The notes under the pieces are model-generated. The model ran no database searches. It was not told the origin of the DNA and saw only the letters and a program-made list of their open reading frames with translations. A stretch of DNA of 60,828 bases, filler included, from Jimgerdemannia flammicorona (lineage: Eukaryota): the NCBI GenBank assembly GCA_003990765.1. It is 2 parts of 2 records of this genome, joined end to end, with 100 filler letters (N's around TTAATTAATTAA, not from the genome) between each part and the next. Parts side by side here need not be neighbours in the genome. Positions count along the whole stretch, not along the records: positions 1 to 30,391 come from RBNJ01000446.1; positions 30,492 to 60,828 come from RBNJ01000447.1. The stretch is one strand, 5' to 3'. The translations under genes were made by a program, and so were the position numbers. The stretch's first letter is position 1. Every line of letters begins with the position of its first letter. Positions 1-60,828 of this stretch are shown in pieces.

Positions 1-281
1 CCCAATGGCCAGCCCCCACCCCTCAGCGTGTCCGCAAAGCTCCTCCCCTGCTTCTCTCCAGCCCCCCCTCCAGTGCCACTTCCACTGCCGGAGCCACCCT
101 GCCCACTCGAGCCACCGAAGGACCCCATCCCCAATCCATACCCTCTCCTGACAGTCTGCCAGTCGAAGGCCCCAGGTCCACCCGACCTAGTACGCGCGTC
201 GGCTTGCTTGCTGGTTGACATTGCCTTAGTATCTTTTCTCCAATAAATGCTTCGAAAGTGTATTGAAAAGTGCGTGTAACG
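1..281 (-). mobile_element. 5' part (UTR and ORF1 start) of an L1/Tx1-like LINE, continuing off the left edge
   Basis: Reverse complement (gttacac...ggagaaaagatactaaggcaATGtcaaccagc; ATG at 221) parallels the 5' end of the LINE at 45459-45560 (gttacac...ggagaaaagagactagcaacATGgcgactgac). CpGs are largely retained, suggesting a young copy. Confidence 0.75.
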
Positions 282-954
282 TGAATTGTAGTGGAGAGAG
301 ATGATAGTATTCCAAATGTCAGTACAGATATAGTTACAGATCTCAGTAGTCATATTTGTATATATGTTCAGGAGTTGGGATTATTGGTTCAGTTTGTTAT
401 AGTTCTTTATTTTGACATATCTTAGTGCTCAGTATATATACATTCAGTCCTGATTAATAAGATTCTGTTTATATAAATCTTGTTCTGTGACTTTAAATTG
501 ACTCAGCTTTATATATTATGACTTCAGTTTAACTTAGCTTCATGATCATATATGTGATTTCTAGATTTATTAAAGCTTATGTGTGATTTTGATGGCTTGT
601 TCTGAGGGTGACATATAATTTCAGTGACTTGGAGGTTATGTGCTTACAACTCTCCCCTTTTTAGCTTTTGATGTCCTCATTAGGGCCTTCTAATTTTGGT
701 CTAGTATTGTTATACTGTTTGGATGGTCAAAAGTTCAGTAAGGTCTATTTTTTTTAGAAAGTGGCATGCTTATAGTACAGTTGCCTAATACATTGGATTC
801 ATATATTAAAGGGTCATGTATTTAATGCTATATACCAGAAGTAATTCTGATATTATTTACTACAGGAGAATTTTCTCTAAGAAATCTTCTTAAATATCTA
901 TATCTCATTTCCCACCAGTGATATAGAGAGAATAGACTGGCTTTCAGTTTTGCT
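282..954 (-). mobile_element. Older fragment of a relative of Gypsy-1: 3' UTR, PPT and start of 3' LTR
   Basis: Colinear with 3200-3815. LTR boundary cttaca ends at 648, followed by PPT complement actctcccctt. Includes the mutated N-terminus of the LTR ORF (MTTEICNYICTDIWN). Confidence 0.85.
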
Positions 955-1050
955 ATTGGCCTCCTCCCACTATGCCCATGCAGGCACAGCAAACTAACTC
1001 AAGGTAGAGGGGATTATAATAGGAGAAAGGGGACTTGGAAGGTTGTCTAC
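955..1050 (-). repeat. 5'-head fragment of the 1.2-kb retroposon (left part, split by the Gypsy-1 insertion)
   Basis: Matches about 28667-28762; the sequence resumes at 12045-12085 after the LTR element. Confidence 0.85.
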
Positions 1051-1539
1051 TGTAAGAGGGTTACTTTTTAGGGTGACCATTACATAGTTCTGAAGGGTTT
1101 TCTGGATATTCTGGATGTTCTGGAAGACCATTTTCTTTTATGGTCAAGATCAATTTCGTATGGAGTACGTCTTCTATGCTTATTGATTTCAAGATTGGAC
1201 TGACGACTCAACCAAAGTTCTTTCCCGGACTAGTTCTGGATGTTCAGGATTTCTCATATTTCAGGAAGTTCAAGAAACTAAGACCAGCTTAGTTGAATTG
1301 GCATATCGCTACAGACAATACCCAATTAGGAAATTTCATGATGGGGTTAGAAGTAGGACCTAACAGGAAGCAGATTTACTTAAGAGTGGTTTGTGGGTTA
1401 TGGAATAGGTTTATTTGCTATTCATGATATTGCTATACTAGGAGTAGTTATAAGAAGGGGTATTGTGGGGAAGTATTCAGGAATGTTCTTGTATGTTCGA
1501 GTCTGAGATTCTGAGGTCTGGGGGAGGGGGTATTTATAC

Positions 1540-1951
1540 CCTCTTTTCCTTCTCAACCTTCGTTGCAGTACAAGGACATCTCATATCCAACATAGGTCAC
1601 GAAAACATGTGGTTCTCTCGCCCTCGCCACTATGGCAAAGGTTCTCGTCAGTGTTGCGTGTGCTCTCACCAGGCAGGTTTGATCCGCAAGTACAACCTTA
1701 ACATCTGCTGTCAGTGCTTTCGTGAATACGCCAATGATATTGGCTTCCAAAAGAATCGCTAAATTCACTTTTGAATGGCACCCGAAATAAAGATGGCGCA
1801 GGGAAGGAATTTCGCCTTGCAAAAGTGGGGAATACTTCATTGATCAGGACGAAATATGTTCAGACATGTTTATACCGTGAAATATATGTTGCGAAATAAA
1901 TTGTCCCACATGCAGTAATACATATGAAAAAAAAAAAAAAAAAAAAAAAAA
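1540..1951 (+). pseudogene. RPS29: Processed pseudogene of 40S ribosomal protein S29 (uS14); CDS 1592-1762
   Basis: Translates [55 protein letters not shown]. Intronless; start codon ATG>ATA; A25 tail at 1927-1951; 16-bp TSD GAGGGGGTATTTATAC (1524-1539, 1952-1967); absent from the 5' LTR. Confidence 0.97.
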
Positions 1952-2155
1952 GAGGGGGTATTTATACTAGTGAGGGGCTACCTGGACTATGCTAGATATG
2001 GATGTAGCACTAAGTGCTTTGCTGAGTTGGAATGCAGTTATGTAGTATAAGTGTGATCTGACATGTCAAGAGATCATCTGACTGCTGAGTCAGTTCACAG
2101 TCACATCGTACAATACTAATCTAACTATACTATGACTGCTAGGCTATTTATGGGT

Positions 2156-3253
2156 TTAGGTGCTGTCTGGGTAGTCTTTGATGACATCACCATCGATTGC
2201 ATCATCTCTGATAAAGTAGTTGTCTAGGAAGAGTGGTTTGTAGATTACTTCCCCTTGTTCACTGAGGTAATAATACATTGGGACTTCGTCTCCATCCTAC
2301 AGGATAGCATCATCTGTCTCGTAGGCTGGATAAGGTGTTAGTGGACGAAGGATGGGTGTATTGTCTTCGCTTTCGTCAGATTCACTGTCTGCATACCTTC
2401 TATAGGTTACAGCACTATGAGTTGCAGGATTGTAGTAAGCTGGCAGCTGTGGTTTATATCGCTCATACTCAGGTGGTGGTGTAGTTGGTTCGATCTCGAG
2501 GGCTGTCTGGAGGTACAGATTGTGTTCTCCAGTCTCTTCATTGTAGTTGAAGTAATCGGGAGTGAATACAGGTTGGTATTCGTATCAGTGGTCATTGTCC
2601 CAATAAGTCTCGTATGCAGTTATAAACTATTGCAAGTTCATCGGCAAGTTTGGCAGTATGATCAGGGTTGGCAGAGATCCTTGGCTAGAGGTCATGTCAG
2701 CATCAGAGGGATCATTGTCTTCTGCTTCATCTTCATCAAAGTGGATTATATCATAGATATCCTTCATAGCGTATCCGACTTGAGGCATTTGCAGGATATA
2801 GTCATCAGAGTGTGGGAAGGTTCTGTCTGTGGTCTGGACGTATTTGAGATACTTGTGGTTGAGTTCTTGTATCATATCATCGATTTGACCATAGGACAGG
2901 GTAGCAACCATTTCGCTGGTAGTGACTCGGAGGTGGGGAATAAAGGTATTGTACTCATAGAAGAGTTCTCGATGTTTGCGGGTGATGAGCTTCTGGTGTT
3001 GAGACATCTGGGTAATGTCTGTATCATGGTGGTGTTCAACCATGTCTTCCAGGAGGCGGCCAATCTGGTAGTAGCTTGAGATTTGTCCAATTCAGTGGGC
3101 CTCGCTAAGCATGTTCAGGGCATTCCATTGGGCTTCCACGAAGTAGAGAGGTACCAGGCTATGGATATTCATGAGGGGCAGAGGGGGTGTAGCTTGGTTG
3201 ACAATGGCATTCCAAATGTCAGCACGGATGTGGTTGTAGATCTCAGTAGTCAT
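2156..3253 (-). pseudogene. LTR-encoded accessory ORF, 365 aa, unknown function (3' LTR copy)
   Basis: One frame from ATG (MTTEIYNHIRADIWNAIV) to TAA, 1098 nt, no frameshift. Four internal stops; at least two are sense codons in the other LTR. Confidence 0.85.
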
Positions 3254-3964
3254 ATTTGTGTGTTTGGAAGTTGTGGTTATTGTTTGTTTTGGTTCTCTGA
3301 TTCAATGCATCTCGGTGCTTGGTATATATGCATTTGGTCCTGATTGGTAAGATTCTGTTTGTGTAAATCTTGTGTTCTGTGACTTCGTATTGACTCAGCT
3401 TTGTGTGCTGTGACTTCGGTTTGACTCAGCTTCATGATCAAGCAGGTGATTTCCAGATTTGTTCGGAGGTCATGTGAGATTTCAGTGGCTTGGAGGTTGT
3501 ATACTTACAACTCTCCCCTTCTTAGCTTTCAATGTCCTCATCGGGGCCTTCTAATTTGTTCTAGTGTTGTTACACTATTTGGGAGGTCAAAAGTCTGATA
3601 AGGTCTATTTTCTCAGAAAGTGGCATGCTCATAGTACAGTTACCTAATGTGTTAGATTCATATGTTAAAGGGTCATGTATTCAATGCCATGCGCCGGAAG
3701 TGATTCTGACGTCATTCACTGCTGGAGAATTTCCTCTAAGGAATCTTCTTAAATGTCTATGCCTTGTTTCCCACTAGTAGTATAGGGAGAATAGGCTTGC
3801 TTTCAGTTTTGCTATTTTTTCAGAGGTTTGGTATTCTTGTCTTATTTTGCTAAGTTCTTGGTTTGGTTCACAATAATTATAATATTCAGGAGGATAATAT
3901 ATAGTATGTGTAGATGGGTGTGGAATATTTGGTTCTAGTTGTTCAAGGAATCGTATTCCTGAAC

Positions 3965-4102
3965 TAGATTGGTAGTATTCTGAAGGTTGGTCTTGGGTTC
4001 CCAGATTGCATCATGGATTGGGTAACCTTTCCATTTGACAAGGTACTCAGAGTGGCTCTTGTTGCCACATTTGTTGAGAATTTGTTCAACTTCGTATTCT
4101 TC
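3965..4102 (-). other. Chromodomain at the C-terminus of Gypsy-1 integrase
   Basis: EEYEVEQILNK...EYLVKWKGYPIHDAIWEPKTNL. Confidence 0.9.
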
Positions 4103-7100
4103 TTAGTCATTAATGATGACAGGTGCAGGTGGTTTGGTGGTCCAATTTGGAAATAGCTCATCATCACTATCATTGTATTGCTTGAGATGTTGAACATTAA
4201 AGACTGGGTGAATCTTAATGGTGTCCGGTAGTGCCAGTTTGTAGGAGGTTAGAGAGACTTGTGCAATGACTTCAAATGGTCCAATGAACTTGCTGTTTAG
4301 CTTAGTAGATGGTCTGTACTTGAGGTTATCAACTCGGTATCCTCTGATGTCTAGTAGGATGTTTTCTCCAATATCAAAGGTTTCTTCTTGGCAGTGTTGG
4401 TTAATATACTGTGACTGTTGTTCTTGAGCTTGTGATAAATTCTCAATTGCAATCTGGCTTAGATTGCACATTCGGAGTAAGAATTCTTCAATGGCTTTGA
4501 CTGTGGAGGGTTCTTCAGTGGTTTGGATAAGTGTCAAAGGGGTGTTTGGATTTTGTCCAGTATTGGCGAAGAATGGGGTCATTCCAAGAGAGGCTTATTT
4601 GCTATTGTTGTAGGCAAACTCAACTGCGGTGAGGTGTTCATGCCAATCATCTTGTCTGTAGAAAACATAGTTCCTTAGCATTTGTTCCAGAGTTTGGTTC
4701 ATTCTTTCAGTTTGGCCATCAGTTTCTGGGTGAAAGGCTGTGGATAGTACAAGTTTTGTTCCAAGGTGTGCATGGAGGGCTTTTCAAAAGTGGCTGGTGA
4801 ATTTCGGATCTTGGTCACTGACAATGATCTTAGGAAGACCATGAAAGTGGAAGATGTTATCAAACAAGAGTGTGGCTATGTCTGGTGCTATTACAGTAGT
4901 GGTAGTAGGCACAAAGTGGGCTTATTTGCTGAGATAGTCTATAAAGACAACAATTGCATCTTTTCCATTCTTAGTTTGGGGTAGTTATACAATGAAGTCC
5001 ATAGAGATTTGTTCCCAATTTGCAGATGGTACTGGAATAGGGTAGTGTAAGCCAGATTTTGCTAGTGTTGAGGACTTGTTTCATTGGCAGGTATCACAGG
5101 AAGTGATATAGATTTTGAGCTGATCTGCCATGTGGGGCCAATAGAAGTTTTGGGAGATAACTTTATAACATTTATCAAATCCTAAATGTCCAGCTGTAGG
5201 AGCATCATGACATTCAAATAGAATAGTCCTTCGGAGGTCTCAGTTGTTTGGAACATACAGTCTGTCCTTGTAATAGATAGCATTGTCCTTGAGTTGGTAT
5301 TGATTGTACTGGGTATGCTTGTCAGCATCATCATTGTTCAGGATTTCTCAGAGTGCTTGAGCTTCTTTATCATCAACATATGCTATGATGATTTGTTCCC
5401 TGATAGTGTTGGTAACCAAGGTCAGAGTTTGGATAACCTCTTCGATTGGTGGTCTGGAAATTGCATCGGCAATAATATTTTCCTTACCAGGGTGGTACTG
5501 GATTTCATAGTCAAAGTTGGTGAGGACTTTTATCCATCTGGCTTGCTTTTGAGAAAGGGTAGCCTATATCTTGATGTTGACTAATGACTTGTGGTCAGTC
5601 AATATAGTAAAGTGTGCTCCTTCTAGATATGGTCACCATTTGATCAGAGTGTCTACGATGGCTAGCATTTCCTTCTCATGAGTTGTATAGTTGATTTTGG
5701 CATCATTGAACTTATGGGAGTGATAGGCCACAGGGTGTCCTTCTTGCATGAGCACTGCTCCAAGAGCTAGGTCAGAGGCATTAGTAGTGACTTCATATAG
5801 TAGGGCAGGGTTTGCTGCTTGAAATACTGGAGTGGTTATCAAGGCATCCTTCAGTGCTTGAAAGGCGGTATCTTGCTCAGGTCCCCAATTTACAAGATTG
5901 TTGAAGTCTTTCTCTTATTTCATGGTCCAGGGTTGTTCTTGTTTCTTGCTGTGCTTGGTCATTTGGGTGAGGGCAGTAGCGATTTTAGCAAAGTTGGCAA
6001 CAAATCGCCTGTAATAGTTTGCTAATCCCAGAAATGACTGGAGGTCTTTCAGCTTCTTGGGTCTGGGCCAATCCTTGATTGCAGAGATTTTGCTGGGGTC
6101 CACTTTGATTCCATTTGGAGTGACAATGTATCCAAGGAATTGAATTTCTTTCAGAAGAAATTCGCACTTGCTGAGTTTCACAAAGAGTCAGTTTTCTTAG
6201 AGTTTTAGTAGCACTAGTTCAAGGTGTTCAAGATGTTCTTCCAGGGTTTTGCTGAAGACTAGGATATCGTCAATATAGACAACAACGAATTTGTCCAGGT
6301 ATGGATGCAGAATGGTATTCATCAGTGTCTGGAAGGTTGCTGGAGCATTAGTTAAGCCAAAGGGCATAACCAGAAACTCGAAGTATCCATAGCGAGTTCG
6401 GAAAGCTGTCTTGTAGATGTCTTCTTCTTTCATGGCAATTTGTCAGTAACCATTTTGCAGGTCAAAAGAGCTCATGAATTGTGGGTTGGTGAGCCTATTG
6501 AATATTTCATCAATTCTCGGTAGTGGGCAACAGTTCTTGATGGTCTGTTCATTGAGATCGTGGTAGTCAATGCACATTCACAGGTCTCCTCCTTTTTTGA
6601 CAATGAAGAGGACTGGTGCACCATAGGGTGATACGCTGGATCTGATGAATCCTTGTTCTAGGAGTTCATCAATTTCTTTCTTGAGTGCATCAATTTCTCT
6701 CGGAGACATGTAGTAGATTGACTTGAAGGCTGGTTTGGCATCTGGGATAGTCTTGATGGCATGATCTACTGCTTGTTTGGAAGATAGGCCTTTCGGGAGC
6801 TTCTTTGGAAATATGTCTCGGAATTTCTGGAGTAGTGGTCTGACATGGCTGTCAACTTTGGAAAAATCCTCTTCAGAGTTCTCGGGTTCTCCTTTGGATG
6901 GTCAGATGGAGATGGTGAAGAGAGGGCATTTCTTGGCCAATTTCTTGAGTTATAGCTTGTTGATGTGGGTGATCTTTGGTCCGAGGTCTCTAGAGTTGAG
7001 TGGGTCCTTTTTACCTTGTAGTTTGAAGTTGTGGCATCCTTTCTTGATGGTCAGAGAATGGTTTATCCAATCAATCATGGGGTTCTCTTGTTTTAACCAT

Positions 7101-7596
7101 AGGGTCCCAAGGATGATTTCATTGTCAGGAAGTGGTATGATTTAGAGGGTAACATGTACTTGGTAGTTGCCAATTTGGAAGGGTAGATTGTGGACTTCTT
7201 TGCTAATAACATGTGAGGTTCCATCAGCTGTAGCAACTGCTTGAGTTTGCTGTATTGGGGAGGTGAAGACCTTGAGTCTGTTGGCTGTCTCTTCATTAAT
7301 AAAGTTGCCTGAGGCACTACTGTCTATCATAATCTTGACAGGTGCTCCATTGACAAAAGCCTTAAGGGTGAGCAGTTTGTCTGATCCAATGCTGGTGATT
7401 TCAGTTATAGGAGTCTTTCTTCTATTGGTTCTTCTTTGAGCCAGTTTGTTGACACAAGAGAAGCAATCATCAATTATTCAGGAAGAGTACATTCCAATAC
7501 CATGAGGGCATCAGCCACTTGATACATATCCATCTTCGATCTTCTTGTAGAATTGTTCTTCTTTGCTCATGATAGGTTGGGCTGGGGCCTTATTTG

Positions 7597-8010
7597 ATGA
7601 GCCAAATCCTTTGGATCCTCGGATGGTGGGTAGTAGTTCAGGGACTTCCTTAACTATCAGGGTTGACTTGATTTTTTCAAATAGGATCTGGGTGATGCAG
7701 AAGCCAGTAGGGATCTTGAAGGGTGTCTAACTGTGGTTTCGAATGAGGATAATAATTTCGCCTGTGTAATCCTCATCAATGACTCCTCCTTCTACTGAGA
7801 GTCCTTTTAGCGCTAGGCTGCTGCGATAGCATATTCTTCCAATATGTCCTTCAGGGATTTGGATACTAATTCCTATATAGACTTGTTTGACTTCTCGGTT
7901 GGAAACTGTAGCTTCTTCGGCTGTATACAGGTCATATCCGGCTACTTTTTGACTTCCTTTGGTTGGGGCCTTAGCAGTTTGTCTTAGCTTGACAAAGTCC
8001 AGTATTCTGG
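7597..8010 (-). pseudogene. dUTPase domain of Gypsy-1, between Gag knuckle and protease
   Basis: Five dUTPase motifs: AGYDL, RSSLA, GVIDEDYTGEI, ITQI, RGSKGFGSS. Confidence 0.92.
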
Positions 8011-9996
8011 TGGTCAGGTTGTTGAGGTGGTGCAGAGTGGTAACAGTTGCTCATGTTGCTGTTCGGGGTTTTCGGTTTGGGCAGGTACTGGCCATATGTC
8101 CTGTCTTTTGGCAATAGAAACATACTCTACTTCTTCGAAGTTCATTCCTTTCGCCTTCAGTAAGTTTCTTGAAGATACTGGGCTGGGTGGATTCAGGATT
8201 TCTGGGTGTCCAAGAGGTGGATGTGGAGGGAGCTTGGGATGTTTCATGCTTGGGTTCTTCTTTCTTGGTCCAAGTCCTTTCCTTGTTGTTAAATTGTCTT
8301 TGGGGCAGAATTGGTCCAGCTGTTAGGATTCACTTGACCATGGTCTTGATTCTTGCCAGGCACCATTGTTGGTGGTCACAACCAACTGGGTGGCCTTGTT
8401 CTTGAATTTTTCTAGTAAGCTATTCAGGCAGACTGCTCTTGTACTATTTCGTGCTTCGTCATTGGCAATATATCCTAGGCCAACAGTATTCAGGAGTGAC
8501 TCAAGTTTTGTACAGAAGGTTTCAAATTCTTCTTTGCCATGTACATCAAATTTGAGGTTGCGGAGTTTTACTCGAGATTCGGCAATCATGGTTTCACTGT
8601 GGTATTGAGCAATCATGAGTTGTTTGAGTCCAGGGGCTGCAGGATGGGCTCCGTATCCTGGGGCATTATTTGCTGCATTCTGGGCAACTACTGCAGGTCG
8701 GGTATCCCATGTGAGGGGTTTTTCAGGAAGGGTTCACCACCATTCTTCAGCAGGTCCTCGGAAGAATGTAACAACTTGGCGGACATAGGCTATAGTGATA
8801 GCAAAGAGTTGTTCCAGGGTGTGGTCTTGATTGTTTGTCAGAACATGGTCAGCAACTCGCTCATTAGTCCATTGATTGGCTTCAAAGTTGGTGTCAACTA
8901 CACAAATGAAGCTTTGGACTTCTTGTGCAGTACCATTGAAGGTAGGTAGGCTCAGATTTTTAGTAGGTCGGGTCTGTTCAGCTAAGGGAGTGATAGTTGC
9001 TGCCATTATAGCTACTTGGGCTGTGAGATCAAGAATCTGTTGGTTCACTATGTTGATTGCTGGAGGTGGTTGGACTGCTGGTAGTGGTGTTACTGGTACT
9101 ACTTGAGGTACTGGTGCAGAGTATGATGGGGTTCTTTGGGTCTGTGTAAGTTGCTGGAGTAGTAGTTGTAGATCTGGAGTGAGGGCTTGATAGATAGCTG
9201 TTTGTTGCTGTGTAGGTGTATTCTGTCCTGATGGATGTGTGTTTCCTTCAGTGGTATATCTGGGATCGAATTCGGTGAGATACTCCTCCTCTTCTTCAGT
9301 TTGGTCCCCATGTAATTGGGTTTGCTTGGCGTCAAAGTAGACAGAATCAGTTGTGTATCTGATTTCAGATGGACTTAATTCAAGGTCAAGTTCGGGTTCG
9401 ATATTGGTTTCAGATTCAGGTAGGGCTGTAGCAGGGCCTGCTTCAGGTTTGGGGTCAGGTAGTTGGTGAAGGGTTTCTCTTGCTTCTTCTTTGAGGATAT
9501 GGTGGGCCTTGCTGTTCTGGAATCAGTAGTATAAGGCAGTCTTGGTCCTGGTGCAGTGAAAGTCGGTAGAGTTGAGTCACTTGGCTATAGAGGCTTGGGC
9601 TTTATGAGGAACTAAGGCTAGAAAGACTGCTGCTGGTTGTCCTAGGTCGCTTGGATTTGTGGAGCTGATAAAACTCTTGTTGAGAAGAGTAAAGAAGGCT
9701 TCAATAAGACCTTCTTCATCTTGACTTGCTGGGTGTAGTGCAAGTAGTTTGGTGAATAGGGTTTTACCTATTTGCTGGTTTAACTGGAGTACTTCTTTCT
9801 TTGAATGAAGTTTATCCCACTTGTTGCAGGTATGGAGGTCAAATTGTTCTTGTATGTCAGGTTCAATTCTCTCCAGATTGTCAGATGGTTCAGGATAAAT
9901 TCCAGTTCAGAGGTTGGGCTTTATACCAACTTGTAGGAATTCTCAGAAGGGTTTGTAGCAGGATGAGGAAGCATTTTAAAGTGGAATTGGATTGTA

Positions 9997-10010
9997 AACC
10001 GCTGCTACCA
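9997..10010 (-). promoter_or_regulatory. Primer-binding site of Gypsy-1 (TGGTAGCAGCGGTT; likely initiator tRNA-Met)
   Basis: TGG-starting motif 3 nt after the 5' LTR end; tRNA identity inferred from the TGGTAGC start. Confidence 0.8.
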
Positions 10011-10013
10011 AGT

Positions 10014-12044
10014 TATAAGAGGGTTACTTTTTAGGGTGACTATTATGTAGTTCTGAAGGGTTTTCTGGATATTCTGAATATTCTAGAAGACTGTTTTCTT
10101 TTATGGTCAAGATCAATTTCATATGGAGTATGTCCTCTACACTTATTGATTTCAAGATTGGGCTGATGTCTCAACCAAAGTCCTTTCCTGGACTAGTTCT
10201 GGATGTTCAGGATTTCTCATATTTCAGGAAGTTCAAGAAACTAAGACCAGCTTAGTTGAATTGGTGTATTGCTGCAGACAATACCCAATTAGGAAATTTC
10301 ATAACAGGGTTAGGAGTAGGACCTAATAGGAAGCAGATTTACTTAAGAGTAGTTTGTGGTTTATGGAATAGATTTATTTGCTATTCATGATATTGCTATA
10401 CTAGGAGTAGTTATAAGAAGGGGTATTGTGGGGAAGTATTCAGAAATGTTCTTGTGTGTTCGAGTCTGAGATTCTGAGGTCTGGGGGAGGGGGTATTTAT
10501 ACTAGTGAGGGGCTATCTGGACTATGCTAGATATAGATGTAGCACTAAGTGCTTTGCTGAGTTGGAATGCAGTCATATAGTACAAGTGTGATCTGACATG
10601 TCAAGAGATTATCTGACTACTGAGTCAGTTCACAGTCATGTCATACAATGCTAATCTAACTATACTATGACTGCTAGGCTATTTATGGGTTTAGGCACTG
10701 TCTGGATAGTCTTTGATGACATCACCATCGATTGCATCATCTCTGATGAAGTAGTTGTCTAGGAAGAGTGGTTCACAGATTACTTCCCCTTGTTCACTGA
10801 GGTAATAATACATTGGGACTTCGTCTCTATCCCACAGGATAGCATCGTCTGTCTCATAGACTGGATAAGGTATTAGTGGGCGAAGGATGGGTATATTGTC
10901 TTTGCTTTCATTGGATTCACTGTCTGCATACCTTCTATAGGTTACAGTACTATGAGTTGCAGGATTGTAGTAAGCTGGTGGCTGTGGTTCATGTCGCTCA
11001 TACTCAGGTGGTGGTGTAGTTGGTTCGATCTCGAGGGTTGTCTGGAGGTATAGGTTGTGTTCTCCAGTCTCTTCATTGTAGTTGAAGTAATTGGGAGTGA
11101 ATGCAGGTTGGTATTCATGTCAGTGGTCATTGTCTTAATAAGTCTCATATGTAGTTATGAACTATTGCAAGTTCATCGGCAAGTTTGGCAGTGTGATCAG
11201 GGTTGGCAGAGATCCTTGGCTAGAGGTCATGTCAGCATCAGAGAGATCATTGTCTTCTGCTTCATCTTCATCGAAGTGGATTATATCGTAGACGTCCTTC
11301 ATGGTATATCTGACTTGAGGCATTTGCAGGATATAGTCATCAGAGTGTGGGAAGGTTCTGTCTGTGGTCTAGACATATTCAAGGTACTTATGGTTGAGTT
11401 CTTGTATCATGTCATTGATTTGACCATAGGACAGGGTAGTAACCATTTCGCTGATAGTGACTCAGAGGTGGGGAATAAAGGTGTTGTACTCATAGAAGAG
11501 TTCTTGATATTTGCGGGCGATGAGCTTCTGGTGTTGAGACATCTGGGTAATGTCTGTATCATGGTGGTGTTCGATCATGTCTTCCAGGAGGCGACCAATC
11601 TGGTAGTAGCTTGAGATTTGTCCAATTTGGTGGGCCTTGCTAAGTATGTTCAGGGCATTCCATCAGGCTTCCATGAAGTAGAGGGGTACCAGGCTATGGA
11701 TATTCATGAGGGGCAGAGGGGGTGTAGCTCAGTTGACAATGGCATTCCAAATGTCAGCACGGATGTGGTTGTAGATCTCAGTGGTCATGTTTGTGTGTTT
11801 GGAAGTTGTGATTGTTGTTTGTTTTGGTTCTCTGATTCGACGCATCTCGGTGCTTGGTATATATATATTTGGTCCTGATTGGTAAGATTCCATTTGTATA
11901 AATTTTGTGTTCTGTGACTTCATATTGACTCAGCTTTGTGTGCTGTGACTTTGGTTTGACTCAGCTTCGTGATCAAGCAGGTGATTTCCAGATTTTTTCA
12001 GAGGTTATATGAGATTTCAGTGGCTTGGAGGTTGTACACTTACA
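10014..12044 (-). repeat. 5' LTR of Gypsy-1 (2031 bp)
   Basis: Direct repeat of 1051-3509; TATA (gtataaata on the minus strand) at ~10494-10502. Confidence 0.95.
10691..11788 (-). pseudogene. LTR-encoded accessory ORF (5' LTR copy)
   Basis: Same 1098-nt span as 2156-3253, independently mutated. Confidence 0.85.
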
Positions 12045-12085
12045 TCTACTAAACCTTATAACTGGTAAGGTAGCAGAGAAAGGAG
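12045..12085 (-). repeat. Extreme 5' end of the retroposon head fragment (continuation of 955-1050)
   Basis: taaaccttataactggtaaggtagcagagaaaggag matches 28763-28798. Confidence 0.8.
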
Positions 12086-14088
12086 TATTGGTTCTTTCTA
12101 TCTGTCTATTTCCTTGAGAGTGGTATACAGTGGTCTTGATATGCTAAATCTTGTATTTCTGATATATTATCTTATGGAATCTATTGATAAATTCTGTACT
12201 ATAGTCTGTGGTGATTTGTCTTGGTATCTTATAGTGGCAGATGATTTCTTAGTATAAGAAGTCAGCTATAGAGAGAGCATTGGCTTCTTATAATGCTTCT
12301 GCTTCTATCTATTTGGTAAAGAGGTCTATAATAACTATAATATAGCAGTTTCCTGATAGTATTACTGATAGTGGTCCAATGATATCCATTGTGATATAGT
12401 AGAAGGGGATAGACTCAATTCTTGATGACTTGGGTACCTATCTTACTGATCTTGTTTCTGTTTTTGGTACTTGTCACACTCTTTGACAAATTGGTACAGG
12501 TCTTCTTCTATCTTAGACCACTACATAATTCTTCTTGCTTTATTATATATATTAGTTCCTCCTAGGTATCTTTGTTCATATACTTTCTTCATTACTTAAT
12601 ACTTCTAATATTCAGATATTATAAGCTTTTCTTCTTTTCTGAGTATAGTGTTGTCTAGTTCATTGTTTCTAAGTTCAGTTGATAATGATAATAGTCTAGG
12701 ATTTGAGGTGGTTGGGCATCTTCTACTGTCCAAAGTAGCTGATTATTCCATAGTATAGCTCCTTATTTATATTTAATAGTCTTGATAGGGGTGTTTTGGG
12801 GTATCCTTGAGAGTACATTAGTATTGGTATTGATTTTTCCTAAGCAGTACTTGATAGTACAGTCATACTCTTGCAGCTTATCTGACATATATTTCTTTGG
12901 AGTTCAGAGTGTAGAATAGTCAGACAAGAGTGGAATGGTCTGTTTTAATAGTGAAGTATTTTCTAGCTAGGTAGTAGTAGAACTTATCTACTGTCCAAAC
13001 TACTACTAAGTATTCAAGCTTGTATGACTCATAGTTCTGTTCTGCTTTACAGATATCTTGGCTTGTATAGGAGATGACATATTTATGTCCATCTTTCTTC
13101 TGAGCTAGGACTGCTCTAAGTTCTATAGTACTTGCATCTATCTATAGGATGAACTCTAGATTCCAATCTGGTCTTTTGAGAATAAGTGCTTAGGTCAATC
13201 TGGTCTTAAGTTCATTGAAGGTTTCTTGATGTTTCTTAGTCTATTTAAATTTGTTCTCTTTCTTCAATAGCTTGTAGATAGGTGCTGTAATATTGGAGTA
13301 TCCTTTGATAAATCTTCTGTAGTAAGAGGTCAGTCCAAGAAAGATATAGACTTCTATAGTTGTTCTGGGTCTTGGGTAGGCTACAATAGCCTCAATCTTT
13401 ATGGAATTCATATGAATTCTAATCTGGTTAATAATATGTCCTAGGTAGGCAATTTCCTGAGCTGCAAACTTATACTTCTTAGGCTTGATATAGAGATCAT
13501 ACTTCTTGAGCTTTTTGAGAACTAGCTATATAGTTGATATGTTCCTATATAGTATTACTGAAGATAATCACATTATTAACATAGACAAAGAGCCATTTTC
13601 CAATCTCATTACTGAAGACTCTGTTCATCATTTACTGAAAACTTACTAGAGTATTATACATTCCAAATAGCATTTGCAGGTAGATATAAGTAGTATCAGA
13701 TGTGATGAAGGCTGATTTCTCACTGGTATCTTGAGTGAGACCAATCTGATAAAAGCCTGAGAATAGATCCAAGGTGGTATAGTATTTAGCTTTGTTTCCA
13801 AGAGTGATAAGGGCTGCCTATTCTTCTTGATAATTGTATTGAGCTTCCTGTAATCAATTCAGAGTCTTAGGACAAACTCTCTAGACTTGCTTTTCTTCTT
13901 TAGGGTGAGAACAATGAGTGAAGCTCAGAGGCTAATAGCTTGCTTGATAATTCTAGCTTCTTTCATTTCCTTGAGTTCTGCTCACAGCCATTCTCTGTAA
14001 GCAGGTGGTATAGGTCTGGCTTTCTGGTAGATGAGCTTGGTATCACCAGTGTCAACTTTATAATAGTACTTGGGTTCTTAATTGTAGA
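12086..14088 (-). mobile_element. Heavily mutated Gypsy pol remnant (RT-RH-IN), related to Gypsy-2
   Basis: IDYRKLN, TLDLFSGFYQI, FLGLTSYYRRFI, DASTIELRAVL remnants; 12090-12340 aligns with 29448-29695. Confidence 0.85.
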
Positions 14089-14788
14089 TTTTTTTTTTAT
14101 TATAAAACTAGTAAATAATAGAGAAATAGTTTAGAGTGAGATATAATACTGTTATGGTGGATATGAAGGTCAGTGGTAAAAGGTCAAGGAAATAATAAGC
14201 TTATGTGAATTTTCACAATGGAATAAGCAAGTAGAATAAAGTGTTTTCTGAAGTAAGGTGCAATAGATCTGCAATCTGCCCTCAGTACTGCAATATGCTG
14301 TGGTCTTTATTCAAATTTGAAAACAAAGTTTGGATAAACAAAGACACAGATCTAACCCCAGAATTCCAGAATCGGATGGGTGCATAAGTACCCGAACCTT
14401 GCCCTGATCTAAACAAAAGTCTGAATTAGGCTTTGTTGATTTACACATGTGATGGGCCATTAAAAACCCAATATAGTAACAATCGGAAAAAGGTACCAGT
14501 CATGTGATCTAATGTTATACAAATAATAAACAATGCTAAAAACGGAACTAGACCAATGACATATCACATGTCATCATGTGATTGTCACTTATAGGTTTAA
14601 AAACCTAAAAATCATCGGCACTCAAAGGTACAGGCATCAGGCCTAGAGCCTCATGACTGGAGTGGAGTAGAGCCTCAGCACCAGAGTGAGCGAAGTGAGT
14701 GGAGGTAGACAGGTATCACAGAGTATAGATATGCAGGCATCAGGCCTAGAGTCTCATGCTGGAGATTGTCCAGCGATTTTTCATGTTT

Positions 14789-16820
14789 TTAAACATTGTA
14801 CGGCATGTATGGGCAGTGCGGCCTTCAAGGAGGACTTAGAGAAAAACTGGTATTTGAGACAGTATTAAGAATGGTAAAACCATTCTTCCAGGCAATGATT
14901 GGTCATCAGACAGTCATAGGGAAACCAAAATGGAGCAAAGCAGTACATAGAGTCTTGTCAGGCTATTGATATAGCCATTGGGCCATATTGTATTGGACAA
15001 CAAGCAATGGGGGAGGAAAAGTGGAGTGGGGAATAGGGGGGTGGGAAATAAGGGGAGGGGTGAGAAGAGAAGTTCAGACCTCAAGCCAATCAACCAAACT
15101 CAACTGAGCAGTTACAACATCAACAGGGTATCCTTTCCTGTGAATCAGGAACTCAGCCAAAGACCAACACTTATCAAGCCAATCATGGCGAGAAGAGCAG
15201 AGTAGCGATAGGCAGTGGGCCTCATTCACAATGCATAGATAGAGTGTCTTCCTAGGATGATTGCTCAACCAGTCAACAAACTGAGTACTACGTGGGAACT
15301 TAGCAAAGTGGCCTGTGCAGAACAGTGCGATCTGAATTTCCAAGTCCAGATAATAGCGGACAAGACTTCCCATTTGATATGATGGTGCAGGGGATAGATG
15401 GTACCAAAAATCATAGCCAAGTCTATGATCATGGGCATAAAGACAATAAGATCATCAATATACCAGTAGAACTTTAGCCCGGCTTCGATGACTCAGCTAA
15501 GCAGATGGTCAGGCACTTGCAAGGTGTGCAACTCATGAGCGAAGCCAACAAGGTTGGCAAGATCTGGGGCACAATTTGTTCCCATAGCAATACCAGTTAC
15601 AGAGTAGAAGGAACTAATAGTGGATATAAATGTCACATGAATCATGACTATGCAGACAAGGCCAAGAATGGCTTCAAGCAGCAAAGAGTCAGAGGAGAAA
15701 GCTACCATCAATAAGAAAGTGAGGCAGTCAATGCACTCATCTAACATAATCCTGGTATAGAAGGCAGTAAAATCTCTAGTAGTGACATAGTTGCAATCTG
15801 ACACATCTAGGTAATCTGATCAAACCAGTTGTAGTAGTTCTAACATATCACGTAGAGGTGAATAACATGAATAACCCACATTATAGTGCAGATGGGCCGA
15901 CCACAGATGGAGAAAGCAAGATAGGAACCACGAAATCTCAGTTATGAGAGAGTTAAAAGCACCAATGATAGGGCACCATACCACTCATGCCTCTTTGTGT
16001 ATCTTGGACAGTATGTGAAATACAGGTAACTTACAATTGTTGGGCTCTATGAGGTATTTCCAAATTGGCATATAACATTTGTCACCAATATAGAACTCAA
16101 GAAGACCAAGTAGGTCTAGCCTTACTGATTCCTTAATATTATCAATCATAGAGAGATCATTCATATATGCAGGATCATGAAGAAGGGACTGAAGACCGTC
16201 GAGATAAAGAGCATGTGGAATTATGGTGAACCCTAGATTTTTGTCAGTAAGACAGACAGTAAAGTCATCATGAGTATGGACTCCTTTAAGAAGGCATCAG
16301 AACTTCTTTAGTACAAGCATGCCAGACACATTTATCATGAGTCAGACAGCTTGATTTAAGGTGGCACTTATATGGAGCATAATTTGCATATTTTCCATAT
16401 AATGCGGTAGTCACCATTTCAATGGCACCCAGGCAGAGATCTCTGGGACGTTGTTGGGATTACCTATAGAGGTCCAGAAGGTGGTAAGGTCAAGATGCCA
16501 TTGGAATGATGACAATAAAATCAGGTCAATGGTACTGTTCATCAATGCTGACCCGGGGAGAACAAACTTAGGGCCAAAGTTCAGCATATATGTGAGCTCG
16601 GGGATAAGCCAAGGTGGAGGTATATCAGTAACAAAGCCCTTCTCAGTAAACATCCGAAACTGAGGGATGAAAAACTGACTTAAATGAGAACCAGGAAGAG
16701 AAGATATGAAGGCAAAATTCTCAATTAGTATCAAGGCCACTATCCTACATAGAATGGGGACATCAGGGCCAAACCACACTACCGGGAAGTTATATAAGAC
16801 TTCTGGGCTGAGGACCTCTA
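14789..16820 (-). pseudogene. PLE reverse transcriptase ORF2 (left copy)
   Basis: ORF fragments 16411-16779, 15493-15804 and 15074-15373 encode successive parts of one PLE RT. Confidence 0.85.
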
Positions 16821-17965
16821 GTTTTTTGACGCTAGAGGACAGATGTCACTGGCATTATACTAAACGACATGATGTTTGGTAGCAGTACACTTGTTGTACT
16901 ATGGTACAAATGCCCTGGCAGTGCTCTTAGATGAATGGCTCAAAGTCAACGAGCAGCTAGTCCTAGTAGAAGTGGAAGAAACAGATGGGGAAGGCGAAGC
17001 CTTATGCACTTGCTTGACCCCTTTTACAGAACCCACTGTCTCAGTAGGGGCTAGGGGACAAGGACTCCAGTGGGCCTTCATAGGTACACCAAGATGTCCA
17101 GAACAGCTATGGCAGTTTGGCATGGCAGAAGCTGAAGTCGCACTCATACCTTTTGCCTTTCCCGCAGCCCTCGCAGGTGCAGCGATAGAGAGTAGGGGGT
17201 GGGGATACTCTTTTTTGGTCAGGCAGAACCAGCGGTAGCAGAAGCAAATGTGCGTTTGGTACCCAAAGTAACAATCTCAGGGCACTTCTCAAGCTCCTCA
17301 ACCATGGCTTTGCAGGTGGCAGTGGAAATCCCATCTTGCAGGAAGGAGGATATAGGGACAGTCGGGTAGACTGTGGCAGCGGCAGCTTTAGCAGCAGCAG
17401 CGGTGGTAAGATGGTGAGATTGATGCATGATAATGTCAAAACCACAGAGCAGAAACAAGTTTATCTTGGCTTAGTCAGTGGCAGTGAGGGTAGTGATATT
17501 CTTGCTAACCCCTTGAGTGATATCAACAGATATCTCAAAGAAGTTATAGGTATTGGAAGACCCACCTATGGTCTTGTTGATTTTAGCATGCTGGTCCTTA
17601 GCATACTGGGCAGCAGTATCTTGATTGGAGATGGTAGCCTTGATCGCGGCAGTGGCATAGTGCTTAGCTTCTGCTGAAGCAATAGTAAGGGCGGTGGCAT
17701 GCTGTTCCTCTGAGAGAAGGGTGATCATAGCAGAGATATTCTTGGAAGGAGTAAACTTCCAATCAGCAACTTGGGCTCTCAAAAAGTCAGTACAGTGCTC
17801 ATGTATGGCAGCAACCTTGAGAGTTCGAAGCACTCCGGTACAAGCAGCATAGAAGCCAGCAGGGACCTCAGTAAGCAAAGCAGTCAAGAAGATGGCCAGA
17901 TTGTCGAAGCTTGCCAAATCGGCGAAAGAAACTTTGGGGATAGCAGTATCGCTATCTACATTCAT
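16818..17965 (-). pseudogene. PLE ORF1 (~382 aa reconstructed): Ala-rich helical region, basic patch, two C-x2-C...H...C fingers
   Basis: MNVDSD start; continuous with the CHSC...H...C and CNKC...H...C frame if the C6 run of the right copy is ancestral. Confidence 0.7.
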
Positions 17966-18671
17966 ATTATCTATTATATTGTATATTATGAAATGAGTAG
18001 ATAATAGAGGAATAGTTTAAAGCAAGATGTGATACTATTATGGCAGATATGAAGGTTGGCAGTAAAAGGTCAAGGAAACGATAAGCTTATGTGAATTTTT
18101 ATGATAGAACAAGTAAGCAGAATAAAGTATTTTCTGAAGTAAGGTGCAATAGATCTATAACCTGCTCTCAGTACCACAATATGTGGTGGTCTTTATTCAA
18201 ATTTGAGAACAAAGTTTGGATAAACAAAGACATGGATCTAACCCTAGAATTCTGGAATTGGATGGGTACATAAGTACCTGGACCTTACTCTGATCCAAAC
18301 AAAAGTCTGAATCGGGCTTTGTTGATCTATACATATGACAGACCATTAAAAACCTGATATAGTAACAATCGGGAAAAGGTACCGGTCACGTGATCTAATG
18401 TTACACAAATAATAAACAATGCTAAAAATGGAACTAGACCAATGATGTATCATATGTCATCACATAATTGTCACTTATAGGTTTAAAAACCTAAAAATCA
18501 TTGGCACCTAAAGGTGTAGGCATCAGGCCTAGAGCCTCATGACCAGAGTGGAGTAGAGCCTCAGCACCAGAGTGAGTGAAGTGAGCAGAGATAGACAGGC
18601 ATCACAGAGCATAGGTATGTAGGTGTCAGACCTAGAGCCTTATGTCAGAGGTTGTCTGGCGATTTTTCGCA

Positions 18672-21600
18672 TTTTTAAACCTATAAGTGACAATCATATG
18701 ATGACATGTGACACATCATTAGTCTAGTTCCATTTTTAGCATTGTTTATTGTTTCACCATTACCCTTCTCCCACCATGCCCCTGCAGGCACAGCAAACCA
18801 ACCCAAGGTAGAGGGGGTAATATTAGGGGAAAGGGGACTCGGAAGGTCGCCTACCAAACCTTGTGACTGGTAAGGTAGCGGAGTAAGGAGCGCCTTTTCC
18901 TGATTGTTACTATATTAGGTTTTTAATGGCCCATCATGTGTATAGATCGATGAAGCCCAATTCAGACTTTTGTTTAGATCAGGGCAAGATCTGGGTACTT
19001 ATACACCTATCTGATTCCGGAATTCTGGGGTTAGATCTGTGTCTTTGTTTATCTGAACTTTGTTCTCAAATTTGAATAAAGACCACCATATATTGTAGTG
19101 CTGAGGGTGGGTTGCAGATCTATTGCACCTTGCTTTGGAAAACACTTTATTCCGCTTGCTTATTCCATTATGAAAATTCACATAAGCTTATTGTTTCCTT
19201 GACCTTTTACCACTGACCTTCATATCTGCCATAACAGTATTATATCTCACTATAAACTATTCCTCTATTATCTACTCATTTCATAATATATAACATAACA
19301 GATAACATGAATGTAGATAGTGATGCTACCATCCCCAAAGCTTCTTTTGCCGATTTGGTGAGCTTTGATGACCTGGCCATCTTCTTGATCGCTTCGCTTG
19401 CTGAGATCTCTGCTAGCTTCTATGCTGCTTGCATTGGAGTACTTTGAACTCTCAAGGTTACCACTGTGCATGAGCACTGTGCTGACTTTTTGAGAGCCCA
19501 AGTTACCGATTAGAAGTTTACTCCTTCCAAAAAGGTCTCTGCTGTGATCGCCCTCCTCTCAGAGGAACAGCATGCCGCCACCTGCTTTAGCAGAAGCTAA
19601 GCACTGCACCACTGCCGCGATCAAGGCTGCCATCTCTGATCAAGATGCTACTGCCCAGTATACTAAGAACTAGTATGCTAAAATCAACAAGGCCATGGGT
19701 GGGTCTTCCAATGCCCATAACTTCTTTGGGATATCTGCTGATATTACTCAAGGGGTTAGCAAGAATATCGCTACCCTTGCTGCTACTGACCAAGCCAAGA
19801 TGAACTTGTTTCTGCTCCATGGTTTTGACATTGTTGTACATCAATCTCGCTATCTTGCTGCTGCTGCTGCTGCTAAAGCCGCCACTGCCACAGTCTGCCT
19901 GACTGTCCCCGTGTCCTCCTTCCTACAAGATGGGATTTCTGCTACTGCCCACAAAGCTGTGGTTGAGAAGCTTGAGAAGTGCCCTGAGATTGTTACTCCA
20001 GGTGCCAAATGTATATTTGCTTCTGCTGCTGCCAGTTTCACCTGACTGAAAAAGAGTATCCCCACCCCCCTACTCTCTACCACCACACCTGCAGGGGCTG
20101 CGGGAAAGGTGAAGAGTGTGAGCATGACTTCAGCTTCTATCGCGCCAAACTGCCATAGCTATTCTGGACATCTTGGTGTGCCTATGAAGGCCCACCAGAG
20201 TTCTTGCCCCCTAGCCCCTGCTGAGACAGTGGGTTATGTAAAAGAGGTCAAGTGAGTATGTAAGGCTTTGCCTTCCCCATCCATTTCTTCCACTTCTACT
20301 GAGACCAGCCACTTGTCAACTTTGAGCCATTTGTCTAAGAGCGCCGCCAGGGTATTTGTGCCACAGTGCAATAAGTATACTGCTGCCAAATATCATATTG
20401 TTTGGCATAATGCCAGCGACGTCTATCCTCTAGCATCAAAAAATAGAGGTCCCCAGCCTGGAAGTCTTATATGACTTCCCAGCAGTATGGTTTGGCCCTG
20501 ATGTCCCCATTCCACATGAGGTAGTGGCCTCAACACCAATTGAGGATTTTGCCTTCATGTCTTCTCTTCCCAGTTCTCATTTAAGTTAGTTTTTCATCCC
20601 TCGGTTTCAGATGTTTACTAAGGAGGGCTTTGTTACTGATATACCTCTATCTTGGCTTACCCCCAAGCTCACGTATATGCTGAACTTTGGCCCTAAGTTT
20701 GTTCTCCCTGGGTCAGCATCGATGAACAGTATCATTGACTCGATTTCATTGTTGTCATTCCAATAGCGTCTTGACCTTACCACCTTCTGGACCTCTATGG
20801 ATAATCCTGATGACATCCCGGAGATCTCTGCCTGGGTGCTGTCAAAATGGCAGCCGCTATATTGTATGGAAAATATGCAAATTATGCTTCATATGAGTGC
20901 CACCTTAAATTAAGCTATCCAACCCATGACAAATGTGTCCAGCATGCTTATACTGAAGAAGTTCCAATGCCTTCTTAAAGGAGTCTATACTCATGATGAC
21001 TTTACCATCTGTCTTACTGACAAAAATCTGGGATTCGCCATAATTCTGCATGCTCTTTATCTTGATGGTCTTCAGTCCCTCCTTCATGATCCTACATATG
21101 TGAATGATCCCTCTACAATTGATAATGTTAAGGAATCAGTGAGGCTAGACCTACTTGGTCTTCTTGAGTTCTGTATTGGTGACAAATATTGTATACCAAT
21201 TTGGGAACACCTCATGGAGCTCAATGATTGCAAGTTACCCATGTTTCATGCACTGTCCAAGGTACACAAAGGGGCATGAGTGGCATGGTGCCCTATTGTT
21301 GGTGCTTTTAACTCTCCCATAACTGAGATTTCACAGTTCCTATCTCACTTTCTCCATCTGTGGTCAGCCAATCTGCATCATAATATAGGTTATTTGTATT
21401 ATTTGTCTCTACATGATATGTTAGAACTGCTATAGCTGGTTTGATCAGATTACCTAGATGTGTCAGATTGCAACTATGTCGCTACTGGAGATTTTGCTGC
21501 CTTCTATACCAGGATTATATTAGATGAGTGTATCAACTGCCTCACTTTCTTATCGATGGTGGCTTTCCCCTCTGGCTCTTTACTGCTTGAAGCCATTCTC

Positions 21601-23188
21601 AGCCTTGTCCACATAGTCATGACTTATATGACATTTACATCTGCCATTGGTTTCTTTCACTCTGTGACTGGTATTGCTATGGGGACAAATTGTGCCCCAG
21701 ATCTTGCCAACCTTGTTGGCTTTGCTCATGAGTTGTGTGCCTTGCAAATGCCTGACCATCTGCTTAGCCAAGCCATTGAAACTAGGCTAAAGTTCCGCTG
21801 GTATATTGACAATCTTAATGTCTTTACACCTGTGATCATGGACTTGGCCATGATTTTTGGTGCCATCTATCCCCTGCACCATCATATTAAATGGAAAGTC
21901 TTGTCTGCCAGACTGTACCATTATCTGGACTTAGAAATCCAGGTCACACCATTCCACACAGGTCACTTTGCTAAGTTCCTACATAGTACTCAGTTTATTG
22001 ACTAGTTGAGCAATCATCCTAGAAAGATACTCCATCTATACATTGTGAATGAGGCCCACCACCTATTGCTACTCTGCTCTTCTTGCCATAATTGGCTTGA
22101 TGAGTATTGGTCTTTGGCTGAGTTTCTGGTTCACAGGAAAGGATACCCTGTTGATATTGTAACCGCTCAGTTGAGTTTGGTTGATTGGCTTGAGGTCCAA
22201 ACTTCTCTTCTCACCCCTCTCCTTATTTCTCACCCCCCCATTCCCCACTCTGCTTTTCCTCCCCCATTGCTTGTTGTCTAATACGACATGGCCTGATGGC
22301 TACATCAATAGCCTGACAAGACTCTATGTACTGCTTTGCTCCATTTTGGTTTTCCTGTGACTGCCCAATAACCAATCATTGCCCAGAAGAATGGTTTTAC
22401 CATTCTTAATGCTGTCTCAAATACCAGTTTTGCTCTAAGTCCTCCTTGAAGGCTGCACCACCTGTATATACTGTATGATGTTTAAAAATGTGAAAAATCA
22501 CTGAACAACCTCCAGCATGAGGCTCTAGGCCTGATGCTTGTGTACCTACACTCCATGACACCTGTCTACCTCCGCTCGCTTTGCTCACTCTAGTGCCGAG
22601 ACTCTACTCTGCTCCGGTCATGAGACTCTAGGCCTGACACCTGCGCCTTCAGGTACCAATAATTTTTAGGTTTTTAAACCTATGTGACAATTATGTAATG
22701 ACATGTGATACGTCATTGGTCTAGTTCCATTTTTAGCATTGTTTATTATTTGTGTAACATTAGATCATGAGACCAGTACCTTTTCCTGATTGTTACTATA
22801 TCAGGTTTTTAATAGTCTATTACATATGTAGATCAATGAAGCCCAATTTAGACTTTTGTTTGGATTGGGGCAAGGTCTGAGTACTTATGCACCCATCTGA
22901 TTCCGGAATTCTGGGGTTAGATCCGTGTCTTTGTTTATCCAAACTTTGTTCTTAAATTTGAATAAAGACCACTGCATATTGTGGTGCTGAGGGCAGGTTG
23001 CAGATCTATTATATCTTGCTTCAGAAAACACTTTATTCTGCTTACTTGTTCTATCATGAAAATTCACATAAGCTTATTGTTTCCTTGACCTTTTACCACC
23101 GACCTTCATATCTGCCATAACAGTATCATATCTCACTCTAAACCATTCCTTTATTATCTACTCGTTTTATAATAAAAAAAAAAAAAAA
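18672..23188 (+). mobile_element. Endonuclease-less PLE, right copy (ORF1 from 19307; RT ~20445-22485; pseudo-LTRs ~18672-19288 and ~22672-23173; A15 tail)
   Basis: Reverse complement of 14089-18488; HALSKVHK, TGDFAAFYT, GIAMGTNCAPDLANL, WYIDN. Confidence 0.88.
18755..18891 (-). repeat. 137-bp 5'-head fragment of the 1.2-kb retroposon inserted in a PLE pseudo-LTR
   Basis: Matches 28663-28799; replaces about 27 bp that are present in the other pseudo-LTR copies (cf. 22752-22778). Confidence 0.9.
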
Positions 23189-23189
23189 G

Positions 23190-23400
23190 AACTATACTAT
23201 CTCTAGATCTAGTCATTATTAATCAGTAACTAGAATATAAAGCAAACTATATTCTAGATTATAAGAATTACTAATTTGGATAAGCTATCAAACCCACCTG
23301 ATACTATTTCATAAAATGAAAAAAATATCCTAAGTATAATACTATCTGAGAAAAAGAAGACAATCTTTTGCTAAATATAAAAGAAGTATTAATCTGATAT
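23190..23400 (+). mobile_element. Very decayed chromovirus chromodomain remnant
   Basis: EYKANYILDYK...YYFIK*KKYPKYNTI*EKEDNL resembles EYEVE.ILD...YLVKWKGY...TWE...NL. Confidence 0.6.
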
Positions 23401-24137
23401 AGATATTTGATATAATAAAAATTCTGATAAAATTTCCAAAAGACAGTTATACTTCTAAATATCTCTCAATGAAGAGAAGTATAAATATTCTGAAATAATC
23501 CTATATAAATAACCTACTCTCAATATAAGTATTCAGTAATAATACCAAGAACAAACCAAGAACAAGATCACTACTACTATCTTTATAGCTATTAAATGCT
23601 AATGGAATTCTATCAAACTGCCTTTTGTTAATATATATATAAATCTCTAGAGATCTAGATCTAAATGATACCCAATAATATCTTAGAAGATTTTAATATT
23701 TCTAGACTTTCTACTACTAATAAAAATTAAAAGAGTACTATGAGATAGAATATCTTAACTATCAATAAGCTACTCTCAGTACTAGTCTATCTTTTTATTA
23801 ATAACCATACCTATATATGTAGTTATCAAAAGACTCTATATTCTTTTCTATATCTGACCTTAAGTCCTCAACTATCTTTATAGAGTATCTCCTGAGAACA
23901 TTATCAATTTAAGTAATAAATAATAGAGTAATATTGTTTTTCAAGTAGTTCAGTATACTGCTCTTTAGTTTGATAAGTATCTAGAGTTTAGTGCTGAGTC
24001 TAATGAGTAGGCTCAGGCAAAGAAGAGAAGAATATAATGAATCATTATATATCTACAAGCTACTGGAAATTTCAATAGAAATGCTGATAGAAATTCCTAT
24101 AGAAATTTCTATAGAATTTCCAACTAGCAGTCATAGT

Positions 24138-24240
24138 TAGTGCTTCAAATAGATTCAATTTATTAGAATGAGATTTGATTCAGATTTATCTTGTAATCTG
24201 ATCCAGATTAATCTAATTTAATCTGAATTATTTAAAATCT
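24138..24240 (+). repeat. Possible DNA-transposon terminus, followed by AT-rich degenerate sequence
   Basis: Starts tagtgcttc, like 29695, and is followed by short gatt/aatc subterminal-like repeats. Partner end not found. Confidence 0.35.
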
Positions 24241-26294
24241 TTAGTAATATTACTCTTTTTATATTATTTTCTTTTTTTTAATACTTTTTTTTTTTTTTTT
24301 TTTAATTATTTTTTTTTTTTCTATCTTACTATACTACTGTATTATGAACAAATAAATAGTAGCTCTTAATTGTACATTGGTCTACTTATTTTTTTATCTA
24401 TTCAATAATTATCAAAAGAGAGAATATTTAAGATAGAAAAGTACTCTCTACTAATAATGTTAAATTTTTTCTCATATAGATAATATATAAGCTGCTTATT
24501 AAGAGCCAAAGTAATAGTGGTAATAGTAATGGTAATGATAATAGTAATGATGAGGATGAGAGAGAATTCCAGCAATAACTTATAGTGATTCTTCAGATCT
24601 TAGAATTTATAAACCTTATAGTTATATATAATAGTCTTTTTAAAGTAGCTAATAGTAGATATAGATTATCTTTTTATCACTATATTTAAATCTCATAGTA
24701 CAATCAAATTTACTTCATGCTGTTCTTTTTTTCTTAGGGTCTATAGCCCTATAGCAAGATCTGCTGACTTTATTTATAATATCTAGTTAAGATAAAGAAA
24801 GACTAAAGAATATTATGAGATATATCTTTAGTAATTAAGCTGTTGAGTCAATATATTATATAGTAGAGGTCTCAAAAGAATCAGAAGCAAACCTTTGTGA
24901 GCAATCTTATGTAACTCATCTATATGCAACTTATTCTTATACTCTTTTTAAATACTCATTCTTTATTTTATTTAATTTTATTTTTTTATTTTCTCTCCTT
25001 TTTTATTTTTTTAAAAATTTCTATATAATGCTTATATATAATCTGTCTATATACTTAACTTAGCCCACTACTTAGATTAAGACTTAGTTTCACTATAGAG
25101 GAGAATTTAAAGTTATCCAAGTTTGATCATATCTAGTATCTGATCAATTAGAGAAGTTTGAGGGCAAGTTATTCAATATAAGTAATATTAGTATTATTAT
25201 TAAGACTTGGAAATCTATATTCAAATTAAAGCTAATTATTCTCAATTAAGAAGTCTATTGACCTGCTAGAGTATTCAATAATGAAGAGAACTATATATAT
25301 CAATAAGATTTGTAAAAATTGTGTTAATAGAAAAGAAGAAGTATAAAAAGCAAGAAGAGAGAGTTTGGACAGAAATTAGATATACTATAATATTGGTAAA
25401 AAGTAGATTCTCTAGATTTTTTCAATATTCTCTATATTTATCTCCTTTTTTGAGATTTTCTTTACTAATCTATTTTTGTTAAATTTTTAGAGATAAATAA
25501 GATTCTGTACTCTTATTGGAACTTTAGAAGTATTGTAAAAGAATAAACTATATATGAGTATAATACAGTCTATGTAGTAATAGTAGCTATAATTTAGGGA
25601 TCTTTGAGCAGATTGCTGAAGTGAATAGCAGATCAGCTTGGTGGTACTCTCAGTATGGCTATATATATTCTTGATACAATTTAGCATACTATATAAGATG
25701 AGGAGCTTGACTTTTTTTTTATATAGCCTGAGAGTTTCCCCTATATATAAAAAGGAAGAATTGATCAGATACTGTCTGTTTAGTAAATTTTCAAGTCAGA
25801 GCTCCTAGGGCTTGCCAAAGAGTAGATATTCTTCAGTAATATCTGATAATATAAGGTTCTGAGCCAAGAGTTCACTCAACTATATATTGTCATATAGTGG
25901 TCACTGAGTCCTTCAAATATGCCAGATTCTCTTCAAGGTGTATCTCTTAGACTAACTCAAGTTTGTTATAAGTAAGTTCTTATTAGAGTGCCTTCTCAAG
26001 GTCTTATAGTTCTCAAACTTCTTATCTTTAACTATCTTGTTATCTCTTAAATTGCTTATAAGGAAGTATGTGTAAGTGAAACCAGAACTGACTTTATTTC
26101 AAAGAAAATAAGAGGGATATTTATACAAAATATAATTCAATAGTTGCTAAGATATAAAGCTAAATATAAATTCCAATAACTAAAACTACTAAGTTCCAGG
26201 GTTGGTACTGATGGTTGTACAGGTTCAGGATGCTGGTATAATTCAGTATTATCTCAGAATACTGGTGCTGGCATTATTTAGTGTAACAAAGAAC

Positions 26295-27107
26295 TTAGAG
26301 CAGAAAGTTTAGGACCATGGAGGCTTCATCCTCATCATCAGAGGTCAGGATATCTTTGAAGAAGATGAGGTCTGTGAATATTTTGTCAAGATTGCATAGA
26401 TTGCATGGGATGACATCATTGCCGATGACATTATCATATTTGGTGGTGGGGAAATTAGAGGCTCTCCAATCTATGAGGTTCTCTTCCACAAAATAAGAGA
26501 CAAATGTGGGGTCTTGGGGAGGTCTAATCTGGATGCTTGGGTCTTGGAATACTGAGATCAACTCTTATAAGAATTGGTCTGGGTTGTCTTGAAGGATAGG
26601 ATGCCAGAAGTCTTCTACTTTGTCACTATTGAGGGTGATAGTGGACTGGGCTTCTGTAGCCACCCTAGCTTCTAGTACATTGATATAGTAGGATGATAGG
26701 TCTCTGAAATCTGAGACTCTAACATACTCCAAGTTGGGAATCAACTATAGTACATGCCTAAAGATCTGATGGATCTTCTTAGCTATCCTTGCCTCATGTA
26801 TATCTATGAGAGTGGTATCTTATAACTCTTGAGGGCTAGCCTGGGGGAACTCCCAGCAGAGGAGGTTTCCTATTTTGTACTCCTGCCATATTTGGAGGTA
26901 TTTGGTGGCAATGGTGATCCTTGTTTCCATTTTACAGTAGTAGAGGATATAATGATAAGGGTCACCAGTACCCAGGTTGACACTAGGAGTCCTTCTTAAG
27001 TAGATCCTCATGGCTCTTCTGATATCTTGGAATATCCTTTCTTCAACCAAGGTACCTTGGTAGTTCCTTGACCTTGAGGTTTAATAGGTAGTAGGTATTT
27101 TGTTTAT
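26295..27107 (-). pseudogene. Accessory ORF inside the Gypsy-2 LTR (~270 aa), homologous to the Gypsy-1 LTR ORF
   Basis: ORF pieces 26820-27050 and 26295-26561 are in one frame; motifs QIWQEYKIGNLL and IAKKIHQIF...IPNL; start presumed ATG>ATA. Confidence 0.78.
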
Positions 27108-27586
27108 AGTAAGTCTTTGAGCTATTTTGGGATTGGTGGGTCTTGTTGGTTGCTGTTACTGTGATTCCTTGATCCTTCTTTTATATTCCTCAGGATATTT
27201 GTACTGTGGTCACAATGACTCACAGTTGGTCATTATTGCTCATCTCATATGCCATATAATCTTCTTGTATTCCAATCTGGTGGCTTGTAAGGAAAGACTG
27301 TCTCCTGTGCTGATGTCATCATTCTGAGGTCACCATTACATCTTTCTCCTAAATAAGGATCTTCTCGAGTATCCTTATTCATTGGTCCAGTTCTGAAAAA
27401 TTTGCTGATCCCATAATCTCTGACAAGGAGTTGAAAAGTGGTGTTTATGGGCTGGCATCTTCTCTTTGTATTTTGGCATGATGGTAAAGGGTCGCTCCCT
27501 TCATATAGAGCAAGGGCCTGATTCTGATCTTGATCAATCAGTTGATAGTTCGAACTCCTCTGACTTTGAAAGTCTCATGGATGAGT

Positions 27587-27590
<4 letters not shown>

Positions 27591-27636
<46 letters not shown>

Positions 27637-28803
27637 GGACTCATGTCCCACGGATTTTTATTGGAAAGGAACCTAGACTTTATAGGCCAAAACCCTCCCC
27701 CACCACCCACCAAGCACTGCCCCCCCATTAATCTAGGCTAGCTATTGTCCAGCAGCTCGACCATATCAGGCACAGCAGGGCTAATGTGTCTGCACCTCAT
27801 TCTGTGCACCATGCTCTCCCTACCACCAGGGGAAACCCAACTATATGCCAACAACCAAAAGCGCATGCCTGAGAACCCAACGTATGTACAAGGCCACGCC
27901 TGAGCCAAATAGAATAGCCCCTGCCACCCCAAAGAGAATGACAGGCAAATAAAAACCCTCATCAAAGCACAATATGGTGGGTAGGGCCTAGTTCTCCCAG
28001 TTAAGGTGAGTAAAGGACTTATACGTGAGGTGGGAGGAAACCCCCAATACCCCACTACTCAAGCCTGTGGACCTTGATCATGTTGCCATATCAGCTCCTG
28101 GTTCCAGTTGAGTGCAGCCAAGATACCTGAAATGGGTAGCCTCGGGCCTCCTGACCCCCCCTGACGACTGGGGCCCAACCCCGCTGACTGCCAAAAGAAG
28201 CCGATAGTGACACCTACCACCTAACCATGCCACACCAATCAAAAGGCCCCACCAAAGCAGCACCTGCCCCAGCCCTGATGACTGCCCCCAGCCTAGCACC
28301 CTACTGGTTCACCATAATCACCCTTCCGCCTATCTGTGACAGCCATCTCCCCTCCCATCCCGACAACACCCGAAAAGCAGTCACCTATGCCAGAACTGCG
28401 CTTGCCGGAAAGCTCGCCAAAGCCAGAGGGCCCCACCATAGGCACCGAGGACCTGCAGGTAACCTATACTGAGCACTTGACACCCAAGGTCAGCTGACTC
28501 CCTACATAGCCCAAGACATACCGAGACAACTCCTTGTTAGTGACAGCAAAAGGAAGAAGGCGCCGCACCAAAACGGGTACACCCCAGATACAGCTGAAGG
28601 TACCAGAATTCGTAAAAAAGTGGAGAAAGCACCGATCCGACACCAATAAAGGGGCAACTCATCACCATTGCCCTCCTCCCACCATGCTCCTGCAGGCACA
28701 GCAAACCAACCCGAGGTAGAGGGGGTAATAATAGGGGAAAGGGGACTCGGAAGGTCACCTACCAAACCTTGTGACCGGTAAGGTAGCGGAGAAAGGAGCT
28801 ATG
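27591..28803 (-). mobile_element. 1.2-kb non-autonomous poly(A) retroposon, copy A
   Basis: Long poly(T) to 27633; 16-bp TSD tcatggatgagtagtt (27575-27590, 28804-28819); reverse complement of 32489-33675; no RT. Confidence 0.92.
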
Positions 28804-29694
28804 TCATGGATGAGTAGTTGTCAGTGCCGTATCTCTTAAAGAATGGTCCAGACAGATAGCCTGCTAGTCACAAGACATGCTGTTATGATTCACAGACTAC
28901 AACCTCATGGGTGGTCATCATGTTTTGCTTCTCTTTTATAGATTCATTATACTTCTTGAGTCTATTCCTATATACTGTAGTAGGCAGTATAGTCCCTGAG
29001 ATTTTTCTAAGCCAGAAGGTAGTTCTCTTGATATCTTACATATAGAAGGGTCCTTCCCATTTGTACTCCAGTTTCACAACCATGAGACTTCTACCATATT
29101 TCAATACAGTAGAACCTTTTCTCTGATTCAAATGGGTTCTAGGGTCTTGTGATTCTTTTCTGCATTCTTCCTTATCAGTACTTGTGACTTAATGATGTAA
29201 TCTTCAGCCTTCTTCCTGATTTGGTATAGTCTCTGGATTTCTGCATCAACTCATCTCCAAGTTAGATCTAGATTTGTGGCTGAGGTTCCATCAGAATCTT
29301 CTTCTCCAAAGAGCAGCTCTCTTGGGGTAAAGTGTGTGCTTTGTGACTATATGTCTTGTAGGACAGAGAGGGTGGTTAGGAGATAGTTATCCCAATTCTC
29401 ATATATCTCTGAGATCTTTGCTAGGATGTTCTTGAGGGTCTTGTTAGTTCTCTCTATCTGTCTATTTCCTTGAGGGTGGTATGTGGTGGTCTTGATGTGC
29501 TAGATCTTGTATTTCTGATATATTATCTCATAGAATCCATTGACAAATTCTGTGCTACAGTCTGTTATGATTTGCTTTGGTGTCTTGTAGCAGCAGATGA
29601 TTTCTCAGTACAGGAAGTCAGTTATAGAGAGGGCATTGGCTTCTTGTAATACTCCTACCTTTATCCATTTGGTGAAGAGGTCTACAATAACTAT

Positions 29695-29850
29695 TAGTGC
29701 TTCTAAACAAGTCTAATCAATTCAAATCGAATCGAATTGAGGATTAAATGAGTTGAATTGAATTGGGGATTTTTCAATTTGAATCAATTTGAATCAAATC
29801 AAAAGTCAAATTGAATTGAGGGTCTGATTTGAACCCTAATTTTCAAAATG
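29695..29850 (+). repeat. Putative DNA-transposon (hAT-like) end with subterminal repeats
   Basis: Abruptly interrupts Gypsy-2 integrase; begins tagtgcttctaaac; dense aatcg/gaatt/aatc repeats. Confidence 0.5.
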
Positions 29851-29939
29851 CAATAACTCAGCATAAACTCATCCAAATCTAATGTACTTTAGCTTGTTAG
29901 AATAACATTAATACAGTGACACACCTGAAACCAACCAGC

Positions 29940-30296
29940 ATGTCTGATGTGACTGAGAACAAGGTGCCCGAGGTCAATTATTTCATCAAGTTCAGCGGAC
30001 AAATGAATGACAAACATTATAGTATGGAGAATAAGCCAGTCAAATTTATCACCTTTACAGTTCAATGGTTGGATGGCTTGACCCACTTGATCAAGATAGA
30101 TAAGATGGCCGATATTGGTGAACTGTTGCACACATTTGAGATGGAGCATAATCTGAAAGATAAATATTTCATTCTGAAGAAGAAGGAAGTCAGTGGTGAT
30201 CTTAAGGAAATAGATCTCAGCAATGAGGATGTCACTCTGGAGGACCTTAAAGTCACTACTGACTGGGTCATTGTAATGGAGGAGGATGATAGTTAA
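29940..30296 (+). CDS. 118-aa protein with probable ubiquitin-like/UBX beta-grasp domain
   Basis: Uninterrupted ORF; ITFTVQWLDGLTHLIKID..DIGELL...FIL...DVTLEDLKV...IVM pattern; AATAAA at ~30343. Confidence 0.55.
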   Translation: MSDVTENKVPEVNYFIKFSGQMNDKHYSMENKPVKFITFTVQWLDGLTHLIKIDKMADIGELLHTFEMEHNLKDKYFILKKKEVSGDLKEIDLSNEDVTLEDLKVTTDWVIVMEEDDS

Positions 30297-30391
30297 TTGA
30301 TGCTCCATGTATAGGTGCAGTGTATCTATGATTGTATATCCAAATAAATTGTTTTCAGCATAGTCTGTTGACTGGGTTTATCTGTTAAAAA

Positions 30392-30491
30392 NNNNNNNNN
30401 NNNNNNNNNNNNNNNNNNNNNNNNNNNNNNNNNNNTTAATTAATTAANNNNNNNNNNNNNNNNNNNNNNNNNNNNNNNNNNNNNNNNNNNN
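30392..30491. other. Artificial contig linker: N44-TTAATTAATTAA-N44
   Basis: Symmetric N runs around a 12-mer that places stop codons in all six frames. Adjacency across it is not guaranteed. Confidence 0.95.
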
Positions 30492-30880
30492 TGAAGGACA
30501 ACTGCGCCCACCAATTTTCCCCTATCCCCGGTGAAAGGAATTGCTCAGGACCTTTCAACACAGAAGGTGCGAGGGACTATCGTCACGAAGACAACTATCA
30601 GCCAAGGGCCAGCTGCGGCGTTTAAACGCATAACGCCCGTTGTACTAGGTACTCATCGCCTGGCGAAACACTCGAAGGGTGAGCTTTTCTTTTGGGGAGG
30701 ATCTGTGGAATGAAGGGGAAATGGAAGAGGTAACATAAAGAACTGGAAATTTGGCGTTCATGATAATTATGTGGCGAACTGTGACGTCACCACAAAGGAC
30801 TTTCTTTCTCTTTTTTTTTCTGTTATCTTTATAATTACATCATCACATGGACGTGTTATTTCACATGACCGATTGATGCT
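30492..30880. promoter_or_regulatory. CpG-retaining unique segment with CRE palindrome GTGACGTCAC (30781-30790); probable edge of a host gene or ncRNA
   Basis: Many intact CpGs, unlike the surrounding repeats; no recognisable TE motif. Confidence 0.4.
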
Positions 30881-32486
30881 GCTCTTCTATTCTATCAATT
30901 GATAGACTAATTCTCCACATTCTAATTGAAATATTTTAGCAAAAATAGAATATATAAATACTTAAATAGTTTGTAAATAATAATAAATAATGAATAATTT
31001 AATTAGTAAAAAAGTAATAAACTAAAGAAAAATCATTAATTAGATATATAAATATATATTAAATAAATTAATATAAAATAATATAAAGTACAAACTAAAT
31101 AAGTAAATATGAATTAAATAATAAATTTTAGTATAATTTATATATTTCAATTTTATATAAAAATATATCAAATTGTTATTTTTATGTTTTTTAATATATA
31201 TTATAATAACTACTACATAGTATGACATATAGTATAAAATAGAAACAGGAAATAGATATTTGATCATGGTACTTGAATCTGATTTTCGATTTAGTATAGT
31301 ATAGAAAATTATCTTTACTGTGGACATTACATCTAAAATATTATCAGTGAAACTCTTGTTACTTTTATAAATATCAGATAGGATTTCATATAAAATCTTA
31401 TCTGAAAATTTTATATGAAAAGACTTAATACTTAGCTGCATATTTAGTAGCAGAATTAGTATATAAATCTATATAAATAACCCAGTATTTTAGAGTGAAT
31501 AAACCTCAATTAGATCAAAATAGTTTAAAGTAAAGAGAAAGCAAAGGAACTAGTAAGTCAGTAGGCAGATATACTTCAAACTCACCCACCTCTATATCTC
31601 AAGGACTCTGTAGAATCAAAGAAGATCAAGTTTTCAAGATACAGAAATCTGACATACTTCTAAGGTTAAGTGTCTACTATATTACAACTTAGTATCTATT
31701 AGCTAGTAATTTAAGATAAATCTCTCATTTTTAAGCTGAATAACAAACAACCCCTACTACCCAAATAACTATACAACTGAGACATCTAGACAAGATAGAT
31801 ATGAGACCACCAGTATTTCACAGTTATACTTTATGCAAATCAATCATTACCTTTATAGTAATATACTGCTATAAGGAACCTGATAGTAAGACAGTAAGTA
31901 ACCCTCATATTCTTCAGTCTTAAGAGCAGTATTCGCAGCTGTAATCCATGTAGGAAATGATGATAATGCTATGCTTGCAGTATAGAAGACCTGGCTCTAA
32001 GCTACATACTATATAGATAAGATCAAGCAGGTACTGAAGAATTAGCTCAACATAATATACCAAGGAATGAGTGAGGATCTAAATACATTTTACACCAGAA
32101 TCTGATATCAGTTAATTCTCACAGATTATACTACCACTATCAGAGATCAAGTAGCTGAAGTAATCTTTATGAAAAAAATCCATTTAGAGATAGTCCTGGC
32201 CATCTGCTTATCACCAATAGTTCTGGATCTGACACAGAATGTCACCTATGCTCAATGATACTGAATAGCCAGATATCCACAAGATCATACAATGGAGAGA
32301 GTTACTGGAGTCAGAATCAAAGCACTCAAGGCAATCAGTATGATCTCTATCATTGTGATCAATCAAAACACATCTCAACTAAGAGTTACTGAGAAATAGA
32401 GAAATAGTAACCCGATGGAGGAACTTGCCAAGAAGTTCATCAAAATGACAGCTCACCTAAGAGATGTGGTAAAGGTAATTAAAGGA

Positions 32487-33672
32487 CAGCTCTTTTCTCC
32501 ACTACCTTACTGGTCACAAGGTTTGGTAGGCGACCTTCTAAGTCTCCTTTCCCTTATTATTACCCCCTCTACCTCAGGTTGGTTTGCTGTGCCTGCAGGG
32601 GCATGGTGGAAGGAGGGCAATAGTGATGAGTTGTCCCTTTATCGGTGTTGGATCAGTGCTTCCTCCACTTTTTCGCGGATTCTGGTACCTTCAGCTGTGT
32701 CTGGGGTGTACCCATTTTGGTGCGGTGTCTTCTTCCTTTTGCCATTGCCAACAAGGCATTGTCTCGGTGTGTCTCGGGCTATGTAGGGAGTTGGCCGACC
32801 TTGGGCATCAAGTACTCAGGTAGGTTACCTGTAGGTCCTTGGTGCCTGTAGTGGGGCCCTCTGGCTTTGGCAAGCTTCCTGGCAAGTGCGGTTCTGGCAT
32901 ATGTGACTGTTTTTCAGGTGTTGTCGGGATGGGAGGGGAGATGGCTGTCACAGATAGGAGGAAGGGCAATAACGGTGAACCAGTAGAGTGCCAGGCTGGG
33001 GGCAGTCATTGGGGCTGGGGCAGGTGCTGCTTTGGTGGGGCCTTTTGATTGGTGCAGCGTGGTTAGGTGGTAGGTGTCACTATCAGCTTCTTTTGGCAGT
33101 CAGCGGGGTTGGGCCCCAGTCGTCAGGGGGGGTCAGGAGGCCTGAGGCTACCTATTTCAGGCATCTTGGCTGCACTCAACTGGAACTGGGAGCTGACATG
33201 GCAATGTGATCGAGGCCCGCAGGCTTGAATAGTGGGGTATTGGGGGTTTTCTCCCACCTCATGTGTAAGTCCTTTACTCACCTCAACTGGGAGAACCAGG
33301 CCCTACCCACCATGTTGTACTTTGATGAGGGTTTTTTCTTTGCCTGTCATTCTCTTTGGGGTGGCAGAGGCTATTCTATTTGGCTTGGGCATGGCCTTGT
33401 ACATATGTTGGGTTCTCAGGCATGCGCTTTCAGTCATTGGCATATGGTTGGGTTTCCCCTGGTAGTAGGGAGAGCATGGTGCACAGAATGAGGTGTGGGC
33501 CTACATCGGCCCTGCTGTACCTGGCATGGTTGAGCTGCTGGACAATAGCTAGCCTAGGTTAATGGGGTGGCAGTGCTTGGTGGGTGGTAGGGGAGGGTTT
33601 TGGCCTATATAGTCTAGGTTCCCTTCCAATAAAAATCTGTGGGACATGAATCCATTAAAAAAAAAAAAAAAA
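32487..33672 (+). mobile_element. 1.2-kb non-autonomous poly(A) retroposon, copy B
   Basis: AATAAA plus poly(A); 16-bp TSD aaaggtaattaaagga (32471-32486, 33673-33688). Confidence 0.92.
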
Positions 33673-35029
33673 AAAGGTAATTAAAGGAAGAGACTGCCAC
33701 CTAGTTCAGAAATTCATCACCATTTTAGATAAGAAGAGAGGTACCTGCTATACCTATAGAGAAGAAGACCACTACTCATATGAATGTATGAGTGAAACTA
33801 AGTACAAAGCACAGCTAAGCAATACTATTCAAAATAAAGAATAGGCCAACATCATCACCTTTGAAAAGATTGGGGAATCTGATGAAGAAGAATAGATGGC
33901 CTATTATGTGCAGATCACTAAGATAAATGTCTACAAAGAACTCTACAAGAGATCACTTGGGAGACCCAAGAAGAACTCTGTAGAAAAGCAGATAGAGACT
34001 GCTACAGAAAGTCAAGGTGAAGAAATGGATCAAGATATTGAGCTAGAACAGGCTGTTCAAGATATCATCTGAGGAACTACTTCAGTAAGTAAAGGATAAA
34101 AGAAGAAGAAGCTTCACAAAACCAAGACCTTCAAGTATGATATCTTCAAGGATCTCAGTCAACAAAAGGTCAATATAACCTTTGGCCAGCTGGTATAAAT
34201 ACCTACATTCAGACAGCAAATGAGATATGGACTTGCTGAAACAACCAAAAAGCAAGGATAGAAGATAACTGAGACCAACAATATTTCAGAAGACTCAGAA
34301 GAAGAAAGCAAAGACAACTATAAAACCTCTGTCTATGTAATCTGTCAAAATGAGGATAGAGTCTTTGAGGCTATCATTAATACAGGAGTAAGAGAATACC
34401 TCCTCAGCAAGAAAGCAGCAGACTGTCTAGGTTGGAAAGTTGAAGAAGCAACCAAATTGGTATTTGTCACAGCAGATGGCATAAGAGCCACACCTCTGAG
34501 AAAGATCTGAGATATTTCCATCAAGTTCAGAGGAGCAAACATTCCAGTGGATGAAATTGTAACCAATGTAACTAACTATAACATCCTTATTGGCAATCAA
34601 TGGCTTTATAAAGCTAAAACAATAATTGATCTGAATGCTCAGAAGATACAGATCATCTACTGTAGACAGAAGATGTCAATATCAACAAAGGAGTCCTGCC
34701 TAAGATGAAGGAGGAAAAGGGCAAACAAGAAGAAGCCTACATAGTGACAACTCAGAAAAAGAAGAAGAAAATCAGATGGATGAGTGAATAAGACTGGTGC
34801 AAGAAGATTATGGAAGGATGTATACTACAAGGAGTCTGTCTTCATAGGATCCAAATGTACTATATAGAGTATATCAATGAGTGTTATCAGTATACTGACA
34901 AAATCAAGGAGATCTACCACCAAAGAAGAGAGAAGGCCCTTGAGAAACAGGCAAGAGAAGAAAAGAAAATAAAAGAAGAAGAAGATGATGAACCCCCAGC
35001 TCTACTTGAAGATAGTAACAATGAAGAGA

Positions 35030-35436
35030 AAATCAAGATCAAGATTTGGAAGATTCATCCTGATATAGTCTTACCTGAATACAAGTAGCTATAATGGATA
35101 TTGCCACAGTAGAGAAAACTGTACTTGAACCTCAGACAACCACCCTACTTACAACTTGTCTAGAGATAACTATTCCAAAGGACCATATCAGAATCCTAAA
35201 GACAAGAAGCAATCTGACTAAGAGTGAAATCACAATTAAAGGAGAAGTCATCAATTTAGATTATATTGGAGAAATACTACTTATCACTAGAAACCATAAC
35301 TGTATGATTCTATTTCCAATCAAGAAAAAGGACTGACTAGCATAGTTATTGATCTTCCCAGTTCTTCAGCTAAGAATTCTAGAAGTCAAAAAGTTGGTAG
35401 AAATAGAAAGAGGAAGAAAAGGATTCAGATCCACAA
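35030..35436 (+). pseudogene. dUTPase domain of Gypsy-4 (after protease)
   Basis: KIHPDIVLP, TRSNL, GEVINLDYIGEI, ERGRKGFRST. Confidence 0.85.
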
Positions 35437-35683
35437 GAAGAGGAGTATTTGTTAGTACCAAGATCACTGAGCTGAAGTACAAAAAGGAAGAAACTATGAT
35501 TAAGTAGAGCTAAAGTATTGGAAATGAATTCCCACTCAAGACAGAGCTCAAGAAAATACTCTATGAATTTGAGGATGTCCTCACTACAGACTTCAAGAAT
35601 ATCAAAAGAAAGACTCTACACTACTATCATGATGTAGATACTAGACATACTAAATCAATTTACCAGAAGGCAAGACCCATCCT

Positions 35684-37240
35684 GTGATATATGATTTATA
35701 AATCTTCTGAATTAGAAGACATTGTTTATTTCTATTTCATCTGCTGTTAATTGGTTATTCCAGTTATTAGCCTTGTTTCTGTGAACTGTCAGTATTGAAC
35801 AATAGATGCTCTATAAAGGACCATATCATTGAGTTAATAGCCAGATCACTCCTTAGTTCAAGAGACAATATTATAAGAATTAATTGCCAAAAAATGCCAA
35901 ATGAACCACTATGCTGAATGCTACCACAACCTGACTTTTGAAGAACATCCTGCAATATATAAATGGATCACCCTACTGAAGATGTCATATACAACCCTCT
36001 TGAATTAGAAGACATTGTTCATCTTTGTTCCATCTGCTGTTAATTAGTTATTCTAGTTGTCAGCCTCATTTCTGTAAACTGTCAGTATTAAACAATAGAT
36101 ACTCTATAAAGGACCATATTATTGAGTTAATAGCTGAGTTGCTCCTTAGTTTGAGAGATAACATTATAAGAATTAATTGCTGAAAAATGCTGAATGAATC
36201 ACCATACTGAATAGACTACTGTAACCCACTATAATATACAATTTGCTGCCACCTGATATTTGAAAATATGACCTATTACTAACACTCAATGAGCCCAGAA
36301 GCTGTCTTGTGATATATGAATAGATCACTGCAGAGAATTTAAAGATATCATATAGAAACTGCCCAAGTGAAGAATACTGCCTAACATATGAATAGACTGC
36401 TGTAGAGAATTAAAAGACATTGTATATAAACTGCCTGAGTGAAGAATGCTACCCAATATATAAATGGACTGCTATAGATAGCTGAAGGTATTATATATAA
36501 ACTGTTCAAGTTAATTATTTAAAGATGCCATTATTTGACTTTTGACAATATACAAATAGAATAGACAGCCCTGGAGATTTAAAAAATATTTCCCAAGTTA
36601 ATTATTTGAAGAACACTTCTACTACAAATAAACCACTTGAGACAATATATGAATGGACCACTACATAACATATGAATAGACTGCTATAGAGAATTAAAAG
36701 ATATCATACAAATCTATCTGACTTTTGATAATATACAAATACCACCCATCATAAATAAACTGCCCAAGTGAAAAATACCACCTGATCTTTGAAGACACCA
36801 TTATCTGACTTTTAATGACATATGAATAGAATGGACTTGGAAAATTAAAAGACATAACCTGAGTTAATTATGTATTTGAAGAAGACTGCTTGCTTATATG
36901 AATGGACCACCACATGACATATGAATGGACCACCACATGACATACATATGAATAGACCACTACAGAGAATTAAAAGATGCTATACAAACCATTATCTGAC
37001 TTTTGATAATATACAAATAGAATGGACAGCTCTCAAGAATTTGAAGACAAGCTACTATCTGATTTTTGAAGACCCTGTCACCTTAACTGTTGTCTGAATT
37101 AATTATTTGAAGACTTTTAGAACCTTGAATAACATTTTAACAATTGCCTAGATATATTATAAATATGTTCATATAGGAGAAACAAACATATAAACATTAT
37201 AATTTAAGAATTTGAATAGGTATTTTTGTTTCAAAAATAA
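35684..37240 (+). repeat. Complex internally repetitive non-coding tract
   Basis: ~200-bp direct repeat (35707-35915 vs 36001-36210) and shuffled short units (gacatatgaatggaccacc, gagaattaaaagac, ctgacttttga). Confidence 0.7.
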
Positions 37241-39431
37241 CTTATTCTGGAGGAAGATGTGATATATAGTATGTAATAGAAACAGGAAATAGACATTTGA
37301 TCATAGTATCTAAATCTGATTTCCAATTTAATATTGTGTAAAAAATTACCTTTACTGTAGATACTGTATCTAAAACATTATCAGTAAAACTCTGGTTACT
37401 TTTATGAATTTCAGATAGGATTTTACATGAGATTCTATTTGAGAATTTTACATAAAAAGACATAATACTTAGCTGCATATTTAGTAGCAGAATTAGCATA
37501 CTAATCCATATAAATAACCCAGTATTTTAGAGTGAATAAACCTCAATCAGATTGAACCAGTTCAATTCAAAAGTCTTCTTTACATACTCTTCCCCCCTAA
37601 TTCAAAATCCTACCAACTCACTAAGTTCTGCATCTGCTATACTACAATAGATAAAATAATACTAAATATAATAATAATATTTTTGTTTAATTTAATAGAA
37701 ATAGTTAAAAAAGTAAATTATTATTAGATAATATATAAGAGAAACAATTAATAAATAAGCCTAAAGTAATAATATGGATTAAAATTTTATTATATATAAT
37801 AAAATATAGTAGATAGTAAATTTAAAAATTAAAGTAGATTCGTTTAACTTTTCTCTTAATTTTATTAACTAATAAAATTGATAAGTTTAAAATATATTCA
37901 TTATTAGACTTACTAATTTATTTTATCTTTACTTTAATTGTTTGAATTAAATATTTTTTTATTTTAGTAACTAAATTATTAATATTTTTTTATTTTTTTT
38001 TATTTTTTTTTATAGTTACTCAAACTTTATTATTTATTACTAAATTAATCTATATTCATAAATATACAGAGACCCTTCCTTCTATCTAATTCTCCTAAGA
38101 GGTCTACTCTCTATTCTTCATAATTAAAGATTACTATATACAAATTCTCTCTACTAGACATCAATGATGACTATCCTGGAGACCTCAATTCATCTACTAA
38201 TCAGTTATAATATCTCTAGTTTACTAGCTATACAATATCTAAGTTATAATCTTTTATCTTATATATTATCTTATAGCTATAAAATTTTAAATAATTTTAA
38301 GTTTTTTATAATTAGAGAATTTTTTTATATTTAAAAGATCAAATATCTACTAATTATATATAAAACTATATATAATATAAGAATTAAAATTTAATATAAT
38401 GATAAATAACTATTTTTTAATATTTATTTCTAATTTAGATTATATAATTTAACTTACACTTAAATAGATAATTATATTTCTAAAATATTTATTCAAACTT
38501 CTAAAATTCTATATATTATATTGTGTAACATGCCTGGCTCAATGGAGGCAAATTACAAGGTTGGGGTTGATGTAGTTTGGCTTGAGCTTCTAGTTACTTT
38601 GTTAAAAACAAAAAAATGTTCTTGATGTTTAGTAGTATAATAGAAAAAGCTGGATATCTGCAAGTGGTTTTCTTATTTGGAGGGTTCTCTGAGTGTAGCA
38701 GTGATTTGTGTATGATGGGTAATTTGCTGTAGCATGACAGGTTCCTTATGCCATATGATCTGGCAATTAAATCCCCATCTTACTCCTTTGATAACCCATA
38801 CCCTCTCATGGCTACCACCCTTATACTAAATCATATGTGATAACAAATTAGATGAGTATAAGTTTGTATATTTGGGTGAATGTGTGTATGAGGAATGTTT
38901 CTGTCTTGAATGTATTGCATCGGTCAGTTCCAAAGAATCTGACATACAATATGTGTATGAATAGGGAGGTGGATGGAAGTAGAACTGTATGATAGCAAAG
39001 ATAATTGAGCATAAGGGAAAGGAGACAAGATGTTGGGCATATAATGAATTCTGTAATTGTATGATATATATATATGTAATTGCCTAATCGAGTAATATGC
39101 ATCTTTAATATGCTATCCCTTCAGGATCCCTTTATTAAATCCCCATCTTACTCCTTCGATAACCCATACCCTCTCATGGCTACCACTCTTATACTAAATC
39201 ATACATAATAACAAATTAGATAAGTATAAGTTTGTATATTTGGGCGAATGCATATATGAGTAATATTTCTGTCTCGAATGTGTTGCATCAGTCAGTTCCA
39301 AAGAACCCAGCCCAAAAAGATTAGAACTTACCTCATGGTCATTGGGTCTGTCTGGAATATATGCCCATGAGCAAGGGCCCTGCATGGGTGCAGGAATAGA
39401 ATAGAGATAGATTGAAGAGTAAATGCCAGAC

Positions 39432-39742
39432 CATGATCATGGAATCCTGCACTACCACAGTCTTGGGACTCACCTCATAAGTCATGTCCTATGTGGATTG
39501 TTGTGGACTGATTCTGCATCATAGTGGGCTATGCCAAACCATAGTTATGGAATCCTACACTACTACAGTCTAAGGACAAGGTCTGAAATAGATGTGTCCT
39601 ATGCAGATTGTTGTGGACTGATTCTGCATCATGGTGGTGAAGACTCAATCATGGTCATTGAATCCTGTACTACCACAGTCTTGGGGCTAAACACCAATAA
39701 GCACATTCTATGCAGATTGTTGTGGACTGATTCTGTATCATG
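39432..39742. repeat. Three ~110-bp units, each an imperfect hairpin with a variable apical region
   Basis: Blocks catg.tcatggaatcctgcactaccacagtc and tcctatgcagattgttgtggactgattctgcatcatg repeated at 39432, 39540 and 39650. Confidence 0.85.
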
Positions 39743-39759
39743 ATCAGAGAGTATCAGGT

Positions 39760-40732
39760 ATACGTGATGCTAAGGCTGATATAAGGTAAACTATGCAGGA
39801 TTTTGGCATTCAAATATATAGTCAATAGATGTCACTATGCCACCACCCAAGAATTTGAATCTCATAGTCTGAGAACTCTGCTTTGGTGGCATCAGAGACA
39901 GCTCTAATACAAAAACTATAATCGGTAAATGCCAATGCTGGGAGCCTGATGGCAGTGAGGAGGGGCTGTAGGCCAGATAAGAGCCAAGCGCAAGAAAATG
40001 GGGCATCACCAGTACATCAGAAAAGCAGTGAATCAGGTGAGACAGAGAAGGAGAGGAAGAGAGCTTGGAGGAGGAAGATGGCACATGGGGCACTGGTAGG
40101 TGCTCAAGGAATGTAGAGAGTGGTGCCTCTTTGAAATGGATCAGTTTTGGATAAAGGGATAGACAGAGAGATATAGGAGGGTTTGTATATGGAGGGTATG
40201 AATTGTATAGCCAAGCAGGCAAGGTTGGTAGTAGGGTCAAATGATGAAGGGCCCCAGGTGAATTCACCTAACTGGAGGAATCCAAAATATGCAAGCATAA
40301 TGGCTGCTGCAAAATTAAGGTAGTTTTCAATGGAGAGGTCGAAAAAAGAAAGGATCTGTACCAAAATAGAGATAGAGATAGAGAGGCATGGTTGAGAGAG
40401 AGGTTCACCAAGCCAGCGTTTGATGTCCTGGAAGACTCAGGGGAGTTGAATTAAGCCATCCAGAGGGTCAGAAAGACTGATGTCAATATGGAGGGAGTGG
40501 ATGACAGAGAGATATACCTTGATGGGAACAGGGTATAGGCATCAGAGAGCCAGAGCAGATATCCATAGAATCAGACAATGTTCAGAGGCTGGCAGAAGGG
40601 AACCATCTGAGTTATAGAGGTTATTGGCAGCATAGAAGATGATGAAGCTGCATTGGCTGGTGGAATATATCCATCATGTAGAGCCTGCCAGGAAGAGCCA
40701 TAGAAAGAATGCAGGGAGGGGCAGAAAACCAT
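39760..40732 (-). pseudogene. Tyrosine recombinase of the Ngaro element
   Basis: AYFGFLQLGEFT, SKTDPFQRG, decayed YSFCIRA (HSFRIGA) and ILGWWHSDIY*LYI. Confidence 0.88.
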
Positions 40733-42454
40733 AGTAGGGAGAGAGCCCAATATAGTAGGAATCTGATCCATATAAGGGGCAAGGGTGTGGAAGCAGGAGA
40801 AATCAAGATGGGACAATGCATCAGTGATGGCATTGAGGTGAGAGGGGATGTATGATACATGTAACTGAAATGAATATGATGCACTTAGAAACAACAGTTG
40901 GCATAGTAGCTTGAGGAGTTTCGGGTTATGAGAGGTGCCTGAGTTGATACATGACATTGCTGCTTGGTTGTCTATATACATATGAATATATTGAAAGTGC
41001 CAGCATGGACTCCAAGTAGTGGTGGCAACTACAATGGTATATAATTCCTTAAATTGAATATCCTCAGAACAGAGTTCTGCTGGCCAAGGGATAGCAAACT
41101 AAGCTCCATCAAAAAAGGCAGTGAAGCCCAAAGTGCTGCTGGCATCTGTCCAGAACCAGTCATCAGTCACTTCTTCCCAAGGCGCGATTATTGCAACCCC
41201 ATTCCATAATGTAAGGAATTGTGACCACTATTGGAGATTAGCAAAAAAGTCTGCTGATAAGTTAATGTAGTGGTCTGGGTGAGTGATGGAGGTTGAAATG
41301 CCAATGAAGCAGTAGAGAAAGGGTCGACCTTGCAGAATAATATGGCTTATGAAGGAGAGGGAACCAATGAGTGAGAGTATTTCCCATTTTATAGCAGTTG
41401 CTTGGTTAGAATGACTGCAGAAGCTGGAGATCATAGTGAGGATGGCTTGGATTTTTCCCTCCGGGAGATGTGCTTCCATATCATTGGTATCGATATCAAT
41501 ACCCAAAAAGGGGATACAGGTCAAGGTGCCTTCAACCTTCTCATCCTGTACTGAAAAACTGATGGTATAGCAGATTGATAGGAGGAGCTGCAGCAGAGCT
41601 GATGTCTGAGAAGAGTGGCAGGCACCCAGTGTATCATTGACATATCGGACAATGTCTTCCAGACCATGGCACTTGAACAGCCATTCCAGCATCTCCCCAA
41701 ACATGTTGTAGAGAAATGGTGATAAGCATAGGCTAAATGGGAGAAACTGATCAAAGTAGAAAGACTACACCAATGAGAGCCAAGAAGTTCCCAGTCTTCT
41801 GGATGTACCAAGATATGTTGAAAAGCATTGGCCAGATCTACCTTGAAGAGTAAGGTCCCTCTACTGAGTTGTCATACGATGTTGAGTGCCTGGTCAAAGG
41901 CTGTATACTTGAGAGTAAAATCATCAGGTGAAATGCCATCATTAACTGACATGCCATAGGGCCATGATAAGTGGTGAATACAGTGCCATTTGACAGAACC
42001 TTTCTTTGCCACCATGCCCAGTGAGGAAGCCCAAAAGTTTTGGAAAGGAGGGTGGGAGAAGGGGCCTGTGATGTGGCCTGTGGCAATTTCAATTGTATCC
42101 AAAAATTGCCTGAGGAAAGGCATGCGTGGAAGGTAAGTTGCAATATGTTTGAGCATGGTATATGTCCACAAAGCTGATGTGAACACCTTGACGTAATGTG
42201 AGTAAGATCATAGATAATAAGTGGTGGTCAGGGAAGTCCCGGAATGCCAATGCCCATATGTCAGCTCAAAGAGAGGTTTTTGGAAGAGAGAAGATGTCCA
42301 GGATATGTTTGGCCGAAATCAGAGGGGTGGTGAGAGGGAAGGAGAAGGAGGTATTAGGTGGTTGAGGGGGAAGTAATGTTAAAGGAGTAGAAGGAGAGGG
42401 TCTTGTTGATGGGGCAGAAGGGGGAACTACAATGAGGTCCACTAATTCACCCAC
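40700..42454 (-). pseudogene. RT/RNase H of the Ngaro element
   Basis: IHHLSWPYGMSVNDGI, KVDLANAFQHI, RYVND, FLGIDID, TDASSTLGF, KELYTI, IDNQA, NAITDALS. Confidence 0.9.
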
Positions 42455-42460
42455 AGGATC

Positions 42461-44001
42461 CTATAATGTGCATTCAAATGCACTATGTGGTCTTGTACAA
42501 TGAGAGCACAGATGTCAGTAAGGGTAGTTTTGGCAGATACAGCCAGTTAAGGAGGGGTTGATGATACCATTCTGATCAATGTGGTTAAATACATGGCATA
42601 CATTTGATGACTGATAAGGCTGGTTGTGCTGAGATGGTCATGATGGAGGAGAGATTCTCGGTGAATAAGCAACAGATGAGGCAGACTCAGTGGGATGGCG
42701 CAGAGATCGATGGAGTAGGTGCAAAGACATAAGTTCACCATCCCGAGTAGCCCATGCCAAACATGATGTGTGAGAGAGGGGGGTAGCTATCCATCATACA
42801 TAAAACTTGATGTGATAATTGAGTATTGCCTCCTATTGATAATCGCTGTTTAGGTGGATGAGGTCAGAGATGTAGCGAAAGAATGCTGTTGGGTCAGTAA
42901 GGCCTGGGAATGCATTGTAGAGTATGCTGAAATATAGTAACAAAGGGCCAAGTAGCGCAAGAAGATGGGGGAAATCCTTGAACATGGCAACTTCCCGTGG
43001 CTATAAGACATACGTGAGGATGGTAGGGTCGACCTCCTCAATAAAATGAGGATCAGGAGGAGCAAGGGTCAAAGGGGAGCAGATAACTAGTTTTCCCAGA
43101 TCTTGCAGTCGAAAAGTGTTATGGAGAATGGCAGAGACCATAGTGGGGTTTGCACTCAAGTACTTGGCGAGATTGGGGCTATCATATGCAGAGGGAAAAA
43201 AGGATGCACCTGGGACTGTACCTATGGGCATTGGGGTGGCCATAGTAGTGGGTAGTGTAGTTGTAGTGGTAGGAGGTCTCATGGAGCTTACTATATAAGG
43301 AAAGTAGTTGGATGCCAGAAATAGAGGTGGGATGCCAGAGTAGGTGGTAAGTGGAATGTCAGTAAGTGGGTGCTGGAAACCAGAAGGATCTAGTGATACC
43401 AGAAGTGGAAAGGCGGCAAGTGGTAATAATGGCCAAAAGACTGGATGGGCCATTATAGGTAAAGACTGCTGAGTGGGAAGCTCCGGTGACTGAGATATAA
43501 AAATATCTAAGACAGGAATGCCTGAAACTCGCAATGTGGGTATGCCTATATCCAAAACTGAAATTGGCACCAGATGCGACACAGACACTGCTGGCACAGT
43601 GCCCAGAGGTTCAGGGTCGGTGAGATAATCAGGATCAGATGCCAGGTCAATGATAGTAGTCGGAAGAGGTGGAGCTTGGGCTTTTTCGAGACAGTGGCAT
43701 AGAGTGATGATTAGTTGGTCTTGCTCGGTGATGTAGGTGTCCCAGTCGAAATCCGCCTATGGTAGTCTGGTAGATGTGCTTGCAGTGAGTTCAGGTGAAT
43801 GTCATAGCATATTGCAACAATTGCGAAGTTGGAGAAGAGTTGTTAAAACATCATTATCCCCTTCAGTACATGCTGTGATGGTGGCCATGATAGCCTCCAT
43901 GTTATGAGATAAGGGGCACATATTTGAGCCAGTAAAATGTCATCTAGGGAAGTCATCATCTGCGGTATAGCAGACCTGACAAAAGTTGTAGGGCGTGTCA
44001 T
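42461..44001 (-). pseudogene. gag-like ORF of the Ngaro element
   Basis: Pro/Thr-rich frame with Cys/His clusters at both ends (CQVC...H...C; CSHCTRPHSAFEC). Confidence 0.65.
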
Positions 44002-44276
44002 GGTCGGTGCAATTTGTATAGTTTTTTTTTTTTTTTTTTTATATATTGGTATTTGTATGTTACTATTGTAATTATTGATGGTTGTAATGATGACTATGCT
44101 TTAATGATGAATGTGTGAGTAGAACTGTATAATAGCAAAGATAATTGAGTATAAAGGAAAGGGGACAAGATGTTGGGCATATAATGAATTCTGTAATTGT
44201 ATAATATATATATATGTAATGGTCTAATCGAGTAGTATGTGTCTTTAACATGCTATCCCTTCAGGATCCCTTCATT

Positions 44277-45246
44277 TAGCAGTTTTTCTTTTTGGGTGAT
44301 GGTGATCTCTAAAAGTATGTGATTTCTGCATGATGATCTCTTTGTCTAGCATGACGATCTTTGTATAGTGTGATGATCTTTATATAGTATGGCAGGTTTC
44401 TTATGCATGACATTCTGGCAATTTGGCGGATAACTCAATTTGGTGTGGATTCTTCTAAATTGGCTCACTGGGAATTGTACTGGTAGCAGATGCTTCTAGA
44501 AATAGCAGATGGCATGGATTCTTCTGAATCAGGCTTACTGGGAATAGTGAATAACTTGGACAATGCAGATAATTTGAATAACTTAGATAACTTAGATGTC
44601 ACAGATTCTTCCTGAATTGGCAGGGTTCTGGGAAAATACTCAGGAGGCACAGATTCTCTGAATCAGGCTCACTGGGAACAAACTAATAACTCGAATAGTG
44701 CAGATAGCTCAGATAACTCGGATGACGTAGATAACTTGGATGCGGATTCTTGGCAAGTTATGTCAAGACTGGCTTTGTTTACATGGGGTTATATTATAGA
44801 CTAGCTCCACTGTAAAGTTGTATCAAGAGACTGGCTTATTGCAAGATTCCTTAAGGGTCCTCTGGGAATAAAGGTAACTCAGACTCTTTAGGCTTATCTG
44901 GCAAGTGAACCAAAATGTAGTGGCTTATTTCTTAAGTGGCAGATTACTCAAAAGGTGGTGAAGTTCTTTCTTGAACTTTTGCAGCAAATCTTCAGGCTTA
45001 TCTGGCAAGTTAACCAAGGCTTTGTATTGGAAAGTAGACCAGAGTGAGAAAAGGTAAAGTTTACAATCTCTTAGCAGTAGCTGTAGAGTTCCTCTTGAAG
45101 TATGGTAGGCAGACTTGTCTTTTGCTTTGAATCTTGGAATGAGGTTTATTTACTCTTGTCTCTGGGGTATTTTATACATTGTGGTTGCTATCTGGTTGCT
45201 ATATGGCTAACTATAGATTTGCTACTTATGGTAAGTGTGCTGGTTC
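44277..45246 (-). repeat. Unclassified LTR-like sequence hosting the Ngaro element (continues at ~38524-38765)
   Basis: TATA-like motif at ~45168-45177 and AATAAA at ~45145-45150 on the minus strand. Flanks rejoin as ctggcaatttagc, similar to the internal repeat at 44415. Confidence 0.4.
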
Positions 45247-45360
45247 AGCACAGGTGTACAGGTCTAGCATAGGTGTACAGGTCTAGCACAGGTGTACAGG
45301 TCTAGCACAGGTGTGCAGGTCTAGCATAGGTGTGCAGATCTAGCACAGGTGTGCAGATCC
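45247..45360. repeat. Minisatellite, 19 bp x 6 (agcacaggtgtacaggtct)
   Basis: Read directly from the sequence. Confidence 0.95.
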
Positions 45361-45517
45361 TATACAGATATATCTTATCTAGTAGTCTGGATATTTATAC
45401 AGTTTTCCACAGTAATAGTTGCTGTCAGGCTCATCATACTTTCTCCAGTACCATTCAGGTTACACAACCTTGGAAAGGCACTTACAATATCGTTTTTGGA
45501 GAAAAGAGACTAGCAAC

Positions 45518-47541
45518 ATGGCGACTGACAGGCAATCTGAGGTACATACTGGGCAGGGCGGCCCAAGTGCTTTTGAATGACAGCAGGTAGGGAGGGGCCC
45601 AGGCCTGGGGGGGAGTATGAGGGGGCTGCTGGCAGGAGGATACAGAAGAGGTGGAGGTATTGGTAGCAGACAAGGGTCTGGGAGAGCGAGCTTTGCAGAG
45701 ATAGTGAAGGGGAGGCAACAGGAGTCAAGGCTGGAGGGCTGGCTGAGGAGGGGCAAGGAAACTGAGAAGGTGGCAGCATATGGAGGAGTAGCCCTTGGAA
45801 AGGGGGACAGTGGAGCTGGGAGAGTAGTGGCTGGGGGGAGTGTGACCACTGATGGTGATGGGACTGCTAATCTGGAAAAAAATCCAGATGTGATGGCTGT
45901 TGGCGAGGCTGAGCGACTGGGGCTTGGAAGACAAGAGAATTTGGCAGATGGTGTGATAGGCCTAGCAGTGGCCCCATTACTCAAAAAATCAATCTCGGCA
46001 TTCGCAGTTACACTGTGCTTCTGGGGCTTAGCGGTGATGGCAAAAATGGTACTGGGGCTTATTGCTAAGCAGGTGGCAGGAGCTGTGTCAGTGAAGTTTT
46101 TGAAGGGCCTGGAGAGTGTGAAGGTGGGTTTTGAGGAGGTTGAGCTACTGGAGGAGGCATTGAAAGTTGGCTTGGTGGTTGGGAAGGTGTGTGTTCCAAT
46201 GGTGAGATGTCTGAAATGGGATCTGTGGATGGTCCAACTGCTGGTGAAAGGAGTGCCATGGTGACAGCAATGGAGATGAGAAAGAGAGTTGAGGATATCA
46301 TAGCAGAGTATAGAGAGGTGGTAGATATTGGATTCAGGGTCTGGAAAGGGACCTCGCTCAGAACTGGGGATGTGGATATAAGGATTCAGCTGACTGGGAA
46401 AGAAGCTACTGGGAAGGCAGGGGATTGGCCTGCAGTGATGGTCTGGAGAGCAATCTTGTGTAAGGTTATGAGGGTGAAAGGAAGTGAAGAGGAGGAAGAG
46501 GATTTATTGGAAGCACTGGAAGAATTGGATGGTGCTGTGGAGTGGCGAGCAAAGGCTTGGAAGGCTTTCGTGGAGTTAGCGCACCTGGAGGTAGTGGATG
46601 GAAAGAGGATTCGAGTGGACAAGATGCAGTGGGAAAGGGCTCAGGGGCATAAGAGATAGAAGAATCTGCTGGCGAAACTGGGGAGCAGACCACAGGAGGT
46701 TGTGAGCAAGATGGCAAGTGTGGAAGGGGCCAAAGCAAGTGTCTGGGCTGGTGAGAGGAGTGGGAATGCCGGGGAGGAGACAGGGAAGGTGAAGGAGGTG
46801 AAGATTATTGACCCATATGCTGATGGCACCCTGGAGGTTTGGGATGAGGTCTGGGAGGGTTCTTCCACTCCTTCCCCTCTTATCAGGTGAGGCCCAGCTT
46901 CCAGAACCAAGATGGTGGAGGACATGACAATGCTGGGGACCCATTGTATGAAATTCAGCATTCCAGAGGTGATGAACGGGGGACATGTGGTGGCAGCTGG
47001 GGAGGAGGAACTGGTGGATGTCCTGGAGGTACAGGATGAGGCTGCAAGTGCTGGAGCTGACACCACAATGCTGGAGGGAGGGAGGCCGGCGACCCCTGGA
47101 GGGGAGGAGGTGGGGAACCTACTTTGGATGTGCAGGATGATGAATAACCTGGCGGCAGAGGAGTTGGGGGAGGTGGACTTGCGAGTGATGAGTGATAAGT
47201 ATTGGATGTAGATCTTGCCGGGAGATGAAGTGATGATGGTGCTGAAGGCAGAAATTCTTGCAGTGTATCTGGAGGAGGAAGGGTATGAGGTGGACAAGGA
47301 GCAGGAGGTGGAGATGGCAGTTGTCACTGGGGAGAGGGCTGAGTATTGTTGGACCAAGCATCATGGATTGCAGCTTTGGCAGGAGGCTTACATTGAGTAC
47401 TGAGAGGAGTTTGAGGAGAAGGCAGATGGGGAGATAAATGAGCTGTTGGCTGGATTGGAGGCTCAGAGGGCTGAAGAGGAGGAGGTGATGGCAGAACACA
47501 ATCTTGACATGACACAGGAGGAGATGAGCATGGAGCAGTAG
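45518..47541 (+). pseudogene. LINE ORF1
   Basis: ATG at 45518, Gly/Glu-rich fragments, stop just before ORF2. Confidence 0.7.
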
Positions 47542-47571
47542 AGATTGACTAATAACAAATCGTATTTCATT

Positions 47572-50500
47572 ATGAACAGTACAACCAACATTTTTTCTTT
47601 GAATGTGAATGGGCTACAGGGCACTGTTAGATGTAGGAACATTTTTATTTGGCTGAAGGGATTGGAGGCCAATCTCTTCCTTTTGCAGAATGTCAGGTGT
47701 GAGGATGACTCTGATAGGATGGAATGGACAAAGAAATGGGGTGGCATGGCAATTTGGAATGGCAAGGTTGGGATTCTGGTGTGGAAAGGCAGAGAGGAGA
47801 TAAGAGATGTGAGGAGCTGGGGGGAGAGGCTGGTCTGAGGTGAATGGATTCATGCCAGCTGGGAGCCAGTTACAGTTGGCTCCTGTTACTGCCCTGCTGT
47901 AAGGGGGGAGCATGTAGATTGGGTGAAGGGTCTCAAGGAGAGTGGGATCCTGGCAGAGGCTGGAGTGGATATGCTTGGGGGAGATTTCAATATGATTCAG
48001 AATATACAGATGGATAGAACTGATGGAGGACAGGGTGCTGAGAGCAGGAGTGGGGGGCTGGCAATGTGGGAGGAAGTCGAAAGATTGAGAGTGCTGGTAG
48101 ATGCTGGTAGGGAGCACTGGGAGGATAGGAGGGTATATACACATTGGGCTGGAGGCCTAGGGACAAGGATCGACTGGATTCTGACAGCCGACTGTTGGGG
48201 CCAAGATGTTTGGAAGTCGCTGGAGGTGGAATGGTGTCTATGGTTGGATCACTGGGGACTTTTGGGACAGGGGCACTTTGGGGGAAGTGGGGATGGGCCT
48301 GGACATTGGCACCTAAATTCCTCCTTGTTAGATGATGAGTCCTGGTGGGAGGAGTGGGCTAAAGACATTCAGCTGAGGGTGGAGACCTGGTGGCAGGAAG
48401 GTGCCTCGATTGGGGTTCAGTGGATGAGGATGAAAGAGATGGCCAGGATGTACTGGAGCAAGGCTGGCAAGGAGGCAGGGAAGCAGCGAAGGCAGAGAGT
48501 GCATTGGGCTTCTACTAGATTGGCTAGGCTTCTGGAGGAGTGGGCGAGACTGGCAATGGTGGAGGGAGAAGAAGATGGGAGAGTATTGAGGGCGAAGATG
48601 GAGGTTGGGGAACTACAACAGGTGCTGTGTGAAGAGGAAGAGACAAGGGTGCAAAGCTTGATAGCATGGCTTCGTTGGCAGGGGCTGAAGGAATGGGAGA
48701 GGCCTTCCAAGTTTCTCATGAGGATCCTTAGGGCGAGAAGAGTACAGCAACAGTGGGAGGCAGTACTTGACTCGGATGGTGCACTAGTGCATGGCATACA
48801 GAATATTCTTGGATCACTGAAGGAGCAGTGGAGTAGACTATAGAGTGAGGAGGAGGGTGGGGCAGATGCTACTGCCATTGACCAAACATTGGAGGATTGG
48901 CACCCACCACAAGTTGAGAGACTAGGTGACCTGGTGATACTGGTAAAGGAGGAAGAGATCCACCAGGTTCTTGCTGCGACAGCCTCAGGGACAGCACCTG
49001 GGGAGGATGGCCTACCCTGGGAAGCATATGGTTAGAGTCCCAGGGGTGATGGGAGAGTTGATGGCATTGTGTGACTCTATATTGCCAACAGGGAGATGGG
49101 TGGGGGAGCAGGATCTTGGGCTGGTGACGCTGCTTTATAAGAACAAAAGAAGGTGAGAGGATTGGAAGAACTGGTGGCCAATAATGTTGCTGGATATGGA
49201 CAGAAAGTTGGTGACTAAGGTGGTGGTTGTGAGGCTATAGAAGGTAGTCCAGCAAGTTGTAGGTGTTGAGCAGAGTGGATTTGTGGGCGGTCGGCTCATT
49301 AGAGATGGCACAGCCTGGGTATATAGAGTTATTGAAGGGGCTAGAGCCTGTGGATTGGATGGGTGACTAGTCTTCTTAGACCAGGAGAAGACTTATGACT
49401 GGGTGCAATGAGTCTGGCTGGAGAAAGTACTGGATAGAATGGGGGTTCCAACCCAATTTCAGTCAGCAATGATCAGCTTACTGGTAAGGAGTAGGGCTGC
49501 ACTCATGTGTAATGGGCATAGAGGGGTAGCATTCCCTCTGGGTAGGGGGGTGCCCCAGGGAGACCCACTGTCCCCCATCTTGTATGCTCTTTCCCTGGAA
49601 CCCCTGATGGACAGACTTAGACAGAGAATAGGGGGGCTCTCTATCTATGGCATTGGGTGGAAAGTTCTGGCCTTTGTGGATGACATGGTGGTTGGTTTGG
49701 GATCAATTGCTGATGTCGAGGAGCTCAAGAAGGCAGTGGAGTGGTATGAGGAGAACTCTGGGGCAAAGCTGAATTGGCACAAGTGTGAAACAATGGTGCT
49801 GGGCAATGGCCTGGTGGGAGGAGAAGTTATAGGAACTATTGTCCCCACCAGTGAGGCGGTGCAATACTTGGGCATCTATTTGTCAGTCTATGGATTGGTT
49901 TTGCCCAGGCTTTGGTAGGAGCAGCGAATTGGAATTTGGGAGGAGGACCTGTGGGGCTGGGGGGGATGACATTTTTCTCTGGCAGGCCGGGTCTCGATTT
50001 TGAATGTATATTGGCTGCTGAAACTGTGGTATTTGGCTTATCATCTGGACTTCCCAGTCTGGGTGGTGAAGCAATTGGTGAAGGTGGCCAAGGGATGGAT
50101 TTGGGCTGGCAGACAGGGCCAGATTGGTTGGGAGACCTTGTCCCTACTGGTGACAAGAGGGGGTCTTGGGCTGGTGGACTTTCCCAAATGACTATACTGC
50201 TTGAGGGCATGGTGGCTTAAGAGGGTGGTGGAGTTGTGAGGAGGGGATTGGGTGCCCCTGCTGCAGAAGATCTGGGAGAGGCAGTCATCACTGAGAGGCT
50301 CAACTGGTGATCTTCTTGCTTTGGTTGGACTTCAGAACACTGCACAATTGCAATATAAAGGTTTCTGGTCAGGGATAGTGGAGGGGGCACACTGCATTAG
50401 TATTCACTAGCAGGGGAATGAGGGGGAAGAGGCTTGGGACCTGGCAATGTGGAGATGGGATGGTATACTGCTGGGCAGAGTGCCTTTACTTGAGTTCGAC

Positions 50501-51218
50501 ATTGGTGATAGAATAGAATACCAAAGGGGACCAGGCCAGGATATGTAGCCTAGCAGTTGACAAGAGGTTGGAATTGGAGAAGAGTGAGACTGATGGTATT
50601 TGGATCTGGAGTGCCGCAGTATGAAAATGGATGCCGTTGAAGTACTGGGTGGTCTGGTGGCATATGCTGAGGAGGAATGTATTGCTCAACTTTGGCTCAG
50701 GGCACCTTATCATAGGGGATTGCTTTGACTATGAGGAGTGCCATAATGTAGGGCAGGAGGGGGGCTTTGTACAGATGCCAGAACATTGGCTAGAGGAGTG
50801 TGAGGTGTTGGGAGACTTTTGGTGGGTCATTGGGGACCACTTGGGAGTGAGGCATAGGAGAGATGAAGTACAGGAGAGGTGGGAGGACTTGAGAGATCGG
50901 TTGGTAGGCAGGGTAGGAAAGGAGTGGATTATCTTAGGCTGGGCATTGGCTATTTGGGTTGGGCTGGCCAGTCACTGGCTGTTTGATTTTGAGGATGAGA
51001 GGTGACAGAGCTTGGGGAGCTGGTTGTCATGGTGGTAGTGGCTTATGGAAGACACCTTGATAGACTGGTGGCTTGGTTGGGAGCTGCAGGGGGGTTGGAG
51101 GCGCCACTTGGTGGAGAAAATCTGTGGACAGAGTGGTGGGAGAGTTGGAGTCATTGGTGAGAGGGTGATTTTTATTTGTAAAGGGGTGGGGAGGGGCTCC
51201 CCAATGGGGATCGGATAG
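47572..51218 (+). pseudogene. LINE ORF2: APE endonuclease and RT
   Basis: SLNVNGL, GGDFN, RIDWIL, DHW; APGEDG, LDQEKTYD, GVPQGDPLSP, AFVDD, YLGI. Confidence 0.93.
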
Positions 51219-51458
51219 TAGGTGGTGATATTGTATATTTATTCATAGACTGGTAATAAAGATGGAGTCCAAATAACTATAAAAAAAAAAAAAAAAAAAA
51301 AGCAATGGTTGCTGTGTCTGGTTACTATACTATGTATTCATGTCATCTGGCTAAGTTACTAATTGTTCACATCATCTGGCTAAGTTATAATTCAGGTGAT
51401 ATGTTTTGGTTTATTACATCAGCCTCTACTAAAGGATAGTCTGTCCTCAGACTGTCCT

Positions 51459-51974
51459 TTAGTCATCATCTCAGTGTAGATAGGTATCTTCTGTATCAAT
51501 ATCCATTCCATCATCTTTGTCATCTGTACTATGATTGCTCAATTCCAAGAGTTCTTCTTCTTCTTCTGGGAACAGGATTTCAACAGCTTTGATGATGCTC
51601 AGGTAACTGACCAGGTTCATTCTTTATACATCATATCAGGGGAATTGTGCTTGTAACAAGGCTGCAGAATTGTATTTATAAAGAGTGTAGAGCCTATCTG
51701 TAGTAGTGATATCTCTTCTTGATAGTTCTGTGGTATTTCTGATGTATGTTTGTTCTGGGGCTGGAAAATTCTGCAATTGTTCTCTAATTGCATAATGGGT
51801 CTGAAGTTGATAGATCTGTAACAATTATCTGGCCAGGACAAGATTCTCTTGATGAATCTGAATTCTCTGGAGAGTGTTCCCATTGACTTCTCAGAATTGG
51901 GGTAGAGGAATCAGTACTGATTGAAATGAGCTGAGGACAAGAGTCTGGAGGTGGTTGTCAACTCTCTGATTCAT
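51459..51974 (-). pseudogene. Accessory ORF of Gypsy-3 (171 aa) between integrase and PPT
   Basis: ATG overlaps the integrase end; 516-nt single frame MNQRVDNHLQ...IYQLQTHYAIREQL...DRLYTLY, with acidic tail. Confidence 0.75.
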
Positions 51975-54824
51975 GATATTGGGAAAGGTATATCTTGAGA
52001 CAATTGATGTATACTGGTATCCTCAGGGTTCATCCATCTATATCTTTTAAATAGATGCTGATTCCTCTGATATTGTGTACAAGATAAGGTCCTTCCCATT
52101 TGGGCTCCAATTTGGCAGCAAAGTTTGTTTCAATTATGCTTCTTCTAACTAGTACTTGATCTCCAATCTTGATCTACTGGTCCTTCTATTTCTGGTCATA
52201 GTACTTCTTTTGTCTTTCTTGGGCTTTGGTAATCTGAACTTGGGCCTGATTACATAACTGTTATGCCTTCTTGAGGAGGTGTTCAAGATTCTCATGGTCA
52301 GTAGTTTTAGTTTTCTTGGCAAACATCATTTTGAATGGCTTTTGATTGGTGGAGGTAGCAGGGGTGTTCTGAATTTCCCATAGGATCTCAGATAAGCAGA
52401 GGTCCCAGTTGGTAGAATTGACTCAGGCAAGTCCTTTCTTGATAGTCTGGTTTATTCTTTCTGTCATGCCATTGGTCTGAGGGTGATATAATGTGGTCCA
52501 TTTGAGGTGGACCTTGGGAATTCAGGCATAACTTGTAATTATGTTGCTGATAAATTCTGTGCCTCAGTCAGAGATAAATTCCTCTGGGGGTCTATATCTG
52601 AGTGGGAGTCCATGGAGAAGGCCTACAATAGTTAAGACTGCTTAGTCAGATGTTCATCAAATATAAGGATGTATTTGTTTCTTCTTGGTATAACTGGTAG
52701 GGGTCTAATTATGTCTACTCCCAATCTCTGAAAGATGTTGTCTGATGGTGTGATTGGTGGCAGTGGTGCTTGGTAGTTCTTTCTTCCTTAGTACTTCCAG
52801 TAGGTGTCACATTTCTTGAGTATGTTCCAGACTTATATTCTGAGATTGAGCCAATGTTGCTATATTGTTTGCAACTTTTTTTCTATATTTGCTTGTCCTT
52901 GGTGAGCTTTCTGGTATTCCTTTCAGATGAGATCTTCTTGTGCCTTGATAGTCTGAGGAGCTTCCTTTAGAGTGTAGCTCCTCTAGACACCCTTCTTCTG
53001 GTTTCTTGGGGCTGGTGGGAAAGTACATCAACATTGTTATGAGCTTTCCCTGCTTTGTGGATGATGGTGATTTTGTAATCCTGAAGGATAAGAATTCAGT
53101 GGGCTAGGATTCTGATGGGTTCCTTGTAGTTGAATAGCCATTTGATGGCTGCATGGTCTATGATCAGTGTGAATTTTTTTCCAATTAAGTAATGCTTGGA
53201 CAGGGTGATAACCCATATGACTACAAGATATTCCAGCTTAGTGCTACCACAGTTTATCTGCTGCTGATTGATGGCTCAGCTTGTATAAGCTATCACATAG
53301 TATTGTTGGTAAGGTCCTTCTTAGACTAGAACTGCTCCTAGGCTATCTCAGAAAGTATCTGTATATAAGATAAATGGCTTCAGTAGATTGGGGCATACAG
53401 GGATTAGTACTATAGTCATGTGGTTCTTGAGTTCTTTGAACACTTTCTCTTGTGATTCTGTCCATTTGAATGGCACTTCTTTCTTGAGAAGAATTCAGAT
53501 TGGAGCAGTGATTTGGGTGAAATCCTTGATAAATCTTCTGTAGTAGGATACTAGTAGTAGGAATGATAATGTTTCCTTCAGGGTCTTGGGTACTGGCCAG
53601 TTGTTGATATTCTTGGTTTTCTTTTGGTCTGTATGAGTTCCTTCTTTTGAAACTATGAATTCAAGGAATTCAAGTTTTTGTTTCCCGAAATAATATTTCT
53701 TGGCATTGAGTCTCAGATAGTTCTTGTGGGTGAGCTTGAAGAATTCCTCCAGGTGGTGCAGGTGTTCTTTGAAGTTTGCTGAATAGATGTTGGAATCATC
53801 TATGTATACAATCAGGCAGTGGTAGATCAAGGGGGCATAGACTGAATTCATCATCCTCTGAAAGGTGGGGGGAGCATTGCAAAGTCCAAAGGGCATTCAG
53901 AGGTATTCAAACAGTTTTCTTAGACCAAGGAAGGCTGTCTTTTGAATGTCTTTTGGGTCCATGGGGATCTTGTGGAATCCTATGAAAAGGTCCATACTGC
54001 TGAAGTATCTGGCATCTTATAACTGATCCAAAAGGTCATTGATTCTGGGCAAAGGATAGGCATCCTTTTTGGTGACTGAATTGAGTTTCCTGTAATCTAC
54101 ACAGAGTCTCCATCCTTCTTTCGTTGGTATAATAAGTATGGGCTGGCCCAGGGACTGGTAGAGGGTCGGATAACTCCATTGTCTAAGAGCTCTTGAATGT
54201 ACTCCTTTTTGAATGTGTTTAGGTGATGAAGTATTCTATAGGGGTTCTGTTGGATGCGTGTTGCTTTTCCTGTATTTATGCTGTAGTGATATGATGGGTT
54301 GTATGGTAGGTTGCCATAGTCAGTGGTGAAGATATCTTGATATTTGTTGAGAAGTTCTACTAGTTGTTACTATTGTTGGGATGTCAATTCTTCTCCAATG
54401 TTGGTGGAAGGCTTCACTGTCTCCTGGGTCGCAGAGGGGTCTTTCCTTTCTTCTGGGACCTTTTGCTGTTTCCTGATAAGTTTAGTTCATAAACTTCTCT
54501 ATGAGTTCAGCTGAGAAAAGGCACCAGATGTCCTATGATGATTCCTTTGGCAAGATGATGGTTTTCTAACTTTGGTTGGTTGTTTGGGAGTATACTGGAT
54601 TCATCTTGTTGAGGAATGTGTATCCTTCTATGTCCTGGTGAGGGATATCTTCCTTGGGTTCAAAGAAAAGGTTTCTGGGGTCAGGTGGTGCAAATATTTC
54701 GAAGGTGGTTTGTTCTCCAGGCTCCAGGATGAGATTCTTATACAGTTTGACTGGTTGGCAGTATACCTGCTGGCAGATATTCCTTTTGAGGTGGTTGACT
54801 TGAAGAAGATATACTTCCTTCTTA

Positions 54825-55230
54825 TCTGAACTTCTAAATCCTTTGACATTTCTTATTCTTTTGGTCAATTCAGAGACTTCTTGTAATTGTGGGGTCTTGA
54901 TCTTCATGAAGATAGCTTGAGCAATCTTCTGTCCTCTAATGATTTGGTGCTATTCTGTACTGCTATTGTGTAAAATGACCTTGATTTTGGCTATATATCC
55001 TGGGTCAATGGTTCCTCTTTCTACAGTTATTCCTTGTCTGATAAGTCCAGATCTTGAGATCAGTTAGATGTAAGCTCCTCAGAGTGGTTGCATGGCCAGT
55101 CCAGTTCTGATCATGAATGTTTTTCCAGGCTTGATGGATTCATCCTCCAGACTGTGAAGATCATATCCTATATCTTCTGAGTGGCTTTGGTCGGGGGTTT
55201 GGCCTTGGGATATAGCAGGGCATACTGGGC
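54825..55230 (-). pseudogene. dUTPase domain of Gypsy-3 (between protease and RT)
   Basis: GYDL, SRSGL, GTIDPGY, KIAQ, RNVKGFRSS. Confidence 0.88.
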
Positions 55231-57776
55231 AACATCCTCACTGAGTTTGGACTGTTCTTGGGCTGAGACTCTACTAGCAGAGAGCATCCAGGCTCTAAGA
55301 TTGAGGTGTGGCCATCTGGCTCCAGTAGAGGGGTCTCAGAGATATTGATTCCCCTTCTTCCTGTAGGGTCTAGTGCTTTCATGAAGTTGGTGGCATCTTC
55401 TACCCATCTCTGGCAGGTTGCATATATGATGAGGGCAATGATGTCTTCTCCTAAATCATAGATCTTGAGGGTCCTTCTTCCTGGCTTCTTGGTCTGGCTT
55501 TTTCAAATCTGGCCTCTGTTTTCTCCTCTCTTCAAGGTGTAAATTGCAACATCATGACTGAGGTGAATCTTCTGATATCTTTAGTCTCAGCAGTCTGGGT
55601 GTCTTCTATGGTTGCAATATCCCATTGCTCAGAAATGATGTTCCCAGTTGTTGATTTCTTGTTGTCTCAGAAATCAGTATCCATCTTGATCATAAGTTGG
55701 GAGAAGAGTAGACAAGGGGTATATTTCTGTTTGGGTGAAGAAATCTTGTCCTCTAAATTACTTTGTAACCTTGTGGTAACTTCTTGAAATGTAGTTGACT
55801 GTGCTACTATAGTTGGGGGTTCTGGTCTTTAGGGTCTCTGTCTTTCTTGCTGGTCTAGTAGATGGCACTGATAGCAGTAGTCTTGGGGAGAGTGAAAGAC
55901 CATTTGATGTTGACATCTTCCTAGCCAAAATGCCCTCTCTTGGTGAGTTTCTTTCTTGGGAATAATGGGGATTGTGCTTCATCCTTCTTCCATATTCCAA
56001 GGATCATTATCTTCAGGTAGTGTCCAGCAAGGGTCATCACAGGGAATGAGTTTGGGAACCTCTTCTTCTTCAGATGCTTCTTATTCAGGAACTTCTTGGT
56101 CAGGAACTTCTTCTTCCTCAGATAATTCTTGGCCTGAAATGGCTTGTACTTCTGCAGCTTCAGCTGCAGGTGTTTCTGGAACATGTCTGCATTTCTTCTT
56201 CTTTCTTCTACACTTGGGGCAAGCTGTGCCAGGCGAATTCCTTGTTCCAATAATCTTGGAGGAGTGCTTGGGGCACTTGTATCTCTTGAGGCAGGTAGCA
56301 TTCTTTGATTTCTTCTGCAATGGCTCTGATGGTAATGGGGACAGTATTCTTGACCCATACATTATCTTCTGGTCTGTTATCCACTAGGTTAATTTAGGGA
56401 TTGAGTTCAGGATCATTTCCATCTTCAGATTCTTCTTCCTCCTCTGTAGTAGATTCTTCACTGCTGGCATATTCTTCCTGGATGGTGAACTTCTTTTTCT
56501 TCTTTAATTACTCATAGCTAGTCATCTTGACTCTATTCTTCTTGCCTCAATAGTCAAACTTGAGTACTTGTAGACTGATATCAACAACTGCATTCATTTC
56601 CTTCATCTAGTTGGTACCAAGGATCATGTCATAGGTAACAGCTTCAGTGACAATAGCTTTTGGGATAGAGAACTGAATGTGTCTAAGGGAAATAGTGATG
56701 TTTTCTACTTCTCCAATGGGTTGAGTTCAGGCTCCATCTGCTACTATGATGCTGAGGTTGGATAGTCCATCAATGGGCCATTAGAGGGTGTCCAGGAACC
56801 ATTTGGCAATAACACAGACTGCTGGTCCTGTGTCTATAAGGATTTTTGCCTTTTGTCCTCCAATGTCTCTATGTAAGTAAGTGCTGACATGTCTTTCTGC
56901 AGCTTGGATAGGAATGGAGGCTGATTCTTGTTGTGGGATTGGAACTCGGCCAGTGCTAGACCTGGTGGTTCTCAGCAATTTGTTTTGAACTCCAGCTGGT
57001 ATCAGTTGCAGGAACTGCAGAAGAGGGACTTCCATCTTGGCTTCTTGAATCTTTTGTCAGGCTTCATTGTAGATATCTCTGGACATGGTCTTCAGGGTGT
57101 ACATCTTCTTAGGCTTTGAGGCAGGCTCTTATTCATCTTGTTCCATTTTTTTATCTTCTGGTAGTAGCTCATTTGTCAAGAGAACAAAGGGTGAGGGAGT
57201 TTGGAGAGATTTTTCTATCTGCTCCTCCCCATGTTCTTCGTCTTCTTCTTGGATAATTCTTCTGCTGATATTCCTGGATGGCCTTCCTACAGGTCTCTTT
57301 CTTTTTTCTGCTGGGTAGACTGTTTTCCAGGTAGTAACCTTGGTAGGGTATAGGTCCAGGTCATTGTAGTCTTCACTGTTGCTTGCCTCCTTGAAATCTT
57401 CAATAGGATGGGCTTCAGTCTTCTTGTACTGAGTGTCATTTCTTCAGTTTAATTGTTCTGAGTCCCTTCAGTCACTTCTTTTATTATCATATTCAGTGGC
57501 ATAGTGTCCAAATTGTCCACAGTGGAAGCATTGGACTTGGGCTCTGTCTTGGACTGGGTATCTTCTTTCCTCTTGCTAGTAGCTTCTGTTATCTCTTAGT
57601 GGATAACCTTGACTCCTCTAGGGTGGGTATCCTCTGTTGTCTTGATAACTCTGATTTTCATGTATAGTAAGTTTTTCAATCTGTCCAACCAATTGATCCA
57701 ACTTAGAGTTGAGGTCTTGGATTTCATTCCTGTCCTACTTTCCTTCCTTGGCTGACCTTCTTTCTTCAACCCTCTG

Positions 57777-60700
57777 TCATATCCTATCCATAAGGGATTC
57801 CAATGAGAGTACATAGAGGATAGGTAATAGTAGATCTCCTTGAGAGATCCCTCTCTCTAAGACCGATATCCCACCCCTATAGCTATTATATAAAATAGCT
57901 ACCTTACTATCTTCTAGTAAAATAATCATTGAGATCTGGAATTGTTGTGAGACTCTAATTCTGTTAAGCACTTTACTCAGCCAGACATGCCTCACCTGAT
58001 CATAGGCTTTTTCTTGATCCAAAAAAACTAGTCTCCATCCAGACCACTCATTCTAGCCCCTTCAATGATACAATACATCCATATAGTACTATCTTGAATA
58101 AGGTGGCCCCCAACAAAGTCATGCTACTCCTCACCCAGTATCTATAGGGCCACATGCTATAGTCATACCACTATCACTTTGGTAACCAACTTTCTGTCCA
58201 TATCCAGGAGCATGATCAGTCTCCAGTTCTTCCAATCCTCTCGATTACCTTTATTCTTGTAGAGTAATGTCACTAAGCCAAGATCCTGCTTACCAACCCA
58301 TCTTTCTGTTAAGAGAATATGATTACACAGTATCACCTTTCTCTAGAACTCTAAAGACTCTTACTATTCACTTTCAGAAATTCCAAGAGAGCCTGTCCTT
58401 ATCTGGGGCCATGCCTGACTTTGTTGTAGAAATGACCTGCTAAATCTCCTCCTCCTGAAATGGCCAAGACAGCCTTTCAATACTATCTACCAGGAGTAGA
58501 TTCCAGTCCTCTAGAGCAAGCTTAATGTTCTCAGCACCAGAACCCCCAGCCTTCTCACTCTATAAATTGCTCCATTATTCCTTAAGAGTACTAAGGATCT
58601 GCTGGATACTATGAACAATTATGGTCTTCAAATCAACTATGCCCTCCCATCTCTGCTTTATCTGTCTGGCCTGAAGTAGCCAAGACAGATATCTAGTGGG
58701 CCTCTCCCCCTCCTCCAACCCCTACCACTGCAACCAAGCAACCATCCCCTTCATACACACCCCCTCCTCCTCTCTCAAGACAGTTTGCAGCTCCACTATC
58801 TCTAATTTGGTATGCACCAACTTCTAATTATCAACATCTTTCAAACTCAGCAATTCAGATCAAGCTCCCTGCAGCTGAACAAGTCTTTTGGAGGCCTAAT
58901 TCACCCTCTCCCTCCTCTGTCTTCCTGCTATCTGACCAGCCTTCTCTCAGTAAACCCTGGTATTTTCCTTTAATTACCCCCAATGATCATCTATAGAGAG
59001 ATCCTTACCAATCTAACTGCCAATATTATACTGAATATCTATAGCCCACCTGTCCCACAGCTCCCCCTCTGCTAGTAGAGAGAAGTTGAGTTACCAATGT
59101 CCAGGTCCATCCCCACTCCCTTCAAAATGACCCTGTCCCAATAGCTCCCAATGATCAGACTATGGACACTACTTAGCCTCCAGTGACTTTCAAATATCCA
59201 AGCCCCAGCATTCTGCCATCAGCATTCAGTTAATGCTTGTCTCCAAGCCATTTGCACAGTGTATATATATCCTCCTATCTCCCCAGAACTCTCTGCCAGT
59301 ATCCACCAGAGAGCTCAGCCTTTTTACTTTCTTCTATATCTCTAGACCCCCACTCCTGTCTCCAGTCCCCCACTCTCCATCAGTTCTATCTGTCAGTACA
59401 TCTCAGACCATATTAAAGTCCTCTTCAAGAATATCCACTCCAGCCTCTGCAAGGGCCCTACTTTTCCAGAGTCTCTTCATCCACTCTACTCACTCATTAC
59501 ACACAGTGGGACAGTAGCAGAAACCTACTGTTACTAGCTCCCAATCTGGCCAAATCCACTCTCTCCAAACCAGCCTATCTCTCCAGCTCCTCACATCTCA
59601 TATCTCCCCTCCACCTCTCCAGACCAAAATTCCAATCTAGTTCTTCTTAACTATCTCATCTCCCTATTTCTTTGTTCAATCCAGTCTATCTAAGTTCTCT
59701 TTATATCTAAAATCCTGCAAATAAAAGAGATCAGCCTCCAATCTCTTCAGCTAAGTAAAAATATTCTAGCAATGAACTGAACCCCATAGCTCATTTACAT
59801 TTAAAGAAAAAATATTAGTTGTACTATTCATAAGAAATAATATTAGTTGTACTATTCATAAGAAATAATATTAGTTGTACTATTTATAAGAAATAATGAT
59901 AAAGTTAATTGCAATCGATACAGCTCCACATTCATCTCCTCTATTGCTAAGTCCAAATCACATTCAATAGTCACCTCCTCCTCTTCAACCCTCTTAGTCT
60001 TCAATCCAACCAGTAATTCTGCTAGCTCTACATTCTCCTTTTCCTCAAAGTCCTCATGATACTCTAAGCAGGTCTCCTGCTAGAGCTGCAATCTATGTCT
60101 CTCTGCCCATCAGAGGGCTGTTTGCTCACTAGCAACAATCACCAGCTCTGCCTCTCTTGCCTTATTGATCTCATATCCTTTCTCTTCTAAGAAAACTGCA
60201 AGCACCTCCACCTTCAGGGCCTCTACCACTCTATTGTTATACAGGATTTACACCCATTGCTCATCACTAAGCACCCTTAGGTCTACTTCTCCAAACTTCT
60301 CGGCTGCTAAGTTATTCATCATCCAACATATCTATTATAGGTTACCCACCTCCTTTTCACCTATAGTTGCCAGTCTCTCTTCTTTCAACATCGAGATATC
60401 AGTCTCTACACTCGCAGTCTTATCCCACCCCTCCTCAGAGACATCCACCAATTCATTCTCACTAGCTGCCACCACCTATTCTCTTTTCACTATCTTAGGA
60501 ACTCCAAAGTACACTTGTAGGGCACCTTGCATAGACACATCCTCTATTGCCCAGCCCCTTGATACTGGACCCACCTGATAAGAGGAGGTGTATTCTTTCA
60601 GACTTCAAATATACCATCCTTATACAGGTCTTGGCAGTATCTTTCTGGCTTCCTCTGGACCCTCCTCCACATTCTCTCCACTTTCACTAGTCCAGATACT

Positions 60701-60815
60701 TACTTTGGCTCCCTTAGTATCTTCAAGACCACCAGTGACCCTCTTTGCCTTTTCCTCCAAGTTTGCCAGCAACTTCTTCTGCCTCTTGCATTCTTGGGAC
60801 CTCTCCCATAGCTCC
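57777..60815 (-). mobile_element. Second decayed L1/Tx1-like LINE (ORF1 part, APE and RT), 3'-truncated at the junction with Gypsy-3
   Basis: DQEKAYD, GISQGDLL, SLNVNEL; colinear with ~46630-49620. Followed by a T run at the window end. Confidence 0.88.
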
Positions 60816-60828
60816 TTTTTTTTTTTTT

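Follow-up and report, generated by a model that had tools for sequence, protein, structure and literature searches.

Complex retroviruses are distinguished by their accessory genes. The non-structural genes located 3' of pol/env include tas/bel-1 and bet of foamy viruses and nef of HIV/SIV; in Tas, the part that binds the target precedes an acidic C-terminus with an activating role, while nef contains the polypurine tract, so that part of this gene belongs to U3, which illustrates that an LTR boundary can cross a 3' gene. The sag gene of MMTV, a retrovirus of vertebrates, lies inside U3 and encodes a type II membrane glycoprotein. To our knowledge, few LTR retrotransposons carry accessory genes, most of these being Env-like or enzymatic, and in fungi they have hardly been studied. 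In bdelloid rotifers, the same ORF3 types are reported from different LTR-retrotransposon lineages, several of them with a dUTPase; these ORF3s are Env-like proteins or enzymes of the GDSL esterase and DEDDy exonuclease types (Rodriguez et al., 2017, PMC5408684). Pfam has matched none of these domains in the present proteins. Fungal Gypsy elements have been drawn with an 'add. ORF, unknown function' (Novikova et al., 2010, PMC2864245, legend to Figure 3), and brtn is described as the extra ORF of Boty/BcGypsy1 (Porquier et al., 2021, preprint). By description only, both resemble the elements reported here in being fungal Ty3/Gypsy elements with an extra ORF, some with dUTPase and chromodomain; in contrast to the present case, the passages in question mention neither an ORF inside the LTR nor a lineage-spanning family. 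Our literature search has returned no description of the present ORF family, which is no proof of its absence from print, and no paper that pairs 'ORF within the LTR' with 'LTR retrotransposon'.

The window, i.e., the whole repeat-rich stretch of 60,828 nucleotides that was analysed, contains four extra ORFs belonging to three Ty3/Gypsy families (Gypsy-1 to Gypsy-3, hereafter also G1 to G3):

3253 to 2156, minus strand: 3' LTR copy of the Gypsy-1 extra ORF, 365 codons with 4 internal stops
11788 to 10691, minus strand: 5' LTR copy of the Gypsy-1 extra ORF (LTR positions 260-1357 of 2032), 365 codons with 7 internal stops
27107 to 26295, minus strand: Gypsy-2 extra ORF, 270 codons, 4 internal stops
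51974 to 51459, minus strand: Gypsy-3 extra ORF, 171 codons, 5 internal stops

A first-pass annotation had placed the four ORFs and their peptide motifs at these positions; the ORFs are confirmed, and a search for eleven peptide motifs has located all of them as stated (11/11), the minus strand being the sense strand of the elements. When the four ORFs are read through with stops written as X, each contains between 4 and 7 decay stops. Those at codons 209 and 223 are common to both Gypsy-1 LTR copies, so that the inserted copy may already have carried a truncated ORF, and the full protein may accordingly be dispensable in cis. Searches of the window with family HMMs and three-family HMMs have yielded no further copies; a third, Gypsy-1-like fragment at 297-957 keeps the first ~20 ORF codons and then diverges, and was set aside as uninformative.

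The two Gypsy-1 copies are found in the 5' and 3' LTRs of a single complete element, each ORF lying wholly within its LTR. This element is a complete chromovirus (12047 to 1053) with 2,032-bp LTRs, a polypurine tract (PPT), a primer binding site (PBS) and a 5-bp target duplication, GTAGA, at both ends of the whole element:

10016 to 12047, minus strand: 5' LTR, 2032 bp, starting with TGTAAG and ending with ..CTCTTATA, the PBS-like TGGTAGCAGCGG directly after it
LTR position 166: CCAAT, upstream of the ORF ATG (260)
LTR positions 181-190: TATA-type TATATATATA / TATATATA, upstream of the ORF ATG (260)
LTR position 1547, window 10494-10501: TATAAATA box, 190 nt downstream of the ORF
LTR position 1670, window 10373-10378: AATAAA, downstream of the ORF
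3513 to 10015, minus strand: internal region with gag, zinc knuckle (8329-8054), dUTPase (8050-7514), protease (7477-7145), RT (6442-6200), RNase H (5914-5636) and integrase SH3 (4594-4106)
4102 to 3938, minus strand: chromodomain, E 8e-17
1053 to 3512, minus strand: 3' LTR, ending with ..CTCTTACA, the polypurine tract AAGAAGGGGAGAG just before it

The 3' LTR shares 93% identity with its 5' counterpart and is interrupted by a 412-bp retrocopy at 1540-1951. In both LTRs, TATAAATA and AATAAA are present 3' of the ORF, and from these motif matches, which set the boundary, we infer that the Gypsy-1 ORF lies within U3. It resembles in this respect MMTV sag, a sense-strand protein gene wholly in U3 and hence in both LTRs. 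Such a Sag-type placement is found in Gypsy-1 only (LTR 260-1357 of 2032, with the U3 boundary taken from motifs), and the present protein differs from Sag in being devoid of a hydrophobic segment and of any Pfam match (E up to 10), and in having a host that is probably a fungus.

The other two elements are represented by the following features:

52033 to 53494, minus strand: 3' part of Gypsy-3 pol, with RNase H (53494-53099) and integrase core (52521-52426)
52173 to 52033, minus strand: C-terminal SH3-like piece of the Gypsy-3 integrase, at the end of this pol part
27590 to 28803, minus strand: retroposed insertion bearing a poly(A) tail, target duplication of 15 bp, CATGGATGAGTAGTT (plus strand)

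The ATG of the Gypsy-3 ORF (51974) precedes the stop codon of the pol frame, a TGA at 51960-51958, by 14 nt, i.e., the ORF overlaps the end of pol and occupies the env position; ~40 nt past its stop, AGTAGAGGC TGA TGTAATAAACC resembles the PPT and LTR start of Gypsy-1. The Gypsy-2 ORF begins ~660 nt past the end of integrase (~28950) once the retroposed insertion between them, which is foreign to Gypsy-2, has been subtracted. An Ile codon at 27035-27033 of this ORF corresponds in position to the start Met of its homologue P0010, and TATAAATA occurs at 26125, 170 nt past the ORF stop. A sensitive self-comparison has revealed no LTRs of Gypsy-2 or Gypsy-3 in the window. The earlier description 'env position or inside U3' stands for Gypsy-3 through the overlap of its ATG with pol, and for Gypsy-1 as regards the LTR, with U3 assigned by motifs.

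We consider it probable, at roughly 0.6, that the ORFs derive, as decayed copies, from a single old, hitherto unannotated accessory gene of a dUTPase-carrying, probably fungal Ty3/Gypsy group. This gene would be located on the sense strand at the 3' end of the element and would encode a conserved N-terminal domain, predicted to be all-helical, followed by a lineage-specific acidic tail. In Gypsy-3 it would start within the last pol codons and end just before the LTR, whereas in Gypsy-1 the polypurine tract lies upstream of the gene, whereby the whole gene would have become part of U3 and been copied into both LTRs.

Judged from sequence conservation, each of the three ORFs is a conserved coding sequence. 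Every one of them has intact homologues, 57-91% identical, all of which are unnamed metagenome proteins and constitute a biased sample, since open frames alone get called as database ORFs. For Gypsy-1 these are P0006 (128 aa, intact, 91% identical to ORF residues 1-128) and P0005 (247 aa, intact, 63-64% identical to residues 115-364). Gypsy-2 has five intact homologues that are 61-71% identical by BLASTP and, when aligned with the copy in the window, match it at 57-75% identity; the five of Gypsy-3 show 65-77% identity, two of them being full length (171-172 aa). The suggested resemblance to abundant uncharacterised Glomeromycotina proteins has not been borne out, with 2-5 homologues per family, all unnamed metagenome ORFs, among billions of proteins. 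The six-repeat protein P0007 (E 3e-7 over a 40-residue motif) was judged a short repeated-motif match and rejected as a Gypsy-1 relative. Scans of metagenome contigs with the G1 and G2 alignments have confirmed no locus, and scans of viral contigs with G3 and G2 have likewise detected none.

Regarding the relationship between the families, the ORFs might instead be three unrelated lineage-specific reading frames whose helical N-termini and acidic tails are alike by composition and convergence, an explanation that we regard as rather unlikely. Pairwise BLASTP is non-significant (E = 0.56 for G1-G2, 13 for G1-G3 and 1.2 for G2-G3), as is hhalign, both for one family against another (E 0.088-0.22, probability < 1%) and for two families against the third (E 0.026-0.081, probability < 2%). 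Ungapped diagonals between families have given p 0.02-0.68, and phmmer with G1 against 1.84 billion representatives has retrieved neither G2 nor G3 proteins. Between families, the C-terminal parts are without any likeness, and an A/C-rich coding strand is common to all sequences, which also favors independent origins. Against this stand the leave-one-family-out HMMER tests, in which a profile was built from the untrimmed intact proteins of two families and the third was scored, under four MAFFT modes. The G1+G2 profile has assigned 9.2-12.8 bits to three G3 proteins (P 3.4e-6 to 4e-5), the G1+G3 profile 7.3-10.3 bits to two G2 proteins (P 3e-5 to 2e-4), and the G2+G3 profile 21.3-23.3 bits to G1 (P 2e-9 to 8e-9), so that the third family has been recovered in 3/3 rotations (P 2e-9 to 2e-4) across all four aligner modes. 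Reversed-sequence controls have scored about 0 bits or below (-1.3 or lower where reported in the four-mode test), and the real score has been reached by only 0-3/3000 global and 0-1/3000 local composition-keeping shuffles.

Real proteins have provided a further null distribution, for which the leave-one-out profiles were scored on 177,635 PDB sequences. In two of the three rotations, those with G1 or G3 left out, the third family outscores every one of these sequences; with the G1+G2 profile, the G3 protein P0014 has obtained 15.0 bits compared to 13.3 for the top PDB sequence. For the G1+G3 profile, G2 scores 8.9-9.8 bits, which is below the top 15 PDB sequences for the same profile. In one automatic alignment (A7), G2 and G3 are out of register, and G1 then scores 5.4 bits only. 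A six-frame scan of the window has returned the left-out family as the top match outside the training families in 3/3 rotations. The cross-family alignments begin at residue 1, the start Met, and remain collinear over ~100 residues with 1-3 short gaps. The proposal that the three ORFs form one distant protein family is thereby upheld by the leave-one-family-out profiles as calibrated against the PDB sequences. The near-gapless N-terminal alignment claimed beforehand is reproduced by MAFFT over ~100-125 residues and is above chance by these profiles, not by pairwise BLASTP; significance has been reached by leave-one-out HMMER and missed by pairwise BLASTP and hhalign.

A common ancestral gene is also in line with the features of the protein. 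The N-terminal domain comprises ~100-125 residues, in which conservation is concentrated, and carries a signature in which a Pro of the loop following helix 1 precedes Y-x-I-G-x-x-L, with [AD]-[RK]-[KL]-x3-[LI]-[FY] coming last. AlphaFold2 models of G1 and G3 are all-helical and agree in their helix-loop-helix order; both are of low confidence (mean pLDDT 52 for G3 and 50.5 for the G1 N-terminus), too poor for fold searches. In the ESM Atlas, P0009 gave a poor model (pLDDT 0.35) with no match >= 0.9, and P0014 (pLDDT 0.76) gave feature matches of 0.93 only to unnamed clusters with < 170 shared features, its structural TM being <= 0.37; these two models have not been counted as evidence. The last third carries a net charge of -16 to -18 in 6/7 proteins (P0001, P0005, P0009, P0010, P0014 and P0015), the exception being P0006, which consists of the N-terminal domain alone (net +1). 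The C-terminal tail is lineage-specific, strongly acidic and aromatic-rich, and probably disordered. In these seven proteins, which cover all three families, Kyte-Doolittle means taken over stretches of 19 residues peak at 0.57-1.08, below the level of TM segments, and no TM-like segment has been detected. The acidic C-terminal regions without a TM segment noted in the first-pass annotation are thus corroborated, and since no signal peptide or membrane anchor is seen, its view that the protein is not Env holds as well.

It appears improbable that the frames owe their openness to composition or persist as dead relics, for example of an env or a captured host gene, which would have ceased to yield a functional protein and be kept for cis-acting functions of the U3 or 3'-UTR. 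Opposite the Gypsy-1 ORF, the antisense strand likewise has a nearly open frame, with 3 stops among 366 codons in one copy and 4 stops in the other, indicating that composition alone lowers the stop frequency, and two of the stops in the Gypsy-1 ORF may predate its insertion. Furthermore, no known domain has been matched: hmmscan of 11 proteins (P0001-P0004 and seven intact homologues) against Pfam has found no family at E up to 10, DUF1016 included, which also leaves the loose YhcG/DUF1016 likeness suggested earlier unsupported, and profile searches of the PDB with five alignments have found nothing < E 0.05. The best PDB matches, namely a spectrin repeat (E 0.052), wax-worm hexamerin (0.12), tissue factor (0.13) and ATP synthase b (0.26), were read as long-helix noise. 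However, the intact homologues share start and stop at 65-75% identity, a protein-level likeness exists between families whose DNA shows none, the conservation is focused on the N-terminal domain, and neither a TM segment nor any other remnant of Env is present.

A mobile helical module exchanged horizontally between chromovirus and non-chromovirus lineages, as the first-pass annotation had proposed, finds little credence: the gene does occur both in a chromovirus and in elements without a detected chromodomain, its place relative to the LTR differs between elements, and the order of likeness is mildly discordant, as RT places G1 nearer G3 (41-49% identity, compared to 31-35% between G1 and a G2-like copy) and the ORF places G1 nearer G2 (23-26%, compared to 16-19% for G1-G3), but such low identities are unable to order the families, three families are too few for a tree, a shift of the polypurine tract alone would account for the differing position, and the N-terminal ORF domains (15-26% identical) are far more diverged than the RT pieces of the same elements (31-49%), which is what a rapidly evolving gene of old vertical descent would give and nowhere requires transfer.

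For the proposed accessory gene, expression could proceed via a subgenomic RNA or, in Gypsy-1, via the CCAAT/TATA pair 70-95 nt upstream of the ATG, in which case the transcript would end at the LTR poly(A) signal. The product may be a soluble regulator or adaptor, whose helical domain would bind a target and whose acidic tail would recruit host machinery, and its most likely role would be to activate the element's own promoter or to counter silencing. This layout of an N-terminal domain followed by an acidic C-terminal third matches that of Tas, with the activation role being a prediction in the present case; there is no Pfam-level sequence likeness to Tas, Bet or Nef, and the present elements differ from their viruses in being retrotransposons without env. 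More speculatively, and in our view doubtful as a whole, an ancient fungal Gypsy clade may have possessed its own regulatory gene as a counterpart of tas, nef and sag, across which the LTR boundary of the chromovirus moved, such that every LTR, solo LTRs included, would be a self-contained gene with CCAAT/TATA, ORF and poly(A) signal, its product activating the promoters of the family or blunting silencing in trans.

If Gypsy lineages with RTs only 31-49% identical have retained a protein that is neither an enzyme nor Env, this would imply a lasting function in the life cycle of the element, and the family offers a concrete candidate for studying the ways in which retrotransposons of fungi regulate themselves or escape silencing. 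An ORF embedded in U3 would further allow thousands of LTRs per genome to each encode the protein. This element family has been found to be very abundant in soil metagenomes, with 942-8717 DNA contigs per run in four runs from three studies.

The window has been found to hold a nest of decayed retroelements in AT-rich background DNA, and the extra open reading frame (ORF) that each of three Ty3/Gypsy families carries after integrase is real, with all motifs reported for it by the first-pass annotation recovered at the positions given, though on the minus strand.

Extra ORFs of the three Gypsy families (internal stops read as X)
3253 to 2156, minus strand: Gypsy-1 extra ORF, 3' LTR copy, 365 codons, 4 internal stops
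11788 to 10691, minus strand: Gypsy-1 extra ORF, 5' LTR copy, 365 codons, 7 internal stops
27107 to 26295, minus strand: Gypsy-2 extra ORF, 270 codons, 4 internal stops
51974 to 51459, minus strand: Gypsy-3 extra ORF, 171 codons, 5 internal stops

Public metagenomes contain intact relatives of each ORF as predicted proteins, all unnamed or termed 'hypothetical protein' and encoded on contigs of 0.7-2.4 kb: two for Gypsy-1 (91% identity over residues 1-128; 63-64% over residues 115-364), five for Gypsy-2 (57-75% identical in alignment) and five for Gypsy-3 (65-77% identical, the full-length ones keeping the same start and stop). The likeness to DUF1016 and to Glomeromycotina proteins that was suggested earlier has gained no support. 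Neither the ORF proteins nor their relatives match Pfam at E up to 10 or the PDB. The acidic C-terminal region and lack of a transmembrane segment noted earlier have been borne out, the last third being strongly acidic in 6 of 7 proteins scored (the exception, P0006, is a Gypsy-1 homologue consisting of the N-terminal domain alone) and a TM-like stretch absent from all seven. On the plus strand, the antisense frame over the two Gypsy-1 copies (2156-3253, 10691-11788) is nearly open: out of 366 codons, 3 are stops in one copy and 4 in the other, and ATG-started ORFs of 220 and 165 aa lie there. The A/C-rich composition of the sense strand is the probable cause.

The three ORFs probably form a shared family, in the sense that their N-terminal domains are homologous, to which we assign a probability of about 0.7 on the basis of profile tests, one kind of test. 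Profiles built from the untrimmed intact proteins of two families (four MAFFT modes, HMMER) have been scored on the third: Gypsy-2 plus Gypsy-3 gave 21.3-23.3 bits for Gypsy-1 (P 2e-9 to 8e-9), Gypsy-1 plus Gypsy-2 gave 9.2-12.8 bits for three Gypsy-3 proteins (P 3.4e-6 to 4e-5), and Gypsy-1 plus Gypsy-3 gave 7.3-10.3 bits for two Gypsy-2 proteins (P 3e-5 to 2e-4). Reversed sequences, where reported, reached -1.3 bits or lower, and the real score was matched by 0-3 of 3000 global and 0-1 of 3000 local 12-residue shuffles. When the HMMER E-values were checked against real proteins, the 177,635 PDB sequences, the best of these scored 16.2 bits versus 21.3 for Gypsy-1 in the first rotation, and 13.3 bits versus 15.0 and 10.3 for the Gypsy-3 proteins P0014 and P0015 in the second; in the third it scored 15.6 bits, and the Gypsy-2 proteins (8.9-9.8 bits) fell below the top 15 PDB sequences. 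When the window was scanned in six frames, nothing outside the training families scored better than the left-out family in any of the three rotations (its iE 0.097, 0.9 and 0.0018/0.0063). One automatic alignment of Gypsy-2 and Gypsy-3 was out of register and yielded only 5.4 bits. The cross-family alignments are anchored by the start Met and collinear over ~100 residues, with P26, Y62, I64, G65 and L68 (Gypsy-1 numbering) invariant, and low-confidence AlphaFold models of the Gypsy-1 and Gypsy-3 proteins show the same order of a helix, a 15-residue loop with a Pro motif, and further helices.

The customary comparisons count against a relationship: significance was reached neither by BLASTP between families (E 0.56, 13 and 1.2) nor by hhalign (E 0.088-0.22 between single families, 0.026-0.081 when two were set against the remaining one). 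Ungapped diagonals between families gave p 0.02-0.68, and phmmer with the Gypsy-1 query found no Gypsy-2 or Gypsy-3 protein among 1.84 billion representatives. Gapped scores against shuffles (p 0.001-0.03 for Gypsy-1/Gypsy-2, 0.006-0.05 for Gypsy-1/Gypsy-3, 0.12-0.83 for Gypsy-2/Gypsy-3) and single-family HMMs (p from below 0.0003 to 0.2) are each only suggestive of a relationship. The family claimed earlier is retained as probable for the N-terminal domain; the C-terminal parts of the three families show no likeness.

A mobile module exchanged between lineages, as had been proposed, has found no support: the ORF domains are 15-26% identical across families and the RT pieces of the same elements 31-49%, which would be accounted for by a gene that was already present in the shared ancestor of the three lineages and evolves faster than RT, leaving transfer unneeded. 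For the ORF to be placed differently with respect to the LTR, it is enough that the polypurine tract has shifted; in retroviral replication, the sequence between this tract and R becomes U3.

Both Gypsy-1 copies belong to one complete minus-strand element (12047 to 1053), flanked on either side by GTAGA and bounded by direct repeats (12047 to 10016, and 3512 to 1053 with a 412-bp insertion) that are 93% identical, start with TGTAAG and end in ..CTCTTACA. The polypurine tract AAGAAGGGGAGAG precedes the 3' repeat and TGGTAGCAGCGG follows the 5' repeat, and the internal region carries gag, zinc knuckle, dUTPase, protease, RT, RNase H, integrase and a chromodomain (E 8e-17). The ORF occupies LTR positions 260-1357 of 2032, with CCAAT (166) and TATATATATA (181-190) 70-95 nt ahead of its ATG, and TATAAATA (1547) and AATAAA (1670) 3' of it in both LTRs; judged by these consensus motif matches, it would lie within U3. 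A metagenome contig (run X2) joining 1050 to 12059 is the empty site of this insertion, in the integrase of a Gypsy-2-like element (12048-14090 and 958-1052, both minus; RT, RNase H and the N-terminal part of integrase) that Gypsy-1 has split. Gypsy-1 is represented a third time, at 75-76% identity, by the fragment 297-957 (minus), which spans the 3' end of the internal region and the beginning of the LTR and retains the first ~20 ORF codons (MTTEICNY..) before diverging into a Gly/Ser-rich frame.

In Gypsy-3 the ORF follows RNase H, the integrase core and an integrase C-terminal piece; its ATG, at 51974, precedes the pol-frame stop by 14 nt, and ~40 nt past its own stop stands AGTAGAGGC TGA TGTAATAAACC, like the Gypsy-1 polypurine tract and LTR start. 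This puts the Gypsy-3 ORF inside the element, at the env position; of the two placements given by the first-pass annotation, that one holds for Gypsy-3, and the LTR one, with U3 as read from motifs, for Gypsy-1. Gypsy-3 breaks off ~160 nt past the ORF stop, where a LINE-like element on the plus strand ends in poly(A). Between the integrase end and the ORF of Gypsy-2 sits a poly(A)-tailed retrocopy of 1.2 kb (27590-28803, minus), which has a 15-bp target duplication, and TATAAATA lies 170 nt past the ORF stop, much as in Gypsy-1; no second Gypsy-2 LTR was found within the window. The retrocopy, which may be a non-autonomous retroposon, has a 90% identical inverted copy 5 kb away (32488-33675, plus) and related pieces at 14-23 kb.

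The Gypsy-1 LTR pair (1053-3512 versus 10016-12047) differs by 138 mismatches, of which 134 are transitions, with 38% of CpG, 15% of CpA and 1% of CpT sites changed; this fits methylation-linked or RIP-like decay, and differences between the window copy and metagenome contigs are likewise mainly transitions. Because stops at codons 209 and 223 are common to both LTR copies, a strict need for the protein in cis is disfavoured; given such transition-heavy change, parallel hits could have produced a shared stop, which is unlikely for both. The gene lies on the sense strand at the element's 3' end, inside the LTR in Gypsy-1, and encodes a soluble protein that combines a predicted helical domain with an acidic tail, possibly expressed from a subgenomic RNA or the U3 CCAAT/TATA pair. 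As this layout resembles acidic activators such as foamy-virus Tas, the protein may act as a regulator or adaptor, e.g., in promoter activation or anti-silencing.

The host is likely a fungus, as the AT-rich background and the S29 retrocopy described below suggest. Extra ORFs of unknown function have already been drawn in fungal Gypsy elements (PMC2864245; Porquier et al. 2021), and ORF3 types common to several retroelement lineages are described in bdelloid rotifers (PMC5408684). A literature search, figures and supplements aside, returned no account of this family, nor of any fungal retrotransposon with an ORF embedded in U3.

Among further features of the window, a 4.3-kb inverted duplication (14089-18379 and 23183-18893; 86% identity) with internal direct repeats of 400-700 bp holds no detectable Pfam domain. 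Domains of dUTPase occur in three different elements (8050-7514, minus; 54949-54569, minus; 35079-35333, plus), in Gypsy-1 between zinc knuckle and protease. The element that truncates Gypsy-3, GC-rich (51-52%) and located at ~45500-51300 (plus), has an RT domain on the plus strand and terminates in poly(A) at ~51300, which makes it a probable LINE; a partial copy of it, inverted and 67% identical, occupies 57770-60475 (minus). A processed retrocopy of ribosomal protein S29 (uS14) mRNA (1540-1951, plus; ending in A25) is inserted exactly at the Gypsy-1 3' LTR TATA box with the 16-bp target duplication GAGGGGGTATTTATAC, and among PDB sequences it scores highest against fungal S29 proteins (90.8-87 bits), above insect and mammalian ones.
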